IMG/VR virus record: IMGVR_UViG_3300008459_000050 | Span: 1 to 57,915 of that record | From: a virus | Taxonomy: Duplodnaviria > Caudoviricetes | Strand: one strand, 5' to 3' | DNA: 57,915 nucleotides | In this document: piece after piece, positions 1-57,915 of the stretch | Position numbering within the stretch: the first letter of the stretch is position 1 | Layout of the letters: every line of letters begins with the position of its first letter | Made by a program: the position numbers and the translations under genes | Notes under the pieces: model-generated | Told to the model about the DNA's origin: nothing | Database searches by the model: none | Seen by the model: only the letters and a program-made list of their open reading frames with translations

Positions 1-11
1 AAATTTGACAT
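1..11 (-). CDS. 5' end of a gene running off the window (MSN...); possibly prohead scaffold/core protein
   Basis: ATG at 11 preceded by AGGAGAG SD and an ACTACTTA motif at 54-61; product guessed only from gene order after the prohead protease. Confidence 0.4.
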
Positions 12-84
12 AAAAACTCTCCTGTTAACAGGGAATGTAAATACTTTTTCTTATAAGTAGTGATTTAACGAATGAATTGACAAA

Positions 85-396
85 TTATTGTGTTTTTTCA
101 GTTCGTTGATGTTTATTTACATTCTTTTTCTTCTTTTTTGGTGCATCTTCACGCTCAGAATGGACTTCAACGTTATGTTTTTGAGCGTTACGACGGTATT
201 TCATTCTTTTTTGACGTTCTACAACAGACTTTTTAGTGAATCGTCTGGTATATGAGCATTTTTCATATAGATATTGAACCAATGATTCTTTGCTGCATAG
301 TTTTAGAAACTTACGAATTAGTTCGTTAGTTGTTTCATCTGTAGGACGAACGTAATCTGGTAGTTTTACTTCTAGGTGTGCTGCTTTCTTACTCAT
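85..396 (-). CDS. rpsU: Divergent ribosomal protein bS21-like protein
   Basis: NELIRKFLKLCSKESLV..Y.....RRFTKKSVVERQKRMKYRR matches the bS21 pattern (ALRRFKR..EK.G...E.....YEKPS..RKRK); basic; located among head genes like known phage bS21. Confidence 0.65.
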   Translation of the reverse strand: MSKKAAHLEVKLPDYVRPTDETTNELIRKFLKLCSKESLVQYLYEKCSYTRRFTKKSVVERQKRMKYRRNAQKHNVEVHSEREDAPKKKKKNVNKHQRTEKTQ

Positions 397-847
397 CTGA
401 CATCTTCTTTCCGCCTTTGCTTAAGGCATTGTTATAAAAATTCCATGATTTCTTGTTAGCATTCATTAAACGTGAAATATCAACACCAGCACCGCTGATT
501 CCTGCCATTAAATTACCTGTTGAATTGGATGAACCATGCACTTCTGGTGGATTAGAGTCCATAATTGGAGATGTTCCAGCAAATGGATCAAATCCTGAAG
601 CACCGATTTCTTTTAACGTCTTCTCTTGGTGTTCACGTAATTTACGCTTTTTTTCTTCTAGTGATTCATCTTGCTGAACTAGTTGTTTTTTGACTGGTGA
701 TGGTTGTTGAAAAACCTGTTTAGCTGATTGTGTTGTTGTGTTTTCTTTGATCAAACTGATTAAACCTTGCTCAACAAGAATTTCTGTTAGACATTCCCTG
801 ATGAGAGGTTTAATAATTTTTTTCATTTCTTGCACGTTATTACTCAT
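389..847 (-). CDS. Hypothetical head-module protein
   Basis: 152-aa ORF overlapping the next gene; KKIIKPLIRECLTEIL/LIKE motifs. Confidence 0.75.
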   Translation of the reverse strand: MSNNVQEMKKIIKPLIRECLTEILVEQGLISLIKENTTTQSAKQVFQQPSPVKKQLVQQDESLEEKKRKLREHQEKTLKEIGASGFDPFAGTSPIMDSNPPEVHGSSNSTGNLMAGISGAGVDISRLMNANKKSWNFYNNALSKGGKKMSDE

Positions 848-855
848 AGAAACCT

Positions 856-1908
856 CTATTTCTTTATTATATCATTAAGTAGTCTATTTAGTCGATCTGC
901 TTTAGAAAAAATTTGTTCTTCTTTACGAATTTTTCCTTCACTCATCATAAATGCACCGGGGGTTGAAGGTTCTTGAACGAAATCAAAACAAATTAATTGA
1001 AAATCATCTTCAACAATTGTTCTACCACCCTCTTTACGAGTTGATCCAAGACCACGTGAAGAAATTCCTAGTTTAACACCTGATTGAACAAGTGAACGAA
1101 TAATATTTCCAGACGGGGTTGGTAGAACTTTGATTTTACCCATTAGAGAGTTACCATCCCACCATATTTTTGTTACCATGTGTGAGACGTTTTTTAAATT
1201 GACAACTGAATCGTCTGGGTGATCGCAATTTTTAGTCCAAGCAATTTTTCCATTTCTACGCATTAACCATGTTCCGTTTTGTACATTTACACAATATACT
1301 TTACCATCGTGCTGGACTTCTTCAATTTTAACAGTAGATAAACAAATATGTTCATAAGAATAATTAATTATTGTAATATTGCTGCGATCTAATTGTATAA
1401 ATTGTTTTGCATACATAGAAAATAATTGATTGTCGCCATCACACAGTAACATGTTGTGATTTGGTGTTAACATCATATCAATTTCTGGGCCGGTTATATT
1501 GTACATAATCCCATTATAATCAAGAACAATTTTTTTATTTATCGCTTGTACTTCAGTAGCTCTTGTTTCTTCATTAAGTGTGATAATTTTTTCATCATCT
1601 GATATATCTTTGATGAATTTCCATCCATCAGCAGTAAATATCTCAGTGTGTTCATCGACACATTCTCCTAGTGCACGATTTTCATTGACAATTTTTTCAT
1701 AATTCTTCATTTCTCTTTCAAGAATCTCTTTTGAGTAGACTCTACCATTACCATTTTCTTTATTGGCCTCTTGTAGCTTTCCAGTTACAATTAGACCGCC
1801 TTCTTTCATATATCGTTTATCTTCTTCTGTCAGAAGATCAACACAAACATTTCCTGGGCATATTTCATAAAATTCACTTAATAGTTGTTTGCTCATTTCC
1901 ATTCCCAC
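856..1908 (-). CDS. gp21: Prohead protease (T4 gp21-like) containing a mini-intein
   Basis: NGNGRVY, RALGE/[C]DHP, NVSH, LPTPSG, LGISSRGLGS, FDFVQEPSTPGA motifs; start may be at 1896. Confidence 0.95.
   Translation of the reverse strand: MGMEMSKQLLSEFYEICPGNVCVDLLTEEDKRYMKEGGLIVTGKLQEANKENGNGRVYSKEILEREMKNYEKIVNENRALGECVDEHTEIFTADGWKFIKDISDDEKIITLNEETRATEVQAINKKIVLDYNGIMYNITGPEIDMMLTPNHNMLLCDGDNQLFSMYAKQFIQLDRSNITIINYSYEHICLSTVKIEEVQHDGKVYCVNVQNGTWLMRRNGKIAWTKNCDHPDDSVVNLKNVSHMVTKIWWDGNSLMGKIKVLPTPSGNIIRSLVQSGVKLGISSRGLGSTRKEGGRTIVEDDFQLICFDFVQEPSTPGAFMMSEGKIRKEEQIFSKADRLNRLLNDIIKK
1228..1662 (-). mobile_element. Mini-intein (145 aa, no endonuclease) in the prohead protease
   Basis: Starts CVDEHTEIFTADGWK; block B LTPNHNML; block F/G VYCVNVQNGTWLMRRNGKIAWTKN|C; removal restores RALGE-CDHP. 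Confidence 0.92.
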
Positions 1909-1911
1909 TCT

Positions 1912-1958
1912 AAAAAAAGTTATAGCCCGAGGGATTATTTATTCTCCCAAGGGCTATA
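1912..1958 (-). terminator. Intrinsic terminator
   Basis: TATAGCCC/GGGCTATA stem extended by GGGA/TCCC, followed after 3 nt by T7 on the minus strand. Confidence 0.8.
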
Positions 1959-1959
1959 G

Positions 1960-2037
1960 TTAGTTACCTTTACAACAGCGCCTTACAGGTTGATTCATGT
2001 ATCGACGGATGTAAACAATATCTTGTTGTTTACGCAT
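1960..2037 (-). CDS. Small peptide MRKQQDIVYIRRYMNQPVRRCCKGN (25 aa), not in the ORF track
   Basis: GGAGGTG SD at 2048-2054, ATG at 2037, TAA at 1960-1962; ACTATTTATA upstream and terminator downstream. Confidence 0.7.
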   Translation of the reverse strand: MRKQQDIVYIRRYMNQPVRRCCKGN

Positions 2038-2062
2038 GTGATATAATCACCTCCATTCAGTA

Positions 2063-2070
2063 TAAATAGT
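2063..2070 (-). promoter_or_regulatory. Putative late promoter ACTATTTA
   Basis: Recurrent ACTANTTA motif 25-50 nt upstream of start codons (also at 54-61, 876-883, 4106-4113, 23904-23911, 30027-30034). Confidence 0.6.
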
Positions 2071-2073
2071 GAA

Positions 2074-2340
2074 TCAGTCATGTTTGTTCACTTTTATTGT
2101 AATTCCGTCATCATCAACCAGCTTGCTAAGTAAATAGGATGTCCCTGATGAAATACACCCAGAAAGGAACAAATTAAAAGGTAAATCTAACATAAAACTA
2201 TTAAAAACACCTACTAGAAATCCTAAACACATAGTACAGTGGAAATAATGATGTTTTGGTCTTATACTGTCAAATATCTTACCATAAGCCAATATCATCG
2301 TTAAACCATAAGATGCTAGGATAAATATAAATAAATTCAT
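2074..2340 (-). CDS. Small membrane protein with CxxC (DUF1360-like)
   Basis: Hydrophobic helices; FHCTMCLGF motif. Confidence 0.65.
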   Translation of the reverse strand: MNLFIFILASYGLTMILAYGKIFDSIRPKHHYFHCTMCLGFLVGVFNSFMLDLPFNLFLSGCISSGTSYLLSKLVDDDGITIKVNKHD

Positions 2341-2343
2341 TTT

Positions 2344-2970
2344 TTAACCTTCACCTACTCCTGATACTTTTGAAGCTGGGAATTTAGAAACACCGGATTT
2401 ACGTTGTTTTTGGAATATATTTGGATTTTTTCTATATTGGCTATAATTTGAATAAATTTCTACATCTTCAAGATCGTTCATTAGATCAGTAAAGATGTTA
2501 AACAAACCTTTATAACCAAGAGTTGATGCATATTTTTTCATAATATTTTCATATTGTTTCTTGATTGGTTTTAAATCACTGATGGCCCTTGAGGCTGTTT
2601 TCATTACTGTTGATTCGCCTGGTTCTTCCATTGCTTTAATAGCAGCAGCAACTTCTTCTTCACTTGCTTTTTTATCTGACATTTCTTGACCGTATTTTTC
2701 CTTGGCTGCTTTAAACCCAGATCCAATACCGGCTTTTAATTTTGCTAGTGTTCCAGAGGCTTCACGGCTTGTCATTGCTTCTGGGTCTTCTACGTATTTT
2801 TCTTTAGCAGCCTTTTCAGCTTCCTCGCCAGCTTCCTTACCTCGTTTGAAACCGTATTTTAAACTTTTAGCTAATTCTTTCCAGCCTTCTTGTTGAAGAT
2901 CGGATTCCGTTAGTGTTTTTTCTAGTTCTTCCTTGATTATTTGTTGAACATAACCTTTTGTGACTTTCAT
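2344..2970 (-). CDS. Hypothetical protein, possible internal head protein
   Basis: Likely start MKVTKGYVQQIIKEEL at 2970 (ATGA overlap with the upstream stop); LTE/IKE motifs. Confidence 0.7.
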   Translation of the reverse strand: MKVTKGYVQQIIKEELEKTLTESDLQQEGWKELAKSLKYGFKRGKEAGEEAEKAAKEKYVEDPEAMTSREASGTLAKLKAGIGSGFKAAKEKYGQEMSDKKASEEEVAAAIKAMEEPGESTVMKTASRAISDLKPIKKQYENIMKKYASTLGYKGLFNIFTDLMNDLEDVEIYSNYSQYRKNPNIFQKQRKSGVSKFPASKVSGVGEG

Positions 2971-4055
2971 AAATTTTCCTCTACTATCCAAAGTTTATTT
3001 TTAATAATCTTTCTTACGGTTACTGGAGATAGATTATGGTTTTCTCCTATTTGTATATAGGCTTGTTCTTTACCAATTGTGTTAATTTTATTTTTAAAAT
3101 CTTCTCTAATCTGCTGGGCAATATCCATATTGATACGAACTGGTTTTTTATGTGGTTTTCTATTATCTATAATCCATTGTTTATATACTGGGTCTTCCCA
3201 AGTTTCATTACGAATAACTTTACCTACTCCAGAAACAGATAAACCATATTTTTGTGAGAGTTGCTCAAAATCATACTTATCTGTTTTATAGTCTTCACGT
3301 ATTTTTTGAACTGTTTCTAAATTGAGGATTTTGATACCTTGTTCTAGAATTTTTAAAGCAGGAAGTTCGTTGTAAAGTTTATCTTTCCATGTAATATTTT
3401 TTAACATATCACATATAGTTGATTTATTCATACCATATTTTTCTGATACATCTTTAACTGTAATAATTCCTTGACAAAATTCTTTGCGTATTTGTCTTAC
3501 TTGTTCCCAATTTAATTTGGCTAATGGGGCATTTTCACCTGAAAGAGATAAACTATTTTTTAATTTTTCTTCTTCAGTACACGGACGACCATAATGCCAA
3601 TGATTTACACCACTATGAGATTCCGAAATTCTTCTTTTGTGTTCATCAGTGAGATGTCTGCCCCAATTAGGATTGTTTGGACCAGTATTTAGTTCTCTTA
3701 GTTTTTGTTTTGTTTCTTCTGATACTGCAACACCTCTTCTTGTAGACTCTGCACACAATGATGTGTTAAATAATTTACCTGTTGGACCATATGTGTCAAA
3801 ATACCACTGTTCTCTTTCGTTTAATTGTTCTGGGTTGCAAGTTTCCACTAACAAAAACTCAAACTCAGATTCACCATATAAATTCCATGCGTTTTGTAAG
3901 TGAACACAATGATGTTTATTTTTTGAAACGTGTCTTAATTGTTTTTTATGATCAATAACTCTTTTGTTATAATCGCTTGTTTGACCATAATAACTTTTAT
4001 CATTTGCCTTACAATAGATCCTATAAATTCCACTGATTTTTTCTCTATTTTTCAT
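2967..4055 (-). CDS. Free-standing GIY-YIG homing endonuclease with NUMOD3 and HTH repeats
   Basis: SGIYRI...SYYGQT..R...H; NUMOD3-like SEETKQKL and TDEHKRRIS; three HTH-like repeats (V..IR...KYG.S......I.N.TW); AGGAG SD before ATG 4055. Confidence 0.92.
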   Translation of the reverse strand: MKNREKISGIYRIYCKANDKSYYGQTSDYNKRVIDHKKQLRHVSKNKHHCVHLQNAWNLYGESEFEFLLVETCNPEQLNEREQWYFDTYGPTGKLFNTSLCAESTRRGVAVSEETKQKLRELNTGPNNPNWGRHLTDEHKRRISESHSGVNHWHYGRPCTEEEKLKNSLSLSGENAPLAKLNWEQVRQIRKEFCQGIITVKDVSEKYGMNKSTICDMLKNITWKDKLYNELPALKILEQGIKILNLETVQKIREDYKTDKYDFEQLSQKYGLSVSGVGKVIRNETWEDPVYKQWIIDNRKPHKKPVRINMDIAQQIREDFKNKINTIGKEQAYIQIGENHNLSPVTVRKIIKNKLWIVEENL

Positions 4056-4132
4056 CACTTTACTCCTTTGCAAATATCATACTGTACTTGCCTTTGGTTG
4101 TAAAGTAAATAGTATAGTATATCGTTAAAAGC

Positions 4133-4657
4133 TTAATAATTATATCTATAAATTCCTCTAGTGGGAAACCCATATCGGTTGATACTACCTTTAAACTCCT
4201 CTTGTGGAACTTCACCAAGTTCAGTAGAATCTTCAACGCTTGGTTCTAGCAGAGCTTTTTCCATTTTTTCTTCAAATTCTTTTTCACTAGCAACAATTGG
4301 ACGTTCATCTTCAATAAAGTTTGCTAGATTCATGACAACAACTTGAAGAACATCTTCTCCACCGGGAGATTGTTGTGGATAAGCGCCCTGTAGTGATCCA
4401 TAAACATTTCCAGATGTTACAGAGTCTGGGAGTACAATACCACGCTTTACCATATAATTAAAAAGTTTCTCTTGTATATTATAAACTTGATCACTTTGAT
4501 CCTCTTTAGCCATTGCAAGGATTTTATATTTGCTTGGCATGACAACAATGTCAAGATCTGGGTGTTCTGTTAGCATATAATCTCCAGAGAGAGTTTTTTT
4601 GATCATTAACTCTTTTTGAAGACCGGTGGTTTTATCTTTGATGGTTATTTTTAACAT
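4133..4657 (-). CDS. Hypothetical protein
   Basis: 174-aa ORF with AAGG SD; N-terminal MLKITIK. Confidence 0.75.
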   Translation of the reverse strand: MLKITIKDKTTGLQKELMIKKTLSGDYMLTEHPDLDIVVMPSKYKILAMAKEDQSDQVYNIQEKLFNYMVKRGIVLPDSVTSGNVYGSLQGAYPQQSPGGEDVLQVVVMNLANFIEDERPIVASEKEFEEKMEKALLEPSVEDSTELGEVPQEEFKGSINRYGFPTRGIYRYNY

Positions 4658-4718
4658 TGTGTTACCTTAAAAGTTTGAATACTTTGTTGTCTTTGTTAAA
4701 TAGAAACACTTTTGATTC

Positions 4719-4803
4719 GTTTGTTAGTTCTTGTGGTAGCGGAGCGGACTGTAAATCCGTTGTCTTATGGACTCCGTAGGCGCGACTCCTTCATCTCCCA
4801 CCA
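4719..4803 (+). pseudogene. Degenerate tRNA-Tyr(GTA)
   Basis: Anticodon arm GCGGA-CTGTAAA-TCCGT; long variable arm GTC-TTATG-GAC; damaged T arm GTAGG-CGCGACT-CCTTC; 3' ATCTCCC-A-CCA; the expected 5' GGGAGAT acceptor strand is absent. Confidence 0.8.
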
Positions 4804-4804
4804 T

Positions 4805-6847
4805 TTATCTTAGTATCCTATAAATTTTGTGTTCGGCGTCGAATCTAAATAGTTTAGATTCGTACATAGCTTTTCTTTTCTCTATATACTTTTTAAAACT
4901 TAGTGAATTTATTTCACGATCATTTTCCCATTTCTCAATTAACCTACCAGCAAGTCTTCCTGGTAGGTTGCGATGTTGGTTCTCAGACTCAAATAATAGT
5001 TCTAGTATCTGTGATATTTTTTGTTTTGGTAATGAATCCGAAAGGCACACACTGTACATTGCATTTGCTAATGATTGTGCCATTGTAGTAGTTGTAGTTC
5101 TTTTGACAAATTTAATAATCTCATCAGCAACTTTTTCTTGATATTTTGGACTTAGATTGTTAATATTATGATGATAAGCATATGTAACAACATCGCTTCT
5201 ATTTCTGCTATTGTCTAAGGCTTCCTCATATTTATCTACTGATATGTTATTTGTTTTTAAAATCATTGAGTATAGGTCGTCTAGTTTTGCACCATATCTC
5301 TCGCTTGATTTATATTTATCAAGAACAAATTCAAATATTTTGTCGGCGTATTTTTTTGCTCTTGGTATCTTTTTCGCAACACCATATGTTGTATTCATAA
5401 TTTGATGAACTATACCAAGGGAATAAGAATTGTCATGTATAATATTGTAAAGGAATTTTAGAGAGCTTGGATGGTTGTTAAACACAGCAGCTTTTGTAAT
5501 GCTTTCAACCGCACTATTTAATTTTATAATTTGGTCTTGATCTGGTGAATATGGATCTAGATCCCTTCTTTGAGATTGAAATTCATCAAATAATTCATTA
5601 AGATATTCTGGTCTGTCGTTATAAACTGCTTGTTCGGAATATTCAAATAACCTTGAAAAGAAGTTTTCATCCTCTAATTCATATCTATCCTTATCCTTTA
5701 AACTTACAGTTATTTGTCTAAATGTTTTTGGAGCCTCTCGCAACCACTCTGGATTACGCAATAGGTCAATCGTTGGTTCGCGTAATTGTGGTATATCGTC
5801 AACATAGTCATCTTTTATAATTTGACCTATTCTGTATTTTGCTAGAATGTTATCAACCGCTGCCACCTTTTTAACAAAAAGAATCATGTGACGTAATGCA
5901 TTTTTTCTTGCGCTTGATGGCTTAGTTTTATCCGAATATATTTCTTCCCATTCCTCAAAATAATCTTGAACCTCTGTTTGTACGTCGACAAATTTTGAAT
6001 CGTCAGCTTCTGGTATCTCTACATTTACTTGATCGTAAACTGGAAGTTCTTTTATCATCCTCATTAATCTCATGAAGAATGTATTGTATTTTTCTAGTGT
6101 TGTTGATTGCACACCAACACCAGCCTCATCTTTCATTTTTTGATAGAATCGCTCTTCATTAGCTTTGCCAATTAAAGCTTGTACCCCTTCCCTTGTTACT
6201 TTATCATTATTTGCATTATAAATTTCTGTCTTATCTATATCTATTTTATTTATAACATATGCAAACATACTGCTTGGATCTTTTACAGGCTTTGAATAAT
6301 CCATGATTACATAGAAAAATAATCCACTTCTAGAGTACTGTCTATAGTAGTTTTTTGACTTTGTTGCAGCGATACACCAGCGAGAGTTTCTTCCAGTTTG
6401 ACAAGAAGCATAAACATTTAATGGACGTATAACTTCAAAACGGTTTGAGGTTTGCTCTCTTGATACGATTATTTTTTGACCCTCCCGTTCAAGTTCTTTT
6501 ATTGATTTTTCGTAATCATCTACTACATCTTTTAATTCTTCAAAAGAATTTATGCTGTTTATGTCTTTTAGTGGATTGCCTGATTCTATATTTTTTTGAA
6601 ACATATCGTAGTAAGAGATAGCAAGAATCATTGCATCAACGTCGTCTGCTTCTTCTAGATGCTTTAACATCCATAGGATGTATTTGTTGTCTGCTATTGG
6701 ATTGCTTAGGAAAACTTGCAGAGCTTGTTCGTATTTTTGTTTTTTGTCACCGGCTTCTGGGGGTATTTTGTTGACAAATGCAATTGCATCGTCTTTTCGT
6801 CCCTCATCTAATTCTGTTACGCCTGATAAAATCTTAACCTTAAACAT
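4805..6847 (-). CDS. Hypothetical protein with a PcfJ-like 'WC' domain and helical C-terminus
   Basis: ASCQTGRNSRWCIAA...YY.QY...FYVI motif; likely start MFKVKIL at 6847. Confidence 0.65.
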   Translation of the reverse strand: MFKVKILSGVTELDEGRKDDAIAFVNKIPPEAGDKKQKYEQALQVFLSNPIADNKYILWMLKHLEEADDVDAMILAISYYDMFQKNIESGNPLKDINSINSFEELKDVVDDYEKSIKELEREGQKIIVSREQTSNRFEVIRPLNVYASCQTGRNSRWCIAATKSKNYYRQYSRSGLFFYVIMDYSKPVKDPSSMFAYVINKIDIDKTEIYNANNDKVTREGVQALIGKANEERFYQKMKDEAGVGVQSTTLEKYNTFFMRLMRMIKELPVYDQVNVEIPEADDSKFVDVQTEVQDYFEEWEEIYSDKTKPSSARKNALRHMILFVKKVAAVDNILAKYRIGQIIKDDYVDDIPQLREPTIDLLRNPEWLREAPKTFRQITVSLKDKDRYELEDENFFSRLFEYSEQAVYNDRPEYLNELFDEFQSQRRDLDPYSPDQDQIIKLNSAVESITKAAVFNNHPSSLKFLYNIIHDNSYSLGIVHQIMNTTYGVAKKIPRAKKYADKIFEFVLDKYKSSERYGAKLDDLYSMILKTNNISVDKYEEALDNSRNRSDVVTYAYHHNINNLSPKYQEKVADEIIKFVKRTTTTTMAQSLANAMYSVCLSDSLPKQKISQILELLFESENQHRNLPGRLAGRLIEKWENDREINSLSFKKYIEKRKAMYESKLFRFDAEHKIYRILR

Positions 6848-6848
6848 C

Positions 6849-7661
6849 TTACTTTCCCACCTCGTGAACAAATTGTTGAATCTTTAGGATTTTCTGGAGC
6901 ATATCGTGATTAATGTCTTTTATATTCTTGAATGTCTCAAGGAAATCAAAAGTTTGCTTTGTTTTTTCTTTCATACTGTCATCACTTTTGATTTCTTCGC
7001 TCTCAAGACTCTTTAGGACATTTTCTTTTAATCTACCAATTTCTTCATTTAGATAAACTTTAAATTCAACAAGATTATCTGAGAAGGAGCTAACATATCT
7101 GTTTAATAGTTCTTTTTGTTCTGTTAATAAACTTCCATATCTTTCGTTGAATTTCTTGCTGAATGTTTTAAAAAGAACTGTATCAATAGTTTGTAGATTT
7201 TCTTTTTTGTTTTCATTTACAATCTTGATCTTGTCAAGGATAACTTTTTCTAGTAGGATTTTTTCTTTAACTTTTGTTGATGGGTTAAAGATTTGTGAAA
7301 TTGTTGCAAGGTCTTTATAGTTAGGAATAAATGTATTATAAACTTTTGTTCCTAGCTGTTTGTTAATTTTGTTAATAAGAACAGATTGCTCATTGAACAG
7401 GGCAGTTTTATTTAAATTATTATAACGACGCTCAACTTCTCTTAGATATCGTTCAGCGTGTTCTTCTTCGACTGAGCGGTCGTTTAATGAACGATATAAT
7501 TCTAGTTCCTTGTTCATTTCACATTTTGGATTGAAATGCTGGAATATCAGGTCACGAACAATCTTTGCTTTGTTTAAATCTTTTTGAAGAGCCGCACGTG
7601 TTCCTTCACGTAGGAGAACTTCATAAAGAAACGCGGTATTTCGTTTCTTATTGTGATTCAT
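6849..7661 (-). CDS. Hypothetical protein downstream of the portal
   Basis: 270 aa, HNKKRNTAFLYE N-terminus; overlaps the portal stop. Confidence 0.8.
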   Translation of the reverse strand: MNHNKKRNTAFLYEVLLREGTRAALQKDLNKAKIVRDLIFQHFNPKCEMNKELELYRSLNDRSVEEEHAERYLREVERRYNNLNKTALFNEQSVLINKINKQLGTKVYNTFIPNYKDLATISQIFNPSTKVKEKILLEKVILDKIKIVNENKKENLQTIDTVLFKTFSKKFNERYGSLLTEQKELLNRYVSSFSDNLVEFKVYLNEEIGRLKENVLKSLESEEIKSDDSMKEKTKQTFDFLETFKNIKDINHDMLQKILKIQQFVHEVGK

Positions 7662-10600
7662 TTTCTACTTCCTCGTTAACTAATTGCTTCTTTTTGTTGC
7701 TAAAGTATTTATCCATGCTATCTAGCTTACTTTGGACTTCAATAAGTAGTTTCTCGTCATCTTCAAATACATTATTTTCAATATTCTCTGGTAGGATTCC
7801 AGAAGCAATTGTTCCAAATCCACTCTTCTTAAATGAATTACCGAGTTTGCTTGTCATGTTGCTACCAAATTTTGCAGCTATACTGCGTGTTCTAGCACCA
7901 CCTGAATTATTTGATGTATTAACTGGTGTATACCATTTACCACGTGCGCCACTTGTTAAGTGTGGCTTCTTTGTTGAAAAGATATCTTCACGACGTGCTG
8001 GAGCAGCTAATAAGGGATTTCCTGGTTCACCGGCTGGTGGAGGCGCTTCTTTCTCACCACCGCCTGTCTCTGGTGCTTCTGGAGTCTCTGGCGCTCCTGT
8101 AGGTGATTCACTACCACCTAGACCACCTCCCAGACTTGAGCCACCGCTGCCTCCACCTTCTGCACCAGCACCTTCAGGTGAAATAGCTTCAAGATTCTTG
8201 GTGAATCCGGCATCATAGAAAAGATCTCGTTGAATACGCAGGAATTCATGATCAGCCATCTTAAAGATATTTTCATATATCCAACGTTTGCTGAAACCTT
8301 GTTCCTTAGCAGACCCAGCGACATCTAATTGAGCTTTAAAGTGTTCTATTTCTTGTAGTTCCGCTAGACGAGATGGATTGTTTAGTTTTAATGAAAATTT
8401 AACAAGATCTTCATTACGGAATCCAAGAGTATAAAGATGAATCATACCAATTTTTGTTAGTTCATCAACAAGTGAATTTTGCAATCTCTGAATAGTTGTT
8501 GCAAATCTCATATCCTTTTGAGCTAACATTGTTTTATCTTCAGCCGCACCTTCTCCTCTTGCTAGATATGCTTGAGGGATCTTAAGGGCTGATAATAGTT
8601 TATCACGTAGGTATTTAACGTCTTCAATTGCACTTGTAAATTGACCACCGGGGAGTGTTTCAATTTTTGTTCCACTGCCTTGTCCACGTACCGGGAGATA
8701 GTAGTCTTCTTCCACTGACATCGGGTTATAACGTAAGTCAACACGACCAGTTTGTGGATCAACGATTTGATTACGTTTCATCTGAGTGATGATTTTTTGC
8801 ATATATTGTTCAACATCATTTGGAGAAATGTTACCAACATCTACATAAAACACTCTTCGCTCAGGACTTCTAACGATACGATAGGACATCATCGCATCTT
8901 CCATTAAACAATTGTGTGCTACTACTCCATTTACTATAAAATTATGATGCTCACTTTCTACTTGAATATCAAAAGTTTCTTCATTTTCTTTTTCTAGTGA
9001 AAATGAAAGAATGCGCTCATGACATACATTATCTTGCCAAGATTCTTTATTCATATTTATGTACATTCTATATGATGCAAAACGATGTACATTTTCACTA
9101 TCTATTCTCTCTGGGCGATCTAAAATAATATCATTGCAAGGTATACCACATGTATAAGCAAGTTCTTGAATTCCTTTTAGTAAATCAAAACTTATAGATG
9201 TAGCTCTTCCGTCTTTTTTACCACCATCTGCATCAAAATAACCTTGAATAAACGATCTGCGCGCTTCAACTGACATTTCAAATATCCAAGAAGGAACATT
9301 TTTATTTAATGCGCCTGTTGAAAATTCTAAAGTTTCCATTAAATCTTTAAATTCAACAGAACAAATTTCATATTTTCCACCCGAAATGCCTTTTTTGGGT
9401 TCTGAATATATTAGGGCAGAGTTACTATATTTTTCTAATAAATTTTTATAATATTCGTTTAATTTTTCATCAACCCCAGTTGCGAAACCTGCACCCTTAT
9501 TGGTTAACCATCCGTCTCCCAGCATAAAACCAAAAAATTTAGCAAATTCTGAATCTAATGTAAAGCACATAGTCTTATCAAGAATAGATTTTTTTGGACT
9601 TTTTTTAGCTAAAAATTCTACATTTGATTCACTGATGTTAAATTTATCCTTTACGAGCAAATAATCATTGTATGGAATACGTTTTTTTGCATTTAAAAAA
9701 GCATGTATATTTTTTGATGAATATGTACAATTACATTCATCAATTTTTTCCATTATTTTATTTGATTCATAATCTGTTTTTTCTTTTAAAATTACATAAT
9801 AATTTTCTTTATCTAATTCAACAGTATGTGTTGAGTTGCCACCATCAATAAATGGAAGAACTAATACATCTTTTCCTATTTGTAAATCTTTTGCTTCTTT
9901 GTAAATATATTTTCCATCAGAAAAAACTAACATTCTGTGATTATCAGTAACACTGACTGATCTATGACTTGTTTTTAATTTAAAAACATCTTTTTTACCC
10001 ATATATTTTTGAGCAACCACTTTTGTTTTTTCTTGTTTTTTAGTTATAGGATTCCAGCAAAAAATAATGTCATCTTTATTGATATTTTCAATATTTTTTG
10101 GACCATTAATTGTTAATATTTTTTCTCCTTTGGCTATACAAAGTTGACGCCATATACGTCTAGCAGGCTCTAGAACAGAAGTACCATATGGAGCATATTT
10201 ATCTTGACCTAGGATACGAAAATGAGCAATTTGCCAGTTCTCAAATGTTAATCCAGCACTATTCCACTGAAATTGAACATAGTTTGGATTGCTTTCGTCT
10301 TGTCCTTCAAGTCTTTCAACCTCAGAAGTTGGTAGACCAAGAACACTTTTGATACCAAGTTGTTCATCTATGTCAAGATATAGAAAAAAATCTCCAAACT
10401 TGACCATTGTACGACACCAACTATATAAATTTTGTTTAACATTGAGTGTTTTATAGAATAAATTATTTAAAACTGTTTTAATTTCATCATTTTTACAGTC
10501 AATTGTTAGGATTGGTCTAAATTGATTGCTAGTCGTCATGGATTCTGCGTAGATATCCATAGCGGCTGCTACCTCCCCTGTAAACTCCATTTGATCGAAG

Positions 10601-10908
10601 TCTGAATATCTTTCAGCACGGCTTTGATTAGCCATAATATTGCTTTGAATGGCTTCAAAAGGGTTATAACTTTTCTTTTTAAATGATTTTCCACCAGCCG
10701 ATGTGAACTTAAAACGATCCAAATCACGACGACGAAAACGAATCTGTGATTGTTGTTTATATGAAGATAATGGACCAGAGAAAAGTCTGGTCAATGCAGT
10801 GTAAAGAGGAGTTTCTTGATTCTTTGGATTTTTCTGTGAGATATCAGAATTTCTATTTACTGTGTTTCTTCGTAGATCGTTATTGTTTGGACCGCTATTG
10901 CTGCTCAT
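7648..10908 (-). CDS. gp20: Portal protein (T4 gp20-like) containing an intein
   Basis: PYGTSVLEPARRIWRQL, LMEDAMMSYRIVRSPERRVFYVDVGN, EDYYLPVR, IETLPGG, ALKIP motifs. Confidence 0.95.
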   Translation of the reverse strand: MSSNSGPNNNDLRRNTVNRNSDISQKNPKNQETPLYTALTRLFSGPLSSYKQQSQIRFRRRDLDRFKFTSAGGKSFKKKSYNPFEAIQSNIMANQSRAERYSDFDQMEFTGEVAAAMDIYAESMTTSNQFRPILTIDCKNDEIKTVLNNLFYKTLNVKQNLYSWCRTMVKFGDFFLYLDIDEQLGIKSVLGLPTSEVERLEGQDESNPNYVQFQWNSAGLTFENWQIAHFRILGQDKYAPYGTSVLEPARRIWRQLCIAKGEKILTINGPKNIENINKDDIIFCWNPITKKQEKTKVVAQKYMGKKDVFKLKTSHRSVSVTDNHRMLVFSDGKYIYKEAKDLQIGKDVLVLPFIDGGNSTHTVELDKENYYVILKEKTDYESNKIMEKIDECNCTYSSKNIHAFLNAKKRIPYNDYLLVKDKFNISESNVEFLAKKSPKKSILDKTMCFTLDSEFAKFFGFMLGDGWLTNKGAGFATGVDEKLNEYYKNLLEKYSNSALIYSEPKKGISGGKYEICSVEFKDLMETLEFSTGALNKNVPSWIFEMSVEARRSFIQGYFDADGGKKDGRATSISFDLLKGIQELAYTCGIPCNDIILDRPERIDSENVHRFASYRMYINMNKESWQDNVCHERILSFSLEKENEETFDIQVESEHHNFIVNGVVAHNCLMEDAMMSYRIVRSPERRVFYVDVGNISPNDVEQYMQKIITQMKRNQIVDPQTGRVDLRYNPMSVEEDYYLPVRGQGSGTKIETLPGGQFTSAIEDVKYLRDKLLSALKIPQAYLARGEGAAEDKTMLAQKDMRFATTIQRLQNSLVDELTKIGMIHLYTLGFRNEDLVKFSLKLNNPSRLAELQEIEHFKAQLDVAGSAKEQGFSKRWIYENIFKMADHEFLRIQRDLFYDAGFTKNLEAISPEGAGAEGGGSGGSSLGGGLGGSESPTGAPETPEAPETGGGEKEAPPPAGEPGNPLLAAPARREDIFSTKKPHLTSGARGKWYTPVNTSNNSGGARTRSIAAKFGSNMTSKLGNSFKKSGFGTIASGILPENIENNVFEDDEKLLIEVQSKLDSMDKYFSNKKKQLVNEEVENESQ
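8911..10140 (-). mobile_element. Intein (410 aa) with LAGLIDADG homing endonuclease in the portal
   Basis: Starts CIAKGEKILT; block B VTDNHRML; FFGFMLGDGW and FIQGYFDADG; ends TFDIQVESEHHNFIVNGVVAHN|C. Confidence 0.95.
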
Positions 10909-10914
10909 TTTATA

Positions 10915-12492
10915 TTAACCTTTTAACAACCATATAAAATCTTTATATTGTTGCTGCATTTGTGCAACCTTTTGGTTGTATTCATATTGTCTCATGCCAT
11001 CTATAGATGTGTTAAGAGTATTATGTGTTTTTCCTATTGATGTCAAGAATGCTTTTGAATATTCTAAATTTCTTTCATTTGATACAACAGCTGTGTCACG
11101 AACCCAACAAGCTATAGCAAGAGACATAACAAGATCATCATTATAGCCTCTCTGGGCTTCTGGGCGACCATTAACCCACAGGAATGTATCTAATTCATTA
11201 GCTGTTCGCACTGAATTGATTGTTATAATTTTGTTTCTTATGAACTCATCAAGTTTTGCAACAATAAGAGGTCTTGTTTTTTGTGTTGTTGCAAAGCCTG
11301 GTGTGCTATTGCTGCTATATTGAGCGCCTAGATAATCTACATGATCATTTGTTGCTTTTGATGAGTAATAAACGTTTGGATAGCGCATATCAATTAATTT
11401 TGTTGTTACTGAATAACCAATATTGTTGTTCTCAACAACAACCATACAGCCACCATATTCTATGCCAGCATCATATATAAGTTTTGCAAATGTATCTGGG
11501 TCTATTTTTCCTTGATATTCAGCAACTTGTTCCATGTTTTTAACGTCTATAATGTGGAATACTGAATAATCTTTTCCATCACCACGGGCAACGTCTGCAA
11601 CAAGAATGTAACTGCCACCTGCTTCATATGGTTTCCATATATAATAATTTCGATCTATCCAAGCTTTATACATTGGCTCTTTTAGGCCGCTTCTTATTCT
11701 TGCAATATCATCCGAAGCAACTACAGTTTCACCCGATGCGTTAAAATTACATTCTAGTTCCTGAGCTATTTCACGTTTTGACATGTTTCTGGTGATACTA
11801 TCAAACCATTCCTGTGTATATTCAGGATGAACTGTCCAAGGTAATTTTGTTGGTTTAAATGTATTTAAGCCTGATTCAGCATCTGCGTAAGTTTTATGAA
11901 ACCAACTTCCCACACCGAAAGGTGTACTAAGAGCAATACATCTACCACCTGTGCTCAATGTAGGCATGAGGCCAGTCCATAATTCATCCATATTGTCAAC
12001 GAATGCAGCTTCATCGATAATAAGAAGCGACAATGCTTGACCACGGCCAGCATCTTTTGATGTTGGAACACCTTGAATCCTTGAACCGTTACTTAATTCA
12101 AATTTTGTTCTATTATTTGTGGTCACTCTGGCTATTCTAAGAAATTCTGGTACGCTTTCTACCATATCTCTTACTTTATCAACAATTTCAATAGCTGTGT
12201 TTTGTTTTGTTGCCATGACAAGGATGTTTTTTTCCTTATAGAACAACATCATCCATGATACATAACCAGCAACAATTGTTGAAATACCTAACTGACGAGC
12301 TTTTAAGATAATATTATATCTAAAATCATGAAAGTCCTTTAGTAAGTCTTTCTGGAACTTATATGTTTTAAATGGAATTATCCCTCTTTCTTGATGGACA
12401 ATTTTTGCATAATTGTCTAGGAAGTAAGAGGGATCTCTACCACATTTTAATATTTCTTTTCTTAACTCTTCTTTTGTTAGCGGTGAAGCCAT
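10915..12492 (-). CDS. terL: Terminase large subunit (T4 gp17-like)
   Basis: KARQLGIST Walker A, LLIIDEAAF Walker B, STPFG, DVARGDGKDYS and DDLVMSLA nuclease motifs. Confidence 0.96.
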   Translation of the reverse strand: MASPLTKEELRKEILKCGRDPSYFLDNYAKIVHQERGIIPFKTYKFQKDLLKDFHDFRYNIILKARQLGISTIVAGYVSWMMLFYKEKNILVMATKQNTAIEIVDKVRDMVESVPEFLRIARVTTNNRTKFELSNGSRIQGVPTSKDAGRGQALSLLIIDEAAFVDNMDELWTGLMPTLSTGGRCIALSTPFGVGSWFHKTYADAESGLNTFKPTKLPWTVHPEYTQEWFDSITRNMSKREIAQELECNFNASGETVVASDDIARIRSGLKEPMYKAWIDRNYYIWKPYEAGGSYILVADVARGDGKDYSVFHIIDVKNMEQVAEYQGKIDPDTFAKLIYDAGIEYGGCMVVVENNNIGYSVTTKLIDMRYPNVYYSSKATNDHVDYLGAQYSSNSTPGFATTQKTRPLIVAKLDEFIRNKIITINSVRTANELDTFLWVNGRPEAQRGYNDDLVMSLAIACWVRDTAVVSNERNLEYSKAFLTSIGKTHNTLNTSIDGMRQYEYNQKVAQMQQQYKDFIWLLKG

Positions 12493-12496
12493 ACTT

Positions 12497-13015
12497 TTAC
12501 TTGGCCTTTCTAACGTTCATCAACCAGCCTTTGGCAATATCAGCAAAGTGTTCTTGCTCAGAATCATATACTTTCTTTTCAGCAGCACTTTCGCCCTTGT
12601 CGATTTCCATATTGCCGATTTTATATACTTGAACCGCATTTACATAGCAAGTTCTGCGGTTGGCAGTTTGAACTAGGATTTGAATATCACCAAACTCAGT
12701 GAGAGCTAGTGAACTTTTAACAAGTTTTTTATATTCACTTTTGATATGTGACGCAATATCTTTTACTGTTCTACGAATATCAGTTTCAAAATTTTTATCA
12801 TGAACTGCTGTTAGTGGCATTTCACTGTGATATTTTAATACTAGGTTGTCGCCTTGATATTGAACACCAAAGCCATCCATAACACGTGGATCATATATAG
12901 AACAACCTTGTAGTAGATCTTCGGTTTCACGCTTTAGGCCAAATTGTGTGCCACCATGATATTTATTGCTTACAACTTGTTGAATACCAGTGATAATTTC
13001 TAAAACGCTAGCCAT
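12497..13015 (-). CDS. Hypothetical protein
   Basis: 172-aa ORF tightly packed in the operon. Confidence 0.75.
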   Translation of the reverse strand: MASVLEIITGIQQVVSNKYHGGTQFGLKRETEDLLQGCSIYDPRVMDGFGVQYQGDNLVLKYHSEMPLTAVHDKNFETDIRRTVKDIASHIKSEYKKLVKSSLALTEFGDIQILVQTANRRTCYVNAVQVYKIGNMEIDKGESAAEKKVYDSEQEHFADIAKGWLMNVRKAK

Positions 13016-13358
13016 TTTTTTTATCCTCTATATTACAAACATAACATCTGTAACAAACTTTAAATTTATTTAAGTAAAGATCATCTTTTTTATCAAATGA
13101 GTATTTGTTACAATCTTTACATTCCTTTGTTGTATTTGTATTAAATAGTTTCTTTGGAAGTAATAGACCATCAACTTCTATTTTTTCTTGTGTTACGAGG
13201 TTTTTGTATTCTTCCAATTGACTTTTTTTAACACTTTCTAGATATTCACGTTCCTTACTTTCATCCCAGAATTGTTTTGGGTTGTATGTTGCTTCAACAC
13301 CGTATTTTTCACTTACTGCTTTTTCTAATGCTGCAACGAAATTTATATCTCTAGGCAT
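13008..13358 (-). CDS. Hypothetical zinc-finger protein
   Basis: CKDC...CYRC. Confidence 0.7.
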   Translation of the reverse strand: MPRDINFVAALEKAVSEKYGVEATYNPKQFWDESKEREYLESVKKSQLEEYKNLVTQEKIEVDGLLLPKKLFNTNTTKECKDCNKYSFDKKDDLYLNKFKVCYRCYVCNIEDKKNG

Positions 13359-15272
13359 TTATCTTCCTGACTTTATTGTTATTTTTAGTTTCTGTGGTTG
13401 TTTGCGGATTAGGGATTCAGTTATAGATTTAGTTTTCTTCTTTGTTCCATCAGACAACTTATTATTTAAATATTCCATAGCTTTATTAAAATCTGGTTGG
13501 TTACTGTCTTCTGGAGAAGTTACATACAAAATTTTATATAATAGGCCTCTTGCTTGGTCTGACTCTGCTGAGTATTTATTTATATATTGTGCAAATTTTT
13601 CTTTGAATTGATTTTGTTGTTCTATATTATTTCCAGGTAATTTACCTTCATAAGTTTTTGTAAATATTTCATCTTTTTCAAGATTTTGCCACCAAGCATC
13701 ATTTATAACTAATTGTTTTTGTGGACTAATAGTTGCTGCTTGTCCAGCTTGTTGTGCTCCAGATTGTTGTGTAGAAGCCACTGGCGCAGTTGTTGCTACA
13801 GCTTTAGGTGTAGTTTGTTGTTGCGGTTGTGAGGATTGTTGGCCTCTGGCTAATCCATAAATATATCCACGATATTTTTCTTTATTATATCCTGTTGTGG
13901 GATTATCTTGTATGTTATTTGTTTGAAGATAATTAAGAAACAATTTTTCTTTTGTAAGAGGCACGCCATTTTTTTCACGCATATTTTTTGAATAAGTGTT
14001 ATATGCAATTGTTAACTCTCGATCGCTTTGTATTTTTTCTTTATAGAATTTTGATTGTTCTGGTGTTAAAGGTGATGGTTTATCTTCCCTTGGTTTATCA
14101 GACGGTGGTGATTGAGGCTGAGTTGTTGTTGGTTGTTGTATAGATGTTACTGGCGCCTTGGCGTCAGGCATATTACTGTTGTCAATGATTTTATCTGGGT
14201 AGCGTTGTATGATTGTTTGTCTTAATTCTGCATCGACGCTATCCAAAGGAATAGCTACCATGTCATTATTATTAATCATATGGTATAAATCACTAGTATC
14301 GTATTTTTCTAAAGTTTTTTGTAAAATATCACCACCCTCTTCTCCAGATAAAATAATTATTTTATCTTTATCTAATTTTGGATATTTTTTTTCATTTGTA
14401 ATAAAAGCGACTTCAACACCATTTTTAATCATTTGATTAATATAAATTTCTTTATAAGGTATTTCATTTTCATTTCTATTGTCTATTATTTTACCTTTTG
14501 CTTTATTGTTTAGTTTGCTTAATAAAGCAGGGTTTAAGTTTTGGTTTATAAAATCATATGCAAACACACCACCTTCTTTTAAATTAGCATCTTTTAATTG
14601 ATTGTTTTCGTATTCTTCAAGAGAAAATAAGGCTTCAATTATATCTATATCATTTTTATCTAGTTTTATATTATATTTAGGGTTTTCTAGGTCTCGATCT
14701 GAAGTTTCTCTTCGGCTATCTAGAGCGATTTTAATATCTATACCATCTCCTATTATTTTTTCTAATTCTTTTTTACGTTGTTGTTGACCAGAGTCTTTGT
14801 CGGATTTTTCATCACCAGCAGCAGTATTATCATCTTTAGTAGGCTCTTCGCTGGATTTACCTGTATCATCATCAACAGCGATTTGTGGTAAATTCTCTGG
14901 AGTTTCTTCGCCAGAAGATGGAGCTATGTCAGCACCTGTTGTATCTGTCGCTGGTTGTTTTTCGTCAGATGGCGAAATAGTATCTGTAGATGTATCTTTC
15001 TGATCGGATTCTTTGTCACCTGACGATTTTCTATCAGATGTTTGTGTTGCTGTTGGTTCTACATAATTTTTTAATTCATTAACAAATTTAATATTATTGC
15101 TAGAACCCCAATTAATAATTTTATTCATTAATTCTTCGTATTGTTGAGCGTTAATTTTTGATTTAGATAGCAAATTACTCATTGCAATTTGACGTTCATC
15201 AGCAATAGAAGCATCTTCAGCTTCTACTAATATAAATTTGCCATTTCCATAGTATTTAAATATTTTTGACAT
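13359..15272 (-). CDS. Hypothetical protein with acidic and Q/P/T-rich linkers
   Basis: 637-aa ORF, AAGGA SD. Confidence 0.75.
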   Translation of the reverse strand: MSKIFKYYGNGKFILVEAEDASIADERQIAMSNLLSKSKINAQQYEELMNKIINWGSSNNIKFVNELKNYVEPTATQTSDRKSSGDKESDQKDTSTDTISPSDEKQPATDTTGADIAPSSGEETPENLPQIAVDDDTGKSSEEPTKDDNTAAGDEKSDKDSGQQQRKKELEKIIGDGIDIKIALDSRRETSDRDLENPKYNIKLDKNDIDIIEALFSLEEYENNQLKDANLKEGGVFAYDFINQNLNPALLSKLNNKAKGKIIDNRNENEIPYKEIYINQMIKNGVEVAFITNEKKYPKLDKDKIIILSGEEGGDILQKTLEKYDTSDLYHMINNNDMVAIPLDSVDAELRQTIIQRYPDKIIDNSNMPDAKAPVTSIQQPTTTQPQSPPSDKPREDKPSPLTPEQSKFYKEKIQSDRELTIAYNTYSKNMREKNGVPLTKEKLFLNYLQTNNIQDNPTTGYNKEKYRGYIYGLARGQQSSQPQQQTTPKAVATTAPVASTQQSGAQQAGQAATISPQKQLVINDAWWQNLEKDEIFTKTYEGKLPGNNIEQQNQFKEKFAQYINKYSAESDQARGLLYKILYVTSPEDSNQPDFNKAMEYLNNKLSDGTKKKTKSITESLIRKQPQKLKITIKSGR

Positions 15273-15284
15273 ATCGATTCCTTA

Positions 15285-15917
15285 TTATACAAATTTTGCT
15301 AATATTTTAACAAACGTATCCCATTCATTATCATCGCTTAATTGTTTTTCTATAGGACTTCCGGCGATAACTTTATTCCACAAACCATCCTCTGATACTT
15401 TTGAGTAAAGTTTTTGTATTAAATCAATGTTTTCAACATCTTCAGATTGATTTTGTAAATCAGCAGTGGCTTGTTGTATTATTTTATTTGTTTCTGGGCT
15501 AATATTTTCAGCAATTTTTTCTGTGATGTTTTGTACGGTATCAGTAAATTCAGTAACCGCTCTAGAAATAGTTACAGAAGGCTCTTCTTTCATCTCTGTG
15601 GCTTTATTAACATCTTTTGCTTCTTCTTTAGTGTTATTTAAATTATCTACAAGATTTTGTTTTGTTTTATTTATTTCCTGTAAAGCTTCCTTAGCCTCGA
15701 TAGATTTTTCATTTTCAAGTGCTTTTTGAATCTTGTTTGTGTCTTTATCTATTTTTTCACCAATTCTAGTAAATCCACGTTCATATGAACCAAAAAACTT
15801 ACTAGCAAAAAACGCAAACAATGCTCCGATCAATAATGCTGCACCAGCAACTATAGTAACTGGTTCAAATTCTTTTAGTACTTCACGCTTTTTAGATTCT
15901 TTGATAATTATTTTCAT
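15285..15917 (-). CDS. Hypothetical protein with a hydrophobic helix and coiled coil
   Basis: IVAGAALLIGALFAFFA after LKE; coiled-coil region. Confidence 0.7.
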   Translation of the reverse strand: MKIIIKESKKREVLKEFEPVTIVAGAALLIGALFAFFASKFFGSYERGFTRIGEKIDKDTNKIQKALENEKSIEAKEALQEINKTKQNLVDNLNNTKEEAKDVNKATEMKEEPSVTISRAVTEFTDTVQNITEKIAENISPETNKIIQQATADLQNQSEDVENIDLIQKLYSKVSEDGLWNKVIAGSPIEKQLSDDNEWDTFVKILAKFV

Positions 15918-15927
15918 TTTGTTTTTC

Positions 15928-16353
15928 CTAGTGTAAAACTAAATATGTCACCCCAACCCCTAAAGCCAAACCAAATAGGAATCCACCTGTTAATTTCCAA
16001 GTATTCCAATATGATTCGTTCGTTAGGGCATCTATTTTCTTTTGTTTGATGTTTAATTCATTATTTAGCATAATTTTTGTTATATTATACTCTGAACTAA
16101 TTTGTTTTAAATTTGTTTCTAAATCAAGTGATATTTTTTTATATTCCTGTTCTTTTTCTAGTAACTCTAGCTTATTTTTATTCTGAACTCTTGCAAGAGA
16201 TTTAGCAATACCATCATATGTAAACATTACTCCATCGAATGGCACTATTTCACCTTGTTTTAATTCTTGATAATCATATTCTTCATTTTCATTTGCTTTA
16301 GAGATATAAGAAAACGATAAGATAATTAGAAAGGTATATAAAAACTTTTTCAT
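15928..16353 (-). CDS. Signal-peptide, coiled-coil and C-terminal TM protein (spanin-like partner)
   Basis: MKKFLYTFLIILSFSYISKA signal; heptads; GGFLFGLALGVGVTYLV; ATGA-coupled to the upstream gene. Confidence 0.5.
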   Translation of the reverse strand: MKKFLYTFLIILSFSYISKANENEEYDYQELKQGEIVPFDGVMFTYDGIAKSLARVQNKNKLELLEKEQEYKKISLDLETNLKQISSEYNITKIMLNNELNIKQKKIDALTNESYWNTWKLTGGFLFGLALGVGVTYLVLH

Positions 16354-16712
16354 TGTTTTTTACCTTTAACACCTAGTGTTTGTTCTAATTCCTTTCTAAA
16401 ACGTTTTGGATCTTCCTTCGACATCTTTTTATATTCTTGTTTTTTTGTGTTTTCTTCAGCAGCTAACTTACATTTTGTATATTCTGTTTCTAAATTAATT
16501 ATTTTTGTTTTTAAAATATTCTCAAGATCATTCTTTTCTTTTGTTAGATTTATTTCTAATTCTGCTTTTTGTTTTTCAAAAGCTTCTTCAATTTTTTGAA
16601 CTTTTATTGATACTTGATTGTCTATATATTTATTTATTGTTACGACACCAAACACACAAACCACATTTACAACCGCCAACGTTATCCATAATTTATATTT
16701 CTCCCAAATCAT
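16350..16712 (-). CDS. Putative i-spanin (Rz-like)
   Basis: N-terminal TM plus periplasmic coiled coil; ATGA overlap with the holin-like gene. Confidence 0.5.
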   Translation of the reverse strand: MIWEKYKLWITLAVVNVVCVFGVVTINKYIDNQVSIKVQKIEEAFEKQKAELEINLTKEKNDLENILKTKIINLETEYTKCKLAAEENTKKQEYKKMSKEDPKRFRKELEQTLGVKGKKQ

Positions 16713-16981
16713 AATTTTCCTGCACCTTTCCACTTGGCTGCTATATCAGCAATACCTTCCATACCGATATACCCAAGAGATATCCCAGCCCATTCGTCTG
16801 GTGTTATCTTGCCAAAAGCAAGAAATGCGGAAGACACAATCCATACAAGCAATTTTCTAGATATTAACTTTTCAGTTATTATATCTAGAACGCCTCTATC
16901 GTTTGCATCTTCACGCATTTCGTCTTTTATCTCTTTTTCTACATCTTTAAGTACACTTACTTCTTTCTTTTGTCGTGGCAC
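16709..16981 (-). CDS. Putative holin
   Basis: 90 aa; SRKLLVW motif followed by two short hydrophobic helices and a basic C-terminus. Confidence 0.55.
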   Translation of the reverse strand: MPRQKKEVSVLKDVEKEIKDEMREDANDRGVLDIITEKLISRKLLVWIVSSAFLAFGKITPDEWAGISLGYIGMEGIADIAAKWKGAGKL

Positions 16982-16985
16982 TCAT

Positions 16986-19900
16986 TTATTCCTCCACGAA
17001 TGCGTAACCGTCCTTTCTGTTGATAACGATTTGTTTGTCTACGCATTCTTTTAGACTGTCAAGATGAGAAATAATAATAACTGTCTTGAAGTATGACTTA
17101 ATTAGTTCCAACATACGAATAAAACCAGACATATTTTCTTCGTCAAGTGCCGTACCGGGTTCGTCCATCAGGAAAATGTCACTGGTTGGCAAAGAAGTTA
17201 CACTAATAAGTGCAAGACGAATTGCTGTTGAAGCTAGTGTTTTCTCTGCTCCGCTGCCCATTTCCAGTGGACGAGGCTCACCATTAGGATGTTTAATCAT
17301 TATATCTAATTTATCATCATCATTTTCAAGATATATTTGAAAATCAACAATACTATTTAATATTTTTGCTATTTCTTCATTGATTGCGGGTAGTTTATTC
17401 TTGATAATTTCATAAGAAACACCACTTGGATGCATACATTTAAGGTAAAGATCGTATGCTGAGTATTGTTGTCTTGTTTGTTCCAGTTCTTCTTTCTGTT
17501 GTTTTAGAATTTCTATCTTTTGTTTTAGCGAACCTTGTTTTTTATAGAAATTAACTAGATTTTCTTCGTGAACTAGATAGGAACCTTTGGCTGATGCTAG
17601 ATTGGATTCCAACGAGCGAAGACTTTTCTTTAATTCATCCATTTTTTGGATAATTTCAAGATTTTTTTCTTGTTGTTGGAATTTTTCTTCATCAATTTCT
17701 AGCTGTCTCTTTATTTTTTCAATTGATAGCAGATTGTCAGATATTTTTAGATTGTTTTTGAGGATTTTGTCTTCTGTTTCACGTTGTTTCTTCTTGACTT
17801 CAACCAATTTATTGAAATTGTTAGTAGTTTTTTCATCGAGATCACTGTAACTATCATTAAGACTACTAAAATTGTCCCTATGAACTGACAGTGTTGCTTG
17901 GTCGTCAGCCATTTTTTCTTTAGCTTGGAAGGCGTCCTTAATGAACTTGCAACTGGTGAACTGATTGCCACAGGGAATATCCTCAAGAAGTTTTAGTTTG
18001 TGTGAATAACCTTTGATATTTGACTCTAGAGATTTGATATCTCTGTCCAAAACAGACATCTCATCTCTTATTTTATTTAATTTTTCATTATTTTCTAATA
18101 GTTCCTCTTCATTAACTAGCTTAGTAAAGCTATCAAGTTTATCTTTTAGAGTATTTAATTTTAAATTCTCTTCTTTGCTTGATTCAATGCTGGATTGTAG
18201 ATTATTTAAGCTATTTTTAGCGGCTGCAATTGAATTATGAAGTTTAAAGTACTCAGCTGCATCTACTGGGGATGCATTTAATTTATCTTTTACTTCTTTG
18301 ACTTCATCTTTTAGTGTCTCAATCTTCTTTTTATAGTCCTCAATAGAATTTTGTTCTTCAACGATAGAGTTATTAGCTCCAATTAGCTCTAGTTCGCTTG
18401 TTGTTATCTCTCTATCAAAGTTATTACCTTCTAGTTTCTTTAGAAGAGCTTTTAACTCTGCGCTTTCTTCTTTAGCTAACTTAAATTTCTTGTCAAAGAT
18501 TTCAAGATCAAGGAATTTTGCTAGGATTTCTTTACGTTTTGTTGAACCTTCAGAAATAAAGGATAAATAACCAAATTGACTAGCCATGGATGTTAAAAAG
18601 AAATCATCTACTGTTCCAAAATACTTACGAATTGTTTTATCCGTATCGTTTCTATCTAATCCATTAAGCAAACCAGAATCAGAAGTAAACTCTACTGTAG
18701 TTTTAGCTTCAGTTGTTGTAGTGCCTTTTAGTTTTTTAGTATATTTTTCAGAAGTTCTGTTAATTTCATATGTATTTCCATCAATTTCTATCTCAACCCT
18801 AGCATTTCCTTTATCTTTGTCTTGATTAATAACGTTTAGGTTTTTTCTATTGTTTTTAGAGGTTGTATTATAGACAGAATAAAGAAGCGAGTCAATAATC
18901 GAAGACTTTCCAGAAAAATTCTTTCCTAGAATACCAACAACTCCATTCAAATTTTCAAAATTGATAGAATTACCCTCTCCGTAATTAAAAAGATTATCCC
19001 ATTCTAGCTTTTTTAACTTCCATTTAACATTTCGTAGTGTTTCATCTGTATCTTCAACCATAGCTGAGAATTTATTGTTTAAATTAACAACTTTCTCCAT
19101 TACATCTTCTTCAGCTTTGTAGTCCTTTAGGAAATCACGGATTAATTTCTCTTGGACCTGACGATCGCGTAGATTTTCATTGTTTGAAACGATATCTGAG
19201 ACATTTTTAGCATTTGAGCTTGATGAAAGCGCCTTATTTACAAAAGATACTGATTCTGGATTGAAACGATTCTTGATAATATCGGTTGCACGCTTGATTT
19301 TCTCAAGTGAAATGTTTTTATTTGTTAAGATACGTACTCTTGAACCATCTTTTACGTCAATATCTGGGGGATTTCCTTCGTTATCTAGTTCAATTGTTAG
19401 ATATGGTTTAGGATTTGGAATAATGTAGTGCTTACATGAAAAATTATCTTTATCCTGAATATCCCAGATAAGAAAACCTTTATCATCATCCTCGCCAAAT
19501 GACCCCTGTACGGTTGATCCGGGATAACGAACCTTTCCTTCAGTGTCCATAATTTGATTACTTTTGTGAATGTCTGCTAGAAATGCGTAATCATGGCCTT
19601 CAAGAGCATTTATATTATGCTCACCATTATCTAAAGTAAATCCACCATCTGTTTTAGCTCCAGAGATAGCTCCATGATATAGTGCAATATTAATTTTTGT
19701 TGGATCTGATGGTTTTTTCCAGTTTTCTTCATCAAGACGGCTAAGAATATTTAGATTTACCTTATCATTTAGCTGATGTTCTTGTGAATATTTAAAAAGT
19801 GTCAGGTTTGATGAATTAATTGCGTTAACAATAGGAGAAATAGCATCAGTTCTTGTGTCATTTTTCAAATTAACGTCGTGGTTGCCTAGAATAATGTATG

Positions 19901-20117
19901 TTGGTGCAATCTCCGATAATGAACGAAGAAAATCAGTCGTCATTTGAACAAATTCTGGACTAATCTGTGTTTTTGTATGAGCAATATCTCCACAGTGAAT
20001 GATATAATCGACTTTTTCTTTACGTGCTATGTTATAAATTTGTTCAAATACTTGCTTAAATTCATCATGTCGCTTTAGGTTTAAAATATGTGTATCACCT
20101 AAATGTAAATATTTCAT
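16986..20117 (-). CDS. Fused Mre11/SbcD-Rad50/SbcC (gp47-gp46) nuclease-ATPase
   Basis: GDTH, GDIAH, GNHD, DIHK phosphoesterase motifs, then GKNFSGKSS, coiled coil, GSGAEK, LMDEPGTALD, IISH; GGAGGA SD before ATG 20117. Confidence 0.93.
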   Translation of the reverse strand: MKYLHLGDTHILNLKRHDEFKQVFEQIYNIARKEKVDYIIHCGDIAHTKTQISPEFVQMTTDFLRSLSEIAPTYIILGNHDVNLKNDTRTDAISPIVNAINSSNLTLFKYSQEHQLNDKVNLNILSRLDEENWKKPSDPTKINIALYHGAISGAKTDGGFTLDNGEHNINALEGHDYAFLADIHKSNQIMDTEGKVRYPGSTVQGSFGEDDDKGFLIWDIQDKDNFSCKHYIIPNPKPYLTIELDNEGNPPDIDVKDGSRVRILTNKNISLEKIKRATDIIKNRFNPESVSFVNKALSSSSNAKNVSDIVSNNENLRDRQVQEKLIRDFLKDYKAEEDVMEKVVNLNNKFSAMVEDTDETLRNVKWKLKKLEWDNLFNYGEGNSINFENLNGVVGILGKNFSGKSSIIDSLLYSVYNTTSKNNRKNLNVINQDKDKGNARVEIEIDGNTYEINRTSEKYTKKLKGTTTTEAKTTVEFTSDSGLLNGLDRNDTDKTIRKYFGTVDDFFLTSMASQFGYLSFISEGSTKRKEILAKFLDLEIFDKKFKLAKEESAELKALLKKLEGNNFDREITTSELELIGANNSIVEEQNSIEDYKKKIETLKDEVKEVKDKLNASPVDAAEYFKLHNSIAAAKNSLNNLQSSIESSKEENLKLNTLKDKLDSFTKLVNEEELLENNEKLNKIRDEMSVLDRDIKSLESNIKGYSHKLKLLEDIPCGNQFTSCKFIKDAFQAKEKMADDQATLSVHRDNFSSLNDSYSDLDEKTTNNFNKLVEVKKKQRETEDKILKNNLKISDNLLSIEKIKRQLEIDEEKFQQQEKNLEIIQKMDELKKSLRSLESNLASAKGSYLVHEENLVNFYKKQGSLKQKIEILKQQKEELEQTRQQYSAYDLYLKCMHPSGVSYEIIKNKLPAINEEIAKILNSIVDFQIYLENDDDKLDIMIKHPNGEPRPLEMGSGAEKTLASTAIRLALISVTSLPTSDIFLMDEPGTALDEENMSGFIRMLELIKSYFKTVIIISHLDSLKECVDKQIVINRKDGYAFVEE

Positions 20118-20126
20118 CAATCCTCC

Positions 20127-20159
20127 AAAATAAAAACCCTGCTGTTTTGAGCAGCAGGG
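20127..20159 (-). terminator. Intrinsic terminator
   Basis: CCCTGCTG-CTCAAAA-CAGCAGGG followed by TTTTTATTTT. Confidence 0.8.
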
Positions 20160-20161
20160 CA

Positions 20162-20190
20162 AGTATACAACAACTTAATTTTTAGTTCAA
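20162..20190 (-). promoter_or_regulatory. Sigma70-type promoter
   Basis: TTGAAC-17 nt-TATACT upstream of the Mre11-Rad50 gene. Confidence 0.7.
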
Positions 20191-20195
20191 CTACT

Positions 20196-20978
20196 TTATT
20201 TTCTTCTTAGCGCTGGACCTAGACCGAAGTTAATAATTCTTTCTTTAACAATATGCAGATCAGGTTTACCAGTTGTTGCTTGATAAAAGTTATCATCTGG
20301 GTAGAATTCTGTAGGATCTGGTGGATCTTCCTCTCTAAATTTCCTATCTCTCTCGTCAGCAAATTTCAAAACGTTATCTTTTATTTCTTGTTTGTTTGAC
20401 AGAGATATATTTTCTAATGCACCTAACAGTCCAGAAATATCCCCACCGCGCTGTAGATATCCTTCCATGTCCATATTAAATTGTTTATCGTTGTTGACAG
20501 AAAAACGTAGAACACTGCTTATAAATTGTTCTGGACTGTCAATGTTTTCACTGATACCTTGCTTTAGGTTCTTTTTATCTATATTATGTGGACCTTTTCT
20601 GGTATCTTCCTGATCTTGCCTTGATACACTATAGTTTGCCGCTTTGACTCTTGAATTATCGTCCATATTTGAAGGATATCTACCAAATGCTCCAATGTCT
20701 CTTTCTTTACCTTGTTTAAATAACCTAACCATATTATTATGGGTTTCAATTGCCTTTACAAGCGATTCAGAAGCCATAATATCTTTTGTTAAGTAATCTA
20801 TAGCTTGATACCATTTAATACCTAAGCTTTCTAGGTCGCTTTTTAGATTTTTTAGACTCTCTGGATCTGTTTGTTCATTGTATCTAACGTATGTTCTAAT
20901 AATATTAGATATTAGATCGTCATCTGGTCCTTTTAGACCTTCTTTCATGTTATTGTTTTTAATTTTTATTTTTATCAT
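20196..20978 (-). CDS. Hypothetical protein
   Basis: 260-aa ORF; N-terminal MIKIKIK...MKE. Confidence 0.7.
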   Translation of the reverse strand: MIKIKIKNNNMKEGLKGPDDDLISNIIRTYVRYNEQTDPESLKNLKSDLESLGIKWYQAIDYLTKDIMASESLVKAIETHNNMVRLFKQGKERDIGAFGRYPSNMDDNSRVKAANYSVSRQDQEDTRKGPHNIDKKNLKQGISENIDSPEQFISSVLRFSVNNDKQFNMDMEGYLQRGGDISGLLGALENISLSNKQEIKDNVLKFADERDRKFREEDPPDPTEFYPDDNFYQATTGKPDLHIVKERIINFGLGPALRRK

Positions 20979-20982
20979 GGTT

Positions 20983-21924
20983 TTAGATACTCATTATTTT
21001 GTTAATTAAGAAATAATCCGTATCTTTAATTAGTTTTGCTTTACTTTTACGTTCTAAAAATTCTTCATGTGACATATCGCCAATATCTTTATCTGCTGGT
21101 ATGTCTATTTTATATACTTCTGCGTCATAATTTAGCAAATCTTTTATTAACTTCTCTGCCTTTTTCTCAGCATCTGGATCTAATCCGATGTAGATAGCTG
21201 GGTCGTGTCTAATGATTTGCTTAAAGATTCTGGAATTTTCTCTAAGCGAGGAACCAAGAATAGGGATAGCATTTTTAGCTTTAATTGCGTCAAAAACTCC
21301 TTCAACGATTGTAACATCTTCACTCCAATCAATATATAGTTCGTTAAATATAAGATCTTTTTTAGTATCAGGGTTTAAATATCTTTTCCAATTATCTTCA
21401 TATGTTCTACCAACATAGTAATTTACTTTACCGTCTAAATTAAATGATGGAATAATGACTCTTCCTTCATATTCGCCAGATACTGCATAACCAATCTTCC
21501 AATTAATAATATCTTGCTTAGTTAAGCCTCTTTCTTTTAGATATCTTTTTGCTGGATAAGCTGTAATACTTGTTTCTTTATTACACAGTGATTGAAATTC
21601 ATCTGGCAACTTCAGAACTACTTCTTTTTCTTCTACTACTTCCTGCTGTTGAAAAATTCTTTCGTAATCATTTATTTCAATGATTCCACAAAGCTCATTC
21701 CATTGTTGTAGCTGTGAATAATTACCAAGACGTTTGATAATTCTTGCTAAATTTGGTGTTGACCAATCACAACTCCAACATTTAGCTGCATTTTTAGTTA
21801 TATTTACACTAAATTTTTTCTTACTATGATCGTTAAATGGACACTTGAAGAGTAATTCTTTACCTGATTGGTAATAGCTTCCTAGTATTTGTTCCAGTAT
21901 CTCTATTTTTTTTGTTTCTGACAT
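20983..21924 (-). CDS. DNA primase (Zn finger plus TOPRIM)
   Basis: CPFNDH...CWSC; YLKERGL; GRVIIP; IVEGVFDA; GLDPDA; DIGDM. Confidence 0.88.
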   Translation of the reverse strand: MSETKKIEILEQILGSYYQSGKELLFKCPFNDHSKKKFSVNITKNAAKCWSCDWSTPNLARIIKRLGNYSQLQQWNELCGIIEINDYERIFQQQEVVEEKEVVLKLPDEFQSLCNKETSITAYPAKRYLKERGLTKQDIINWKIGYAVSGEYEGRVIIPSFNLDGKVNYYVGRTYEDNWKRYLNPDTKKDLIFNELYIDWSEDVTIVEGVFDAIKAKNAIPILGSSLRENSRIFKQIIRHDPAIYIGLDPDAEKKAEKLIKDLLNYDAEVYKIDIPADKDIGDMSHEEFLERKSKAKLIKDTDYFLINKIMSI

Positions 21925-22433
21925 TGTATAAAGCCCGCCTTGGCAATAACATAGGAGTCAGCACGATCATAGACTCCTTTCTTTGCGTTACCATGGGCAG
22001 TATACTCCACCTTGAAGGTGGGTTCAAGTGCTAAGATATTTTTTAGCACGATTTCTTTTGCATTCTGGCCTTTTTCTATTTTGATACCAAGAGCTTTTCT
22101 TGCAGTTGAAGCTCCGATGTATTCTGGCTCTATTTCAAAAACTTCATTACAGATCCAAGATACGATTCCGTTAAATTTTCCGAGCAAAAGTATAACTTGG
22201 GCGCTGGACAATCCAGGACGAAAGGCGCTTAATGATTGCTCGATGAACACATGACGTATATTAAACAAATTTTTAATTTCTGTCAACTTATTTTTTACTT
22301 GTGATGCTTTTTTAAAGATTGTATCATTCTTTTTAGAAGTTAAATCGATTGCTTCATTATATAAAACAAAACCATCATCTCTAAGAACAGTAACACCAGT
22401 GATTGAAGTACTTATATCTAAACCAAGTATCAT
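21903..22433 (-). CDS. RuvC-like Holliday junction resolvase
   Basis: MILGLDISTSITG, FIEQS, DRADSYVIA. Confidence 0.85.
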   Translation of the reverse strand: MILGLDISTSITGVTVLRDDGFVLYNEAIDLTSKKNDTIFKKASQVKNKLTEIKNLFNIRHVFIEQSLSAFRPGLSSAQVILLLGKFNGIVSWICNEVFEIEPEYIGASTARKALGIKIEKGQNAKEIVLKNILALEPTFKVEYTAHGNAKKGVYDRADSYVIAKAGFIQCQKQKK

Positions 22434-22651
22434 TATGTTTGCTCGTTTGTAAACTTTTCTGGCCATATTGCTTTTGCTATCGCTTGTACTTTAGCATCTG
22501 CTGAACTTATGTCATCATTTACTGTATATGAAGTCCTGTGAAAACTTGAGGCTATTATTTCTTCATTTTTCTTTATTATAATAATTTCTCTGACTTGAAT
22601 TATATTATTTATTATTTCAATTTTATCTATTTCTTTTGTTTCAGTAAGCAT
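22433..22651 (-). CDS. Small tail-fibre-associated protein
   Basis: DKIEI...IQVR...SSFHR...D.S..DAKVQAIAKAIW pattern typically follows LDDYE tail domains. Confidence 0.6.
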   Translation of the reverse strand: MLTETKEIDKIEIINNIIQVREIIIIKKNEEIIASSFHRTSYTVNDDISSADAKVQAIAKAIWPEKFTNEQT

Positions 22652-22658
22652 TTTATCC

Positions 22659-23273
22659 TTATTTTGTTAAATATGATGAAAATACATAATATGTATCAAC
22701 TAGTATAGTTGAATCTTTTTCAAATTTAATTTCTGTATTAGTTATTGCAGCTGGTATCATATAATCACCTGTAGCATTAGATTTGTCTGGGGCGATAGTT
22801 ACTGTTGCTATAGATTCTGCTGCAAAAGGTAATCCAAGTATTTTGGATTGTGCTGATGAACTTAAATTATTTGTAATAGCGTTACGAACATTGCACCATA
22901 TATTAACTAATTTTCCTATTTTAACGTACTTAGCATTATCAAAAATAGGATCAGGTGTCCAACCAGATCCACCTTCAATTGGTGTCCATCTTCCATACTC
23001 ATAATCGTCTAGAAAACTACCAGAAATAGTTCCAGTTCCTCCTGTAGACATACCAAACTCTATGCCACCATTAGTACTTATGTTTATTTTATTTGTAAAT
23101 GTATTAACAGAACTAATATTAGAGCCAGTAATTGTTTGAAATATTCCTAACGAAGAATTAACCCCAGAAGAAGCTGTAAGGTTAGAACCATTTACAGTTA
23201 GTCCTTCTATTTTTCTTTCTGTTGCAACAACTTTATTTCTAATTCTTGAAAATTCTGATTCATTTATAGACAT
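22659..23273 (-). CDS. Tail fibre-like protein
   Basis: LDDYEYGRWTP...YVKIGKLV...GLPF C-terminal fibre domain. Confidence 0.7.
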   Translation of the reverse strand: MSINESEFSRIRNKVVATERKIEGLTVNGSNLTASSGVNSSLGIFQTITGSNISSVNTFTNKINISTNGGIEFGMSTGGTGTISGSFLDDYEYGRWTPIEGGSGWTPDPIFDNAKYVKIGKLVNIWCNVRNAITNNLSSSAQSKILGLPFAAESIATVTIAPDKSNATGDYMIPAAITNTEIKFEKDSTILVDTYYVFSSYLTK

Positions 23274-23282
23274 TTAACCAAC

Positions 23283-23873
23283 CTACAGTACATAACTTTC
23301 TGGATTTTCATTTACTGCTATTAATTTATATAAATCACCTGTACTTAACGCTGGGGCGTATATTTTAACCCACACTTCATCATTCAAAGATCCACTCTGC
23401 ACCAAATTCACCGCTATCAAATCATTCACCCAATTGCCATCTTCCTTCACTGTAACATTGATATTGATAAAGTTAAAGGAATCAATATTAAAAGCTGATT
23501 TTCCGTATTGTACTGCTGGTAATTGGACTTGTGCATACCCCTCAGTGTCAAAATTACCTGTTAGTTGATATCTGAGTCTTTTATAGGCATCAGATGAGTT
23601 ATTAAAACTAGTATCTACAGCATGGAATGCTTGATCTATATTATATTGACCTTGTGAAGAAGTAACTATATTTAAATTAATAAATGATTCTGTTGTTTTT
23701 GTATTTAAATTAGGTGTATATACTGAAGAACCAAAGATTGGAAGAGAGGAGCTAACATGACCAGCAGAAATTGTTCCAGAGACTTGAAAAAGTAGATTAT
23801 CGCTTGTATCTCTTTTTATTATTTGTTTCTTTGTGAGGAGGTCTGTAAGAACTTTAACTGGTTTTGTTGCCAT
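23283..23873 (-). CDS. Putative virion structural protein
   Basis: Beta-rich 196-aa ORF in the tail module. Confidence 0.6.
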   Translation of the reverse strand: MATKPVKVLTDLLTKKQIIKRDTSDNLLFQVSGTISAGHVSSSLPIFGSSVYTPNLNTKTTESFINLNIVTSSQGQYNIDQAFHAVDTSFNNSSDAYKRLRYQLTGNFDTEGYAQVQLPAVQYGKSAFNIDSFNFININVTVKEDGNWVNDLIAVNLVQSGSLNDEVWVKIYAPALSTGDLYKLIAVNENPESYVL

Positions 23874-23953
23874 TAACTTATTCCAATCTTATTTTTTATA
23901 CGTTAATTAGTTTTATATTAGATATACAACCATATATAGATTGATTTTTATCA

Positions 23954-23994
23954 TAAATAAACGGAAGGAGAACGGATTACTCCACTCTCCTTCC
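23954..23994 (-). terminator. Intrinsic terminator
   Basis: GGAAGGAGA/TCTCCTTCC 9-bp stem followed by GTTTATTTA on the minus strand. Confidence 0.7.
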
Positions 23995-24020
23995 ATTATA
24001 GCATCGATTGTATTGTTATT

Positions 24021-25241
24021 TTAGACGCCCAAATAATATCCAGCCAACACAAGTGTTCCGGTTATTTGAGTTCCAACATTTAAATTCTGTGTTCTCCACC
24101 AAACACCAGTATTTTGTCCAACTGCCTTACATTTACTTGATCCATTTGGAGTCTGTAGAGGGATTTCAATAAACTCAGTTCCAACTGTCATACTGCCAAC
24201 GGAACTATTAACTGCAAGATCATTAAATGGGAATCCAGATCCTGATAAACCTACTGAAATATAAGGACTGGCTGTGTTATCACCAGAAGTTGGAAAAAAC
24301 ATACAATTAGATGGTATAAATGTTCCTTTTCCTGTGTCTGTTGTAAAAAACAAGTTTTGAATAATATTGCCTGCTGATCCGCTTATAGTTGCTTTATATG
24401 TAGCATTTCTATTAACTGTGTCATATGTATATGTATTATCTATTGCTGTTAATTTACCTGTTGAATCAGCATATACAGCTCTTGTTGAATTACTTTGTAA
24501 ATCTGTTACATTTACTGAGCCGGATACAACTACCTTATTTGTATAAACTTCAAATATATTACTTCTTTTAGGAAAAGGAAAAATAAATTGATCTCCATTT
24601 CCAATTAACATTAATGCAGTTGAGCTTGTTTGATTCAATATTCCTTGGACGTGCTGATGTGAAGCAGAAGCAATCGTATCAAAACCCTCAGAATGAGAAT
24701 AATCACCATACGCTATAGTCCCAAGCCCTTCTGCGTGTGAAGAATATCCATAAGCTTTTGTGGTGCTTCCTTCTGCGTGAGAATTATCGCCATGTGCTTC
24801 TGTGCGACCTCCCTCTGCATGTGAAAATGCACCAGAAGCAACAGATCCACTTCCTTCAGCATGTGAATAAATACCAGTTATATTTAACAATACTCCATTA
24901 GCAAATGATCCACTAATAATATTTGTGTTTGTAAATATATTTGAAGCTGTTAAAATAGCAAATTCTGTTGAATTTATACCATCTAATTTATCAGCATTTG
25001 AAGCTGTTCCAGTCAGATCTCCTTTAAAGCCAGCAGATGCTGTAACAGTAATAACAGATAAATTGTCAGGAATATTAGACGATGGTAAATTTGTTAATTG
25101 TGACCCATCACCTTTAAATGACCCAGTAACTTTTTGATCAACTTGATCGTTACGAACAAATTGAGTGGAACTAAGCCCATCTAAAGTATTTGCATTAAGA
25201 GGTGAAGGTAGTTTTGTTTTAGGATTTGTTATACTGGACAT
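24021..25241 (-). CDS. Tail fibre/adhesin with YadA-like SHAEG repeats
   Basis: Two NAxxLDG repeats, GDGSQLTNL, five 14-aa-period SHAEG repeats. Confidence 0.75.
   Translation of the reverse strand: MSSITNPKTKLPSPLNANTLDGLSSTQFVRNDQVDQKVTGSFKGDGSQLTNLPSSNIPDNLSVITVTASAGFKGDLTGTASNADKLDGINSTEFAILTASNIFTNTNIISGSFANGVLLNITGIYSHAEGSGSVASGAFSHAEGGRTEAHGDNSHAEGSTTKAYGYSSHAEGLGTIAYGDYSHSEGFDTIASASHQHVQGILNQTSSTALMLIGNGDQFIFPFPKRSNIFEVYTNKVVVSGSVNVTDLQSNSTRAVYADSTGKLTAIDNTYTYDTVNRNATYKATISGSAGNIIQNLFFTTDTGKGTFIPSNCMFFPTSGDNTASPYISVGLSGSGFPFNDLAVNSSVGSMTVGTEFIEIPLQTPNGSSKCKAVGQNTGVWWRTQNLNVGTQITGTLVLAGYYLGV
24643..24870 (-). repeat. Coding tandem repeat with 42-nt period (SHAEG beta-roll)
   Basis: YSHAEG/FSHAEG/NSHAEG/SSHAEG/YSHSEG/HQHVQG. 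Confidence 0.85.
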
Positions 25242-25244
25242 AAT

Positions 25245-25703
25245 TTAGTACACCTCTGTTACAGCAACAGTCATTGAAGCTGATGTAGCAATTGCTGATG
25301 AGCTTGGGACAAATATCATGTGTTTTAATGCTGATGTAGAAGGATCTGCAAAATAAGTAGCTCCACTATCTAACATAATTGAATAGCTTGATGGAGGTGC
25401 TGTATTGTCAGTTATTTCTCCAAATGTTCCACCAGCGGCAGACATTAAAATATAACATTTACCAATATCTGAGTTGTTTTGTATTACAATGCTTTTTCTA
25501 GTTTCAGCAAACTGTGCAACTGTTGGAGTCTTATTATCATCCCAGTTCCATCCAGACGGACCATTTGTATAATATAATGTATTGCTTGAAGTAGTAACTG
25601 TTGAAACTATTGAATGATTGGAAATATATCCATAACTAGAAGAATTTACTTGTAAACTTTTTAATGTTCCATTTCCATCTTTTATATATAAACTTTCAGA
25701 CAT
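25245..25703 (-). CDS. Putative virion structural protein
   Basis: S/T-rich beta protein, GAGGA SD. Confidence 0.6.
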   Translation of the reverse strand: MSESLYIKDGNGTLKSLQVNSSSYGYISNHSIVSTVTTSSNTLYYTNGPSGWNWDDNKTPTVAQFAETRKSIVIQNNSDIGKCYILMSAAGGTFGEITDNTAPPSSYSIMLDSGATYFADPSTSALKHMIFVPSSSAIATSASMTVAVTEVY

Positions 25704-25716
25704 TTTATTTCCTCTT

Positions 25717-26781
25717 TTATCCTAGAATCATCACAGCATATGAATCAACTGGTATAATTTCACCCATATCTATTGTTATTTGGTTTAAATCATTATAACC
25801 AATAGCAACTTCAACTTGTGAAAAGTCGGAGTCTGGGAGATTTTCTCTAACTCTTACAAGAATATCTTTTGAGTTATATCCATGAGTTAATGTATAGTTT
25901 GAATTTATGCCATCACCAATTATAAAAACTTTTTTAACAAGTACAGATGTCGAGAGTTGTTTAACACCAATATTGTTCTGTGGTAGTGTTCTACCTCTGC
26001 CCTGATCATCTTCACCAACAAACATAAGAGTTTCTTTTGGAAACTTTAATTCGACTGCGTTTTCTTGTTCTATTATCTGTGGTTTCTCTTGATTTGCACC
26101 TTCACCAATTAAATACCCAAGAACCTTAACATTTATTGTACTTTTATATTTTCTTTCTTCTTCACCAAGATTTATTGCTTCCTGTTGAAAGTTTTGATCC
26201 ATGAAAGATTCATAACGATAACCATCTTTTTTAATTAGGAAATAATTCTGTGCAACTCTTGACATGAAAGGTTGCATTATTTCATTCATCTGTGATTGAT
26301 AGTTAGTTAAGATATTTATTTTATATTCAACTGTTACATATACTGGGATAGGTACTGAAATAAATTTATAAACTTGTTTTTGATTCTTTTTTGAAGTTAC
26401 GAAATTTATTTGTCCACGAGTTTTTAATGTATCTGTGTTAGCAAAATTAGCTGTTTTATCTTGATTTAGTACTTTAGCATAAACATATCTGTCGTTATTT
26501 GGTGAAAGATTGGATTGAAATGCACCTTTTTTATTTGGATCTTTTGTTACGCTGGATCTTTCAATAGATATAATAGGAGGAATCAGTGAACCATTTTTAT
26601 CTCTTAGTTCACGGTTGTTTTTTATCTGGTATGCTCGTTCTGCTGATGACCAAATTACAGGAACCTTATCCCAGCCGTTTATTGTATTACAAAATAGGTT
26701 TAAACCCTCCACATATTCTAGGAAGGCACCGTCAATTGTTTCAATCGTACTTGGTAAAGTTTGTAAAACTTGTTCACTCAT
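25717..26781 (-). CDS. Tail completion/sheath-stabiliser (gp15-like) protein with extra C-terminal domain
   Basis: KVPVIWSSAER, PIISIER, PVYVTVEY...QMNEI, K.T..VKVLGYL. Confidence 0.6.
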   Translation of the reverse strand: MSEQVLQTLPSTIETIDGAFLEYVEGLNLFCNTINGWDKVPVIWSSAERAYQIKNNRELRDKNGSLIPPIISIERSSVTKDPNKKGAFQSNLSPNNDRYVYAKVLNQDKTANFANTDTLKTRGQINFVTSKKNQKQVYKFISVPIPVYVTVEYKINILTNYQSQMNEIMQPFMSRVAQNYFLIKKDGYRYESFMDQNFQQEAINLGEEERKYKSTINVKVLGYLIGEGANQEKPQIIEQENAVELKFPKETLMFVGEDDQGRGRTLPQNNIGVKQLSTSVLVKKVFIIGDGINSNYTLTHGYNSKDILVRVRENLPDSDFSQVEVAIGYNDLNQITIDMGEIIPVDSYAVMILG

Positions 26782-26782
26782 T

Positions 26783-27688
26783 TTATATATCTAGTTTTAA
26801 TTTAAAAGTAAAGTCTCTACTTTCTGTTTTTCTTACTGGTTTAGCTAATTTTGCAACACCTATTAAATTTTTATGTTCATCATATATACCTATTTTACTA
26901 ATATAGGTTTGTTTCTCTAAACTACCAGTAAAGTTATCGTATGGATACTTTGTTATGTTTTTAATCTCCAAGTATTCAGGCTCTTTATAGAAATTAGAAC
27001 CAGATGAAACAGAATATTTTACTGAATCACTATATTTTACATAAGTTGGATTATTAGAATGGTTTAATTCCCCTTTTTCAGCATGTGTAAGCATTGTTAA
27101 GGTTGGAATATAACTTGTTCCATTAAATTTTAAATCATAATTTACTTTATCGTTTATCTCTTCCTCAGAACTTGTCCCATACTGACACCATTTTAAATTG
27201 CTTTCATGTTCCAAACTACCAGTTAATAATATAAATCCATGATTATATAGAACAACACCAGCTACGGAACCTGAGTGCGAGCCAGTTACTTCTTTTAGGG
27301 AGCCATTAAAATCAATATCTTGAAGTTTTGCAACAACAGAACCAGTATAATTTAATGTTAATTCTACTGATCCTTTCTGTATCGAAGAACCAAAAAAAAT
27401 AGATGGTATAGAAATAAGTGTTAATTCAGCATTACTTACATATTCTTCTTTAAATTTATAATCTGGGTTATTTACTGAATAATAATTTAAAGTATTTCTA
27501 AGTGCCTGTAATTTTTTTCTATCTCCAGTACTAGAATCGTAATATTTTATATCTATTGAACTTGATAAAGGTAATTGAAGTTTTAGTTCATTATTTGGAT
27601 TAAATTTATTTTTAAATATATTCTCTAATGTCGGCGTTCCAAATAATTCTCCGTATGTTGAGTATATGTAATAATCAGGATTTGACAT
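26783..27688 (-). CDS. Virion structural (tail/baseplate) protein
   Basis: NHSNNPTY...YISKIGIYD...GVAKLAKP...KLKLDI; paralog of 27917-29071. Confidence 0.7.
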   Translation of the reverse strand: MSNPDYYIYSTYGELFGTPTLENIFKNKFNPNNELKLQLPLSSSIDIKYYDSSTGDRKKLQALRNTLNYYSVNNPDYKFKEEYVSNAELTLISIPSIFFGSSIQKGSVELTLNYTGSVVAKLQDIDFNGSLKEVTGSHSGSVAGVVLYNHGFILLTGSLEHESNLKWCQYGTSSEEEINDKVNYDLKFNGTSYIPTLTMLTHAEKGELNHSNNPTYVKYSDSVKYSVSSGSNFYKEPEYLEIKNITKYPYDNFTGSLEKQTYISKIGIYDEHKNLIGVAKLAKPVRKTESRDFTFKLKLDI

Positions 27689-27900
27689 TATAATAGTGGT
27701 AAATATTGTGTTGTTGAAAATGCAAAATTTAAAGATGTTATAAAATTATCTGTTTCTGGTATTTTTAAACCATCTTGATATTTTACACTATCTTCAATAG
27801 AATTATTTATATACACTCTGCCGTTATAAATTTTAAATTCATAATGCGGATGAGTTTCTAGAGTATTTTTAAATATATCATTTTCTTCAAATTCTTTCAT
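27688..27900 (-). CDS. Small hypothetical protein
   Basis: 70 aa, GAGG SD, TAATG coupling to the next gene. Confidence 0.65.
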   Translation of the reverse strand: MKEFEENDIFKNTLETHPHYEFKIYNGRVYINNSIEDSVKYQDGLKIPETDNFITSLNFAFSTTQYLPLL

Positions 27901-27916
27901 CCAAACAACCTCTGTA

Positions 27917-29071
27917 TTAGAAATCTAATCTTGTTCTAAGAATAAGTTCTGTTTGTGGATCTTTGCGAATAGGCTCAGAAAGCTTGGCAACAGCTAGCAA
28001 TTCATTGTCTGGTGAGTATAGACCAACTGTTGTTATATAAGAAACTGGGGCATCTGCTTGAGTGTTTTTTACATATATCTGACTTCCGCTTAGATATGTC
28101 GGATTAGAGCTATAATTAAATTCATTGTGATTAATACGACAGAAATAAATTGATGAATTTAACTCAGTTGTATTTTGGAATGTTATATTTTTAATATGAT
28201 CTCTGAATGCTTTGTTGATATCGTCAACCGTGCCAGATGCAAATAATTGTGCTTCATTCCAAGGAGAACCGTTATTTGGATCATCAAAATAGACTGCTTG
28301 AGTTGGAAGCGCTAACTGACCTTGAGTAGATAATTGAACTGATCCGGTTGGATTAAATGTAGTATCATACTTTGCAAATATATTTGTAGATAATGCAACA
28401 ACGCCAGCTTGATAGAAAATTAAACCAACTTCTTTGTTTGCTTGTGCAGTCGCTAAGGGATCATTATCGCCATTTTTTGCATATAAAATACCATATTCGC
28501 CAACTGGTGAATTAATAAAATTATTTGTTGAACCACTTGCGTCAACAATTTTAATAGTATCTGTAAATACAGTTGGTCCGCTTTCTACAGCACCAGTTAC
28601 ACCAACTTCAATTTCAAATGTACCTTTTTTAATTTCATCCTTAACAAGTAATCTATTGAAATTTAGGAAATACATATGGTAGAACTTATCTGATGTAGAA
28701 CCACCGGCTTGATCACCATCTCTATCAAATGTATAGATAGACCCAGTAGAATCATATCCAAGAAGCACTTGTGCCATTTGGTTGTATGTATTTACTTTTT
28801 TGTTATACTCTTCTGTGTCTGTTGAATTAAACCAAGGAGCAGCAAACTTAGGTGATATACCAACCGTCATATCAAAAAGTTGATTAGCTGATGAGCTTTG
28901 CCAAGGATAATCATAAACACTTTGAAACATTCCATGTGTATATGATTTAATATTGCTGCCATTATACACAGAACTGGAGACAATGCTTCCGGTGATTGGA
29001 ATATTTTCATGCAATAGTGTTCTTGTTGAAACAACGTCGTTATCTAAAAAGCTTTTATATGTTGTAGCCAT
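27917..29071 (-). CDS. Virion structural (tail/baseplate) protein
   Basis: FNYSSNPTY...YITTVGLY...LLAVAKLSEP...RLDF. Confidence 0.72.
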   Translation of the reverse strand: MATTYKSFLDNDVVSTRTLLHENIPITGSIVSSSVYNGSNIKSYTHGMFQSVYDYPWQSSSANQLFDMTVGISPKFAAPWFNSTDTEEYNKKVNTYNQMAQVLLGYDSTGSIYTFDRDGDQAGGSTSDKFYHMYFLNFNRLLVKDEIKKGTFEIEVGVTGAVESGPTVFTDTIKIVDASGSTNNFINSPVGEYGILYAKNGDNDPLATAQANKEVGLIFYQAGVVALSTNIFAKYDTTFNPTGSVQLSTQGQLALPTQAVYFDDPNNGSPWNEAQLFASGTVDDINKAFRDHIKNITFQNTTELNSSIYFCRINHNEFNYSSNPTYLSGSQIYVKNTQADAPVSYITTVGLYSPDNELLAVAKLSEPIRKDPQTELILRTRLDF

Positions 29072-29095
29072 GTTTATGTTAGCCTCTTTCTAATT

Positions 29096-29995
29096 TTATG
29101 ATACTTTCTTTACTATAGCGATTGGAATATCTAGTGAATAACCGGTCGTTAAACCAGTTACGCGAACAGTTGTAGAGATTTTTTTACAAGAAATTGAATT
29201 TATAGTAGTTGGTTTGCCTAGTTTATCAAATAGATAGTCGTTCGCAGTTAGATTTGATGTTCCGCGGGCAATAGAAAATGTAAATCTTGTTCCTCTACTA
29301 CCAAGTAATATAGAATTTTTGGTATCATTACTATTGCCGCCACCAATATCTGTAATCATGTCATTGCTATCATTTAATGAAAAATAATAAGCTGCCATAT
29401 AGTCATCATCAACATAAGAATATTGCTTTGCTACACCAGTATGATCAGCGATAGAAGCAAACCTTGAATCAAATTCAACTAAATATTGTGTTTCTTTTAA
29501 ATCAGTTTTAATAGGATTATTTGGATTTTCAGCTACGTTATCAATCCCTTGATCTATAACGATAGTTCCTGGAGCATCGGTAGCATCTGCGTTGATTAAC
29601 CCAGTTGTATCATTAAAAATACCTGCTGTGTTTTGACCAACTATCACAACAAATCCATTTTGAACAACATCAGTGGAAGGATTATATTGAGTAATATTTG
29701 TATTAACTTTCATTACTGGCATATATAGTAGATCGTTTCTTGTTATGGAAACAAGTCTGCTATTTAGTGATGATAGGTTGTTTGTAAAAGCTTCAAATAC
29801 TGGTGTTGTCCTGATATTACTATCGGCCTGTGCACTTGGACTGTTTTTATCATATAGACGATAGTTAATTTCATCGTCCCCAAGAGCGAACTTAGTTATA
29901 CGAAAAGAACCGTCGCCTTTTGCAAGACGCATTCTACCTGTATCGGTAAGTACTGCATCAAGAATTATATCACCACTGTTATCTAAAAATGCCAT
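29096..29995 (-). CDS. Virion structural protein
   Basis: LDAVLTDTGR..LAKG...ITKFALGDDEINY; AGGAG SD. Confidence 0.72.
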   Translation of the reverse strand: MAFLDNSGDIILDAVLTDTGRMRLAKGDGSFRITKFALGDDEINYRLYDKNSPSAQADSNIRTTPVFEAFTNNLSSLNSRLVSITRNDLLYMPVMKVNTNITQYNPSTDVVQNGFVVIVGQNTAGIFNDTTGLINADATDAPGTIVIDQGIDNVAENPNNPIKTDLKETQYLVEFDSRFASIADHTGVAKQYSYVDDDYMAAYYFSLNDSNDMITDIGGGNSNDTKNSILLGSRGTRFTFSIARGTSNLTANDYLFDKLGKPTTINSISCKKISTTVRVTGLTTGYSLDIPIAIVKKVS

Positions 29996-30037
29996 TTAAA
30001 CAATCTCCTAGCTTGTATTTATGTTTTAATTAGTCTG

Positions 30038-31555
30038 TTATGTAGAATTATCAACATTTAAAACAAAATTAATATCCATCTTTTTGCCAGATGATTTAGA
30101 TGTTAATCTTATTTTTATTTTTTTACCCCAAACCGCATTCTCGTCTGGGCCTGGATTTATGTCGCTGATTGAGTCAGGTGGATTAATTTCATTAACTAAC
30201 GTATTAATTAACGATGGTTTGATTGATAAAAATCTTTTTAATTTTTTAGTTGGAATAAGAGAAGATGACTTTGTTTCCATATCATATATTCTAACCAATG
30301 GATATATCGCTCCACCATCATTTATCATTTCAAACTGAAATATTTCTGTTGGAGGTGAAACATTGTCGTGATTATCCACACATCTAAATGAATAATAATA
30401 TTTTTTGTTTTGTTTGATGTTTGTATCTTCGTAGCTCCATGAGGAACCTACGTCTTCTGTGTTTTTAAGTAAATTATGTTCTTTTATTATATCTTCATAC
30501 TTAGTCGGAGCTAATTCACTTTTAAATATTTGAAATTTTGATGCTGGTTCGTCGCTTTGATAGGTTAATTTATCGTCATCTCTCTCTTGAGCTTGTTTTA
30601 GATCTTCAAAATGTCTTCCTTCCCCATCTAAATAAGGATGAGCTAATAAATCTTTTCTACCAATACCAGTATTTAAAAATATTCTTACTTTGTCTGAAAT
30701 ACCTGCATATGGTACGAATTCTATATTTGGCTCAACAGGAGGATAATCAAGAATTTTATTGCCAAGGAAATATTGAAATGATTCTTCGTCCACATAGCAA
30801 CTAAAAATAGAATCATTTATTGAAATAATTTTTTGTAACTTATAATTATATAATTGACCATATTTTACTTGTGTATCAATTATATTAATATCTTCCGATG
30901 ATGTTTCTTTTATGTTTGGTATGTACCAAGTTTGTATTGCTTCGCCAGTTGTATTTGAAGTATTATATTTAGTTAAAATATAGCCAATTATTTCCTCATA
31001 ATTATTATTGTTATTTTTATTATATATAGGATAACCGTTTAAAGAGTTATATAATTTTGTATAATTTGCATATTGATCGTAACTGTCTAGATTAGTATTT
31101 CTTATCTTATCTAAAGATATAGGACTATTATTTTTTATCTGTTCAAACAATTCATTATATAAATTTAAATTAGTTAAATATTCTGTTATATATTTTTCTG
31201 TGGTATCAACAGTTTTAAAACTTATTTGACAATAAAATGGAAAACTATATTTATAAGAATAATAATTATTACCTACATTAATTATTGGTTGTGTAGTATC
31301 ATAATTTGCAAACAATTCTAATTTAGTTTCATCGTCAAATATCCCAGAAACTTCTTCATTATTAACATTCTCAACAACCAAATTATCGATAACATCATAA
31401 AAATTAGGTAATTGTAATTCTGATATATTATTACGAGAGCAATATTCCTCATAAAACTTAGAATAATAATTATAATTATAGGTTACTCTGAAGCTATATT
31501 CTCCATCATTACCAGTTTCATTCTTTTTTCTAGCTATATACTTTACATTACTCAT
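30038..31555 (-). CDS. Putative baseplate protein with FN3-like domains
   Basis: DTQVKYGQLYNY and DTNIKQNKKYYYSFRCVD...S. Confidence 0.6.
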   Translation of the reverse strand: MSNVKYIARKKNETGNDGEYSFRVTYNYNYYSKFYEEYCSRNNISELQLPNFYDVIDNLVVENVNNEEVSGIFDDETKLELFANYDTTQPIINVGNNYYSYKYSFPFYCQISFKTVDTTEKYITEYLTNLNLYNELFEQIKNNSPISLDKIRNTNLDSYDQYANYTKLYNSLNGYPIYNKNNNNNYEEIIGYILTKYNTSNTTGEAIQTWYIPNIKETSSEDINIIDTQVKYGQLYNYKLQKIISINDSIFSCYVDEESFQYFLGNKILDYPPVEPNIEFVPYAGISDKVRIFLNTGIGRKDLLAHPYLDGEGRHFEDLKQAQERDDDKLTYQSDEPASKFQIFKSELAPTKYEDIIKEHNLLKNTEDVGSSWSYEDTNIKQNKKYYYSFRCVDNHDNVSPPTEIFQFEMINDGGAIYPLVRIYDMETKSSSLIPTKKLKRFLSIKPSLINTLVNEINPPDSISDINPGPDENAVWGKKIKIRLTSKSSGKKMDINFVLNVDNST

Positions 31556-34125
31556 TAAGTTATTCTCATGCCACTTGGAATATTTGTTGCACCAGCTAGA
31601 TTACTAAAGTTATTTTGCATCTGTGGTACCTGTGGAACGCTTGCTTGCATTACATTTGCTGCCGCAGAAGCAACATCTGGTGCTGGTTGACTTATTCCAA
31701 TATTTTCTTGTACAGTTCCTTGCAAATTTTCGTTTATTAACATAAAATACTTATCATATATTGGCAGTTTTATTTCTTCATACGAATCTATTTGTAGATT
31801 TGTATCATTATAAGCTACCACTCTACACAACACGTTTCTATAAGTTAATTTATTGATATCTAGTGGCACCCATAAGTTTTTTATTGGATCTTGCAAATAT
31901 TCTATTTTATGTATTGTATTAAATAATAACAAAAATTTTGAATTTAGTTTAATATCGGTAAAGAAATTTGTTGAATTAAATATTTTTGTTTCGTTTTTGT
32001 AAAGTGCTGCAACTTGAAAAGGAGTACTGGCTAGTACTAGATTATCAAAAAATTTAAATTGTAGAACAGAAGGAAAGTCTTTATGTTTAACTTTCTTCAT
32101 CATCGATAACAGCAAATAATTTGGAATAATAGCTGTATTTTTTTGTGATTCGCTTGGCGTACCATATTCATATATATTAGTTTTTGTATCTAGTGGATTA
32201 CTTAAATTTTGTATATGTGATGAAAAGAAAGAAAATGTATCATTATTTACAACTTTTGTATTAAAATTTTGTTTTGTTTGTATTGGTGATAGATTTATAT
32301 CAAACGAAGATTCGTCTCTGGAACTTAACTTATTGTATGTTCTTATATCAGTTTCTATATCAACATAATCATCTTCATTGACTCTATCTAAATTACTTAA
32401 ATTAATTTTTGTGTTCAGACAAGAAACTTCGAGTGGTGCAAGATAATTTTCAACATTATTTGTGACTGTTTCGTTTTTTAAAAATCTTTTCTTTTCTTCA
32501 GATATTCTTTGTTTTAAATAATTTGTGTTTGTATAATACATTCCTTGTTGTGATTTTCTATCAAGGAATGAATAACCGATACTGGGGCGTTCTGATGTAT
32601 CTACACCGTTTTTATATCCGAACCACTTTTCTACTTCAATAATATTATTTGCGTTATTTTTTAATATCTGATTTATTGCAGTTATTGCCTGATCATATAA
32701 ATTTATAAAATAAAGCAATGTATCAGATGATGCAGTAAATCTGCTGATTAAATTATCTATACATATATTAAATTGCGGTGTTATCTTTTTTAGTAGTCCA
32801 AATAGTTTTAACGTATCGATAAATGTACTATATGCTCTCTTTAAGTCGCTGCTAATTGTTCTATAGACAGGCAAAAAAGAGTCTTTAAATTTATTCAATG
32901 TATTATCATAATATTCTGGAATTTCTGTATAGCTAAAATATTGTTTAAATATGTTTAAATTAGCTATAAATGCATCTCTTTTGTTGTCTAAAAAAGTGTA
33001 AAGTCCGTCGTTTATTTTTAATTGAATGCCATATTCGTATATCGTATTGTTATTAAAAAATGCAGTTTTATCTACAAACATAAAAGTTCGTTTATCTTCA
33101 AACTTAGGATATTCAGCAATATAAAATGCTTGTGTATTTTTTGTCTGTAAAGAGCCTAAAATATCAACTGTATCACCAATACTTTCAACACTTGAATTTT
33201 TAAGTTTTGGCTTTTTGTTCTTTAAATAGGAATTTTCATATTCTCGTCTTACAAATTTAATAGAAGATATACTTGAATTTGTTATTAAATTAGAAAATTC
33301 TGTATTTTCCGATAGAAGGTTGGCATAGAAAGATTCATTTTTTACTAAATTATTATAATCTAAATAAAACAACAAATTTGCATTACTAAAATTATCTCTT
33401 GAATAGAAAAGTTTTGAAAAAAAAGCTTTTTTTATATTTTGTTGTACTTTAGCAAACTTTTTTTGCTCTACGTTAAAATCAAGATAATTAAAAACTTCAT
33501 TCATAGCTTTTTTATTATCAAAAACAGAACCAGCCACCCTTAAATCTACTAAACTTTGATTACCTATAATATCTTCTATTTGTAAATAAGAACAATATAT
33601 TTCTTGATTTAATACTTCAGGGGAAATTTTTAGCTCTTCTGCAATCTTTAGATGATCTATAAATGTTATAATGCCAACTTTTAAATAATCATTTATATCT
33701 TGTTGATCTATATTAAAAGTCACATCATAAATTAAATTTAAATCTTTCCCAGATACATGTGATTCTTTATTCTTATCACCCTTGTAGTCTACTGCTGGAT
33801 ATATATCGATATAGTTTATAGAATTATCTTGTAGAATCTTGTTGCATTCGGTTATTGTTTGAACAATTTTTAACTGTTCCTCAACTGCACCTGAAAATAT
33901 TGGAAATGTTCTAGTTATTAATTTATCTTTATATTTTGAATCAAATATTTTTGGATTATTTGCATCATCTTTGAACAAGATAGAAAATTTAACAATATTA
34001 TCACCAACATTAGTTCCTGGAATATACTCACCGGATGATTTTAAGGTAAGATTCTGTATTTCTGCCTTTAAAAATGAATTTTTTATTTGTTCTATTTGTT
34101 GTGATGTTAATTCAAACATTAGCAA
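31555..34125 (-). CDS. Hypothetical structural protein
   Basis: 856-aa ORF coupled to both neighbours. Confidence 0.65.
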   Translation of the reverse strand: MLMFELTSQQIEQIKNSFLKAEIQNLTLKSSGEYIPGTNVGDNIVKFSILFKDDANNPKIFDSKYKDKLITRTFPIFSGAVEEQLKIVQTITECNKILQDNSINYIDIYPAVDYKGDKNKESHVSGKDLNLIYDVTFNIDQQDINDYLKVGIITFIDHLKIAEELKISPEVLNQEIYCSYLQIEDIIGNQSLVDLRVAGSVFDNKKAMNEVFNYLDFNVEQKKFAKVQQNIKKAFFSKLFYSRDNFSNANLLFYLDYNNLVKNESFYANLLSENTEFSNLITNSSISSIKFVRREYENSYLKNKKPKLKNSSVESIGDTVDILGSLQTKNTQAFYIAEYPKFEDKRTFMFVDKTAFFNNNTIYEYGIQLKINDGLYTFLDNKRDAFIANLNIFKQYFSYTEIPEYYDNTLNKFKDSFLPVYRTISSDLKRAYSTFIDTLKLFGLLKKITPQFNICIDNLISRFTASSDTLLYFINLYDQAITAINQILKNNANNIIEVEKWFGYKNGVDTSERPSIGYSFLDRKSQQGMYYTNTNYLKQRISEEKKRFLKNETVTNNVENYLAPLEVSCLNTKINLSNLDRVNEDDYVDIETDIRTYNKLSSRDESSFDINLSPIQTKQNFNTKVVNNDTFSFFSSHIQNLSNPLDTKTNIYEYGTPSESQKNTAIIPNYLLLSMMKKVKHKDFPSVLQFKFFDNLVLASTPFQVAALYKNETKIFNSTNFFTDIKLNSKFLLLFNTIHKIEYLQDPIKNLWVPLDINKLTYRNVLCRVVAYNDTNLQIDSYEEIKLPIYDKYFMLINENLQGTVQENIGISQPAPDVASAAANVMQASVPQVPQMQNNFSNLAGATNIPSGMRIT

Positions 34126-35051
34126 TCTTTCCCGAATGGACCATCATCTAGGTTAATATTTGTTTCGTATATTCCGCTTGTTATGTTCTTTTTCTTTTCA
34201 TCTGGAAGATCAACGATTTCTTCATCAACTGTTATGTTTAAGTAATATTCAACGTTTCTTATAGTTGGTTCTAATTCGTCAGGAAACTCTGGGTTGTCTA
34301 ACAGTATCTTATTTTTAATAACTTTTGGTTTATCAAAGAAAAAAAGTTGTCTTAGTTCTTTTTTTGATGTATTATTTATTTGTATATCTTCTTCAATAAA
34401 CACCTCTATATCAAAGTTTTCTTTTTCATCCGATGTATTATTTTCTGATATTTCAAGTAAAAATTGGCAATCTTTTTGGGATGAAACAACAATATCATCG
34501 CCAAACATTGCATATACTTCTTCGTCTTCTCCTAAATTATCTATATCCTTAATGGTTTTTAGAGTAAATATACCATCGTTTAAGTTAATTTGAGGGTGTT
34601 TAAGTAATTGATGAATAGATCCTGTGCCTTGATTAGTAAATTGACTTGTTGTATTTGTGTTGATATAACCATTTAATACTTGTAGATTCCAAGATGGTGC
34701 GTATTTTGAAGATAAGTCAGATGTACCAAGTTCGTTAATTAAAGCAAAGTTATCATTTCCTATTATTTGACTCTCTGCGATTGATGAACTTAATTGATTA
34801 GCGAAATCTTTTGGTGCGTCTTTTTTACCTCCATAGTTATATTGTGCTTTAGAGTATGGAGTTTCGTCTAAAATTCTAGTTTGTGAAGCATTTTGCGATT
34901 CTGTTATAGCTGTATAATGTGTATCATATAGGATATCACCATCGTAAAAAGCGTAATATTTTGGCTTAAATTTGCCTTTTGATAGCAAATATCTCCCGTA
35001 ATGTGTTAGTTGTATGTCTAATACTTCCTGTTTGCTATCAAAAAACGACAT
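34119..35051 (-). CDS. Virion structural protein
   Basis: LDIQLTHYGR.LLSKG...YYAFYDGDILY; N-terminus resembles 29096-29995. Confidence 0.68.
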   Translation of the reverse strand: MSFFDSKQEVLDIQLTHYGRYLLSKGKFKPKYYAFYDGDILYDTHYTAITESQNASQTRILDETPYSKAQYNYGGKKDAPKDFANQLSSSIAESQIIGNDNFALINELGTSDLSSKYAPSWNLQVLNGYINTNTTSQFTNQGTGSIHQLLKHPQINLNDGIFTLKTIKDIDNLGEDEEVYAMFGDDIVVSSQKDCQFLLEISENNTSDEKENFDIEVFIEEDIQINNTSKKELRQLFFFDKPKVIKNKILLDNPEFPDELEPTIRNVEYYLNITVDEEIVDLPDEKKKNITSGIYETNINLDDGPFGKDC

Positions 35052-35059
35052 TTAATTTC

Positions 35060-38000
35060 CTATTCGTATAGTGATGGAGTATATTTCTCTGTCTCTACCG
35101 TCTTATTTACTTCCAAACCTGCCTCTACATTAATTAGCTCAACAAGTGAAAAATTATCATAAGGCCAGTTATATGAAAATTCTGGAACTACATCTTGACC
35201 TTTGATCTTAAATTTAAATCTTTCATCGTCCTTAGAATCGGCAGTTAGTTTATAGTAGTTAATATTTGCACGTTTCTTGACCTTGAAAATCTTAAATTTT
35301 ATATCTTCTGGTAATTTCTTTCCGTGGAAGAACTCATCTTCTGTAAAGTTATGAGAGATCGTTTCTTCTTCCTCTTCAACTTTTTTAGATAATTCTGGCA
35401 TGACGCCTTGCCAAATATCAGAAAGATCTTTTTGAGTTAGTTCGCTCTTAAATTCAAAGAAATACATAACAAACGGATTAATATCTCTATTCCTTAACCA
35501 GTCAAGATGTGGTGGAAGTACATAATTTGCCATACCTTTCATAGTTTTAACAATGCTATTATTTAGTTTGTCACCTAGGTTAGAGTTTAATATCGATAAA
35601 ATTTGGTCTGTTGTTATTTTATTTGAGAACTGTATATTTAAAAGTTTTTCTATTGTATTTTTTTGAACATCAAAGAAATAACCAGGCTCATTAGAGAACT
35701 TATTTTTTAAGGTTTGAGCTTTAGACCTTAATTCAGATTTTGTCCATCGATTATATCTATTTTTTTGCTGGGTATATGGAATAACTATAATACCTTCCGA
35801 TATTTCCTTCTTGGATGCTATTTTGCCAATAGTTTTCTTTTCATCTTTCTGGAATCCGCACATCTTAATAAGTGAATCGCCTACAGTATTTTCTTGTAGA
35901 TACATTTTAATACGTGGTGAACTATCGCTTACTGGTTTATCACTATATGTTGTCCACAGACCTTTATATGAAACATCAACTAATGCATCTATAGCATCAA
36001 AATCATACGTGCTTTCTGTTCTGATAAAGGCACCTATATTTTTTGGTTTATTTGGTATATCAATATTAGCAAAATTTATACTTGGAGTTTCAAATTTTGT
36101 TTGAATTACCCATGAATATGTAGTAGATGCGTCTCTATCGTTTATTTCTAAAGGTGTATTATTTAAAGCGTTATATGTAACTCTTTTATTTTCTGTCTTT
36201 AACATCAAATTAACACTAGATGATAAAGTCATCATTTGTTGATATGCTGGTGAATTTTTATAGTTTTCTAAATAATTAACGCCATAATATTTTAAATTAA
36301 GTGGATAAACTTCATCTTGTACAGTATAATAACTATCATACAGATCTATTTGCAAAGGAGGTGGTAGATCAAATCTTTGTGAAACTATAAAAGTTGTTGT
36401 AGTTGTAGTTCCTAAGAAACCAGATCTAGCTTTAAATAAAGCCTCTGCGTCTTCATTTATGTACTCTATTTGTAATTTATTAAATATTTCATCAAGTGTA
36501 TATTTTCTTGTATCATCAGCAGTAAATTTTAGTCTAGCTATTGATTTACCATAGTAATACGGTGGAACATATGGAGCATAAGCTGGGGAGTCATATAGTT
36601 TTGATATTCCTGAGTAATAACTCACACTAAATTTACTATTATTTAAATCTAAGTTATCAAAAAACCTAACTGGAGGACCGTAAATAGAATCTGTTCCGGG
36701 TAATGTTAAATAAGACCCAGTATACAATGAATCTATACTTCTAATGTTATCAAAATACTTATTAAAAACAAATTCACGATATTCTTTATCGCGTTCCAAT
36801 ACAATATCCATCGAATAAGTTGTGCCTGATACAGCTACATCAAATGCCCAGTCTTCTCTGGAAACAAAGTTTGATAAATTATTTTCTAAGAAGAAATTAG
36901 GTATCTCAGCAAGAAAATTATGCATACCTAATTTGTAATTTGGTTTATCGAAAGTAAAAGATTTAATGTTATTTTTTGTAGATAAGTTATATGAAGGAAG
37001 TGCTAGTGAGTTTCTATCACTACCAGATATAACATCTGTAGAATAATATGTTGGGTTTAGATAAAATAAATTAGACGATGTTGTTTGTAGAGAACTTGGT
37101 ACAATTGTGTCAAATTCAATAAGTGATTCAAATGGGAATCTATAATTCAAAGAGCTTGAGATATGAACTGCACCAGTATAATTTGTAGGTAAATTATCAG
37201 CTGTGTTATATCCTTTAATGTGTCCATAGAATGCAGGGAGTGAAGATGAACCTAGACCATAACTTGCAGATATAGAACTTGTTATAATAACCGGGAAATC
37301 AACAGCTATAGAAGATTTAATAGTGTTAAGTAATACTCCTGGCGCAAATAATGGCTGAGTAATAGTTAACACCTGTTGATCTATAGGTGTTCCGTTTGAA
37401 GTAGCGCAATCATATTTTTTACCAGCTATAATAGATGATGTTGATTGAGCTACAAAATCTTTATTTAAATTAACAAATGAATTAACAAACTCTGATCCTA
37501 GTTCAGTCACTTTTTCACTTGGATAAAATCCTCTATATGGTAATAATTTTTTCAACGCTGACACTTTTAAATTTAACTTAACATTTTCTTGTTTTGCTTT
37601 TATTTCATCTAAATTAAATTTAAAAATAGTATTTGTGTTAATAAAAGAATTATTAATATCTTTATATTCGTAATTTAATCCGCCGTCTAGATTTAAATAG
37701 GATGAAGATAGCTGACTATTAAAACCATTATTTATATAATGATTCATAAAATTATTAATTGTAAATTCTGGAACTAATGAATATTGTAATGATTGTTCTT
37801 TTAAACCAAAATTAAATTCTTCGTATGAATTAAAAAATGGTGTATTATTAGAAGTTTTATCTAAATCATATTCATATCCATTGTTTATAAAATAAAGAAG
37901 ATTAGAAATATAAGAATTTCCAAAATAATTATTAACTACGCCATTATTGCTAGTTTCGTCAGGGTAACTCAAACCATTTACAGAAAGCGAACCACTGTTA

Positions 38001-41000
38001 TAATAATCATAATTTGGTGTTATAAAATTGTTAAAAACATATTGAAGGCGTGTAGATAATCTATCAGTAGAATACTTAAAAGCTTGAAAAGTATCTTTTA
38101 TTGTATTTGTCTGAATTAAAGAATATTCCCCTGATGCTGTAGTGATAAAATATCTATGCTCTGGAATACTATATGATGCTAGAGCGCCTTTCATTAGACC
38201 GCCGTAACTCATAGTAAGTCTTGTATTGCTTGAAGGTCTACCCTCTCCTACATCACCAGTGATAGAACCAGTATATTGACTACTTGATCCCGTCAAGCTA
38301 TCCATTGAGAAGATAGAAGCAGTTGATCTATTTTTTATCTGATGCAACACTGGGAACGTTCCCACGATGGAACTTGTAAAGTCATTTAGAACACTATAAG
38401 AAGAAGTTACATTACCAAATATATCATAACAACCATCTATTCTTCTACGATCAAGATAATCATCCTTCCAAAATGTTCTCATATCTACAACACTACCTGT
38501 AAATCCTGAGTCATCATATAGAGGTCTTGTGCGACTTTCTTTTAGACCAACATTTTCTTTCTTTGGAAATATAATTTCTGCATGTGAAACGCTTAAAATA
38601 TCTGGTTTTGGATCAAAGCCAATGTTTTGTAGTTCAATTAATTTATCGTGTGCCTGTTGTTCTTTACGTGTTACAGCGTTAGTTGATAGAACCAGATCAG
38701 AATTTGCAAATGTATTTCTATTATTATCGTATGTGTTTGATAGAAGAATATCTTCTGATCCACTCATACGTATAATATGATTCATTGGCTTGTTAAATTC
38801 AACTGGTGGTTCACGATATACATTGTCATCTACTAATATGTTATTATTTTTTCTGCTATCGACAACAATTTTGTTCTCTGCACCACGTAGGAATTTCCAG
38901 CTTGCTCCTTGATATGGCCCATTTAAATTATGTAAATACGCATTTAGATCAAGAGAGCTTGTTAAAACATCAATTGTTTTAGTTGAAGTATCAATTATTT
39001 TAACAACTGATGATGTTAAATTTAAACCTAAGAAATCAGCATTGCTTGCACTAATAAAAGCAGCACTTGAGCTATTATAGGAATTTAAATTTGCAAATTC
39101 GTTAAAATATCCACTAACTTTTGGTCTAGATACAAGTGAAGCTGTTATCCAAGCGTATTGAGCATCGCTTTGAGGTATTTGATGTGAGATAAACCCATTG
39201 TCATATTTAACAACTGTATTCTCATCTTCGTCAAGATAATAACCTGGGTTTTTAGGTACGCTATGATAAGATAAATTTTCTGGGTCTATACTAGATGTTT
39301 CAGAAAGCCATTGGTTATACTGATTACGAACAATTAGATTTCTATTGTTTAGACCGTTGTATACAGAAAATTCCTCTGACTCAGGGTTCATAGCACCACG
39401 GCTATTAACTTCTGGTCCACCGGGTGCAGAGAATCTTTCAACAAATACTGTTTTTACAACTGATCTTTCTGGTAGTTTGCGATCAACAATACCAAATATA
39501 GGAGAGTTTGTAGCTGTTATATCTAGTTCATCAATTATATCTGGTAATTCTAAATTATTATTTGTTCTACCAGATGTTTGAAAATATTCATATCTATTTT
39601 TATAATTGCCAACTCCACGTTGCTTAGTGAATAATTGCCCAGAACCAGTTAAACTTGCACTGGCGAATACAAACTCATTGCTTATTTCTGTGTTTTTAAT
39701 GCTTACTGGGTTTATTACATCAAGTGGATTAATTTCTTTATTTGAAAGTATTCTAACAACATTAGAGAAAGTTCTTGTATTGTCTCTTCTGCCTTCATAT
39801 ATAGCTTCATTGTCTTTATCGTATAGATTTGGTAGAGTGTTTAGGTTTTTAGCAATCTTTACTTTACGTATAATTTCTCTATTTTCATCTATTTCTGGAA
39901 CGTTTGTTGCAACTAGTGGATCTGTTCTATTTACACGATCTCTTAACCATAATTCTCCTGCTGGAGAGGCTGGTGCTTTTTGATCTTCATATTTGAAATC
40001 TAGATGCGAACGGAATGATGGAATTTTATTTTTCTTTAATTCTACAATTGGTAGTTTATTTTGATATTTGTTTCTTTCAAGTATGTGACTTTCAACAACA
40101 TTTCTTACCTTGTCAGATACATTTGCAGAAGCTGGTATCAATTGTTGTACCATCAATGAAATAGACGAATCTATCCACTTATAGAACTCAAGGAACTTTT
40201 CAAAATCTGGTGTATTTCCAACTTTTTCAAAGAAAAGCTGTCTCATAAATTCTAGATTTTTATATGAAACACGATATTTTTCTATTGGTTCGCCAATTAA
40301 ATTATTGAAAGCATCTATTGCAGCAAACCACTTAAGTATTTCATCATTAATAACTGCTGACATACTTTTTTCAATAGAAAAGAAGTATTTAACTGGTCTT
40401 GAATCTTTTGTTGTGATAATATCATCAACATCTCTGGCTTCAATTAGATCATTTGTTGAGATTGTTTCTGGGTGTTGTTGTTTTGCGGAATAGATATATT
40501 CCCTGTTTACTACTTGAGAACTGTTAGATGGGAAATATTTACCAATACCTTGATGATTTTCACCAATGATTGGACCTAGCCAGCCGCCTTTTGTAAATTC
40601 CTTATTTGATGTATCTTCAACAATAAATTCACCAACTGAATCAGATGATGTTACTTGATTAAAATCCCAATTTAGGACGAGCATATCGGATCTTGATAAT
40701 CCTAATGTGCTATCGTCAGAGAAATTAATAAAACTATTCCAATAAGGATATTGTCTACCATAGTTAGAAGCATCCTTGGAATGTTCTTGTATTTCTTTAT
40801 TGTTTAAATAATCAAGCCAAAACCGAACAGAAGATACTTTTATATCTGAAAAGTATTGTATACTTGATCCATTATATCTGGAGCCTGCATATATCTTCTT
40901 TTCTGTTTTTATTGCTTGTTGCATATCATATTCAGGCACAACAATAGATGAGCTAAATATATTTTCTATAGTTTCTAGTGATGAATTGATGCCGTCAAAT

Positions 41001-43285
41001 TCTATAATATAATCACCAGTAGTGCTTTCTTGAGCAATACTGATATTATCAAACTTTGAATGTTTTATTCTAGTTATAAAATTCCATCTTTGATTATCGT
41101 AAACATCTGTAAATACAGTAGATGAGGATAACTCTACTGCAACTCCATTAAAATTACCAGATAATTTAAAATACACATCTTTACTGTCAGATGAATCTCT
41201 TTCAGCTGTTACAGCAAATGTAAATAATGAAGAGTCATCATTAACACCAAATATCGATACAGAGTTAAAATCAGCGTTTGAATAGTTTGGATCGTTTACT
41301 TCTGGTTTCTTTGGGAATATTGCTTCGCATTGAAATGTTAGCGGAATGAATAGGAATCTATCATCATTTTGATCTATACTAGATGATTGAATAACTGTAG
41401 CTTCATATCTATCTTTATGATTAAAGTCAACAAATTTCTTTGCTTCGGAGGTATATCTATAACTATTATCTAGCTTATATGTTGTGTTGTCAGCATATAA
41501 ATTGATTTTGATCAACTCATCATCAACGCCAAAGCAACGTATAAGGTTTCTTATTGATTTTTCTGTACCTTTTGATTTGTAAATGTAAGCTAGGTTGTTG
41601 TAGATATTTTGATATATTGTGTTTTTAATATCAGTTAGGCTTTTTTCAAATTCTCTCTCTTCATTTCTGGATAGTACATCTTCGATAAAAGTAGAGTTAT
41701 TGAATATATCAATATTTTGAAAATCATATGAAGATAGGATACGGTTAATAAATGGCGCTGGCTTGTCATCTTCAGAGTAGTATTTTACCTGTTTAAGAGA
41801 TGGTAGACCTTCAATTTGAAGATGTAATGTATCAAAATAGCTAGATATTATCTGAACTAAATGTGATAGATCTTCTGATCCTACTTTTTCTTGTTCTTCA
41901 ACAATCCAAGCTGGTAAACTCTTATAGATATTTGAATTATTTTCTGTATCCCAAAGAGAACCAGACAAGGTACAGTTCTCTAGAGTTTGTTGAACTAATG
42001 GATGCTGTGAATAAATGATTGGATCTGGTTTTTCTGAGTATTCTTCGCTATATTCATTGATTGCAGATCCTGTATTACGTACAGAAGAGTTATAGTTTAT
42101 TATTGTACCGTTTGAAATACGACCTGAGTAGTCTAATACTCTGGAATCTATACTGCTATCACCAGTTATACCTTCGTTAAATTTGTAATATACACCAAGA
42201 TTTGTGTTTGCATCGTCGGTATTAGTGCCACCGCCGATAGATGTAAACCAGTTTCTAGCTATTTGCTGTGAAGTACGGGCAGTTTTCCAGAATCGAAATT
42301 CATCGATAGAACCAATAAAACTACCTAAACCTTCAAATCCTTGATTATAAGATCCTAGTGTACCTATTAAATTATTTTCTTCTGGTTGAAGTATTGGCTT
42401 CTCATCTACAGTATGTATAAGACCGCTACTTTCACTATAAAATTGTCCATTTATATATATTTTTATATATGTTCTTTCATTATTAGAATTTACTTTTGTT
42501 TCATTTTCAAAAACTATTGAATAATGATTCCATGTAAATTTATTAAAATTCAATGGATATTGAACTACGTGCTGTCCAACTTCATCGTCTCTACGTATCA
42601 ACACTGCTATTGAATCAAAACATAATTCTATTGATAAAAAAACACAATTTTCATCACCTGGTGAAACGCCATTCCAAACGTTAAAAACATTAGTCTTAAA
42701 ATTACTAAAAGAATTTAGATTGCTATCTAGCTTTGCCCAAAATTCTACTGTATTACCTTTATTATTTGGATTTATTGCTAGATTTGATCCTCTGTTACTA
42801 GGGGTATCATAAATATTTGAAGTACTAAAATTTTCTACTACACTAGATCCAACTGAACTAGTGTTTGGACCACCATAGAATTGTATATAAGTATGATTAG
42901 AAGAAGAGAGATAATTTGATGTTCCTAAGCTTACATCACTACCGCTTAAATTCACATAACCAGTGGTTTTTGGATAAACATTATCAAATATGTAATTATC
43001 GAACTGAGATGAATTATTCTTCCATCCCAGTTTTTCTTTCTTAGATCCGTCATATGGATATCTTTGATAGATATTTTTTATAGCATCTGAATAGTATTTT
43101 TCGGCAGAACCATAACGTGCAAAACTAGAAGCTGATGAGAAATCAACAGATGGTAGAAATCTATTGTTATCAATAACAACTTCTTCTAAATATTCTTTTG
43201 ATTCTGCTTCTTTATATAATGTTTCTAGTTGCTGTGAAGTAACGATTTTTTCAGATGTTTTACCAAACAGATCTTTTAAAGACAT
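35060..43285 (-). CDS. Giant baseplate wedge-like protein with LamG/ConA domains
   Basis: 2741 aa; TVEFW, WNHYSI, GSIDEFRFW (LamG); IYKSKGTEKSIRNLIRCFG wedge motif. Confidence 0.78.
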   Translation of the reverse strand: MSLKDLFGKTSEKIVTSQQLETLYKEAESKEYLEEVVIDNNRFLPSVDFSSASSFARYGSAEKYYSDAIKNIYQRYPYDGSKKEKLGWKNNSSQFDNYIFDNVYPKTTGYVNLSGSDVSLGTSNYLSSSNHTYIQFYGGPNTSSVGSSVVENFSTSNIYDTPSNRGSNLAINPNNKGNTVEFWAKLDSNLNSFSNFKTNVFNVWNGVSPGDENCVFLSIELCFDSIAVLIRRDDEVGQHVVQYPLNFNKFTWNHYSIVFENETKVNSNNERTYIKIYINGQFYSESSGLIHTVDEKPILQPEENNLIGTLGSYNQGFEGLGSFIGSIDEFRFWKTARTSQQIARNWFTSIGGGTNTDDANTNLGVYYKFNEGITGDSSIDSRVLDYSGRISNGTIINYNSSVRNTGSAINEYSEEYSEKPDPIIYSQHPLVQQTLENCTLSGSLWDTENNSNIYKSLPAWIVEEQEKVGSEDLSHLVQIISSYFDTLHLQIEGLPSLKQVKYYSEDDKPAPFINRILSSYDFQNIDIFNNSTFIEDVLSRNEEREFEKSLTDIKNTIYQNIYNNLAYIYKSKGTEKSIRNLIRCFGVDDELIKINLYADNTTYKLDNSYRYTSEAKKFVDFNHKDRYEATVIQSSSIDQNDDRFLFIPLTFQCEAIFPKKPEVNDPNYSNADFNSVSIFGVNDDSSLFTFAVTAERDSSDSKDVYFKLSGNFNGVAVELSSSTVFTDVYDNQRWNFITRIKHSKFDNISIAQESTTGDYIIEFDGINSSLETIENIFSSSIVVPEYDMQQAIKTEKKIYAGSRYNGSSIQYFSDIKVSSVRFWLDYLNNKEIQEHSKDASNYGRQYPYWNSFINFSDDSTLGLSRSDMLVLNWDFNQVTSSDSVGEFIVEDTSNKEFTKGGWLGPIIGENHQGIGKYFPSNSSQVVNREYIYSAKQQHPETISTNDLIEARDVDDIITTKDSRPVKYFFSIEKSMSAVINDEILKWFAAIDAFNNLIGEPIEKYRVSYKNLEFMRQLFFEKVGNTPDFEKFLEFYKWIDSSISLMVQQLIPASANVSDKVRNVVESHILERNKYQNKLPIVELKKNKIPSFRSHLDFKYEDQKAPASPAGELWLRDRVNRTDPLVATNVPEIDENREIIRKVKIAKNLNTLPNLYDKDNEAIYEGRRDNTRTFSNVVRILSNKEINPLDVINPVSIKNTEISNEFVFASASLTGSGQLFTKQRGVGNYKNRYEYFQTSGRTNNNLELPDIIDELDITATNSPIFGIVDRKLPERSVVKTVFVERFSAPGGPEVNSRGAMNPESEEFSVYNGLNNRNLIVRNQYNQWLSETSSIDPENLSYHSVPKNPGYYLDEDENTVVKYDNGFISHQIPQSDAQYAWITASLVSRPKVSGYFNEFANLNSYNSSSAAFISASNADFLGLNLTSSVVKIIDTSTKTIDVLTSSLDLNAYLHNLNGPYQGASWKFLRGAENKIVVDSRKNNNILVDDNVYREPPVEFNKPMNHIIRMSGSEDILLSNTYDNNRNTFANSDLVLSTNAVTRKEQQAHDKLIELQNIGFDPKPDILSVSHAEIIFPKKENVGLKESRTRPLYDDSGFTGSVVDMRTFWKDDYLDRRRIDGCYDIFGNVTSSYSVLNDFTSSIVGTFPVLHQIKNRSTASIFSMDSLTGSSSQYTGSITGDVGEGRPSSNTRLTMSYGGLMKGALASYSIPEHRYFITTASGEYSLIQTNTIKDTFQAFKYSTDRLSTRLQYVFNNFITPNYDYYNSGSLSVNGLSYPDETSNNGVVNNYFGNSYISNLLYFINNGYEYDLDKTSNNTPFFNSYEEFNFGLKEQSLQYSLVPEFTINNFMNHYINNGFNSQLSSSYLNLDGGLNYEYKDINNSFINTNTIFKFNLDEIKAKQENVKLNLKVSALKKLLPYRGFYPSEKVTELGSEFVNSFVNLNKDFVAQSTSSIIAGKKYDCATSNGTPIDQQVLTITQPLFAPGVLLNTIKSSIAVDFPVIITSSISASYGLGSSSLPAFYGHIKGYNTADNLPTNYTGAVHISSSLNYRFPFESLIEFDTIVPSSLQTTSSNLFYLNPTYYSTDVISGSDRNSLALPSYNLSTKNNIKSFTFDKPNYKLGMHNFLAEIPNFFLENNLSNFVSREDWAFDVAVSGTTYSMDIVLERDKEYREFVFNKYFDNIRSIDSLYTGSYLTLPGTDSIYGPPVRFFDNLDLNNSKFSVSYYSGISKLYDSPAYAPYVPPYYYGKSIARLKFTADDTRKYTLDEIFNKLQIEYINEDAEALFKARSGFLGTTTTTTFIVSQRFDLPPPLQIDLYDSYYTVQDEVYPLNLKYYGVNYLENYKNSPAYQQMMTLSSSVNLMLKTENKRVTYNALNNTPLEINDRDASTTYSWVIQTKFETPSINFANIDIPNKPKNIGAFIRTESTYDFDAIDALVDVSYKGLWTTYSDKPVSDSSPRIKMYLQENTVGDSLIKMCGFQKDEKKTIGKIASKKEISEGIIVIPYTQQKNRYNRWTKSELRSKAQTLKNKFSNEPGYFFDVQKNTIEKLLNIQFSNKITTDQILSILNSNLGDKLNNSIVKTMKGMANYVLPPHLDWLRNRDINPFVMYFFEFKSELTQKDLSDIWQGVMPELSKKVEEEEETISHNFTEDEFFHGKKLPEDIKFKIFKVKKRANINYYKLTADSKDDERFKFKIKGQDVVPEFSYNWPYDNFSLVELINVEAGLEVNKTVETEKYTPSLYE

Positions 43286-43287
43286 AT

Positions 43288-44727
43288 TTACCCAACCTTG
43301 AATTTAAATGTAGTTGGTGCCTCCTGTAGGCTGGCACCATCCCATCTTGCTAACCTTATTCCATAAGTATATCCTGGTTGTAAAATTGACATATCTAAAT
43401 CAAAGTAATTACCGTTTGAATCATACGATGTCTTTGTATAAGCCAAGGAGCCTGTGGAGTAATCTATTACAGTATAATTATCGTTTAGTCTGAAAATTTT
43501 GTAATATAAATCTGTTAAAACTGTATTTTCTACTGTATTATACGCAACTGTATAGATTGTTGGTTGCCAATCCCTTTCTCTGATAAATATTTTAAATCGA
43601 ACTGTCTCAGAAGTTAAATAATCTAGCTTATTATTTGTAATATTTATTACATATTGTCCATTATCGTTGAAGTCATAGTTTTTTCTATCTAGTACATCAA
43701 ATGAACCTTGAAAATAAATACCGTTACTGCTTGTATTATACCATTTATCATATAGTACACTTGAAGTTGTGTCTATGATTACTGTTGATTTATAAACACC
43801 AACTGATGGATTTGAAACTTCTTTAAATGCAGCAGTTACTTCGCTTGTTAAATTAGAATTTGAATAAAATTTAACTTCTGGGACAATATTATTAACGATA
43901 TTTTTTAGCTTTCCGTTGACTTTATTATAGAAATAAATGTTCATTTTGTTATCATTTTCCGATAACGCCTCACTGTATGAATAAAAGTTATTTCTATCGT
44001 CTGTATTTATTGCTTCCCATCGTGTTTCAATAACTGGTCGTTTATAGAAGAATTCACTGCCTCTTGCTGAGAATTTTTTTGTGAAGAAACTCTGTTGCAT
44101 CGTTCCATCTTCATATATATCAGATAGTTTTACAACAAATCCGTTATTTTCTGATGTACCGGCAATCCAATCTTCAACAATATCAGTTACGTCAACCTCT
44201 AAATCTTCTGTTCCTTCTTTAAATTCGTAATTGTAGAGATAAGAAGCTGATGAATAATCGCCACCTTGCTTACTCCATTGTTTATCTTTTAATGGATATA
44301 TCCAAGTAGCTCCATTTCCATAACTATATGAGCTTGTATATGTACTATTCCAGCCATAATCTGTGTATGTCTCCATATCAAGACCAGAGCCTTCGTCCCA
44401 TGCCCCAGAAATGGGCATTATATCGACGCTAAAGCCCCTAGGAACAGAGTATGGATGTTTTACGTTAAAGAGCCTTAAATAATGTCTAACGTCTCCGTCG
44501 GCTGGTATTGCGCCTTTATCTCTGTCATCGGAGATTTGCTCTATTGGAAACTGTATAAGAATTCTACTTTGTTCCGCAGATGACGAAAAAGCTTGACCAT
44601 ATATAGAAAATATCTCTAATGAATCAGAGGCTCCCATATTTGCATTGTAAGCTCTTGTAATAAGGTTATTATTATAGGCATTTGTTATGGTTGTATCTTT
44701 TTCTGCTACATATCTTTTAATTGACAT
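43288..44727 (-). CDS. Virion structural protein (DNRLRE-like N-terminal domain)
   Basis: KDTTI, SRILIQF, WDEGSG, GGD, DVTDIV..W...NNGFVVK pattern. Confidence 0.6.
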   Translation of the reverse strand: MSIKRYVAEKDTTITNAYNNNLITRAYNANMGASDSLEIFSIYGQAFSSSAEQSRILIQFPIEQISDDRDKGAIPADGDVRHYLRLFNVKHPYSVPRGFSVDIMPISGAWDEGSGLDMETYTDYGWNSTYTSSYSYGNGATWIYPLKDKQWSKQGGDYSSASYLYNYEFKEGTEDLEVDVTDIVEDWIAGTSENNGFVVKLSDIYEDGTMQQSFFTKKFSARGSEFFYKRPVIETRWEAINTDDRNNFYSYSEALSENDNKMNIYFYNKVNGKLKNIVNNIVPEVKFYSNSNLTSEVTAAFKEVSNPSVGVYKSTVIIDTTSSVLYDKWYNTSSNGIYFQGSFDVLDRKNYDFNDNGQYVINITNNKLDYLTSETVRFKIFIRERDWQPTIYTVAYNTVENTVLTDLYYKIFRLNDNYTVIDYSTGSLAYTKTSYDSNGNYFDLDMSILQPGYTYGIRLARWDGASLQEAPTTFKFKVG

Positions 44728-46526
44728 TAAATTATACTTCCTTCAATATCGCTATTTGGATATTTTAGCTCCATAACAACATTGTTTGGAACTTCTAGAT
44801 ATCTATTATTTGGCATATTTCTCTTAAAATCGAATGTTACATTAGAATAGCTGCCGCCTGCTTTTTGAGTAAATTCAACGCTTACTACATCTAATAAACC
44901 ATCTACTTTTTTTAAACTTGTTAGCACTTTGCTTACAAATAGTGACTCACCGAAATCTGGTAATTGTGCAAAATCTAACTTTAATTGATTTATTGCATCT
45001 GTCAAAACATCATATTTTGGTCTATCTGGCGATGCAACTGCTTTAAATTTAATACCATAATTGACAATTTTACCATCTAATATGTCAATCGAGTCATTTA
45101 TCATTTTATTTCTGGATAGCCAAGTTTTTAGGTTATTTTTGACTATTTGATTTCCATATGTTAGATAACCACTACTGTTTTCACAGAGGACATACATATT
45201 TAGATTTCTTTTTAGTGAATCATCGTCTCTTATAACATTAACACGCTTTATTGAGCCATATTTTGCAGGCATTCCATACGCTAAAGCTTTATAATCTTCT
45301 GCTGTAACTGCTCTACTTTGAGCAGAAAAAGCACTTTGAATCCTTATCTTTAGTTCATTTGAGTCAAAAGCTGTGACTTCTCCAAGAATTGGAGCATCAT
45401 TATTAACTTCTAAACTTCTTCTTACAGATGATACAGAAGTTGCATCTAGGCTTCTTTCGTCCTTAAACACAAAATTAGAGCTATCTACGTTTGTAAGAGA
45501 ATTAACTGAGAAATTAATAATAGATCCAACTGGTGTATAACGGTAAGTAACGATTAGATTTGTTTGAGAAGGTGCAATTCCAAGTTTATCGCTTGAGGTT
45601 AGTCTTGTTGGATCAAATGAATCGCTGGAAATATACTGTTTTCCAAATAACTCTAAGACCGCTATCCCAGGATCGGCAATCATGTTATTGTTATCTGATA
45701 CAACAACATCGGAACTAGCACCAAATTGTAGATATGTTTTATTTATTTCTGTTTCTACGGTAAATCTACGTGGAACCATTAATGGTTTAAGTATCTCTTT
45801 CGCTGTATCTGATGTGGCAGCATCTCTGTTAGTTATAGATCGATAAATAACATTTTGTGTTAGGTAATCAACTTCATAATATTGATTACCTTCGGAATCA
45901 TAAATAGATAATATTTCGACAATGTTTTGTTCTGATAGTTCAACTTTTAGAAATTTTTGATATTCACCAACTGGTATTGTCTCTGATTTAACGATACCAG
46001 AGATAACTGTTCCATTTGCTTTTACAGCGTATGATGTTGGTGTTCCATTTGCACCTATTACAGCTGGGCGTATTTCATTTACCGTACTGTTAAAAACAAC
46101 ATCCTCAGTTAATATAAATTTAACGTTATTTCTAGTTGAAAATGTACTACCTTTTTGTAATGTTGGTAGGTATCTAGTATCTGGCCCTAGACCTATTGAG
46201 TTTGCTGGTACAACAATATAAAAACTTGCAACACCAGTGGAGGATTTGCCGTTTGAATACTTAAATCCCATCTGTTTTGCTAGTTTTAATACGTTATTAT
46301 ATTCTGATGCTGTTTCAAGAAAACACTCGTTTGCCTGATAATCCAGATAAAAAGATAAAATATCGCCAATATATGATACAGTATCGATCATCAAAGAACC
46401 AAAACTGCCTTCATTGAAATCTTTATGTGAATCTGCGTAGTATCTTTTTGCGTGCTCTACCAGATCTGCTCGTATACTTTGATAATCTCTACTTGTATAT
46501 TTTATTGGTATTATCTTCTTAGGCAT
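44727..46526 (-). CDS. gp6: Baseplate wedge protein (T4 gp6 / baseplate J-like)
   Basis: YTSRDYQSIR, SFYLDYQANECFLETA, AQSRAVTAEDY. Confidence 0.9.
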   Translation of the reverse strand: MPKKIIPIKYTSRDYQSIRADLVEHAKRYYADSHKDFNEGSFGSLMIDTVSYIGDILSFYLDYQANECFLETASEYNNVLKLAKQMGFKYSNGKSSTGVASFYIVVPANSIGLGPDTRYLPTLQKGSTFSTRNNVKFILTEDVVFNSTVNEIRPAVIGANGTPTSYAVKANGTVISGIVKSETIPVGEYQKFLKVELSEQNIVEILSIYDSEGNQYYEVDYLTQNVIYRSITNRDAATSDTAKEILKPLMVPRRFTVETEINKTYLQFGASSDVVVSDNNNMIADPGIAVLELFGKQYISSDSFDPTRLTSSDKLGIAPSQTNLIVTYRYTPVGSIINFSVNSLTNVDSSNFVFKDERSLDATSVSSVRRSLEVNNDAPILGEVTAFDSNELKIRIQSAFSAQSRAVTAEDYKALAYGMPAKYGSIKRVNVIRDDDSLKRNLNMYVLCENSSGYLTYGNQIVKNNLKTWLSRNKMINDSIDILDGKIVNYGIKFKAVASPDRPKYDVLTDAINQLKLDFAQLPDFGESLFVSKVLTSLKKVDGLLDVVSVEFTQKAGGSYSNVTFDFKRNMPNNRYLEVPNNVVMELKYPNSDIEGSII

Positions 46527-46545
46527 CCATGTTTTCCTCTAACTA

Positions 46546-46926
46546 TTAATTAGGCTCAATAGTTAAATTTAACTCTTCAATAGTCTTTAAAGCTGGTATA
46601 TAATACTTCAGAATTATATACAATCCATTTTCTGACACTTCGCTTGTTTGAACTTGTATGTCCTCAATAGATATAAAGCTCATATAATTGGCAACTTGTG
46701 AAGTTATTTTTTCTTTTATTTCAGATTCCAGATCTTCGGTATTTTGTGAGAATAATAAATGTTTTAAACCAACTCCATATGAAGGATTCATCATTCTTTC
46801 GCCGGGATTGGTTAATACTAGCATTTTAAGATCTTGTGCAATAGACTCTTTTGCTGAATGGTTCATTATATATGTTCCTTCAGTTGAATCTTTAAATAAT
46901 GGTAATTTTGGTGAATATCCCTGCAT
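46546..46926 (-). CDS. gp25: Baseplate gp25/GPW-like protein
   Basis: LVLTNPGERMMNPSYGVGL..LLF. Confidence 0.92.
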   Translation of the reverse strand: MQGYSPKLPLFKDSTEGTYIMNHSAKESIAQDLKMLVLTNPGERMMNPSYGVGLKHLLFSQNTEDLESEIKEKITSQVANYMSFISIEDIQVQTSEVSENGLYIILKYYIPALKTIEELNLTIEPN

Positions 46927-46940
46927 GTTTTATCCTTTAT

Positions 46941-49900
46941 TCATATAAAGATCGAGTAAAGAGCGGTATAGTATCCTTCTGTGTCTACTTTTAGCTCGTC
47001 TGGGTTTGTTGTATCTGTGCAATTTTCTTGTGTTTGACCAATTGCTGCATCTATTGTATTTTTCTTTGGTTCTTCATACCACATGCCAGTGGCATAATAT
47101 AAACTATTATATAAATTAAAACCAAAAGGCATAAGAAAACTGCCAGGAATTGATCCAGCTATAGCCAAAGGTATTCCAACGAGTGGAATAGTTGCAGAGC
47201 TAACATCTTGACTGAATGTTTTCGCTATCTTATATATCCCAGAAGATAAAGCAACGTTTGGATCTGTTGTTTCTATGTAACCTTTTGCTATCAATTTAGG
47301 TGTTTCTGTTAATTGTTTCATGATAAATGAACCAATTATCGACCAAGGATCATCATTTTTTACTTCTTGTGGATTATTTACATCTGGGGTTAGTGGTTGT
47401 CCATTTGTTTGAACAATTTTTGCCAATTTTCTTAATGATGCTTTAGTATCATTAAAAACTTCTGTTACTTGTTTTCTTGTTTGAGTACATAAAACATTTG
47501 TTATAAACGCTAATGTTACATAGCGTTTTAATGGAAACAGATATTCAAACAATAATTTGTATTCTATTGAATTTGAGAAATTACTTAAATTACCTTTATA
47601 AATTTTATACAACTCATAAGAATAGGTTTCTCCCATGCCTGGGTATGAATCAAATTTATTTATACAGATATGTCCATTATTATTTATTGAAAAAGTAAAT
47701 CCTTGCAAATAAATACCGCCGAAACCAGCACGTCGTTCTTTTTGTTTTTGTTCTAATTTATCTATAAAATTTTGTATTTGAACTTTTACTATATTAATAA
47801 TTTTAAACAATTCTTTTAGTAGTATAATAAGTTTATCGATATTATATGTTTTAAGATATAAACTATCGTTATTAGGATATTTATATTGTCTCATTTTATT
47901 TTCAATAAAAAAATCTCGAGGATTTTTTATATCTATATTTATTTGTGAATTTTTAAAAGTATCCGTTTTACTGTATTTATAATAGTCTGTATATATTTCT
48001 ATGAATTGATCAAACAATGCTGTAAGTGATGATGAGCCATTTTCTTTTAGATCACTTGGTATACTTTTTTTATCTTCACTTTTATCAATAAGTATTTTTT
48101 TAATTTGCTTTAAAGATTCCTGTTGTTCATCATTTGATAGTTTATCAAGGTCATCAATAGATTTATTGTTTAATTCTTTTCTTTTCCAATAAGATATAGT
48201 TATAATTTCTTGAAAACGTGTGTTGTTATGTGATATATCATCAATATATGAATTATTAATAAACTTTATTTTATCAACAGATTCATTTAATGATGCTATT
48301 TCAGATTTTACAGTTTCGTCAGTAAAAATATTTAAATTATCTAATATTGATTCAAGATCATCAAATCTTCTTAATTTTATTTTAGTTCCGTCTATAGTTT
48401 CAAGTACAGCATTTGTGTCATCCAAAATTCTTTTAGCTAACTTTGGTAACACTTGAGATTTCAATTCAAATCTTACAGTATTTTTTAATAGTTCTCTTTT
48501 AAATATTGAACTATTCGTATCTACTGTGGAGTCTGGGTTGTCTATCTTATATAATTTTACTAAAAAACCAGTTAAAATATTGAAATATAGTTCGTCTGTT
48601 GCCTTTAATTCTATTTCAAGCATATCTGTGATAAAATCAACAAACAAAGGATCATCTCTTAAGATCTGAGGGTCATAATAACCAAAAACACCGATTCCTC
48701 TCAGAACTATATCATGAAGATACATTCTAAGAGCTATCTTGTGGATTGCACCTAAAAATACATTTTGAGTATCGCTTGTCTCTAATTTTTCAAGTTCATC
48801 TGTATTTACTGGTTTATTATCTGCAACAGACTGCATTATTATTTGATCAATACATGATGATTTTTGTTTATTATTTACTGCTTGAGTTTTTACATCATCT
48901 ATATCTAAATAATTTGGTTTTATATTACAAACTTTTTGTCTATCAGTTTGCTGATAATTTAAAACAAGAAAATCTGTTTTTGCTTTATAAGAAGTATTTC
49001 CATCTGTTTTGTAGGCCACTTTTTTTAAAAATTCACTATCTTTTACGGAATCAATAGTATATTTCATAAAATCATCAGAAAAATAATTATAATTATAATC
49101 TACTAGATATTCAGATATTTTAGTTGATATTTTTTCACTTACTACTTTGTCAATTATAGTTGGAGAGCTATCAATATAACTTGGACTGTTTGTAGCTATC
49201 GACGCTTCATTGTTTACGTGGTAAATAAATTTTTCAAATACAAGTGATTTACTTGGATTTTCTTCTTTGATACCAAGAACATCAGATATATACGTTTGTA
49301 TGTCTGGATCTATGCTGCTACTTAGAACGCTACGATCATCTATGGTCAGATAAGGTAGACCATTTCTTGTTATGTTTAAATTAAATTTTTCATATACATC
49401 TTTTTTAGGTAATTTAGACTCTTTTGTTTCTGATAAGCTGTCTTCTATTCCAAGAGTATCAAAAGGTGGAGTAACTTGTTCTAGCACATTATCTGTATAT
49501 GTAACTTTATAATTTGGATATTGTATCGAGCAATTAAATACTGTATTATAATATTTTATAACATTTTTATAAGTTCTTAAACATTGTTCTAATTTTGCTT
49601 GAAAAGCCTGTGCTCTAACTTTTCCAACACTAACATCTACTTCTCTCATTAAAGAATTAAATTGAACTTGCTTCTCAGTAAAAAACTGCATTATTGTAAG
49701 ATATACAGAAATTTCGTTTTGATTAAAAAATTCAATATCCGGTGTTTTATCTCCAATTAATTTTTTAATTTGGTCCAACGTTCTTTCTTCAGTTGGTTTA
49801 CCTTTACTATATCTCGCAAAATTATCTAGAATTGGCAAAAATCTGAATATGTCAGGAGAAGAAATTTTTAAAATCGCACCTCCATATAATAAAGGTAAAA

Positions 49901-52871
49901 AATCAGATATAAAATTTGTTAATTCAATATTTGCTTTTTCAATTTCATCTCTTAATGCTTGATCTATTAAATTAATATCTAATACTTGTTGTTTTTGGCC
50001 GTCTATAAAAACATTAAATTTATTGTAGTGTGCATTATAAGAATTATTTTGTAAAATATTATTAAACAAGTATGCTGGGTGTATTTCTTGTGAGGCAGTA
50101 GCAACTCCACTATCATTTTGTGGAGGTTTATTTATCACTATCTTTCCAGAGTCACTGTCAAAACTCAACATACTAAAATTTGAAGATGACACTGAAAATG
50201 CAGTTCTCGGCCATACAGCAGCTTCTTTTTCAAATGATTCATAAGTGCTTTTTAACATAGCGTCAAGTGAAGATTTAAAACTAGCGATAGGTGGAGTAAG
50301 TGGTGGTGGGCTATTGTTATCACTTGAATTTGCACAAAGAACACTTGGAATATTATTTAGATCAAATGGTTCATCGCTATCTAGGAATTTTAATAGCTCT
50401 TCTACGTTTTTTAACTCTTCGTCTTTAATGTCGTTAAGGATGGCATCAAGAGCTTCATTTGGCAAACCTTTTGCTTCTAATATTGTTCTTCTTGCAGCGA
50501 GTAATGTTTTTTCATTACAACCACATAGCAGTGCAGAATCTGCTTGTTCTATTAAATTATCATTACAAAAAGCTAAATTAGGTAGATTATTTCCCAATAA
50601 GGTAAACAATCTAGCCACATCAGAATTTGTTGATATTTTATTTTTTAAATTTGGTTTTTTTGAAGCTATTGATTTTAATATAATTTCATATACTTCGTCT
50701 TCTACTTTATCACCTTTTAAAAGTATACAGATTTCTTTTGTTGTTAACAAACAAGTTAAATCATCTATTAATCCAATCAATTCCTGTCTTTGTGCTAAAA
50801 TTTGTGCATCGTCAGTTATGCCAAATATATTACCGATTGCATCATTTAAAGCATTGTTATCTTGTGTATTATTTAAGTTATTTAATAATGAATCAGCGCC
50901 ACTAGTGTCACCAGCGTTTTGTTCTTTATCACCATCAGAACTACATAACCTTATCATAAACTTTAAAAGCTCTCTCATCGTTAACACAATAGTATCTTGT
51001 ATGAGTTTTATAAACCATCTTTCTAATGCATCTACTAATTTTTTATTTGGATCATAAGTTGGTATAGTTGGTAGTTGTACACTATTTATTTTTTTTAATC
51101 CTTCAGTCACAAAAGGATTACATACTGTTGCAAATGCAAAATTTTCTAGATTTTGTTTTGCTTTGTTATATTCTTGTAAAAGTTTATTTAATTCTTCTGG
51201 TGGTATTTTTCGTATTGCACAATTAGCTAATTCAAGTAATATAGCAGCTATGTTTGTTTGTTGTAGAGCAGAAATATACTCCCCTAAAGCTCTACGTAGC
51301 TCTTCTGGTTTTTCTTTACCAGCGAATACATTTTGTATAAAAAATACTTTTCTAAAATTAGACGGTAGTATATCAAGAGTTTCTACGCTTGAAAAAAATT
51401 TAATTATTTCACTGCTTTCATTATCAATTTGTTTATCGATATCTTGTTTTTTATAGTTTTGAAATTTATTTATATTTGATATTATTTTATTTTTAGTTAT
51501 ATTTTCTGCTAGTTGGTAGTTTGAAACTACACAATTAATCACATCTAGTGGCTCTGGTTCGATTGATGTTATGACTGGAAAATGATTTTCGGTTACAAAT
51601 TTTGAAAAATACTCAGTTGCATAATTATCAGTGGTGTTCGTAGAACCTCCCCATTTAAACTCAAAATCTTTTTTTAAATTATTTTTTTGTACAATATAAT
51701 TTAATAATGTTTTAGATCTAATTGTGTCGTCATTTAGGAATGATAACATTCCTGAGTTCATTGGTATTTTTTCGCCATTACTGGTCTTATATTCAACAGA
51801 AGCTAATTGTATTTCGTCTTTTTTCTCTGAGTTGAAGAAATTAAATGTAATACTACCGATCCAATGACCTCTAAAAATAACGGTGCCATCTTCTCTAGTT
51901 TGAACAAATGCACCTTGTGTACCTATTGGCACATTTTTTACAATCAATTCATCAACTTTAACTCTAAAGTTTTTTACAGTTTCTAGTTCGCCTGCTGGAT
52001 TGAATCCAATGCCTTCTGGTGTAATAATCCATTTTCTATTTTTGTATACTGTAGAAATACCAGCTAAAGTTAACTCAAGATCATCAAAGAATTTTTTATA
52101 TTCTTCATATGAACTAAAGGTTAATTTATATGGTGGAGTAGGTGCATTTTCTGGTAATGGGAACATATTTGAAGGTAAGTCGTTCCACCATGTTTGATCA
52201 GCAGTTTTAAATTCCTGCCTACCTTCTAGAGCTTCAATATATTTTTTTGAAACAGTAACATACGCCATTAATGTTGAACAAGTTCTGAATGAATAATCTA
52301 TTCCTTCAACTTGACCAAACATATAATATTGATCTAATAAACTTTTTATGTATTTTTCGTCATATTTTTTGCCATGCTCTTGTAAAATAAGCGATAAGCC
52401 TTTGATAAGAGATTCTTCTAGAATTTGATCTAGATTATTATCTACTTTTTCTACATTTGTATCATATACTACAGCATATAAACCACGTTTATCGTCAGAG
52501 AATGGAATATTCTTTTTTTGGTGTCTCCAAGCTACATCTTTTGCGTTTGCGTCTGGATTATAGACAACATTCTTTGAACTAACTGCAAACTCTTTTGTCC
52601 CACTTAATCCAGAAACATCTTCTCTTAGAACATATCCTTCTACATTAAAAACTCCATTACTATCTTGAATTAAAACTTTATGCCAAGCATTCAGATAACC
52701 AACCGAGTCTTCAAGTACAATAACATTTGTACCACCATTAATCTTCTTTATGCCTGTTACAACAGTCCCAGACGGAGCAACGGAACCAGCAAAAAACTTT
52801 GTAGATTTACTTGTATAATGAGTGGCTGTAGTTGGAGTTTTTGGATATTTAATCTTTTCAAAATTTTTCAT
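46941..52871 (-). CDS. Very large hypothetical virion protein, N-terminal SH3-like segment
   Basis: 1976 aa, largely helical; V.VLE.....WHKV.......GYV. Confidence 0.6.
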   Translation of the reverse strand: MKNFEKIKYPKTPTTATHYTSKSTKFFAGSVAPSGTVVTGIKKINGGTNVIVLEDSVGYLNAWHKVLIQDSNGVFNVEGYVLREDVSGLSGTKEFAVSSKNVVYNPDANAKDVAWRHQKKNIPFSDDKRGLYAVVYDTNVEKVDNNLDQILEESLIKGLSLILQEHGKKYDEKYIKSLLDQYYMFGQVEGIDYSFRTCSTLMAYVTVSKKYIEALEGRQEFKTADQTWWNDLPSNMFPLPENAPTPPYKLTFSSYEEYKKFFDDLELTLAGISTVYKNRKWIITPEGIGFNPAGELETVKNFRVKVDELIVKNVPIGTQGAFVQTREDGTVIFRGHWIGSITFNFFNSEKKDEIQLASVEYKTSNGEKIPMNSGMLSFLNDDTIRSKTLLNYIVQKNNLKKDFEFKWGGSTNTTDNYATEYFSKFVTENHFPVITSIEPEPLDVINCVVSNYQLAENITKNKIISNINKFQNYKKQDIDKQIDNESSEIIKFFSSVETLDILPSNFRKVFFIQNVFAGKEKPEELRRALGEYISALQQTNIAAILLELANCAIRKIPPEELNKLLQEYNKAKQNLENFAFATVCNPFVTEGLKKINSVQLPTIPTYDPNKKLVDALERWFIKLIQDTIVLTMRELLKFMIRLCSSDGDKEQNAGDTSGADSLLNNLNNTQDNNALNDAIGNIFGITDDAQILAQRQELIGLIDDLTCLLTTKEICILLKGDKVEDEVYEIILKSIASKKPNLKNKISTNSDVARLFTLLGNNLPNLAFCNDNLIEQADSALLCGCNEKTLLAARRTILEAKGLPNEALDAILNDIKDEELKNVEELLKFLDSDEPFDLNNIPSVLCANSSDNNSPPPLTPPIASFKSSLDAMLKSTYESFEKEAAVWPRTAFSVSSSNFSMLSFDSDSGKIVINKPPQNDSGVATASQEIHPAYLFNNILQNNSYNAHYNKFNVFIDGQKQQVLDINLIDQALRDEIEKANIELTNFISDFLPLLYGGAILKISSPDIFRFLPILDNFARYSKGKPTEERTLDQIKKLIGDKTPDIEFFNQNEISVYLTIMQFFTEKQVQFNSLMREVDVSVGKVRAQAFQAKLEQCLRTYKNVIKYYNTVFNCSIQYPNYKVTYTDNVLEQVTPPFDTLGIEDSLSETKESKLPKKDVYEKFNLNITRNGLPYLTIDDRSVLSSSIDPDIQTYISDVLGIKEENPSKSLVFEKFIYHVNNEASIATNSPSYIDSSPTIIDKVVSEKISTKISEYLVDYNYNYFSDDFMKYTIDSVKDSEFLKKVAYKTDGNTSYKAKTDFLVLNYQQTDRQKVCNIKPNYLDIDDVKTQAVNNKQKSSCIDQIIMQSVADNKPVNTDELEKLETSDTQNVFLGAIHKIALRMYLHDIVLRGIGVFGYYDPQILRDDPLFVDFITDMLEIELKATDELYFNILTGFLVKLYKIDNPDSTVDTNSSIFKRELLKNTVRFELKSQVLPKLAKRILDDTNAVLETIDGTKIKLRRFDDLESILDNLNIFTDETVKSEIASLNESVDKIKFINNSYIDDISHNNTRFQEIITISYWKRKELNNKSIDDLDKLSNDEQQESLKQIKKILIDKSEDKKSIPSDLKENGSSSLTALFDQFIEIYTDYYKYSKTDTFKNSQINIDIKNPRDFFIENKMRQYKYPNNDSLYLKTYNIDKLIILLKELFKIINIVKVQIQNFIDKLEQKQKERRAGFGGIYLQGFTFSINNNGHICINKFDSYPGMGETYSYELYKIYKGNLSNFSNSIEYKLLFEYLFPLKRYVTLAFITNVLCTQTRKQVTEVFNDTKASLRKLAKIVQTNGQPLTPDVNNPQEVKNDDPWSIIGSFIMKQLTETPKLIAKGYIETTDPNVALSSGIYKIAKTFSQDVSSATIPLVGIPLAIAGSIPGSFLMPFGFNLYNSLYYATGMWYEEPKKNTIDAAIGQTQENCTDTTNPDELKVDTEGYYTALYSIFI

Positions 52872-52881
52872 ACTATAATCT

Positions 52882-53775
52882 CTAATTTAACTTATGATAC
52901 TTACTGTTTATATAATATCTACCAGTTGGCTCTAAATATGTTTGTTTTACAACAAAGTTATTGTAACTATTAAATTTTAACCCCTGTTCAACTTTTAACG
53001 CTAAGGCTGTCTCAACTTCAATTCCTTTTATTAAAAGCTCTGGAGATGGCGATGTTGGTGCTCCGTAAAAAGGACTAGCGTGTGTGTGATTTGTTATTTC
53101 TCTATTAAACCGTTGCTGTTCTTCTAGAAACCCTGAAACAATCCCATTTAATTTTTCTATTCGTTCCATTATTGCGTCAAGAGCAATCTTTAAATTATCT
53201 CCAAGAGGTATCGGCTGGGGAGTTTCTTTGTCAAGATTGTTCAACAGTTCAACACCATTTAAACAAATAATTGGATCATCTGTTGATGTTTTTTCACCTG
53301 AATTAACAACAAGTTTCATGGAGTTTCTAGCTATAATCCTAACATCATCAGATTTAACTGCAATACCTGCTCTTGCAACAGATTTTCCAGAATATCCTTC
53401 AACTATACCAAAATTATCATCTATATCTGTTTTTTGGCTTAGATATATTCTTGAGGCATCAGCAGCATAATTAGGATTAACATATTGATTTATTAGTGTT
53501 GTAGCATCAACAGAAGACAATCTACCAACAACAATATCTAATGTGCTATCCTTACCGTGACCTTTTCCTCCGTATCCAGAGTCCCAATCAGAGATTCTAT
53601 CACGACCAAAAACAATATATGAGTTATTTTGGCCTTTATATACTGTTTCGCAAGGAGCGGCATTATAAACAAAATCATTATATGGCTCTTCGCAAACATC
53701 GTTATTGAATCCATATTTACGATTTGGATCTATTTTTTGTTTGCCAATCTGATCGGCACCATTTATTTTTAGCAT
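52882..53775 (-). CDS. Baseplate spike / gp5 C-terminal-like protein
   Basis: Beta-helix-like SDDVRIIAR region, LGDNL, H-x-H (NHTH) tip motif. Confidence 0.65.
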   Translation of the reverse strand: MLKINGADQIGKQKIDPNRKYGFNNDVCEEPYNDFVYNAAPCETVYKGQNNSYIVFGRDRISDWDSGYGGKGHGKDSTLDIVVGRLSSVDATTLINQYVNPNYAADASRIYLSQKTDIDDNFGIVEGYSGKSVARAGIAVKSDDVRIIARNSMKLVVNSGEKTSTDDPIICLNGVELLNNLDKETPQPIPLGDNLKIALDAIMERIEKLNGIVSGFLEEQQRFNREITNHTHASPFYGAPTSPSPELLIKGIEVETALALKVEQGLKFNSYNNFVVKQTYLEPTGRYYINSKYHKLN

Positions 53776-53790
53776 ACTTTAATTATTATC

Positions 53791-54837
53791 CTAGGAATTT
53801 TTTGCTGCATTATAAGCTGTTGGTATTCTAACAATATAATCGCTTGTTTCCTGTGGCAAACGAGATTTCCACGATGAATCAGAAATTTTTAGAACTTGCC
53901 TATTTGGACCCCAGTTATATCCTGCTGCCATTTTTTCTAGATCACCATTAAACTGTTGTTGTAATTGTTTTAAATAAATAGCTCCCATCATTATATTATG
54001 TTCTGGCTTAAATGGATCTGGGCTTATGGAGCCATATTTAGCTCTAAATGCTGGTTTTTTAGAAAAATCACTAACAGCAGATGGCATTAACTGCATCAAA
54101 CCCTGCGCCCCAGCTGGACTTCTAGCACTAGGATTAAAGTTTGACTCAACTGCTATAAATGCTTTTATTAAATTTGGATCTATTTTAACAACTCTAGCAA
54201 CATCATCAATTATAGAATTAAATGTATCTTTTATTACTGGGTTATAATTTGTTTTTGAATTAAATAAATTTCTGTTAGGTGAATTTGTGTTATCTGCTCC
54301 AATAGGTTTTATATCCCCGTCACCTTGTGGAACTTCTGCAAATACATTTATTATCTTACCTTCTTGAAATGTTGTAAGATTACCAAAGGTTGTATTGACA
54401 ATAGAACCAATAGATACTTCTATCACATTACCATCTCTTGGTTCTATGATAAAGTCTGGATATAGGTCAATTATCTTTTCGTCTTCTACTGTTGTTCCAA
54501 ATGTAGAAGGAATAGGTAACATACCATGAATTTCTGGTATTCGTACCTTGCATATGCTTAAATTTTTTGATTTATCGCTTGAAGAGAAGATACTCTTAAG
54601 GAATCGTAAAGCACTTGGAGAATCAGTTGTACTATTAACTGGCGTCTTTGTTACTCTATAGACTTGCCCTTTAAATTCTGTTATGCCCTTGAGAGAGTCT
54701 TTTTTAAATAAGACTTCTTCTACAACCATCTTCAAAACGCCATTGATGGTGGTTGTTTTTAAATCAAGAGTTCTTCTTGGATAATCTAAAGTTGCTGGAT
54801 TTAGACCATTTTCGATATTTAGGACATTATCGTTCAA
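53791..54837 (-). CDS. Baseplate-hub-associated soluble lytic transglycosylase
   Basis: N-terminal KVRIPEIH (gp5 OB-like); SLT motifs AVESNF, GAQGLMQLMP, NI..G..YL, AGYNWG, ETSDY; TTG start. Confidence 0.85.
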   Translation of the reverse strand: MNDNVLNIENGLNPATLDYPRRTLDLKTTTINGVLKMVVEEVLFKKDSLKGITEFKGQVYRVTKTPVNSTTDSPSALRFLKSIFSSSDKSKNLSICKVRIPEIHGMLPIPSTFGTTVEDEKIIDLYPDFIIEPRDGNVIEVSIGSIVNTTFGNLTTFQEGKIINVFAEVPQGDGDIKPIGADNTNSPNRNLFNSKTNYNPVIKDTFNSIIDDVARVVKIDPNLIKAFIAVESNFNPSARSPAGAQGLMQLMPSAVSDFSKKPAFRAKYGSISPDPFKPEHNIMMGAIYLKQLQQQFNGDLEKMAAGYNWGPNRQVLKISDSSWKSRLPQETSDYIVRIPTAYNAAKNS

Positions 54838-55131
54838 TTATTTGTCCTCCCTGATCATATCAAAGATTTGATCTTTCTCCTCTATGCTCATATCTACAGT
54901 AACACCTTCTTTTTTTTGTATTATTGCAGCTATTTTAACCAGTTGTTCATTACTTCTTTGAAGAGTTTCTAGGTATTTACTGGCAACTTCACCAAAATCA
55001 CGGTGTTTATATTTATCGCTTGTTTTTGACATTTCATTAACAAGATCGAGCAATAGTTTATTAGCTACTGCTCGATCATTATCGATGTTATTGGTTGCGT
55101 TTTCTATATATTCTTCAAGTTTCTTTGACAT
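54838..55131 (-). CDS. Hypothetical protein
   Basis: 97-aa helical ORF abutting both neighbours. Confidence 0.7.
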   Translation of the reverse strand: MSKKLEEYIENATNNIDNDRAVANKLLLDLVNEMSKTSDKYKHRDFGEVASKYLETLQRSNEQLVKIAAIIQKKEGVTVDMSIEEKDQIFDMIREDK

Positions 55132-55818
55132 CTATATGTTCCCATTGTACCAATCTTCCTTAAAGCTTTGGTACCTGATCCTGAACTTCTTAAGATTGCA
55201 AACAATCTGTTTTGTGTTCAATCCAGTTATTTCACGTACATATAGATAAATAGCTTTTTTATTAAAAATTTGTATATTTGCACTGTCTTTAAAAAGAATG
55301 ACGATAGCTTTATAAACTTTTTCTTCATTCTCCTTCATCTTACGGAGACTCCAGTTATCTAATTGTTTTTCAAAAGCCTCCCAAAACTCTTCTGATTCTT
55401 TTAAAGTTAGATAACTATCATCTGTTGATATTTCTTGATCGTCACCGCTATAATCTTCAAGATATATTTCACGTTTTGTATTATTTTTCTTAACCTTGTG
55501 AATGAACCAATTTTTAGTAATAACTGAGAAATAAGAAAAGGCTTTTGACCCTTTCGATGGACTAAATTTGTCCAAAATGGTCACAAGCCAAATCTTACAT
55601 TCGTCTTTTAAGTCTTCTATATTTGGAAGAGTATTGAATTTGTATGTAAAGACTATTTTTTCAACCATTTCATTAAAAACTGGTTGAATATAGTCTCTAT
55701 AAATAACATTTTTTCTTGTTAGATCAAGTATTGTACAGTACTCTAAAATTGCATTTTCATGATCTTTTGTGAAGTACTGCTTACTACCTTTCGTCGGAGT
55801 TCTCGTCATTTTCTTCAC
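55132..55818 (-). CDS. Phage sigma factor (gp55-like, late transcription)
   Basis: YFT...AI.EY; KFSPSKGSKAFSYFSVITKN resembles the gp55 region-2 F.P.K...F.YF motif. Confidence 0.7.
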   Translation of the reverse strand: MKKMTRTPTKGSKQYFTKDHENAILEYCTILDLTRKNVIYRDYIQPVFNEMVEKIVFTYKFNTLPNIEDLKDECKIWLVTILDKFSPSKGSKAFSYFSVITKNWFIHKVKKNNTKREIYLEDYSGDDQEISTDDSYLTLKESEEFWEAFEKQLDNWSLRKMKENEEKVYKAIVILFKDSANIQIFNKKAIYLYVREITGLNTKQIVCNLKKFRIRYQSFKEDWYNGNI

Positions 55819-56092
55819 TCTCTACGTCCTCTTTAACAAGAACTGACCTTTCATATGTCTTGCATGCTTCGATGACCATTTTTGTGTTTTTGACAGCAGC
55901 AGTCATTGTATCATCACCGTAGTACATTTCTAGTTCCAGCATTCCCTCAAGGCTAGCAGTATATTCTTCTAATAGACCTTGAAGTTGCTGGACGTAGTTA
56001 ACGCCGAAGCTTAGTTGTTTAATTAACTTACGTATATACCAGACAAAAACACAATTAACTGCTAGAGATAGGATAAATAATACATATATCAT
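55784..56092 (-). CDS. Hypothetical membrane-anchored protein
   Basis: N-terminal TM helix. Confidence 0.65.
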   Translation of the reverse strand: MIYVLFILSLAVNCVFVWYIRKLIKQLSFGVNYVQQLQGLLEEYTASLEGMLELEMYYGDDTMTAAVKNTKMVIEACKTYERSVLVKEDVESEENDENSDER

Positions 56093-56346
56093 TCTTTGTA
56101 CTCTCGACTGATAGCTTGCTTTTGATCTAGTAGTAATTTACGATTATCTTCGATTGCTCTACGGACTCTTTCACCAGCTAGATCACGTTCATTTTTTTGT
56201 TTTGAATAAGATGTAAGTAGCTGTGGAAGGCGTTTTAGAGTTTCTTTTTCATTGCATCGTTCACAGTCATGAAGTTGTTCTGTGATACTATGAACTGTTT
56301 CAAAGCGATGCTGACATTTTTCACATTCGTAAGTGTATGCTGGCAT
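56089..56346 (-). CDS. FmdB-family zinc-ribbon protein
   Basis: MPAYTYECEKCQHRFE...CERC. Confidence 0.85.
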   Translation of the reverse strand: MPAYTYECEKCQHRFETVHSITEQLHDCERCNEKETLKRLPQLLTSYSKQKNERDLAGERVRRAIEDNRKLLLDQKQAISREYKE

Positions 56347-56347
56347 G

Positions 56348-56518
56348 TTATTCGTCTTGGAATAGAATTTGTTTTGGTGGATTGGTTACTTCTAGTTGTC
56401 CACCTTCTGCTACAACAAAATTAAAATCTCGTAGCATTGGTACGATATCACTCTCTTCCATTAGAGATTTTTGAAGTGCGATCATTACGCAAGAAAGGGC
56501 TTGGTCACTGAGTGTCAT
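56348..56518 (-). CDS. Small hypothetical protein (56 aa), not in the ORF track
   Basis: MTLSDQALSCVMIALQKSLMEESDIVPMLRDFNF...; AAGGAG SD; fills the gap exactly. Confidence 0.75.
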   Translation of the reverse strand: MTLSDQALSCVMIALQKSLMEESDIVPMLRDFNFVVAEGGQLEVTNPPKQILFQDE

Positions 56519-57365
56519 TTAGATTCTCCTTGGCAAAACATTTTTGGATGCCTTGTAAAAAGTCTATTCTAGCAGACCATCCAATATTGTTTAAATTTTT
56601 TGTGTCAGCTAATGTGGAAAGTGCATCTGTTGGACGTGCTGATAAGTGATTAAATTTTATTTCTGGGTAATTGCTTAATATATGGCTTTTAATAAAATTA
56701 AGATCATAATTTTTCCCAGTACCAACGTCATAACATGATCCATTAAAACTATCGTGATACAAAGCAGCAAATAAGTTACAATCAACGATATCATTTACAT
56801 GGACATAATCTCGTTTATGTTGCCCTTCACCGTATACGGTCAAATCCCGACCTTTTCTTATTGATTGCATCCAAGCAGATATAACTGTTGGATAAACATC
56901 TGATGGCTTTTGACATTCAGAGTATACATTATAATACCTTAAACACACTGTATCAACACCAAACATACGCGAATAAAGCTTACATTCAAGTTCATTTTGT
57001 AACTTATGCAGGCCATATGGATTAACTGGGCCATCACCATTGCCATAAATTGCAGATGAACTTGAAAATACTACTCTTTTAACTTTAACTTTTCTAGCAT
57101 ATTCAAGAACACAACTTGTTCCATAAACATTTGTATAACATACACTAGATGGCATTTCTACACTTTGCTGTACTCTTGGATTAGCTGCAAGATGAAATAT
57201 AATATCTGGTTTAAAATGTAGATATTCTTCGCTATTAGGAAGGTTAATAATATCTTTGTTGTCTTCCTTTAAATCACATCCCTTTACATCCCAACCAAGC
57301 GTCAGACACTTATTATATATTTTAGAACCAATATAACCTTTATGACCAGTAATTAAAACTTTCAT
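56505..57365 (-). CDS. NAD-dependent nucleotide-sugar epimerase/dehydratase
   Basis: TGHKGYIG, HLAA, FSSSSAIYG, YGLHK, RYYNVY, RDYVHV. Confidence 0.92.
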   Translation of the reverse strand: MKVLITGHKGYIGSKIYNKCLTLGWDVKGCDLKEDNKDIINLPNSEEYLHFKPDIIFHLAANPRVQQSVEMPSSVCYTNVYGTSCVLEYARKVKVKRVVFSSSSAIYGNGDGPVNPYGLHKLQNELECKLYSRMFGVDTVCLRYYNVYSECQKPSDVYPTVISAWMQSIRKGRDLTVYGEGQHKRDYVHVNDIVDCNLFAALYHDSFNGSCYDVGTGKNYDLNFIKSHILSNYPEIKFNHLSARPTDALSTLADTKNLNNIGWSARIDFLQGIQKCFAKENLNDTQ

Positions 57366-57915
57366 TAAATTCCTCTTACGTTTGGATAAGTTTCTTTAAA
57401 CCATTTACAAGTTTTGTTGATCCCAACTTCTATTGATGTATATTCAAAATTTCCTACTATATTTAAGAAATTACTATTTGAAGTTGGCTTACGTACTTGA
57501 CCTTTTGGTTTTGAAGAATCATATACTATATCACCATTATAATCTAATTCTTTGCAAATTAAAGAAATAATATCTTTTAATTTAAATTCTTTTGTGTTAC
57601 CAATATTCAGTGGATCACCTGAATAATTCATATCTAATAGTTTTTTTATAGCTCTGGCAATATCTTCTGCGTAGGTAAATTCACGATAAATTTCACCATC
57701 ACCCCAAACTTCAAATGAGCTTTTGTTGTTTATTTTAGCTTCCCAAATCTTTCTGATTAGTGCTGGGATGACATGACCATTCTCAAGATCAAAATTATCG
57801 TGCTCACCGTACATGTTGTTTGGGATAACTGAGAAATACTCAGTACCGTATTGTTGATTTGATGCTTTTAATTGAACATCAACCATGCGTTTTGCATAAG
57901 CATATCCAAAATTAG
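57365..57915 (-). CDS. fcl: GDP-L-fucose synthase (5' truncated by window edge)
   Basis: NFGYAYAK, PNNMYGEHDNF, HVIPALIRK, WGDG...REF. Confidence 0.9.
   Translation of the reverse strand, partial: NFGYAYAKRMVDVQLKASNQQYGTEYFSVIPNNMYGEHDNFDLENGHVIPALIRKIWEAKINNKSSFEVWGDGEIYREFTYAEDIARAIKKLLDMNYSGDPLNIGNTKEFKLKDIISLICKELDYNGDIVYDSSKPKGQVRKPTSNSNFLNIVGNFEYTSIEVGINKTCKWFKETYPNVRGI

Follow-up and report, generated by a model that had tools for sequence, protein, structure and literature searches.

A serine-ending tripeptide dense in tail and baseplate proteins of T4-related phages, a candidate O-glycosylation sequon

The tail-block proteins of an uncultured T4-like phage are crowded with one short sequence, the tripeptide [ST][GAS]S. 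In the nine proteins that we call carriers (2741, 479, 406, 384, 310, 301, 204, 196 and 152 aa), it is found 84 times in total, while shuffles of the same sequences, either across the whole protein or locally, give 25-29. This excess is real, depends on the order of the residues and operates at the level of the protein. To the reading that the motif is a candidate sequon for O-glycosylation of Ser on exposed parts of the virion, we assign roughly an even chance. The carriers are encoded in the window, by which we mean the whole stretch of DNA analysed, that is, the 57,915 nucleotides at positions 1..57,915 of the record IMGVR_UViG_3300008459_000050 (Caudoviricetes). Its features are given in Table 1.

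Table 1. Features of the window, with motif counts and the counts expected from 2000 whole-protein shuffles of each protein
Feature	Position	Strand	Motif sites	Expected sites	P	Match
2741-aa outer baseplate protein, main carrier	35060..43285	-	38	10.0	<=0.0005	
479-aa protein directly after gp6	43288..44727	-	6	1.7	0.0075	
310-aa tail-block protein, weak carrier in the window	34119..35051	-	2	0.4		
384-aa carrier, paralogue of the 301-aa protein	27917..29071	-	7	1.4	<=0.0005	
301-aa carrier, paralogue of the 384-aa protein	26783..27688	-	8	1.2	<=0.0005	
406-aa tail fibre/spike-like protein	24021..25241	-	12	3.6	<=0.0005	
152-aa Ser-rich protein	25245..25703	-	4	2.2	0.17	
196-aa protein	23283..23873	-	3	0.7	0.04	
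204-aa protein, final gene of the tail block	22659..23273	-	4	1.5	0.07	
gp6 inner baseplate wedge, non-carrier (contrast)	44727..46526	-	2	2.1		PHROG baseplate wedge
gp25 baseplate wedge, non-carrier (contrast)	46546..46926	-	0			Pfam GPW_gp25
gp55-like late sigma factor, between sugar genes and baseplate block	55132..55818	-				phrog_234, E 4e-6
286-aa NAD-dependent sugar epimerase/dehydratase (SDR)	56505..57365	-				Pfam Epimerase, E 7e-44
GDP-L-fucose synthase (Fcl)-like, C-terminal part, cut by the window end	57365..57913	-				NCBIfam GDPFucSynFcl, E 5e-42

A T4-type portal, terminase, gp6, gp25 and gp55 are all present in the window, as judged by Pfam and PHROG matches. Its TerL is 42% identical to that of immuto, 41.5% to that of Mel-JY01 and 30% to that of RM378. 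From its sequence, the phage would belong with the Far-T4 or immuto-like T4-related myoviruses, with these three phages as its nearest relatives. The T4 late-promoter consensus TATAAATA was matched 12 times against 13.6 expected and is uninformative as a clue to timing.

The motif had been picked out in a sequence-only reading of the window from approximate hand counts in the 2741-, 406-, 301-, 384-, 479-, 152- and 204-aa proteins, and recounting returned all seven figures exactly. Terminase and primase hold no site, as had been stated, and Mre11-Rad50 (2 sites), gp6 (2) and the 856-aa protein (1) fall within the one to three put forward for them; the 1976-aa protein, given the same range, has 4. 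Taken singly, the 204-, 196-, 152- and 310-aa proteins are non-significant in whole-protein shuffles (P 0.04-0.17). For the pooled carriers, local shuffles in blocks of 40, 20, 10 and 6 residues give 24.7, 25.3, 26.9 and 29.4 sites, with a z of about 12 and a highest value of 46 in 1000 shuffles, and the 2741-aa protein keeps its 38 sites against 11.4-12.8. The enrichment, for which shuffling had been suggested as a check, survives the whole-protein and all of the local shuffles. The copies had also been described as dispersed and not tandem, and this holds: the carriers show neither self-matches at the protein level nor tandem repeats in their DNA, and the sites keep no favoured distance from one another. 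Internal or tandem repeats are rejected as the source of the counts, none being detected at the protein or DNA level. In the 2741-aa protein, where internal repeats are likewise absent, the sites cluster in residues 1200-2200 and none lies beyond residue 2355. This protein has a ConA-like lectin domain (Laminin_G_3, residues 174-343). Residues 110-248 of the 406-aa protein are 43.5% identical to an immuto 'tail spike protein' and the protein has PHROG tail-fibre matches.

An unbiased tripeptide scan of the tail block placed TGS, TSS, SGS and SSS at ranks 1-4 and TAS at rank 9. Arranged in motif order, the residue classes are enriched 2.9x, compared with 1.5-2x for their permutations, and in the tail block of the window [ST][GA]S is found 51 times against 16.5 expected, whereas [ST][GA]T is found 11 times against 12.6 and permuted orders reach only 1.2-1.8x. 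The flanks are also constrained. A hydrophobic residue had been noticed to precede the motif often, and it occupies position -1 in 56% of sites against a background of 34%, and position +3 in 54%; charged residues take up only 4% of -1 positions (background, 22%). The resulting pentapeptide, phi-[ST]-[GAS]-S-[phi/A], where phi is hydrophobic, is found about ten times more often than expected, both in the window (32 vs 2.8) and in the family (1218 vs 119). Both Ser codon families are used at the motif in background proportions, and the constraint therefore acts on the protein; a signal at the DNA level is rejected on the same grounds.

The excess is shared by orthologues of the carriers. It was found in the families of the 2741-aa (94 orthologue fragments, 1384 sites vs 424 expected, 3.27x), 479-aa (68 orthologues, 784 vs 192, 4.08x), 384-aa (67, 528 vs 146, 3.61x), 301-aa (65, 596 vs 128, 4.65x) and 196-aa proteins (7, 54 vs 12.2, 4.4x), as well as in that of the 310-aa protein (71, 114 vs 38, 2.99x). 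The 152-aa family has three orthologues with 14 sites against 7.0, and no orthologue of the 204-aa protein was found in the fetched loci of relatives. The non-carriers gp6 (68 orthologues, 46 vs 105, 0.44x, and 0.43x against local shuffles) and gp25 (62 orthologues, 6 vs 11.9) differ. Across 376 carrier orthologues, only the six cells of [S/T] x [S/G/A] before Ser stand out: TGS at 6.85x, SGS at 4.56x, SAS at 3.26x, SSS at 3.17x, TAS at 3.01x and TSS at 2.05x. At position 3, Ser gives 3.66x and Thr 1.24x, and N, D, P or G at position 1 brings no excess (NGS 0.8x, DGS 1.2x, GGS 0.7x).

About half of the occurrences are conserved in position and the remainder turn over; 59-82 distinct start columns are seen per protein. 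When columns conserved in at least 50% of sequences are masked, what is left still occurs at 2.1-3.0x the level of local shuffles, and SSS, SGS, TGS and TAS interchange at a single site among orthologues. This pattern suggests selection on the density of the motif and not on its position only. The excess holds across orthologues that are 40-60% identical, and across phages whose gp6 proteins are about 30% identical.

In near-complete relatives, the significant carriers are again proteins of the tail block. In relative G001 they are joined by a gp13-like protein of the neck and a 677-aa protein of the head module, and MCP, sheath and portal are non-carriers there. The orthogroups of gp6, gp25 and the 505- and 297-aa proteins are depleted (0.4-0.5x). 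Genome-wide avoidance of the motif in non-carriers is nevertheless unsupported: the chosen orthogroups lie at 0.73x, but the non-carrier remainder of two complete relatives lies at 0.95-1.01x. The cultured Flavobacterium phage immuto and Microcystis phage Mel-JY01 are both enriched directly after gp6. All 160 related loci retain the excess, with a median of 3.8x; neither a motif-less sub-lineage nor an independent gain or loss was seen among them, and the lowest pooled ratio (1.64, L077) belongs to a contig with both of the glycosyltransferases (GTs) described below. In RM378 enrichment is confined to two or three proteins, and the 384-aa carrier has a homologue there with 1 site against 1.2; in the jumbo phage LR756508 the motif is weak and non-significant. 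In T4 itself, 28 baseplate and fibre proteins have 39 sites against about 40 expected, and the Ig-like Hoc has no excess either; a general trait of T4-like baseplates and fibres is rejected on this basis.

The block was said to be headed by a GDP-fucose synthase and a sugar epimerase, and profile matches bear out both (Table 1). These two are the only sugar genes within the window. The Fcl-like fragment, the last gene of a sugar island, covers positions 134-304 of the 308 in the GDPFucSynFcl profile; the 286-aa epimerase matches no NCBIfam equivalog at the cut-off. When used as an anchor, the epimerase found no relatives, but the Fcl fragment did. The order of sugar island, gp55 and baseplate is conserved in relatives, and nucleotide-sugar or GT genes head the late block in all 13 relatives with visible upstream DNA. 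The island opens the late/tail block and is hypervariable in content. Two tandem GT4 genes, which GMD adjoins, are reciprocal-best-hit orthologues in G001, G002, G003, immuto and Mel-JY01, and besides a nuclease they are the only conserved neighbours of the island; the other sugar genes are not common to these five genomes.

In close relatives, the pair lies 6-12 kb upstream, beyond the point that matches the end of the window. Of the 14 relatives closest to the window Fcl gene, 7 have the pair at a distance of 6-8 kb upstream of both Fcl and gp55; in G005, a complete genome, one member of the pair (GT-A) is placed some 12 kb upstream. From these relatives, we infer that the genome of the window phage probably holds the pair as well, outside the window. 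Against Pfam Glycos_transf_1 (cut-off, 26.4 bits), GT-A of G001 scores 60.3 bits and its neighbour GT-B 30.3 bits, and six-frame matches to this profile occur in all five genomes. The catalytic signature of the GT4 family, E-x7-E, is kept by both GTs and is invariant within EGFGLxxxE (E249...E257 in A3, E274...E282 in A4). A homology search with GT-A returned generic names only. Every motif-bearing genome examined has the conserved pair, and RM378 has GT-A with a weak GT-B-like neighbour. LR756508 has GT-A as well, and these two phages, with so weak a motif signal, weigh against a link between motif and pair. Co-occurrence with sugar genes had been proposed as a check, and no relative examined has the motif without them, while T4 lacks both the motif excess and the two GTs. 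This co-occurrence is drawn from one clade with T4 as its sole negative, so that shared ancestry could explain it.

DNA is an unlikely target of the pair. The ThyA-type hydroxymethylase (PF00303) is absent from G001, G002, G003 and Mel-JY01 and, among the five genomes, is present only in immuto, for which dA, dC and dT are described as canonical and dG as replaced by fdPreQ1 (PMC10516641). With the hydroxymethylase missing in four of five genomes and immuto dC and dT canonical, DNA glucosylation of the T-even type is unlikely.

The proposal of phage-encoded O-glycosylation is partly supported, and none of the three refuting conditions that were tried was borne out. It has the motif, the GT pair, the sugar island and a target other than DNA in its favour, with the single clade counting against it. 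In this candidate mechanism, phi-[S/T]-[G/A/S]-S-phi would be a recognition tag on the outer baseplate and fibres and, in relatives, also on proteins associated with neck and head. In the cytoplasm of the infected cell, the GT4 pair (GT-B fold, retaining) would move a residue derived from a GDP-sugar onto a Ser of the tag, most likely the third residue, given that this position is strictly Ser. The glycan would then be extended in a strain-specific manner by the variable enzymes encoded in the island next to the pair. The action of the pair on the carriers, Ser as the acceptor and the donor sugar are what we infer, and a glycan shield or a role in host range, both raised in the original reading, is pure conjecture.

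The main rival, which we consider unlikely, holds that the motif is a lineage-specific structural element, a loop ending or beta-strand N-cap in beta-sandwich modules, inherited and re-invented as an aid to folding, assembly or solubility, with the sugar genes unrelated. In its favour, the carriers are beta-rich; the 479-aa protein is, by its fold matches, a chain of Ig/FN3-like and CBM-like beta-sandwich domains. The view that the carriers have unrelated folds stands only in part, as the 301- and 384-aa proteins are paralogues through a common C-terminal domain (BLASTP E 1e-7). In the AF2 model of the 479-aa protein (pLDDT 87.3), all six sites are in coil or turn and three abut a strand; across its family, 624 sites were mapped, of which 230 overlap a strand and 327 have their third residue either within a strand or immediately before one. 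The hydrophobic flanks also fit a strand cap, and some of the positionally conserved sites are near-invariant (SSS at 59 in 67 of 68 members of the 384-aa family, TGS at 425 in 61 of 67 of the 479-aa family). Beta-turn positions had been named beforehand as a possible explanation; although sites do lie mostly in loops or at strand starts, they are not generic beta-turn sequences, since turn formers at positions 1-2 give no excess, and Thr does not substitute for Ser at position 3. Moreover, the baseplate, fibres and Hoc of T4 lack the excess, the labile, non-homologous sites are still enriched 2-3x, and gp6 and the beta-rich 299-, 354-, 505- and 856-aa proteins of the same block are non-carriers. 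In the 384-aa protein, the best-conserved site falls in an unstructured segment (pLDDT<50) of a monomer model that is itself only moderate (pLDDT 68.6), and a fold search with this model gave no match at E<=0.001.

The same crisp residue specificity and restriction to a single clade, which argue for a co-evolving reader, would also suit a tag for some other factor. Here the motif would direct phosphorylation, acylation, phosphoglycosylation or the docking of a chaperone or decoration protein, and the GT pair, to which nothing ties such a reader directly, would make host envelope or other glycans. Host envelope glycans would be just as plausible a purpose for the sugar islands of aquatic phages; the contents of some islands include APS kinase, radical-SAM enzymes and methyltransferases, and relatives encode chaperonin and ClpP. 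However, the annotated genomes share no kinase or alternative candidate enzyme beside the tail block; the two GT4 genes and the nuclease are the only constant island neighbours, and we regard this account as quite improbable. Strongly disfavoured, to the point of being given hardly any weight, is the absence of any function, with the motif arising incidentally from variable loops rich in Ser, Thr and Gly or from a mutational bias where tail genes evolve fast. The carriers are indeed richer in Ser and Thr (9-17% Ser), and permuted orders of the residue classes are mildly enriched, but the excess over 6-residue-block shuffles, the higher value for the motif order, the background codon use and the persistence of the excess among diverged orthologues and phages all speak against it.

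Known sequons are rejected as an explanation, as they are not enriched apart from a mild 1.2-1.4x for the PglB-type pattern; N-x-S/T has ratios of 1.11 (window) and 0.98 (family). The general O-glycosylation sequon of Bacteroidota is D-[S/T]-[A/I/L/V/M/T], and that system operates in the periplasm, a compartment that virion proteins would not enter. The candidate tag resembles it as a three-residue O-sequon ending beside a hydrophobic residue, and the cultured relative immuto infects Flavobacterium, but D[ST][AILVMT] is not enriched (20 vs 19.4 in the window, 1.03; 774 vs 822 in the family, 0.94). A comparable cytoplasmic system is GtfA/GtfB, a tandem GT-B O-GlcNAc transferase pair that glycosylates Ser of Ser-x-Ser-rich adhesins and in which GtfB is not known to be catalytic. 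The phage pair is likewise a tandem GT-B pair, but both of its members keep E-x7-E, and GtfA (4PQG, called Gtf1) matches a phage GT at E 0.009 only. Runs typical of such adhesins, S[AVTE]S[AVTE]S, number 0 against 0.4 in the carriers.

Another known system is that of the BAHT enzymes (TibC/TibA, AAH/AIDA-I), for which O-glycosylation in the cytoplasm, before assembly or export, is described at many Ser and not Thr of a beta-rich surface protein (PMC4358343). They offer a precedent for Ser-only, multi-site cytoplasmic modification. The enzyme is an iron-containing dodecameric heptosyltransferase and not a GT4, its substrate is a repeat beta-helix whereas the phage sites are dispersed, and neither of the two modified sites given in that source, N-S-G-G and T-S-A-A, fits [ST][GAS]S with its third residue as acceptor (PMC4358343). 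Among phages, mycobacteriophages O-glycosylate their virions with phage-encoded GTs (Freeman et al., 2023, via PMC12619734), and glycans were seen by experiment at the C-termini of capsid and tail-tube subunits (PMC12619734). The present proposal shares with them phage-encoded GTs that would decorate the virion proteins of their own phage. In contrast, the candidate sites here are copies of a tripeptide scattered over proteins of the outer baseplate, fibres and neck of T4-like aquatic myoviruses, and MCP and sheath are non-carriers. The best solved relative of both GTs is the chlorovirus NY-2A GT4 B736L (E 3e-14 and 8e-9), a virus-encoded, retaining GT-B enzyme that binds GDP-mannose (PDB 3OY2; PMC4691112). 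Chlorovirus makes its own GDP-6-deoxyhexoses with GMD (PMC4691112). This similarity is modest, the chlorovirus host is a eukaryote and the glycans of the chlorovirus major capsid protein are reported as N-linked (PMC7826918).

A literature search returned no paper on the motif or on virion glycosylation in these phages. More broadly, and with somewhat less than even confidence, we picture an abundant aquatic T4-related clade with its own O-glycosylation code, in which the GT4 pair would prime the tag Ser on all outward-facing virion proteins and the island would build a strain-specific coat, with 'serotypes' selected as in hosts. An island so read would resemble an O-antigen locus, with GDP-6-deoxyhexoses, nonulosonic acids and C-methyl, amino and sulfated sugars. 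Sugar and GT genes of this kind are commonly assigned to host-surface functions or to DNA modification. Should the tag prove to be a glycosylation site, many such 'auxiliary' genes in abundant aquatic phages would serve to build the virion, and phages of lakes and oceans would wear dense, strain-variable glycan coats on their adsorption apparatus. This would bear on host range, on adhesion to particles and mucus and on how well phages withstand proteases and grazers, as well as on the annotation and recombinant expression of tail proteins. It would also give bacterial-virus glycobiology its first short sequon. Even if the motif is structural, a tripeptide enriched 7-fold across phages with core proteins about 30% identical would constitute an unexplained rule of protein architecture. 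As two motif-bearing relatives, immuto and Mel-JY01, are in culture, the idea is directly testable.

The tripeptide [ST][GAS]S is over-represented in a set of tail and baseplate proteins of the window, here named by their lengths. The seven hand counts of the sequence-only reading were reproduced exactly, and the enrichment it proposed persists in both whole-protein and local shuffles. In the former, the 2741-aa protein carries 38 motifs against 10.0 expected, the 406-aa protein 12 against 3.6, the 301-aa protein 8 against 1.2, the 384-aa protein 7 against 1.4 and the 479-aa protein 6 against 1.7; the excess in the 152-, 196-, 204- and 310-aa proteins is not significant individually. Pooled, the nine carriers hold 84 motifs against 24.7-29.4 in local shuffles with block sizes from 40 to 6 residues, and local composition is therefore not the explanation. 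When all tripeptides of the tail block are scanned, TGS, TSS, SGS and SSS take ranks 1 to 4. The order of residues matters as well, with [ST][GA]S found 51 times against 16.5 expected, [ST][GA]T 11 times against 12.6, and permutations at 1.2-1.8x. Since the motif codons track the background and both Ser codon families are in use, the constraint acts on the protein.

The residues around the motif are also selective. The hydrophobic residue said to precede it is present at position -1 in 56% of sites against a background of 34%; position +3 is hydrophobic in 54%, charged residues are scarce at -1, and the pentapeptide phi-[ST]-[GAS]-S-[phi/A] has 32 copies against 2.8 expected. The copies are indeed dispersed and not tandem, with internal repeats, DNA tandem repeats and a preferred spacing all absent. 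The description of the carriers as all unrelated has to be corrected, as the 301-aa protein is a paralogue of the 384-aa one.

Two carriers have 468 and 316 relatives in IMG/VR, and 80 loci were kept for each (160 loci). The observed/expected ratio is 4.65 in the orthogroup of the 301-aa protein (65 unique sequences), 4.08 for the 479-aa (68), 3.61 for the 384-aa (67) and 2.99 for the 310-aa protein (71), and 3.27 for the 2741-aa protein (94 fragments). The corresponding values are 0.44 for gp6, 0.50 for gp25, 0.52 and 0.41 for the 505- and 297-aa proteins, 0.71 for Mre11-Rad50, 1.13 for TerL and 1.16 for primase. An x-y-Ser matrix built on 376 carrier orthologues (225,000 residues) has six raised cells only: TGS (6.85x), SGS (4.56x), SAS (3.26x), SSS (3.17x), TAS (3.01x) and TSS (2.05x). 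Position 3 favors Ser (3.66x) over Thr (1.24x), and N, D, G or P at position 1 shows no excess in the same orthologues. The orthologues thus select exactly the motif as it was first defined. Some sites are nearly invariant, such as SSS at 59 of the 384-aa protein (67/68 sequences) and TGS at 425 of the 479-aa protein (61/67), while at another single site SSS, SGS, TGS and TAS replace one another. Each protein has 59-82 distinct motif start columns, and when columns conserved in at least 50% of sequences are masked, the residual sites still stand at 2.06-2.97x local shuffles (gp6, 0.43x). All 160 loci show the excess, with pooled ratios of 1.64-6.97 and a median of 3.8.

At 57.9 kb and about 31% G+C, the window represents a fragment of a T4-related myovirus genome; all its genes are on the minus strand, and it makes up the entire "genome" record. 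Pfam and PHROGs annotate a portal with an intein, a prohead protease with a possible second one, TerL, a fused Mre11-Rad50, a primase, a RuvC-like resolvase, gp25, gp6, an SLT-domain protein and a gp55-like late sigma factor. Two sugar enzymes of the SDR type occupy the 5' end of the late block. Among cultured phages, Flavobacterium phage vB_FspM_immuto (42% TerL identity) and Microcystis phage Mel-JY01 (41.5%) are closest; Rhodothermus phage RM378, which serves as cultured reference for the "Far-T4" phages according to PMC4360716, is more distant (30%). T4 itself shows about 1x across its baseplate, fibers, Hoc, sheath and capsid (39 observed against about 40 expected in 28 proteins). The baseplate tail-tube cap gp48 is the sole mildly raised T4 structural protein (7 against 2.9), the others being at or below expectation or having very small numbers. 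Immuto is enriched 3' of gp6, in gp111 (7/1.4), gp109 (10/4.4), gp105 (7/2.2), gp102 (11/4.0) and gp101 (60/20.3), and so is Mel-JY01 (6/1.3, 18/5.6, 9/2.5, 9/2.1, 11/1.8 and 8/1.9), whose gp6 is only about 30% identical. The jumbo phage LR756508 has a weak, non-significant excess. RM378 shows a partial signal, with 8/1.7 and 6/1.2 in two adjacent proteins but 1/1.2 in the protein homologous to the 384-aa carrier. Besides tail-block proteins, a gp13-like protein of the neck (6/1.1) and a 677-aa protein of the head module (24/7.0) are significant carriers in the near-complete relative G001. Its MCP, sheath and portal are not among the carriers, and the remainder of the genome holds 74 motifs against 78. 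In G002, four proteins are carriers and everything else stands at 1.01. Depletion in certain orthogroups thus does not extend to the whole genome.

The GDP-fucose synthase noticed at the head of the block was borne out, as the enzyme truncated by the window end (Fcl) matches GDP-L-fucose synthase with E 5e-42. Thirteen relatives show about 1.6 kb or more of sequence upstream of the gp55 gene (63 ORFs scanned), and all 13 have nucleotide-sugar or transferase genes there, although two of these loci show just one such gene. The content is very variable and includes GMD, epimerases, DegT aminotransferases, NeuB with a CMP-transferase, WbqC, C-methyltransferases, radical-SAM enzymes, APS kinase, UDP-glucose dehydrogenase, GT1, a CAP59-type transferase and a weak match to Maf/MptE-like proteins. 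G001 has a PD-(D/E)XK nuclease, GMD, three GT1, a CAP59-type transferase and a C-methyltransferase directly upstream of the late block, and immuto a cluster of 11 kb in which five glycosyltransferases are annotated. The nuclease and two tandem GT4 glycosyltransferases, GT-A and GT-B, are reciprocal best hits in G001, G002, G003, immuto and Mel-JY01 (30-60% identity); the remaining sugar genes are not common to these five. In immuto the conserved pair corresponds to gp181 and gp180. Both transferases retain E-x7-E, and the best match of both is the virus-encoded GT4 B736L of chlorovirus NY-2A, reported as a GDP-sugar-binding enzyme (PMC4691112). Neither was found in T4, LR756508 has GT-A only, and RM378 has GT-A with a neighbor gene weakly similar to GT-B. 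The best 120 homologues of GT-A are 62-100% identical and lie on contigs up to 315 kb; judged from these sequences, GT-A belongs to the core genes of an abundant uncultured group and is highly conserved. In seven of the 14 closest relatives of the window's Fcl, the genes run nuclease, GMD, GT-A, GT-B, a variable stretch of about 6 kb, then Fcl and gp55, so the GT pair of this phage probably lies just past the window end. In the complete genome G005, GT-A is about 12 kb upstream.

Whether the motif is a candidate sequon read by a phage enzyme is, in our judgment, an even call. Its crisp residue rule, its restriction to putatively outward-facing virion proteins, its maintenance by turnover and its clade-specific co-occurrence with the GT4 pair argue for it, although this association is phylogenetically confounded and the GT genes are located beyond the window. 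The main rival, a lineage-specific loop or strand-cap motif, is rather unlikely. In the model of the 479-aa protein (pLDDT 87.3, pTM 0.81), which consists of tandem Ig/FN3-like and CBM-like beta-sandwiches, all six motif sites are coil or turn and three immediately precede a strand; the 624 sites mapped across its family fall in coil (320), astride a strand edge (128), in strands (102) and in helices (74). Another modification or a docking tag is improbable, and a motif without function very improbable.

For the sequon reading, a precedent exists in the BAHT enzymes, described as cytoplasmic and performing Ser-specific, multi-site O-glycosylation of beta-rich surface proteins (PMC4358343). Mycobacteriophage virions are reportedly glycosylated at capsid and tail-tube C-termini (as cited in PMC12619734), and a literature search found nothing on the motif or on virion glycosylation in the present phages. 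The transferases could possibly act on host envelope glycans instead. DNA is an unlikely target because a ThyA-type hydroxymethylase is absent from four of five genomes and immuto DNA is reported to contain canonical dA, dC and dT, with fdPreQ1 in place of dG (PMC10516641).

Coordinates of individual features in the window and in related loci
Feature	Locus	Position (strand)	Observation
Prohead protease	Window	856-1908 (-)	350 aa
GIY-YIG/NUMOD3 homing endonuclease	Window	2967-4073 (-)	Among head genes; similar ones elsewhere in relatives' genomes
Portal	Window	7648-10908 (-)	Intein with LAGLIDADG domain, Intein_splicing E 5e-15
Mre11 (SbcD-like) and Rad50 (SbcC-like)	Window	16986-20162 (-)	Single 1058-aa ORF
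384-aa carrier	Window	27917-29071 (-)
T4 gp48	L162
RuBisCO large-chain-like protein	L164	4222-5409 (+)	Inside sugar island; Pfam RuBisCO_large E 1.7e-33
Sugar island	L179	163-6943 (+)	NeuB, CMP-transferase, WbqC, hexapeptide acetyltransferase, PIG-L
APS kinase and radical-SAM/SPASM enzymes	L183, L187	L183:3764-4351 (+), L183:1358-2449 (+), L187:1187-2044 (+)	In some islands
Cpn60-type chaperonin, ClpP protease, DNA polymerase III alpha subunit	L203 (G001)	1822-3045, 6422-7090, 12680-16114
Mel-JY01 GT-A	L219	7442-8930 (+)	Annotated as two ORFs (190 + 302 aa) matching N- and C-terminal halves

The model of the 384-aa protein is moderate (pLDDT 68.6), a fold search with it gave no match, and five of its seven motif sites, the invariant one included, are in low-confidence segments. 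Its two most conserved stretches, residues 54-63 and 304-336, are at pLDDT<50 (AlphaFold); D54, Y55, P56, S59, S60 and N63 are invariant, as is the block N319, Y320, S321, N323, Y326 and S330. This combination suggests that folding may depend on a partner. The prohead protease may hold a second intein of the window, as it has 350 aa against 202 aa in G001 and gives a weak intein match (E 1.8e-4). GT-A of Mel-JY01 is either a split gene or the product of a sequencing frameshift. The L179 island looks like a nonulosonic-acid pathway, and its first ORF has a sub-threshold MptE-like match (E 9e-6, 26 bits against a cut-off of 34.6), MptE being the domain of the Maf flagellin glycosyltransferases. 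APS kinase and radical-SAM/SPASM enzymes hint at sulfated or otherwise unusual sugars, and the RuBisCO-like gene has NeuB, a nucleotidyl transferase, a histidine phosphatase and an RraA-like aldolase as neighbors. Immuto encodes GroES and GroEL.
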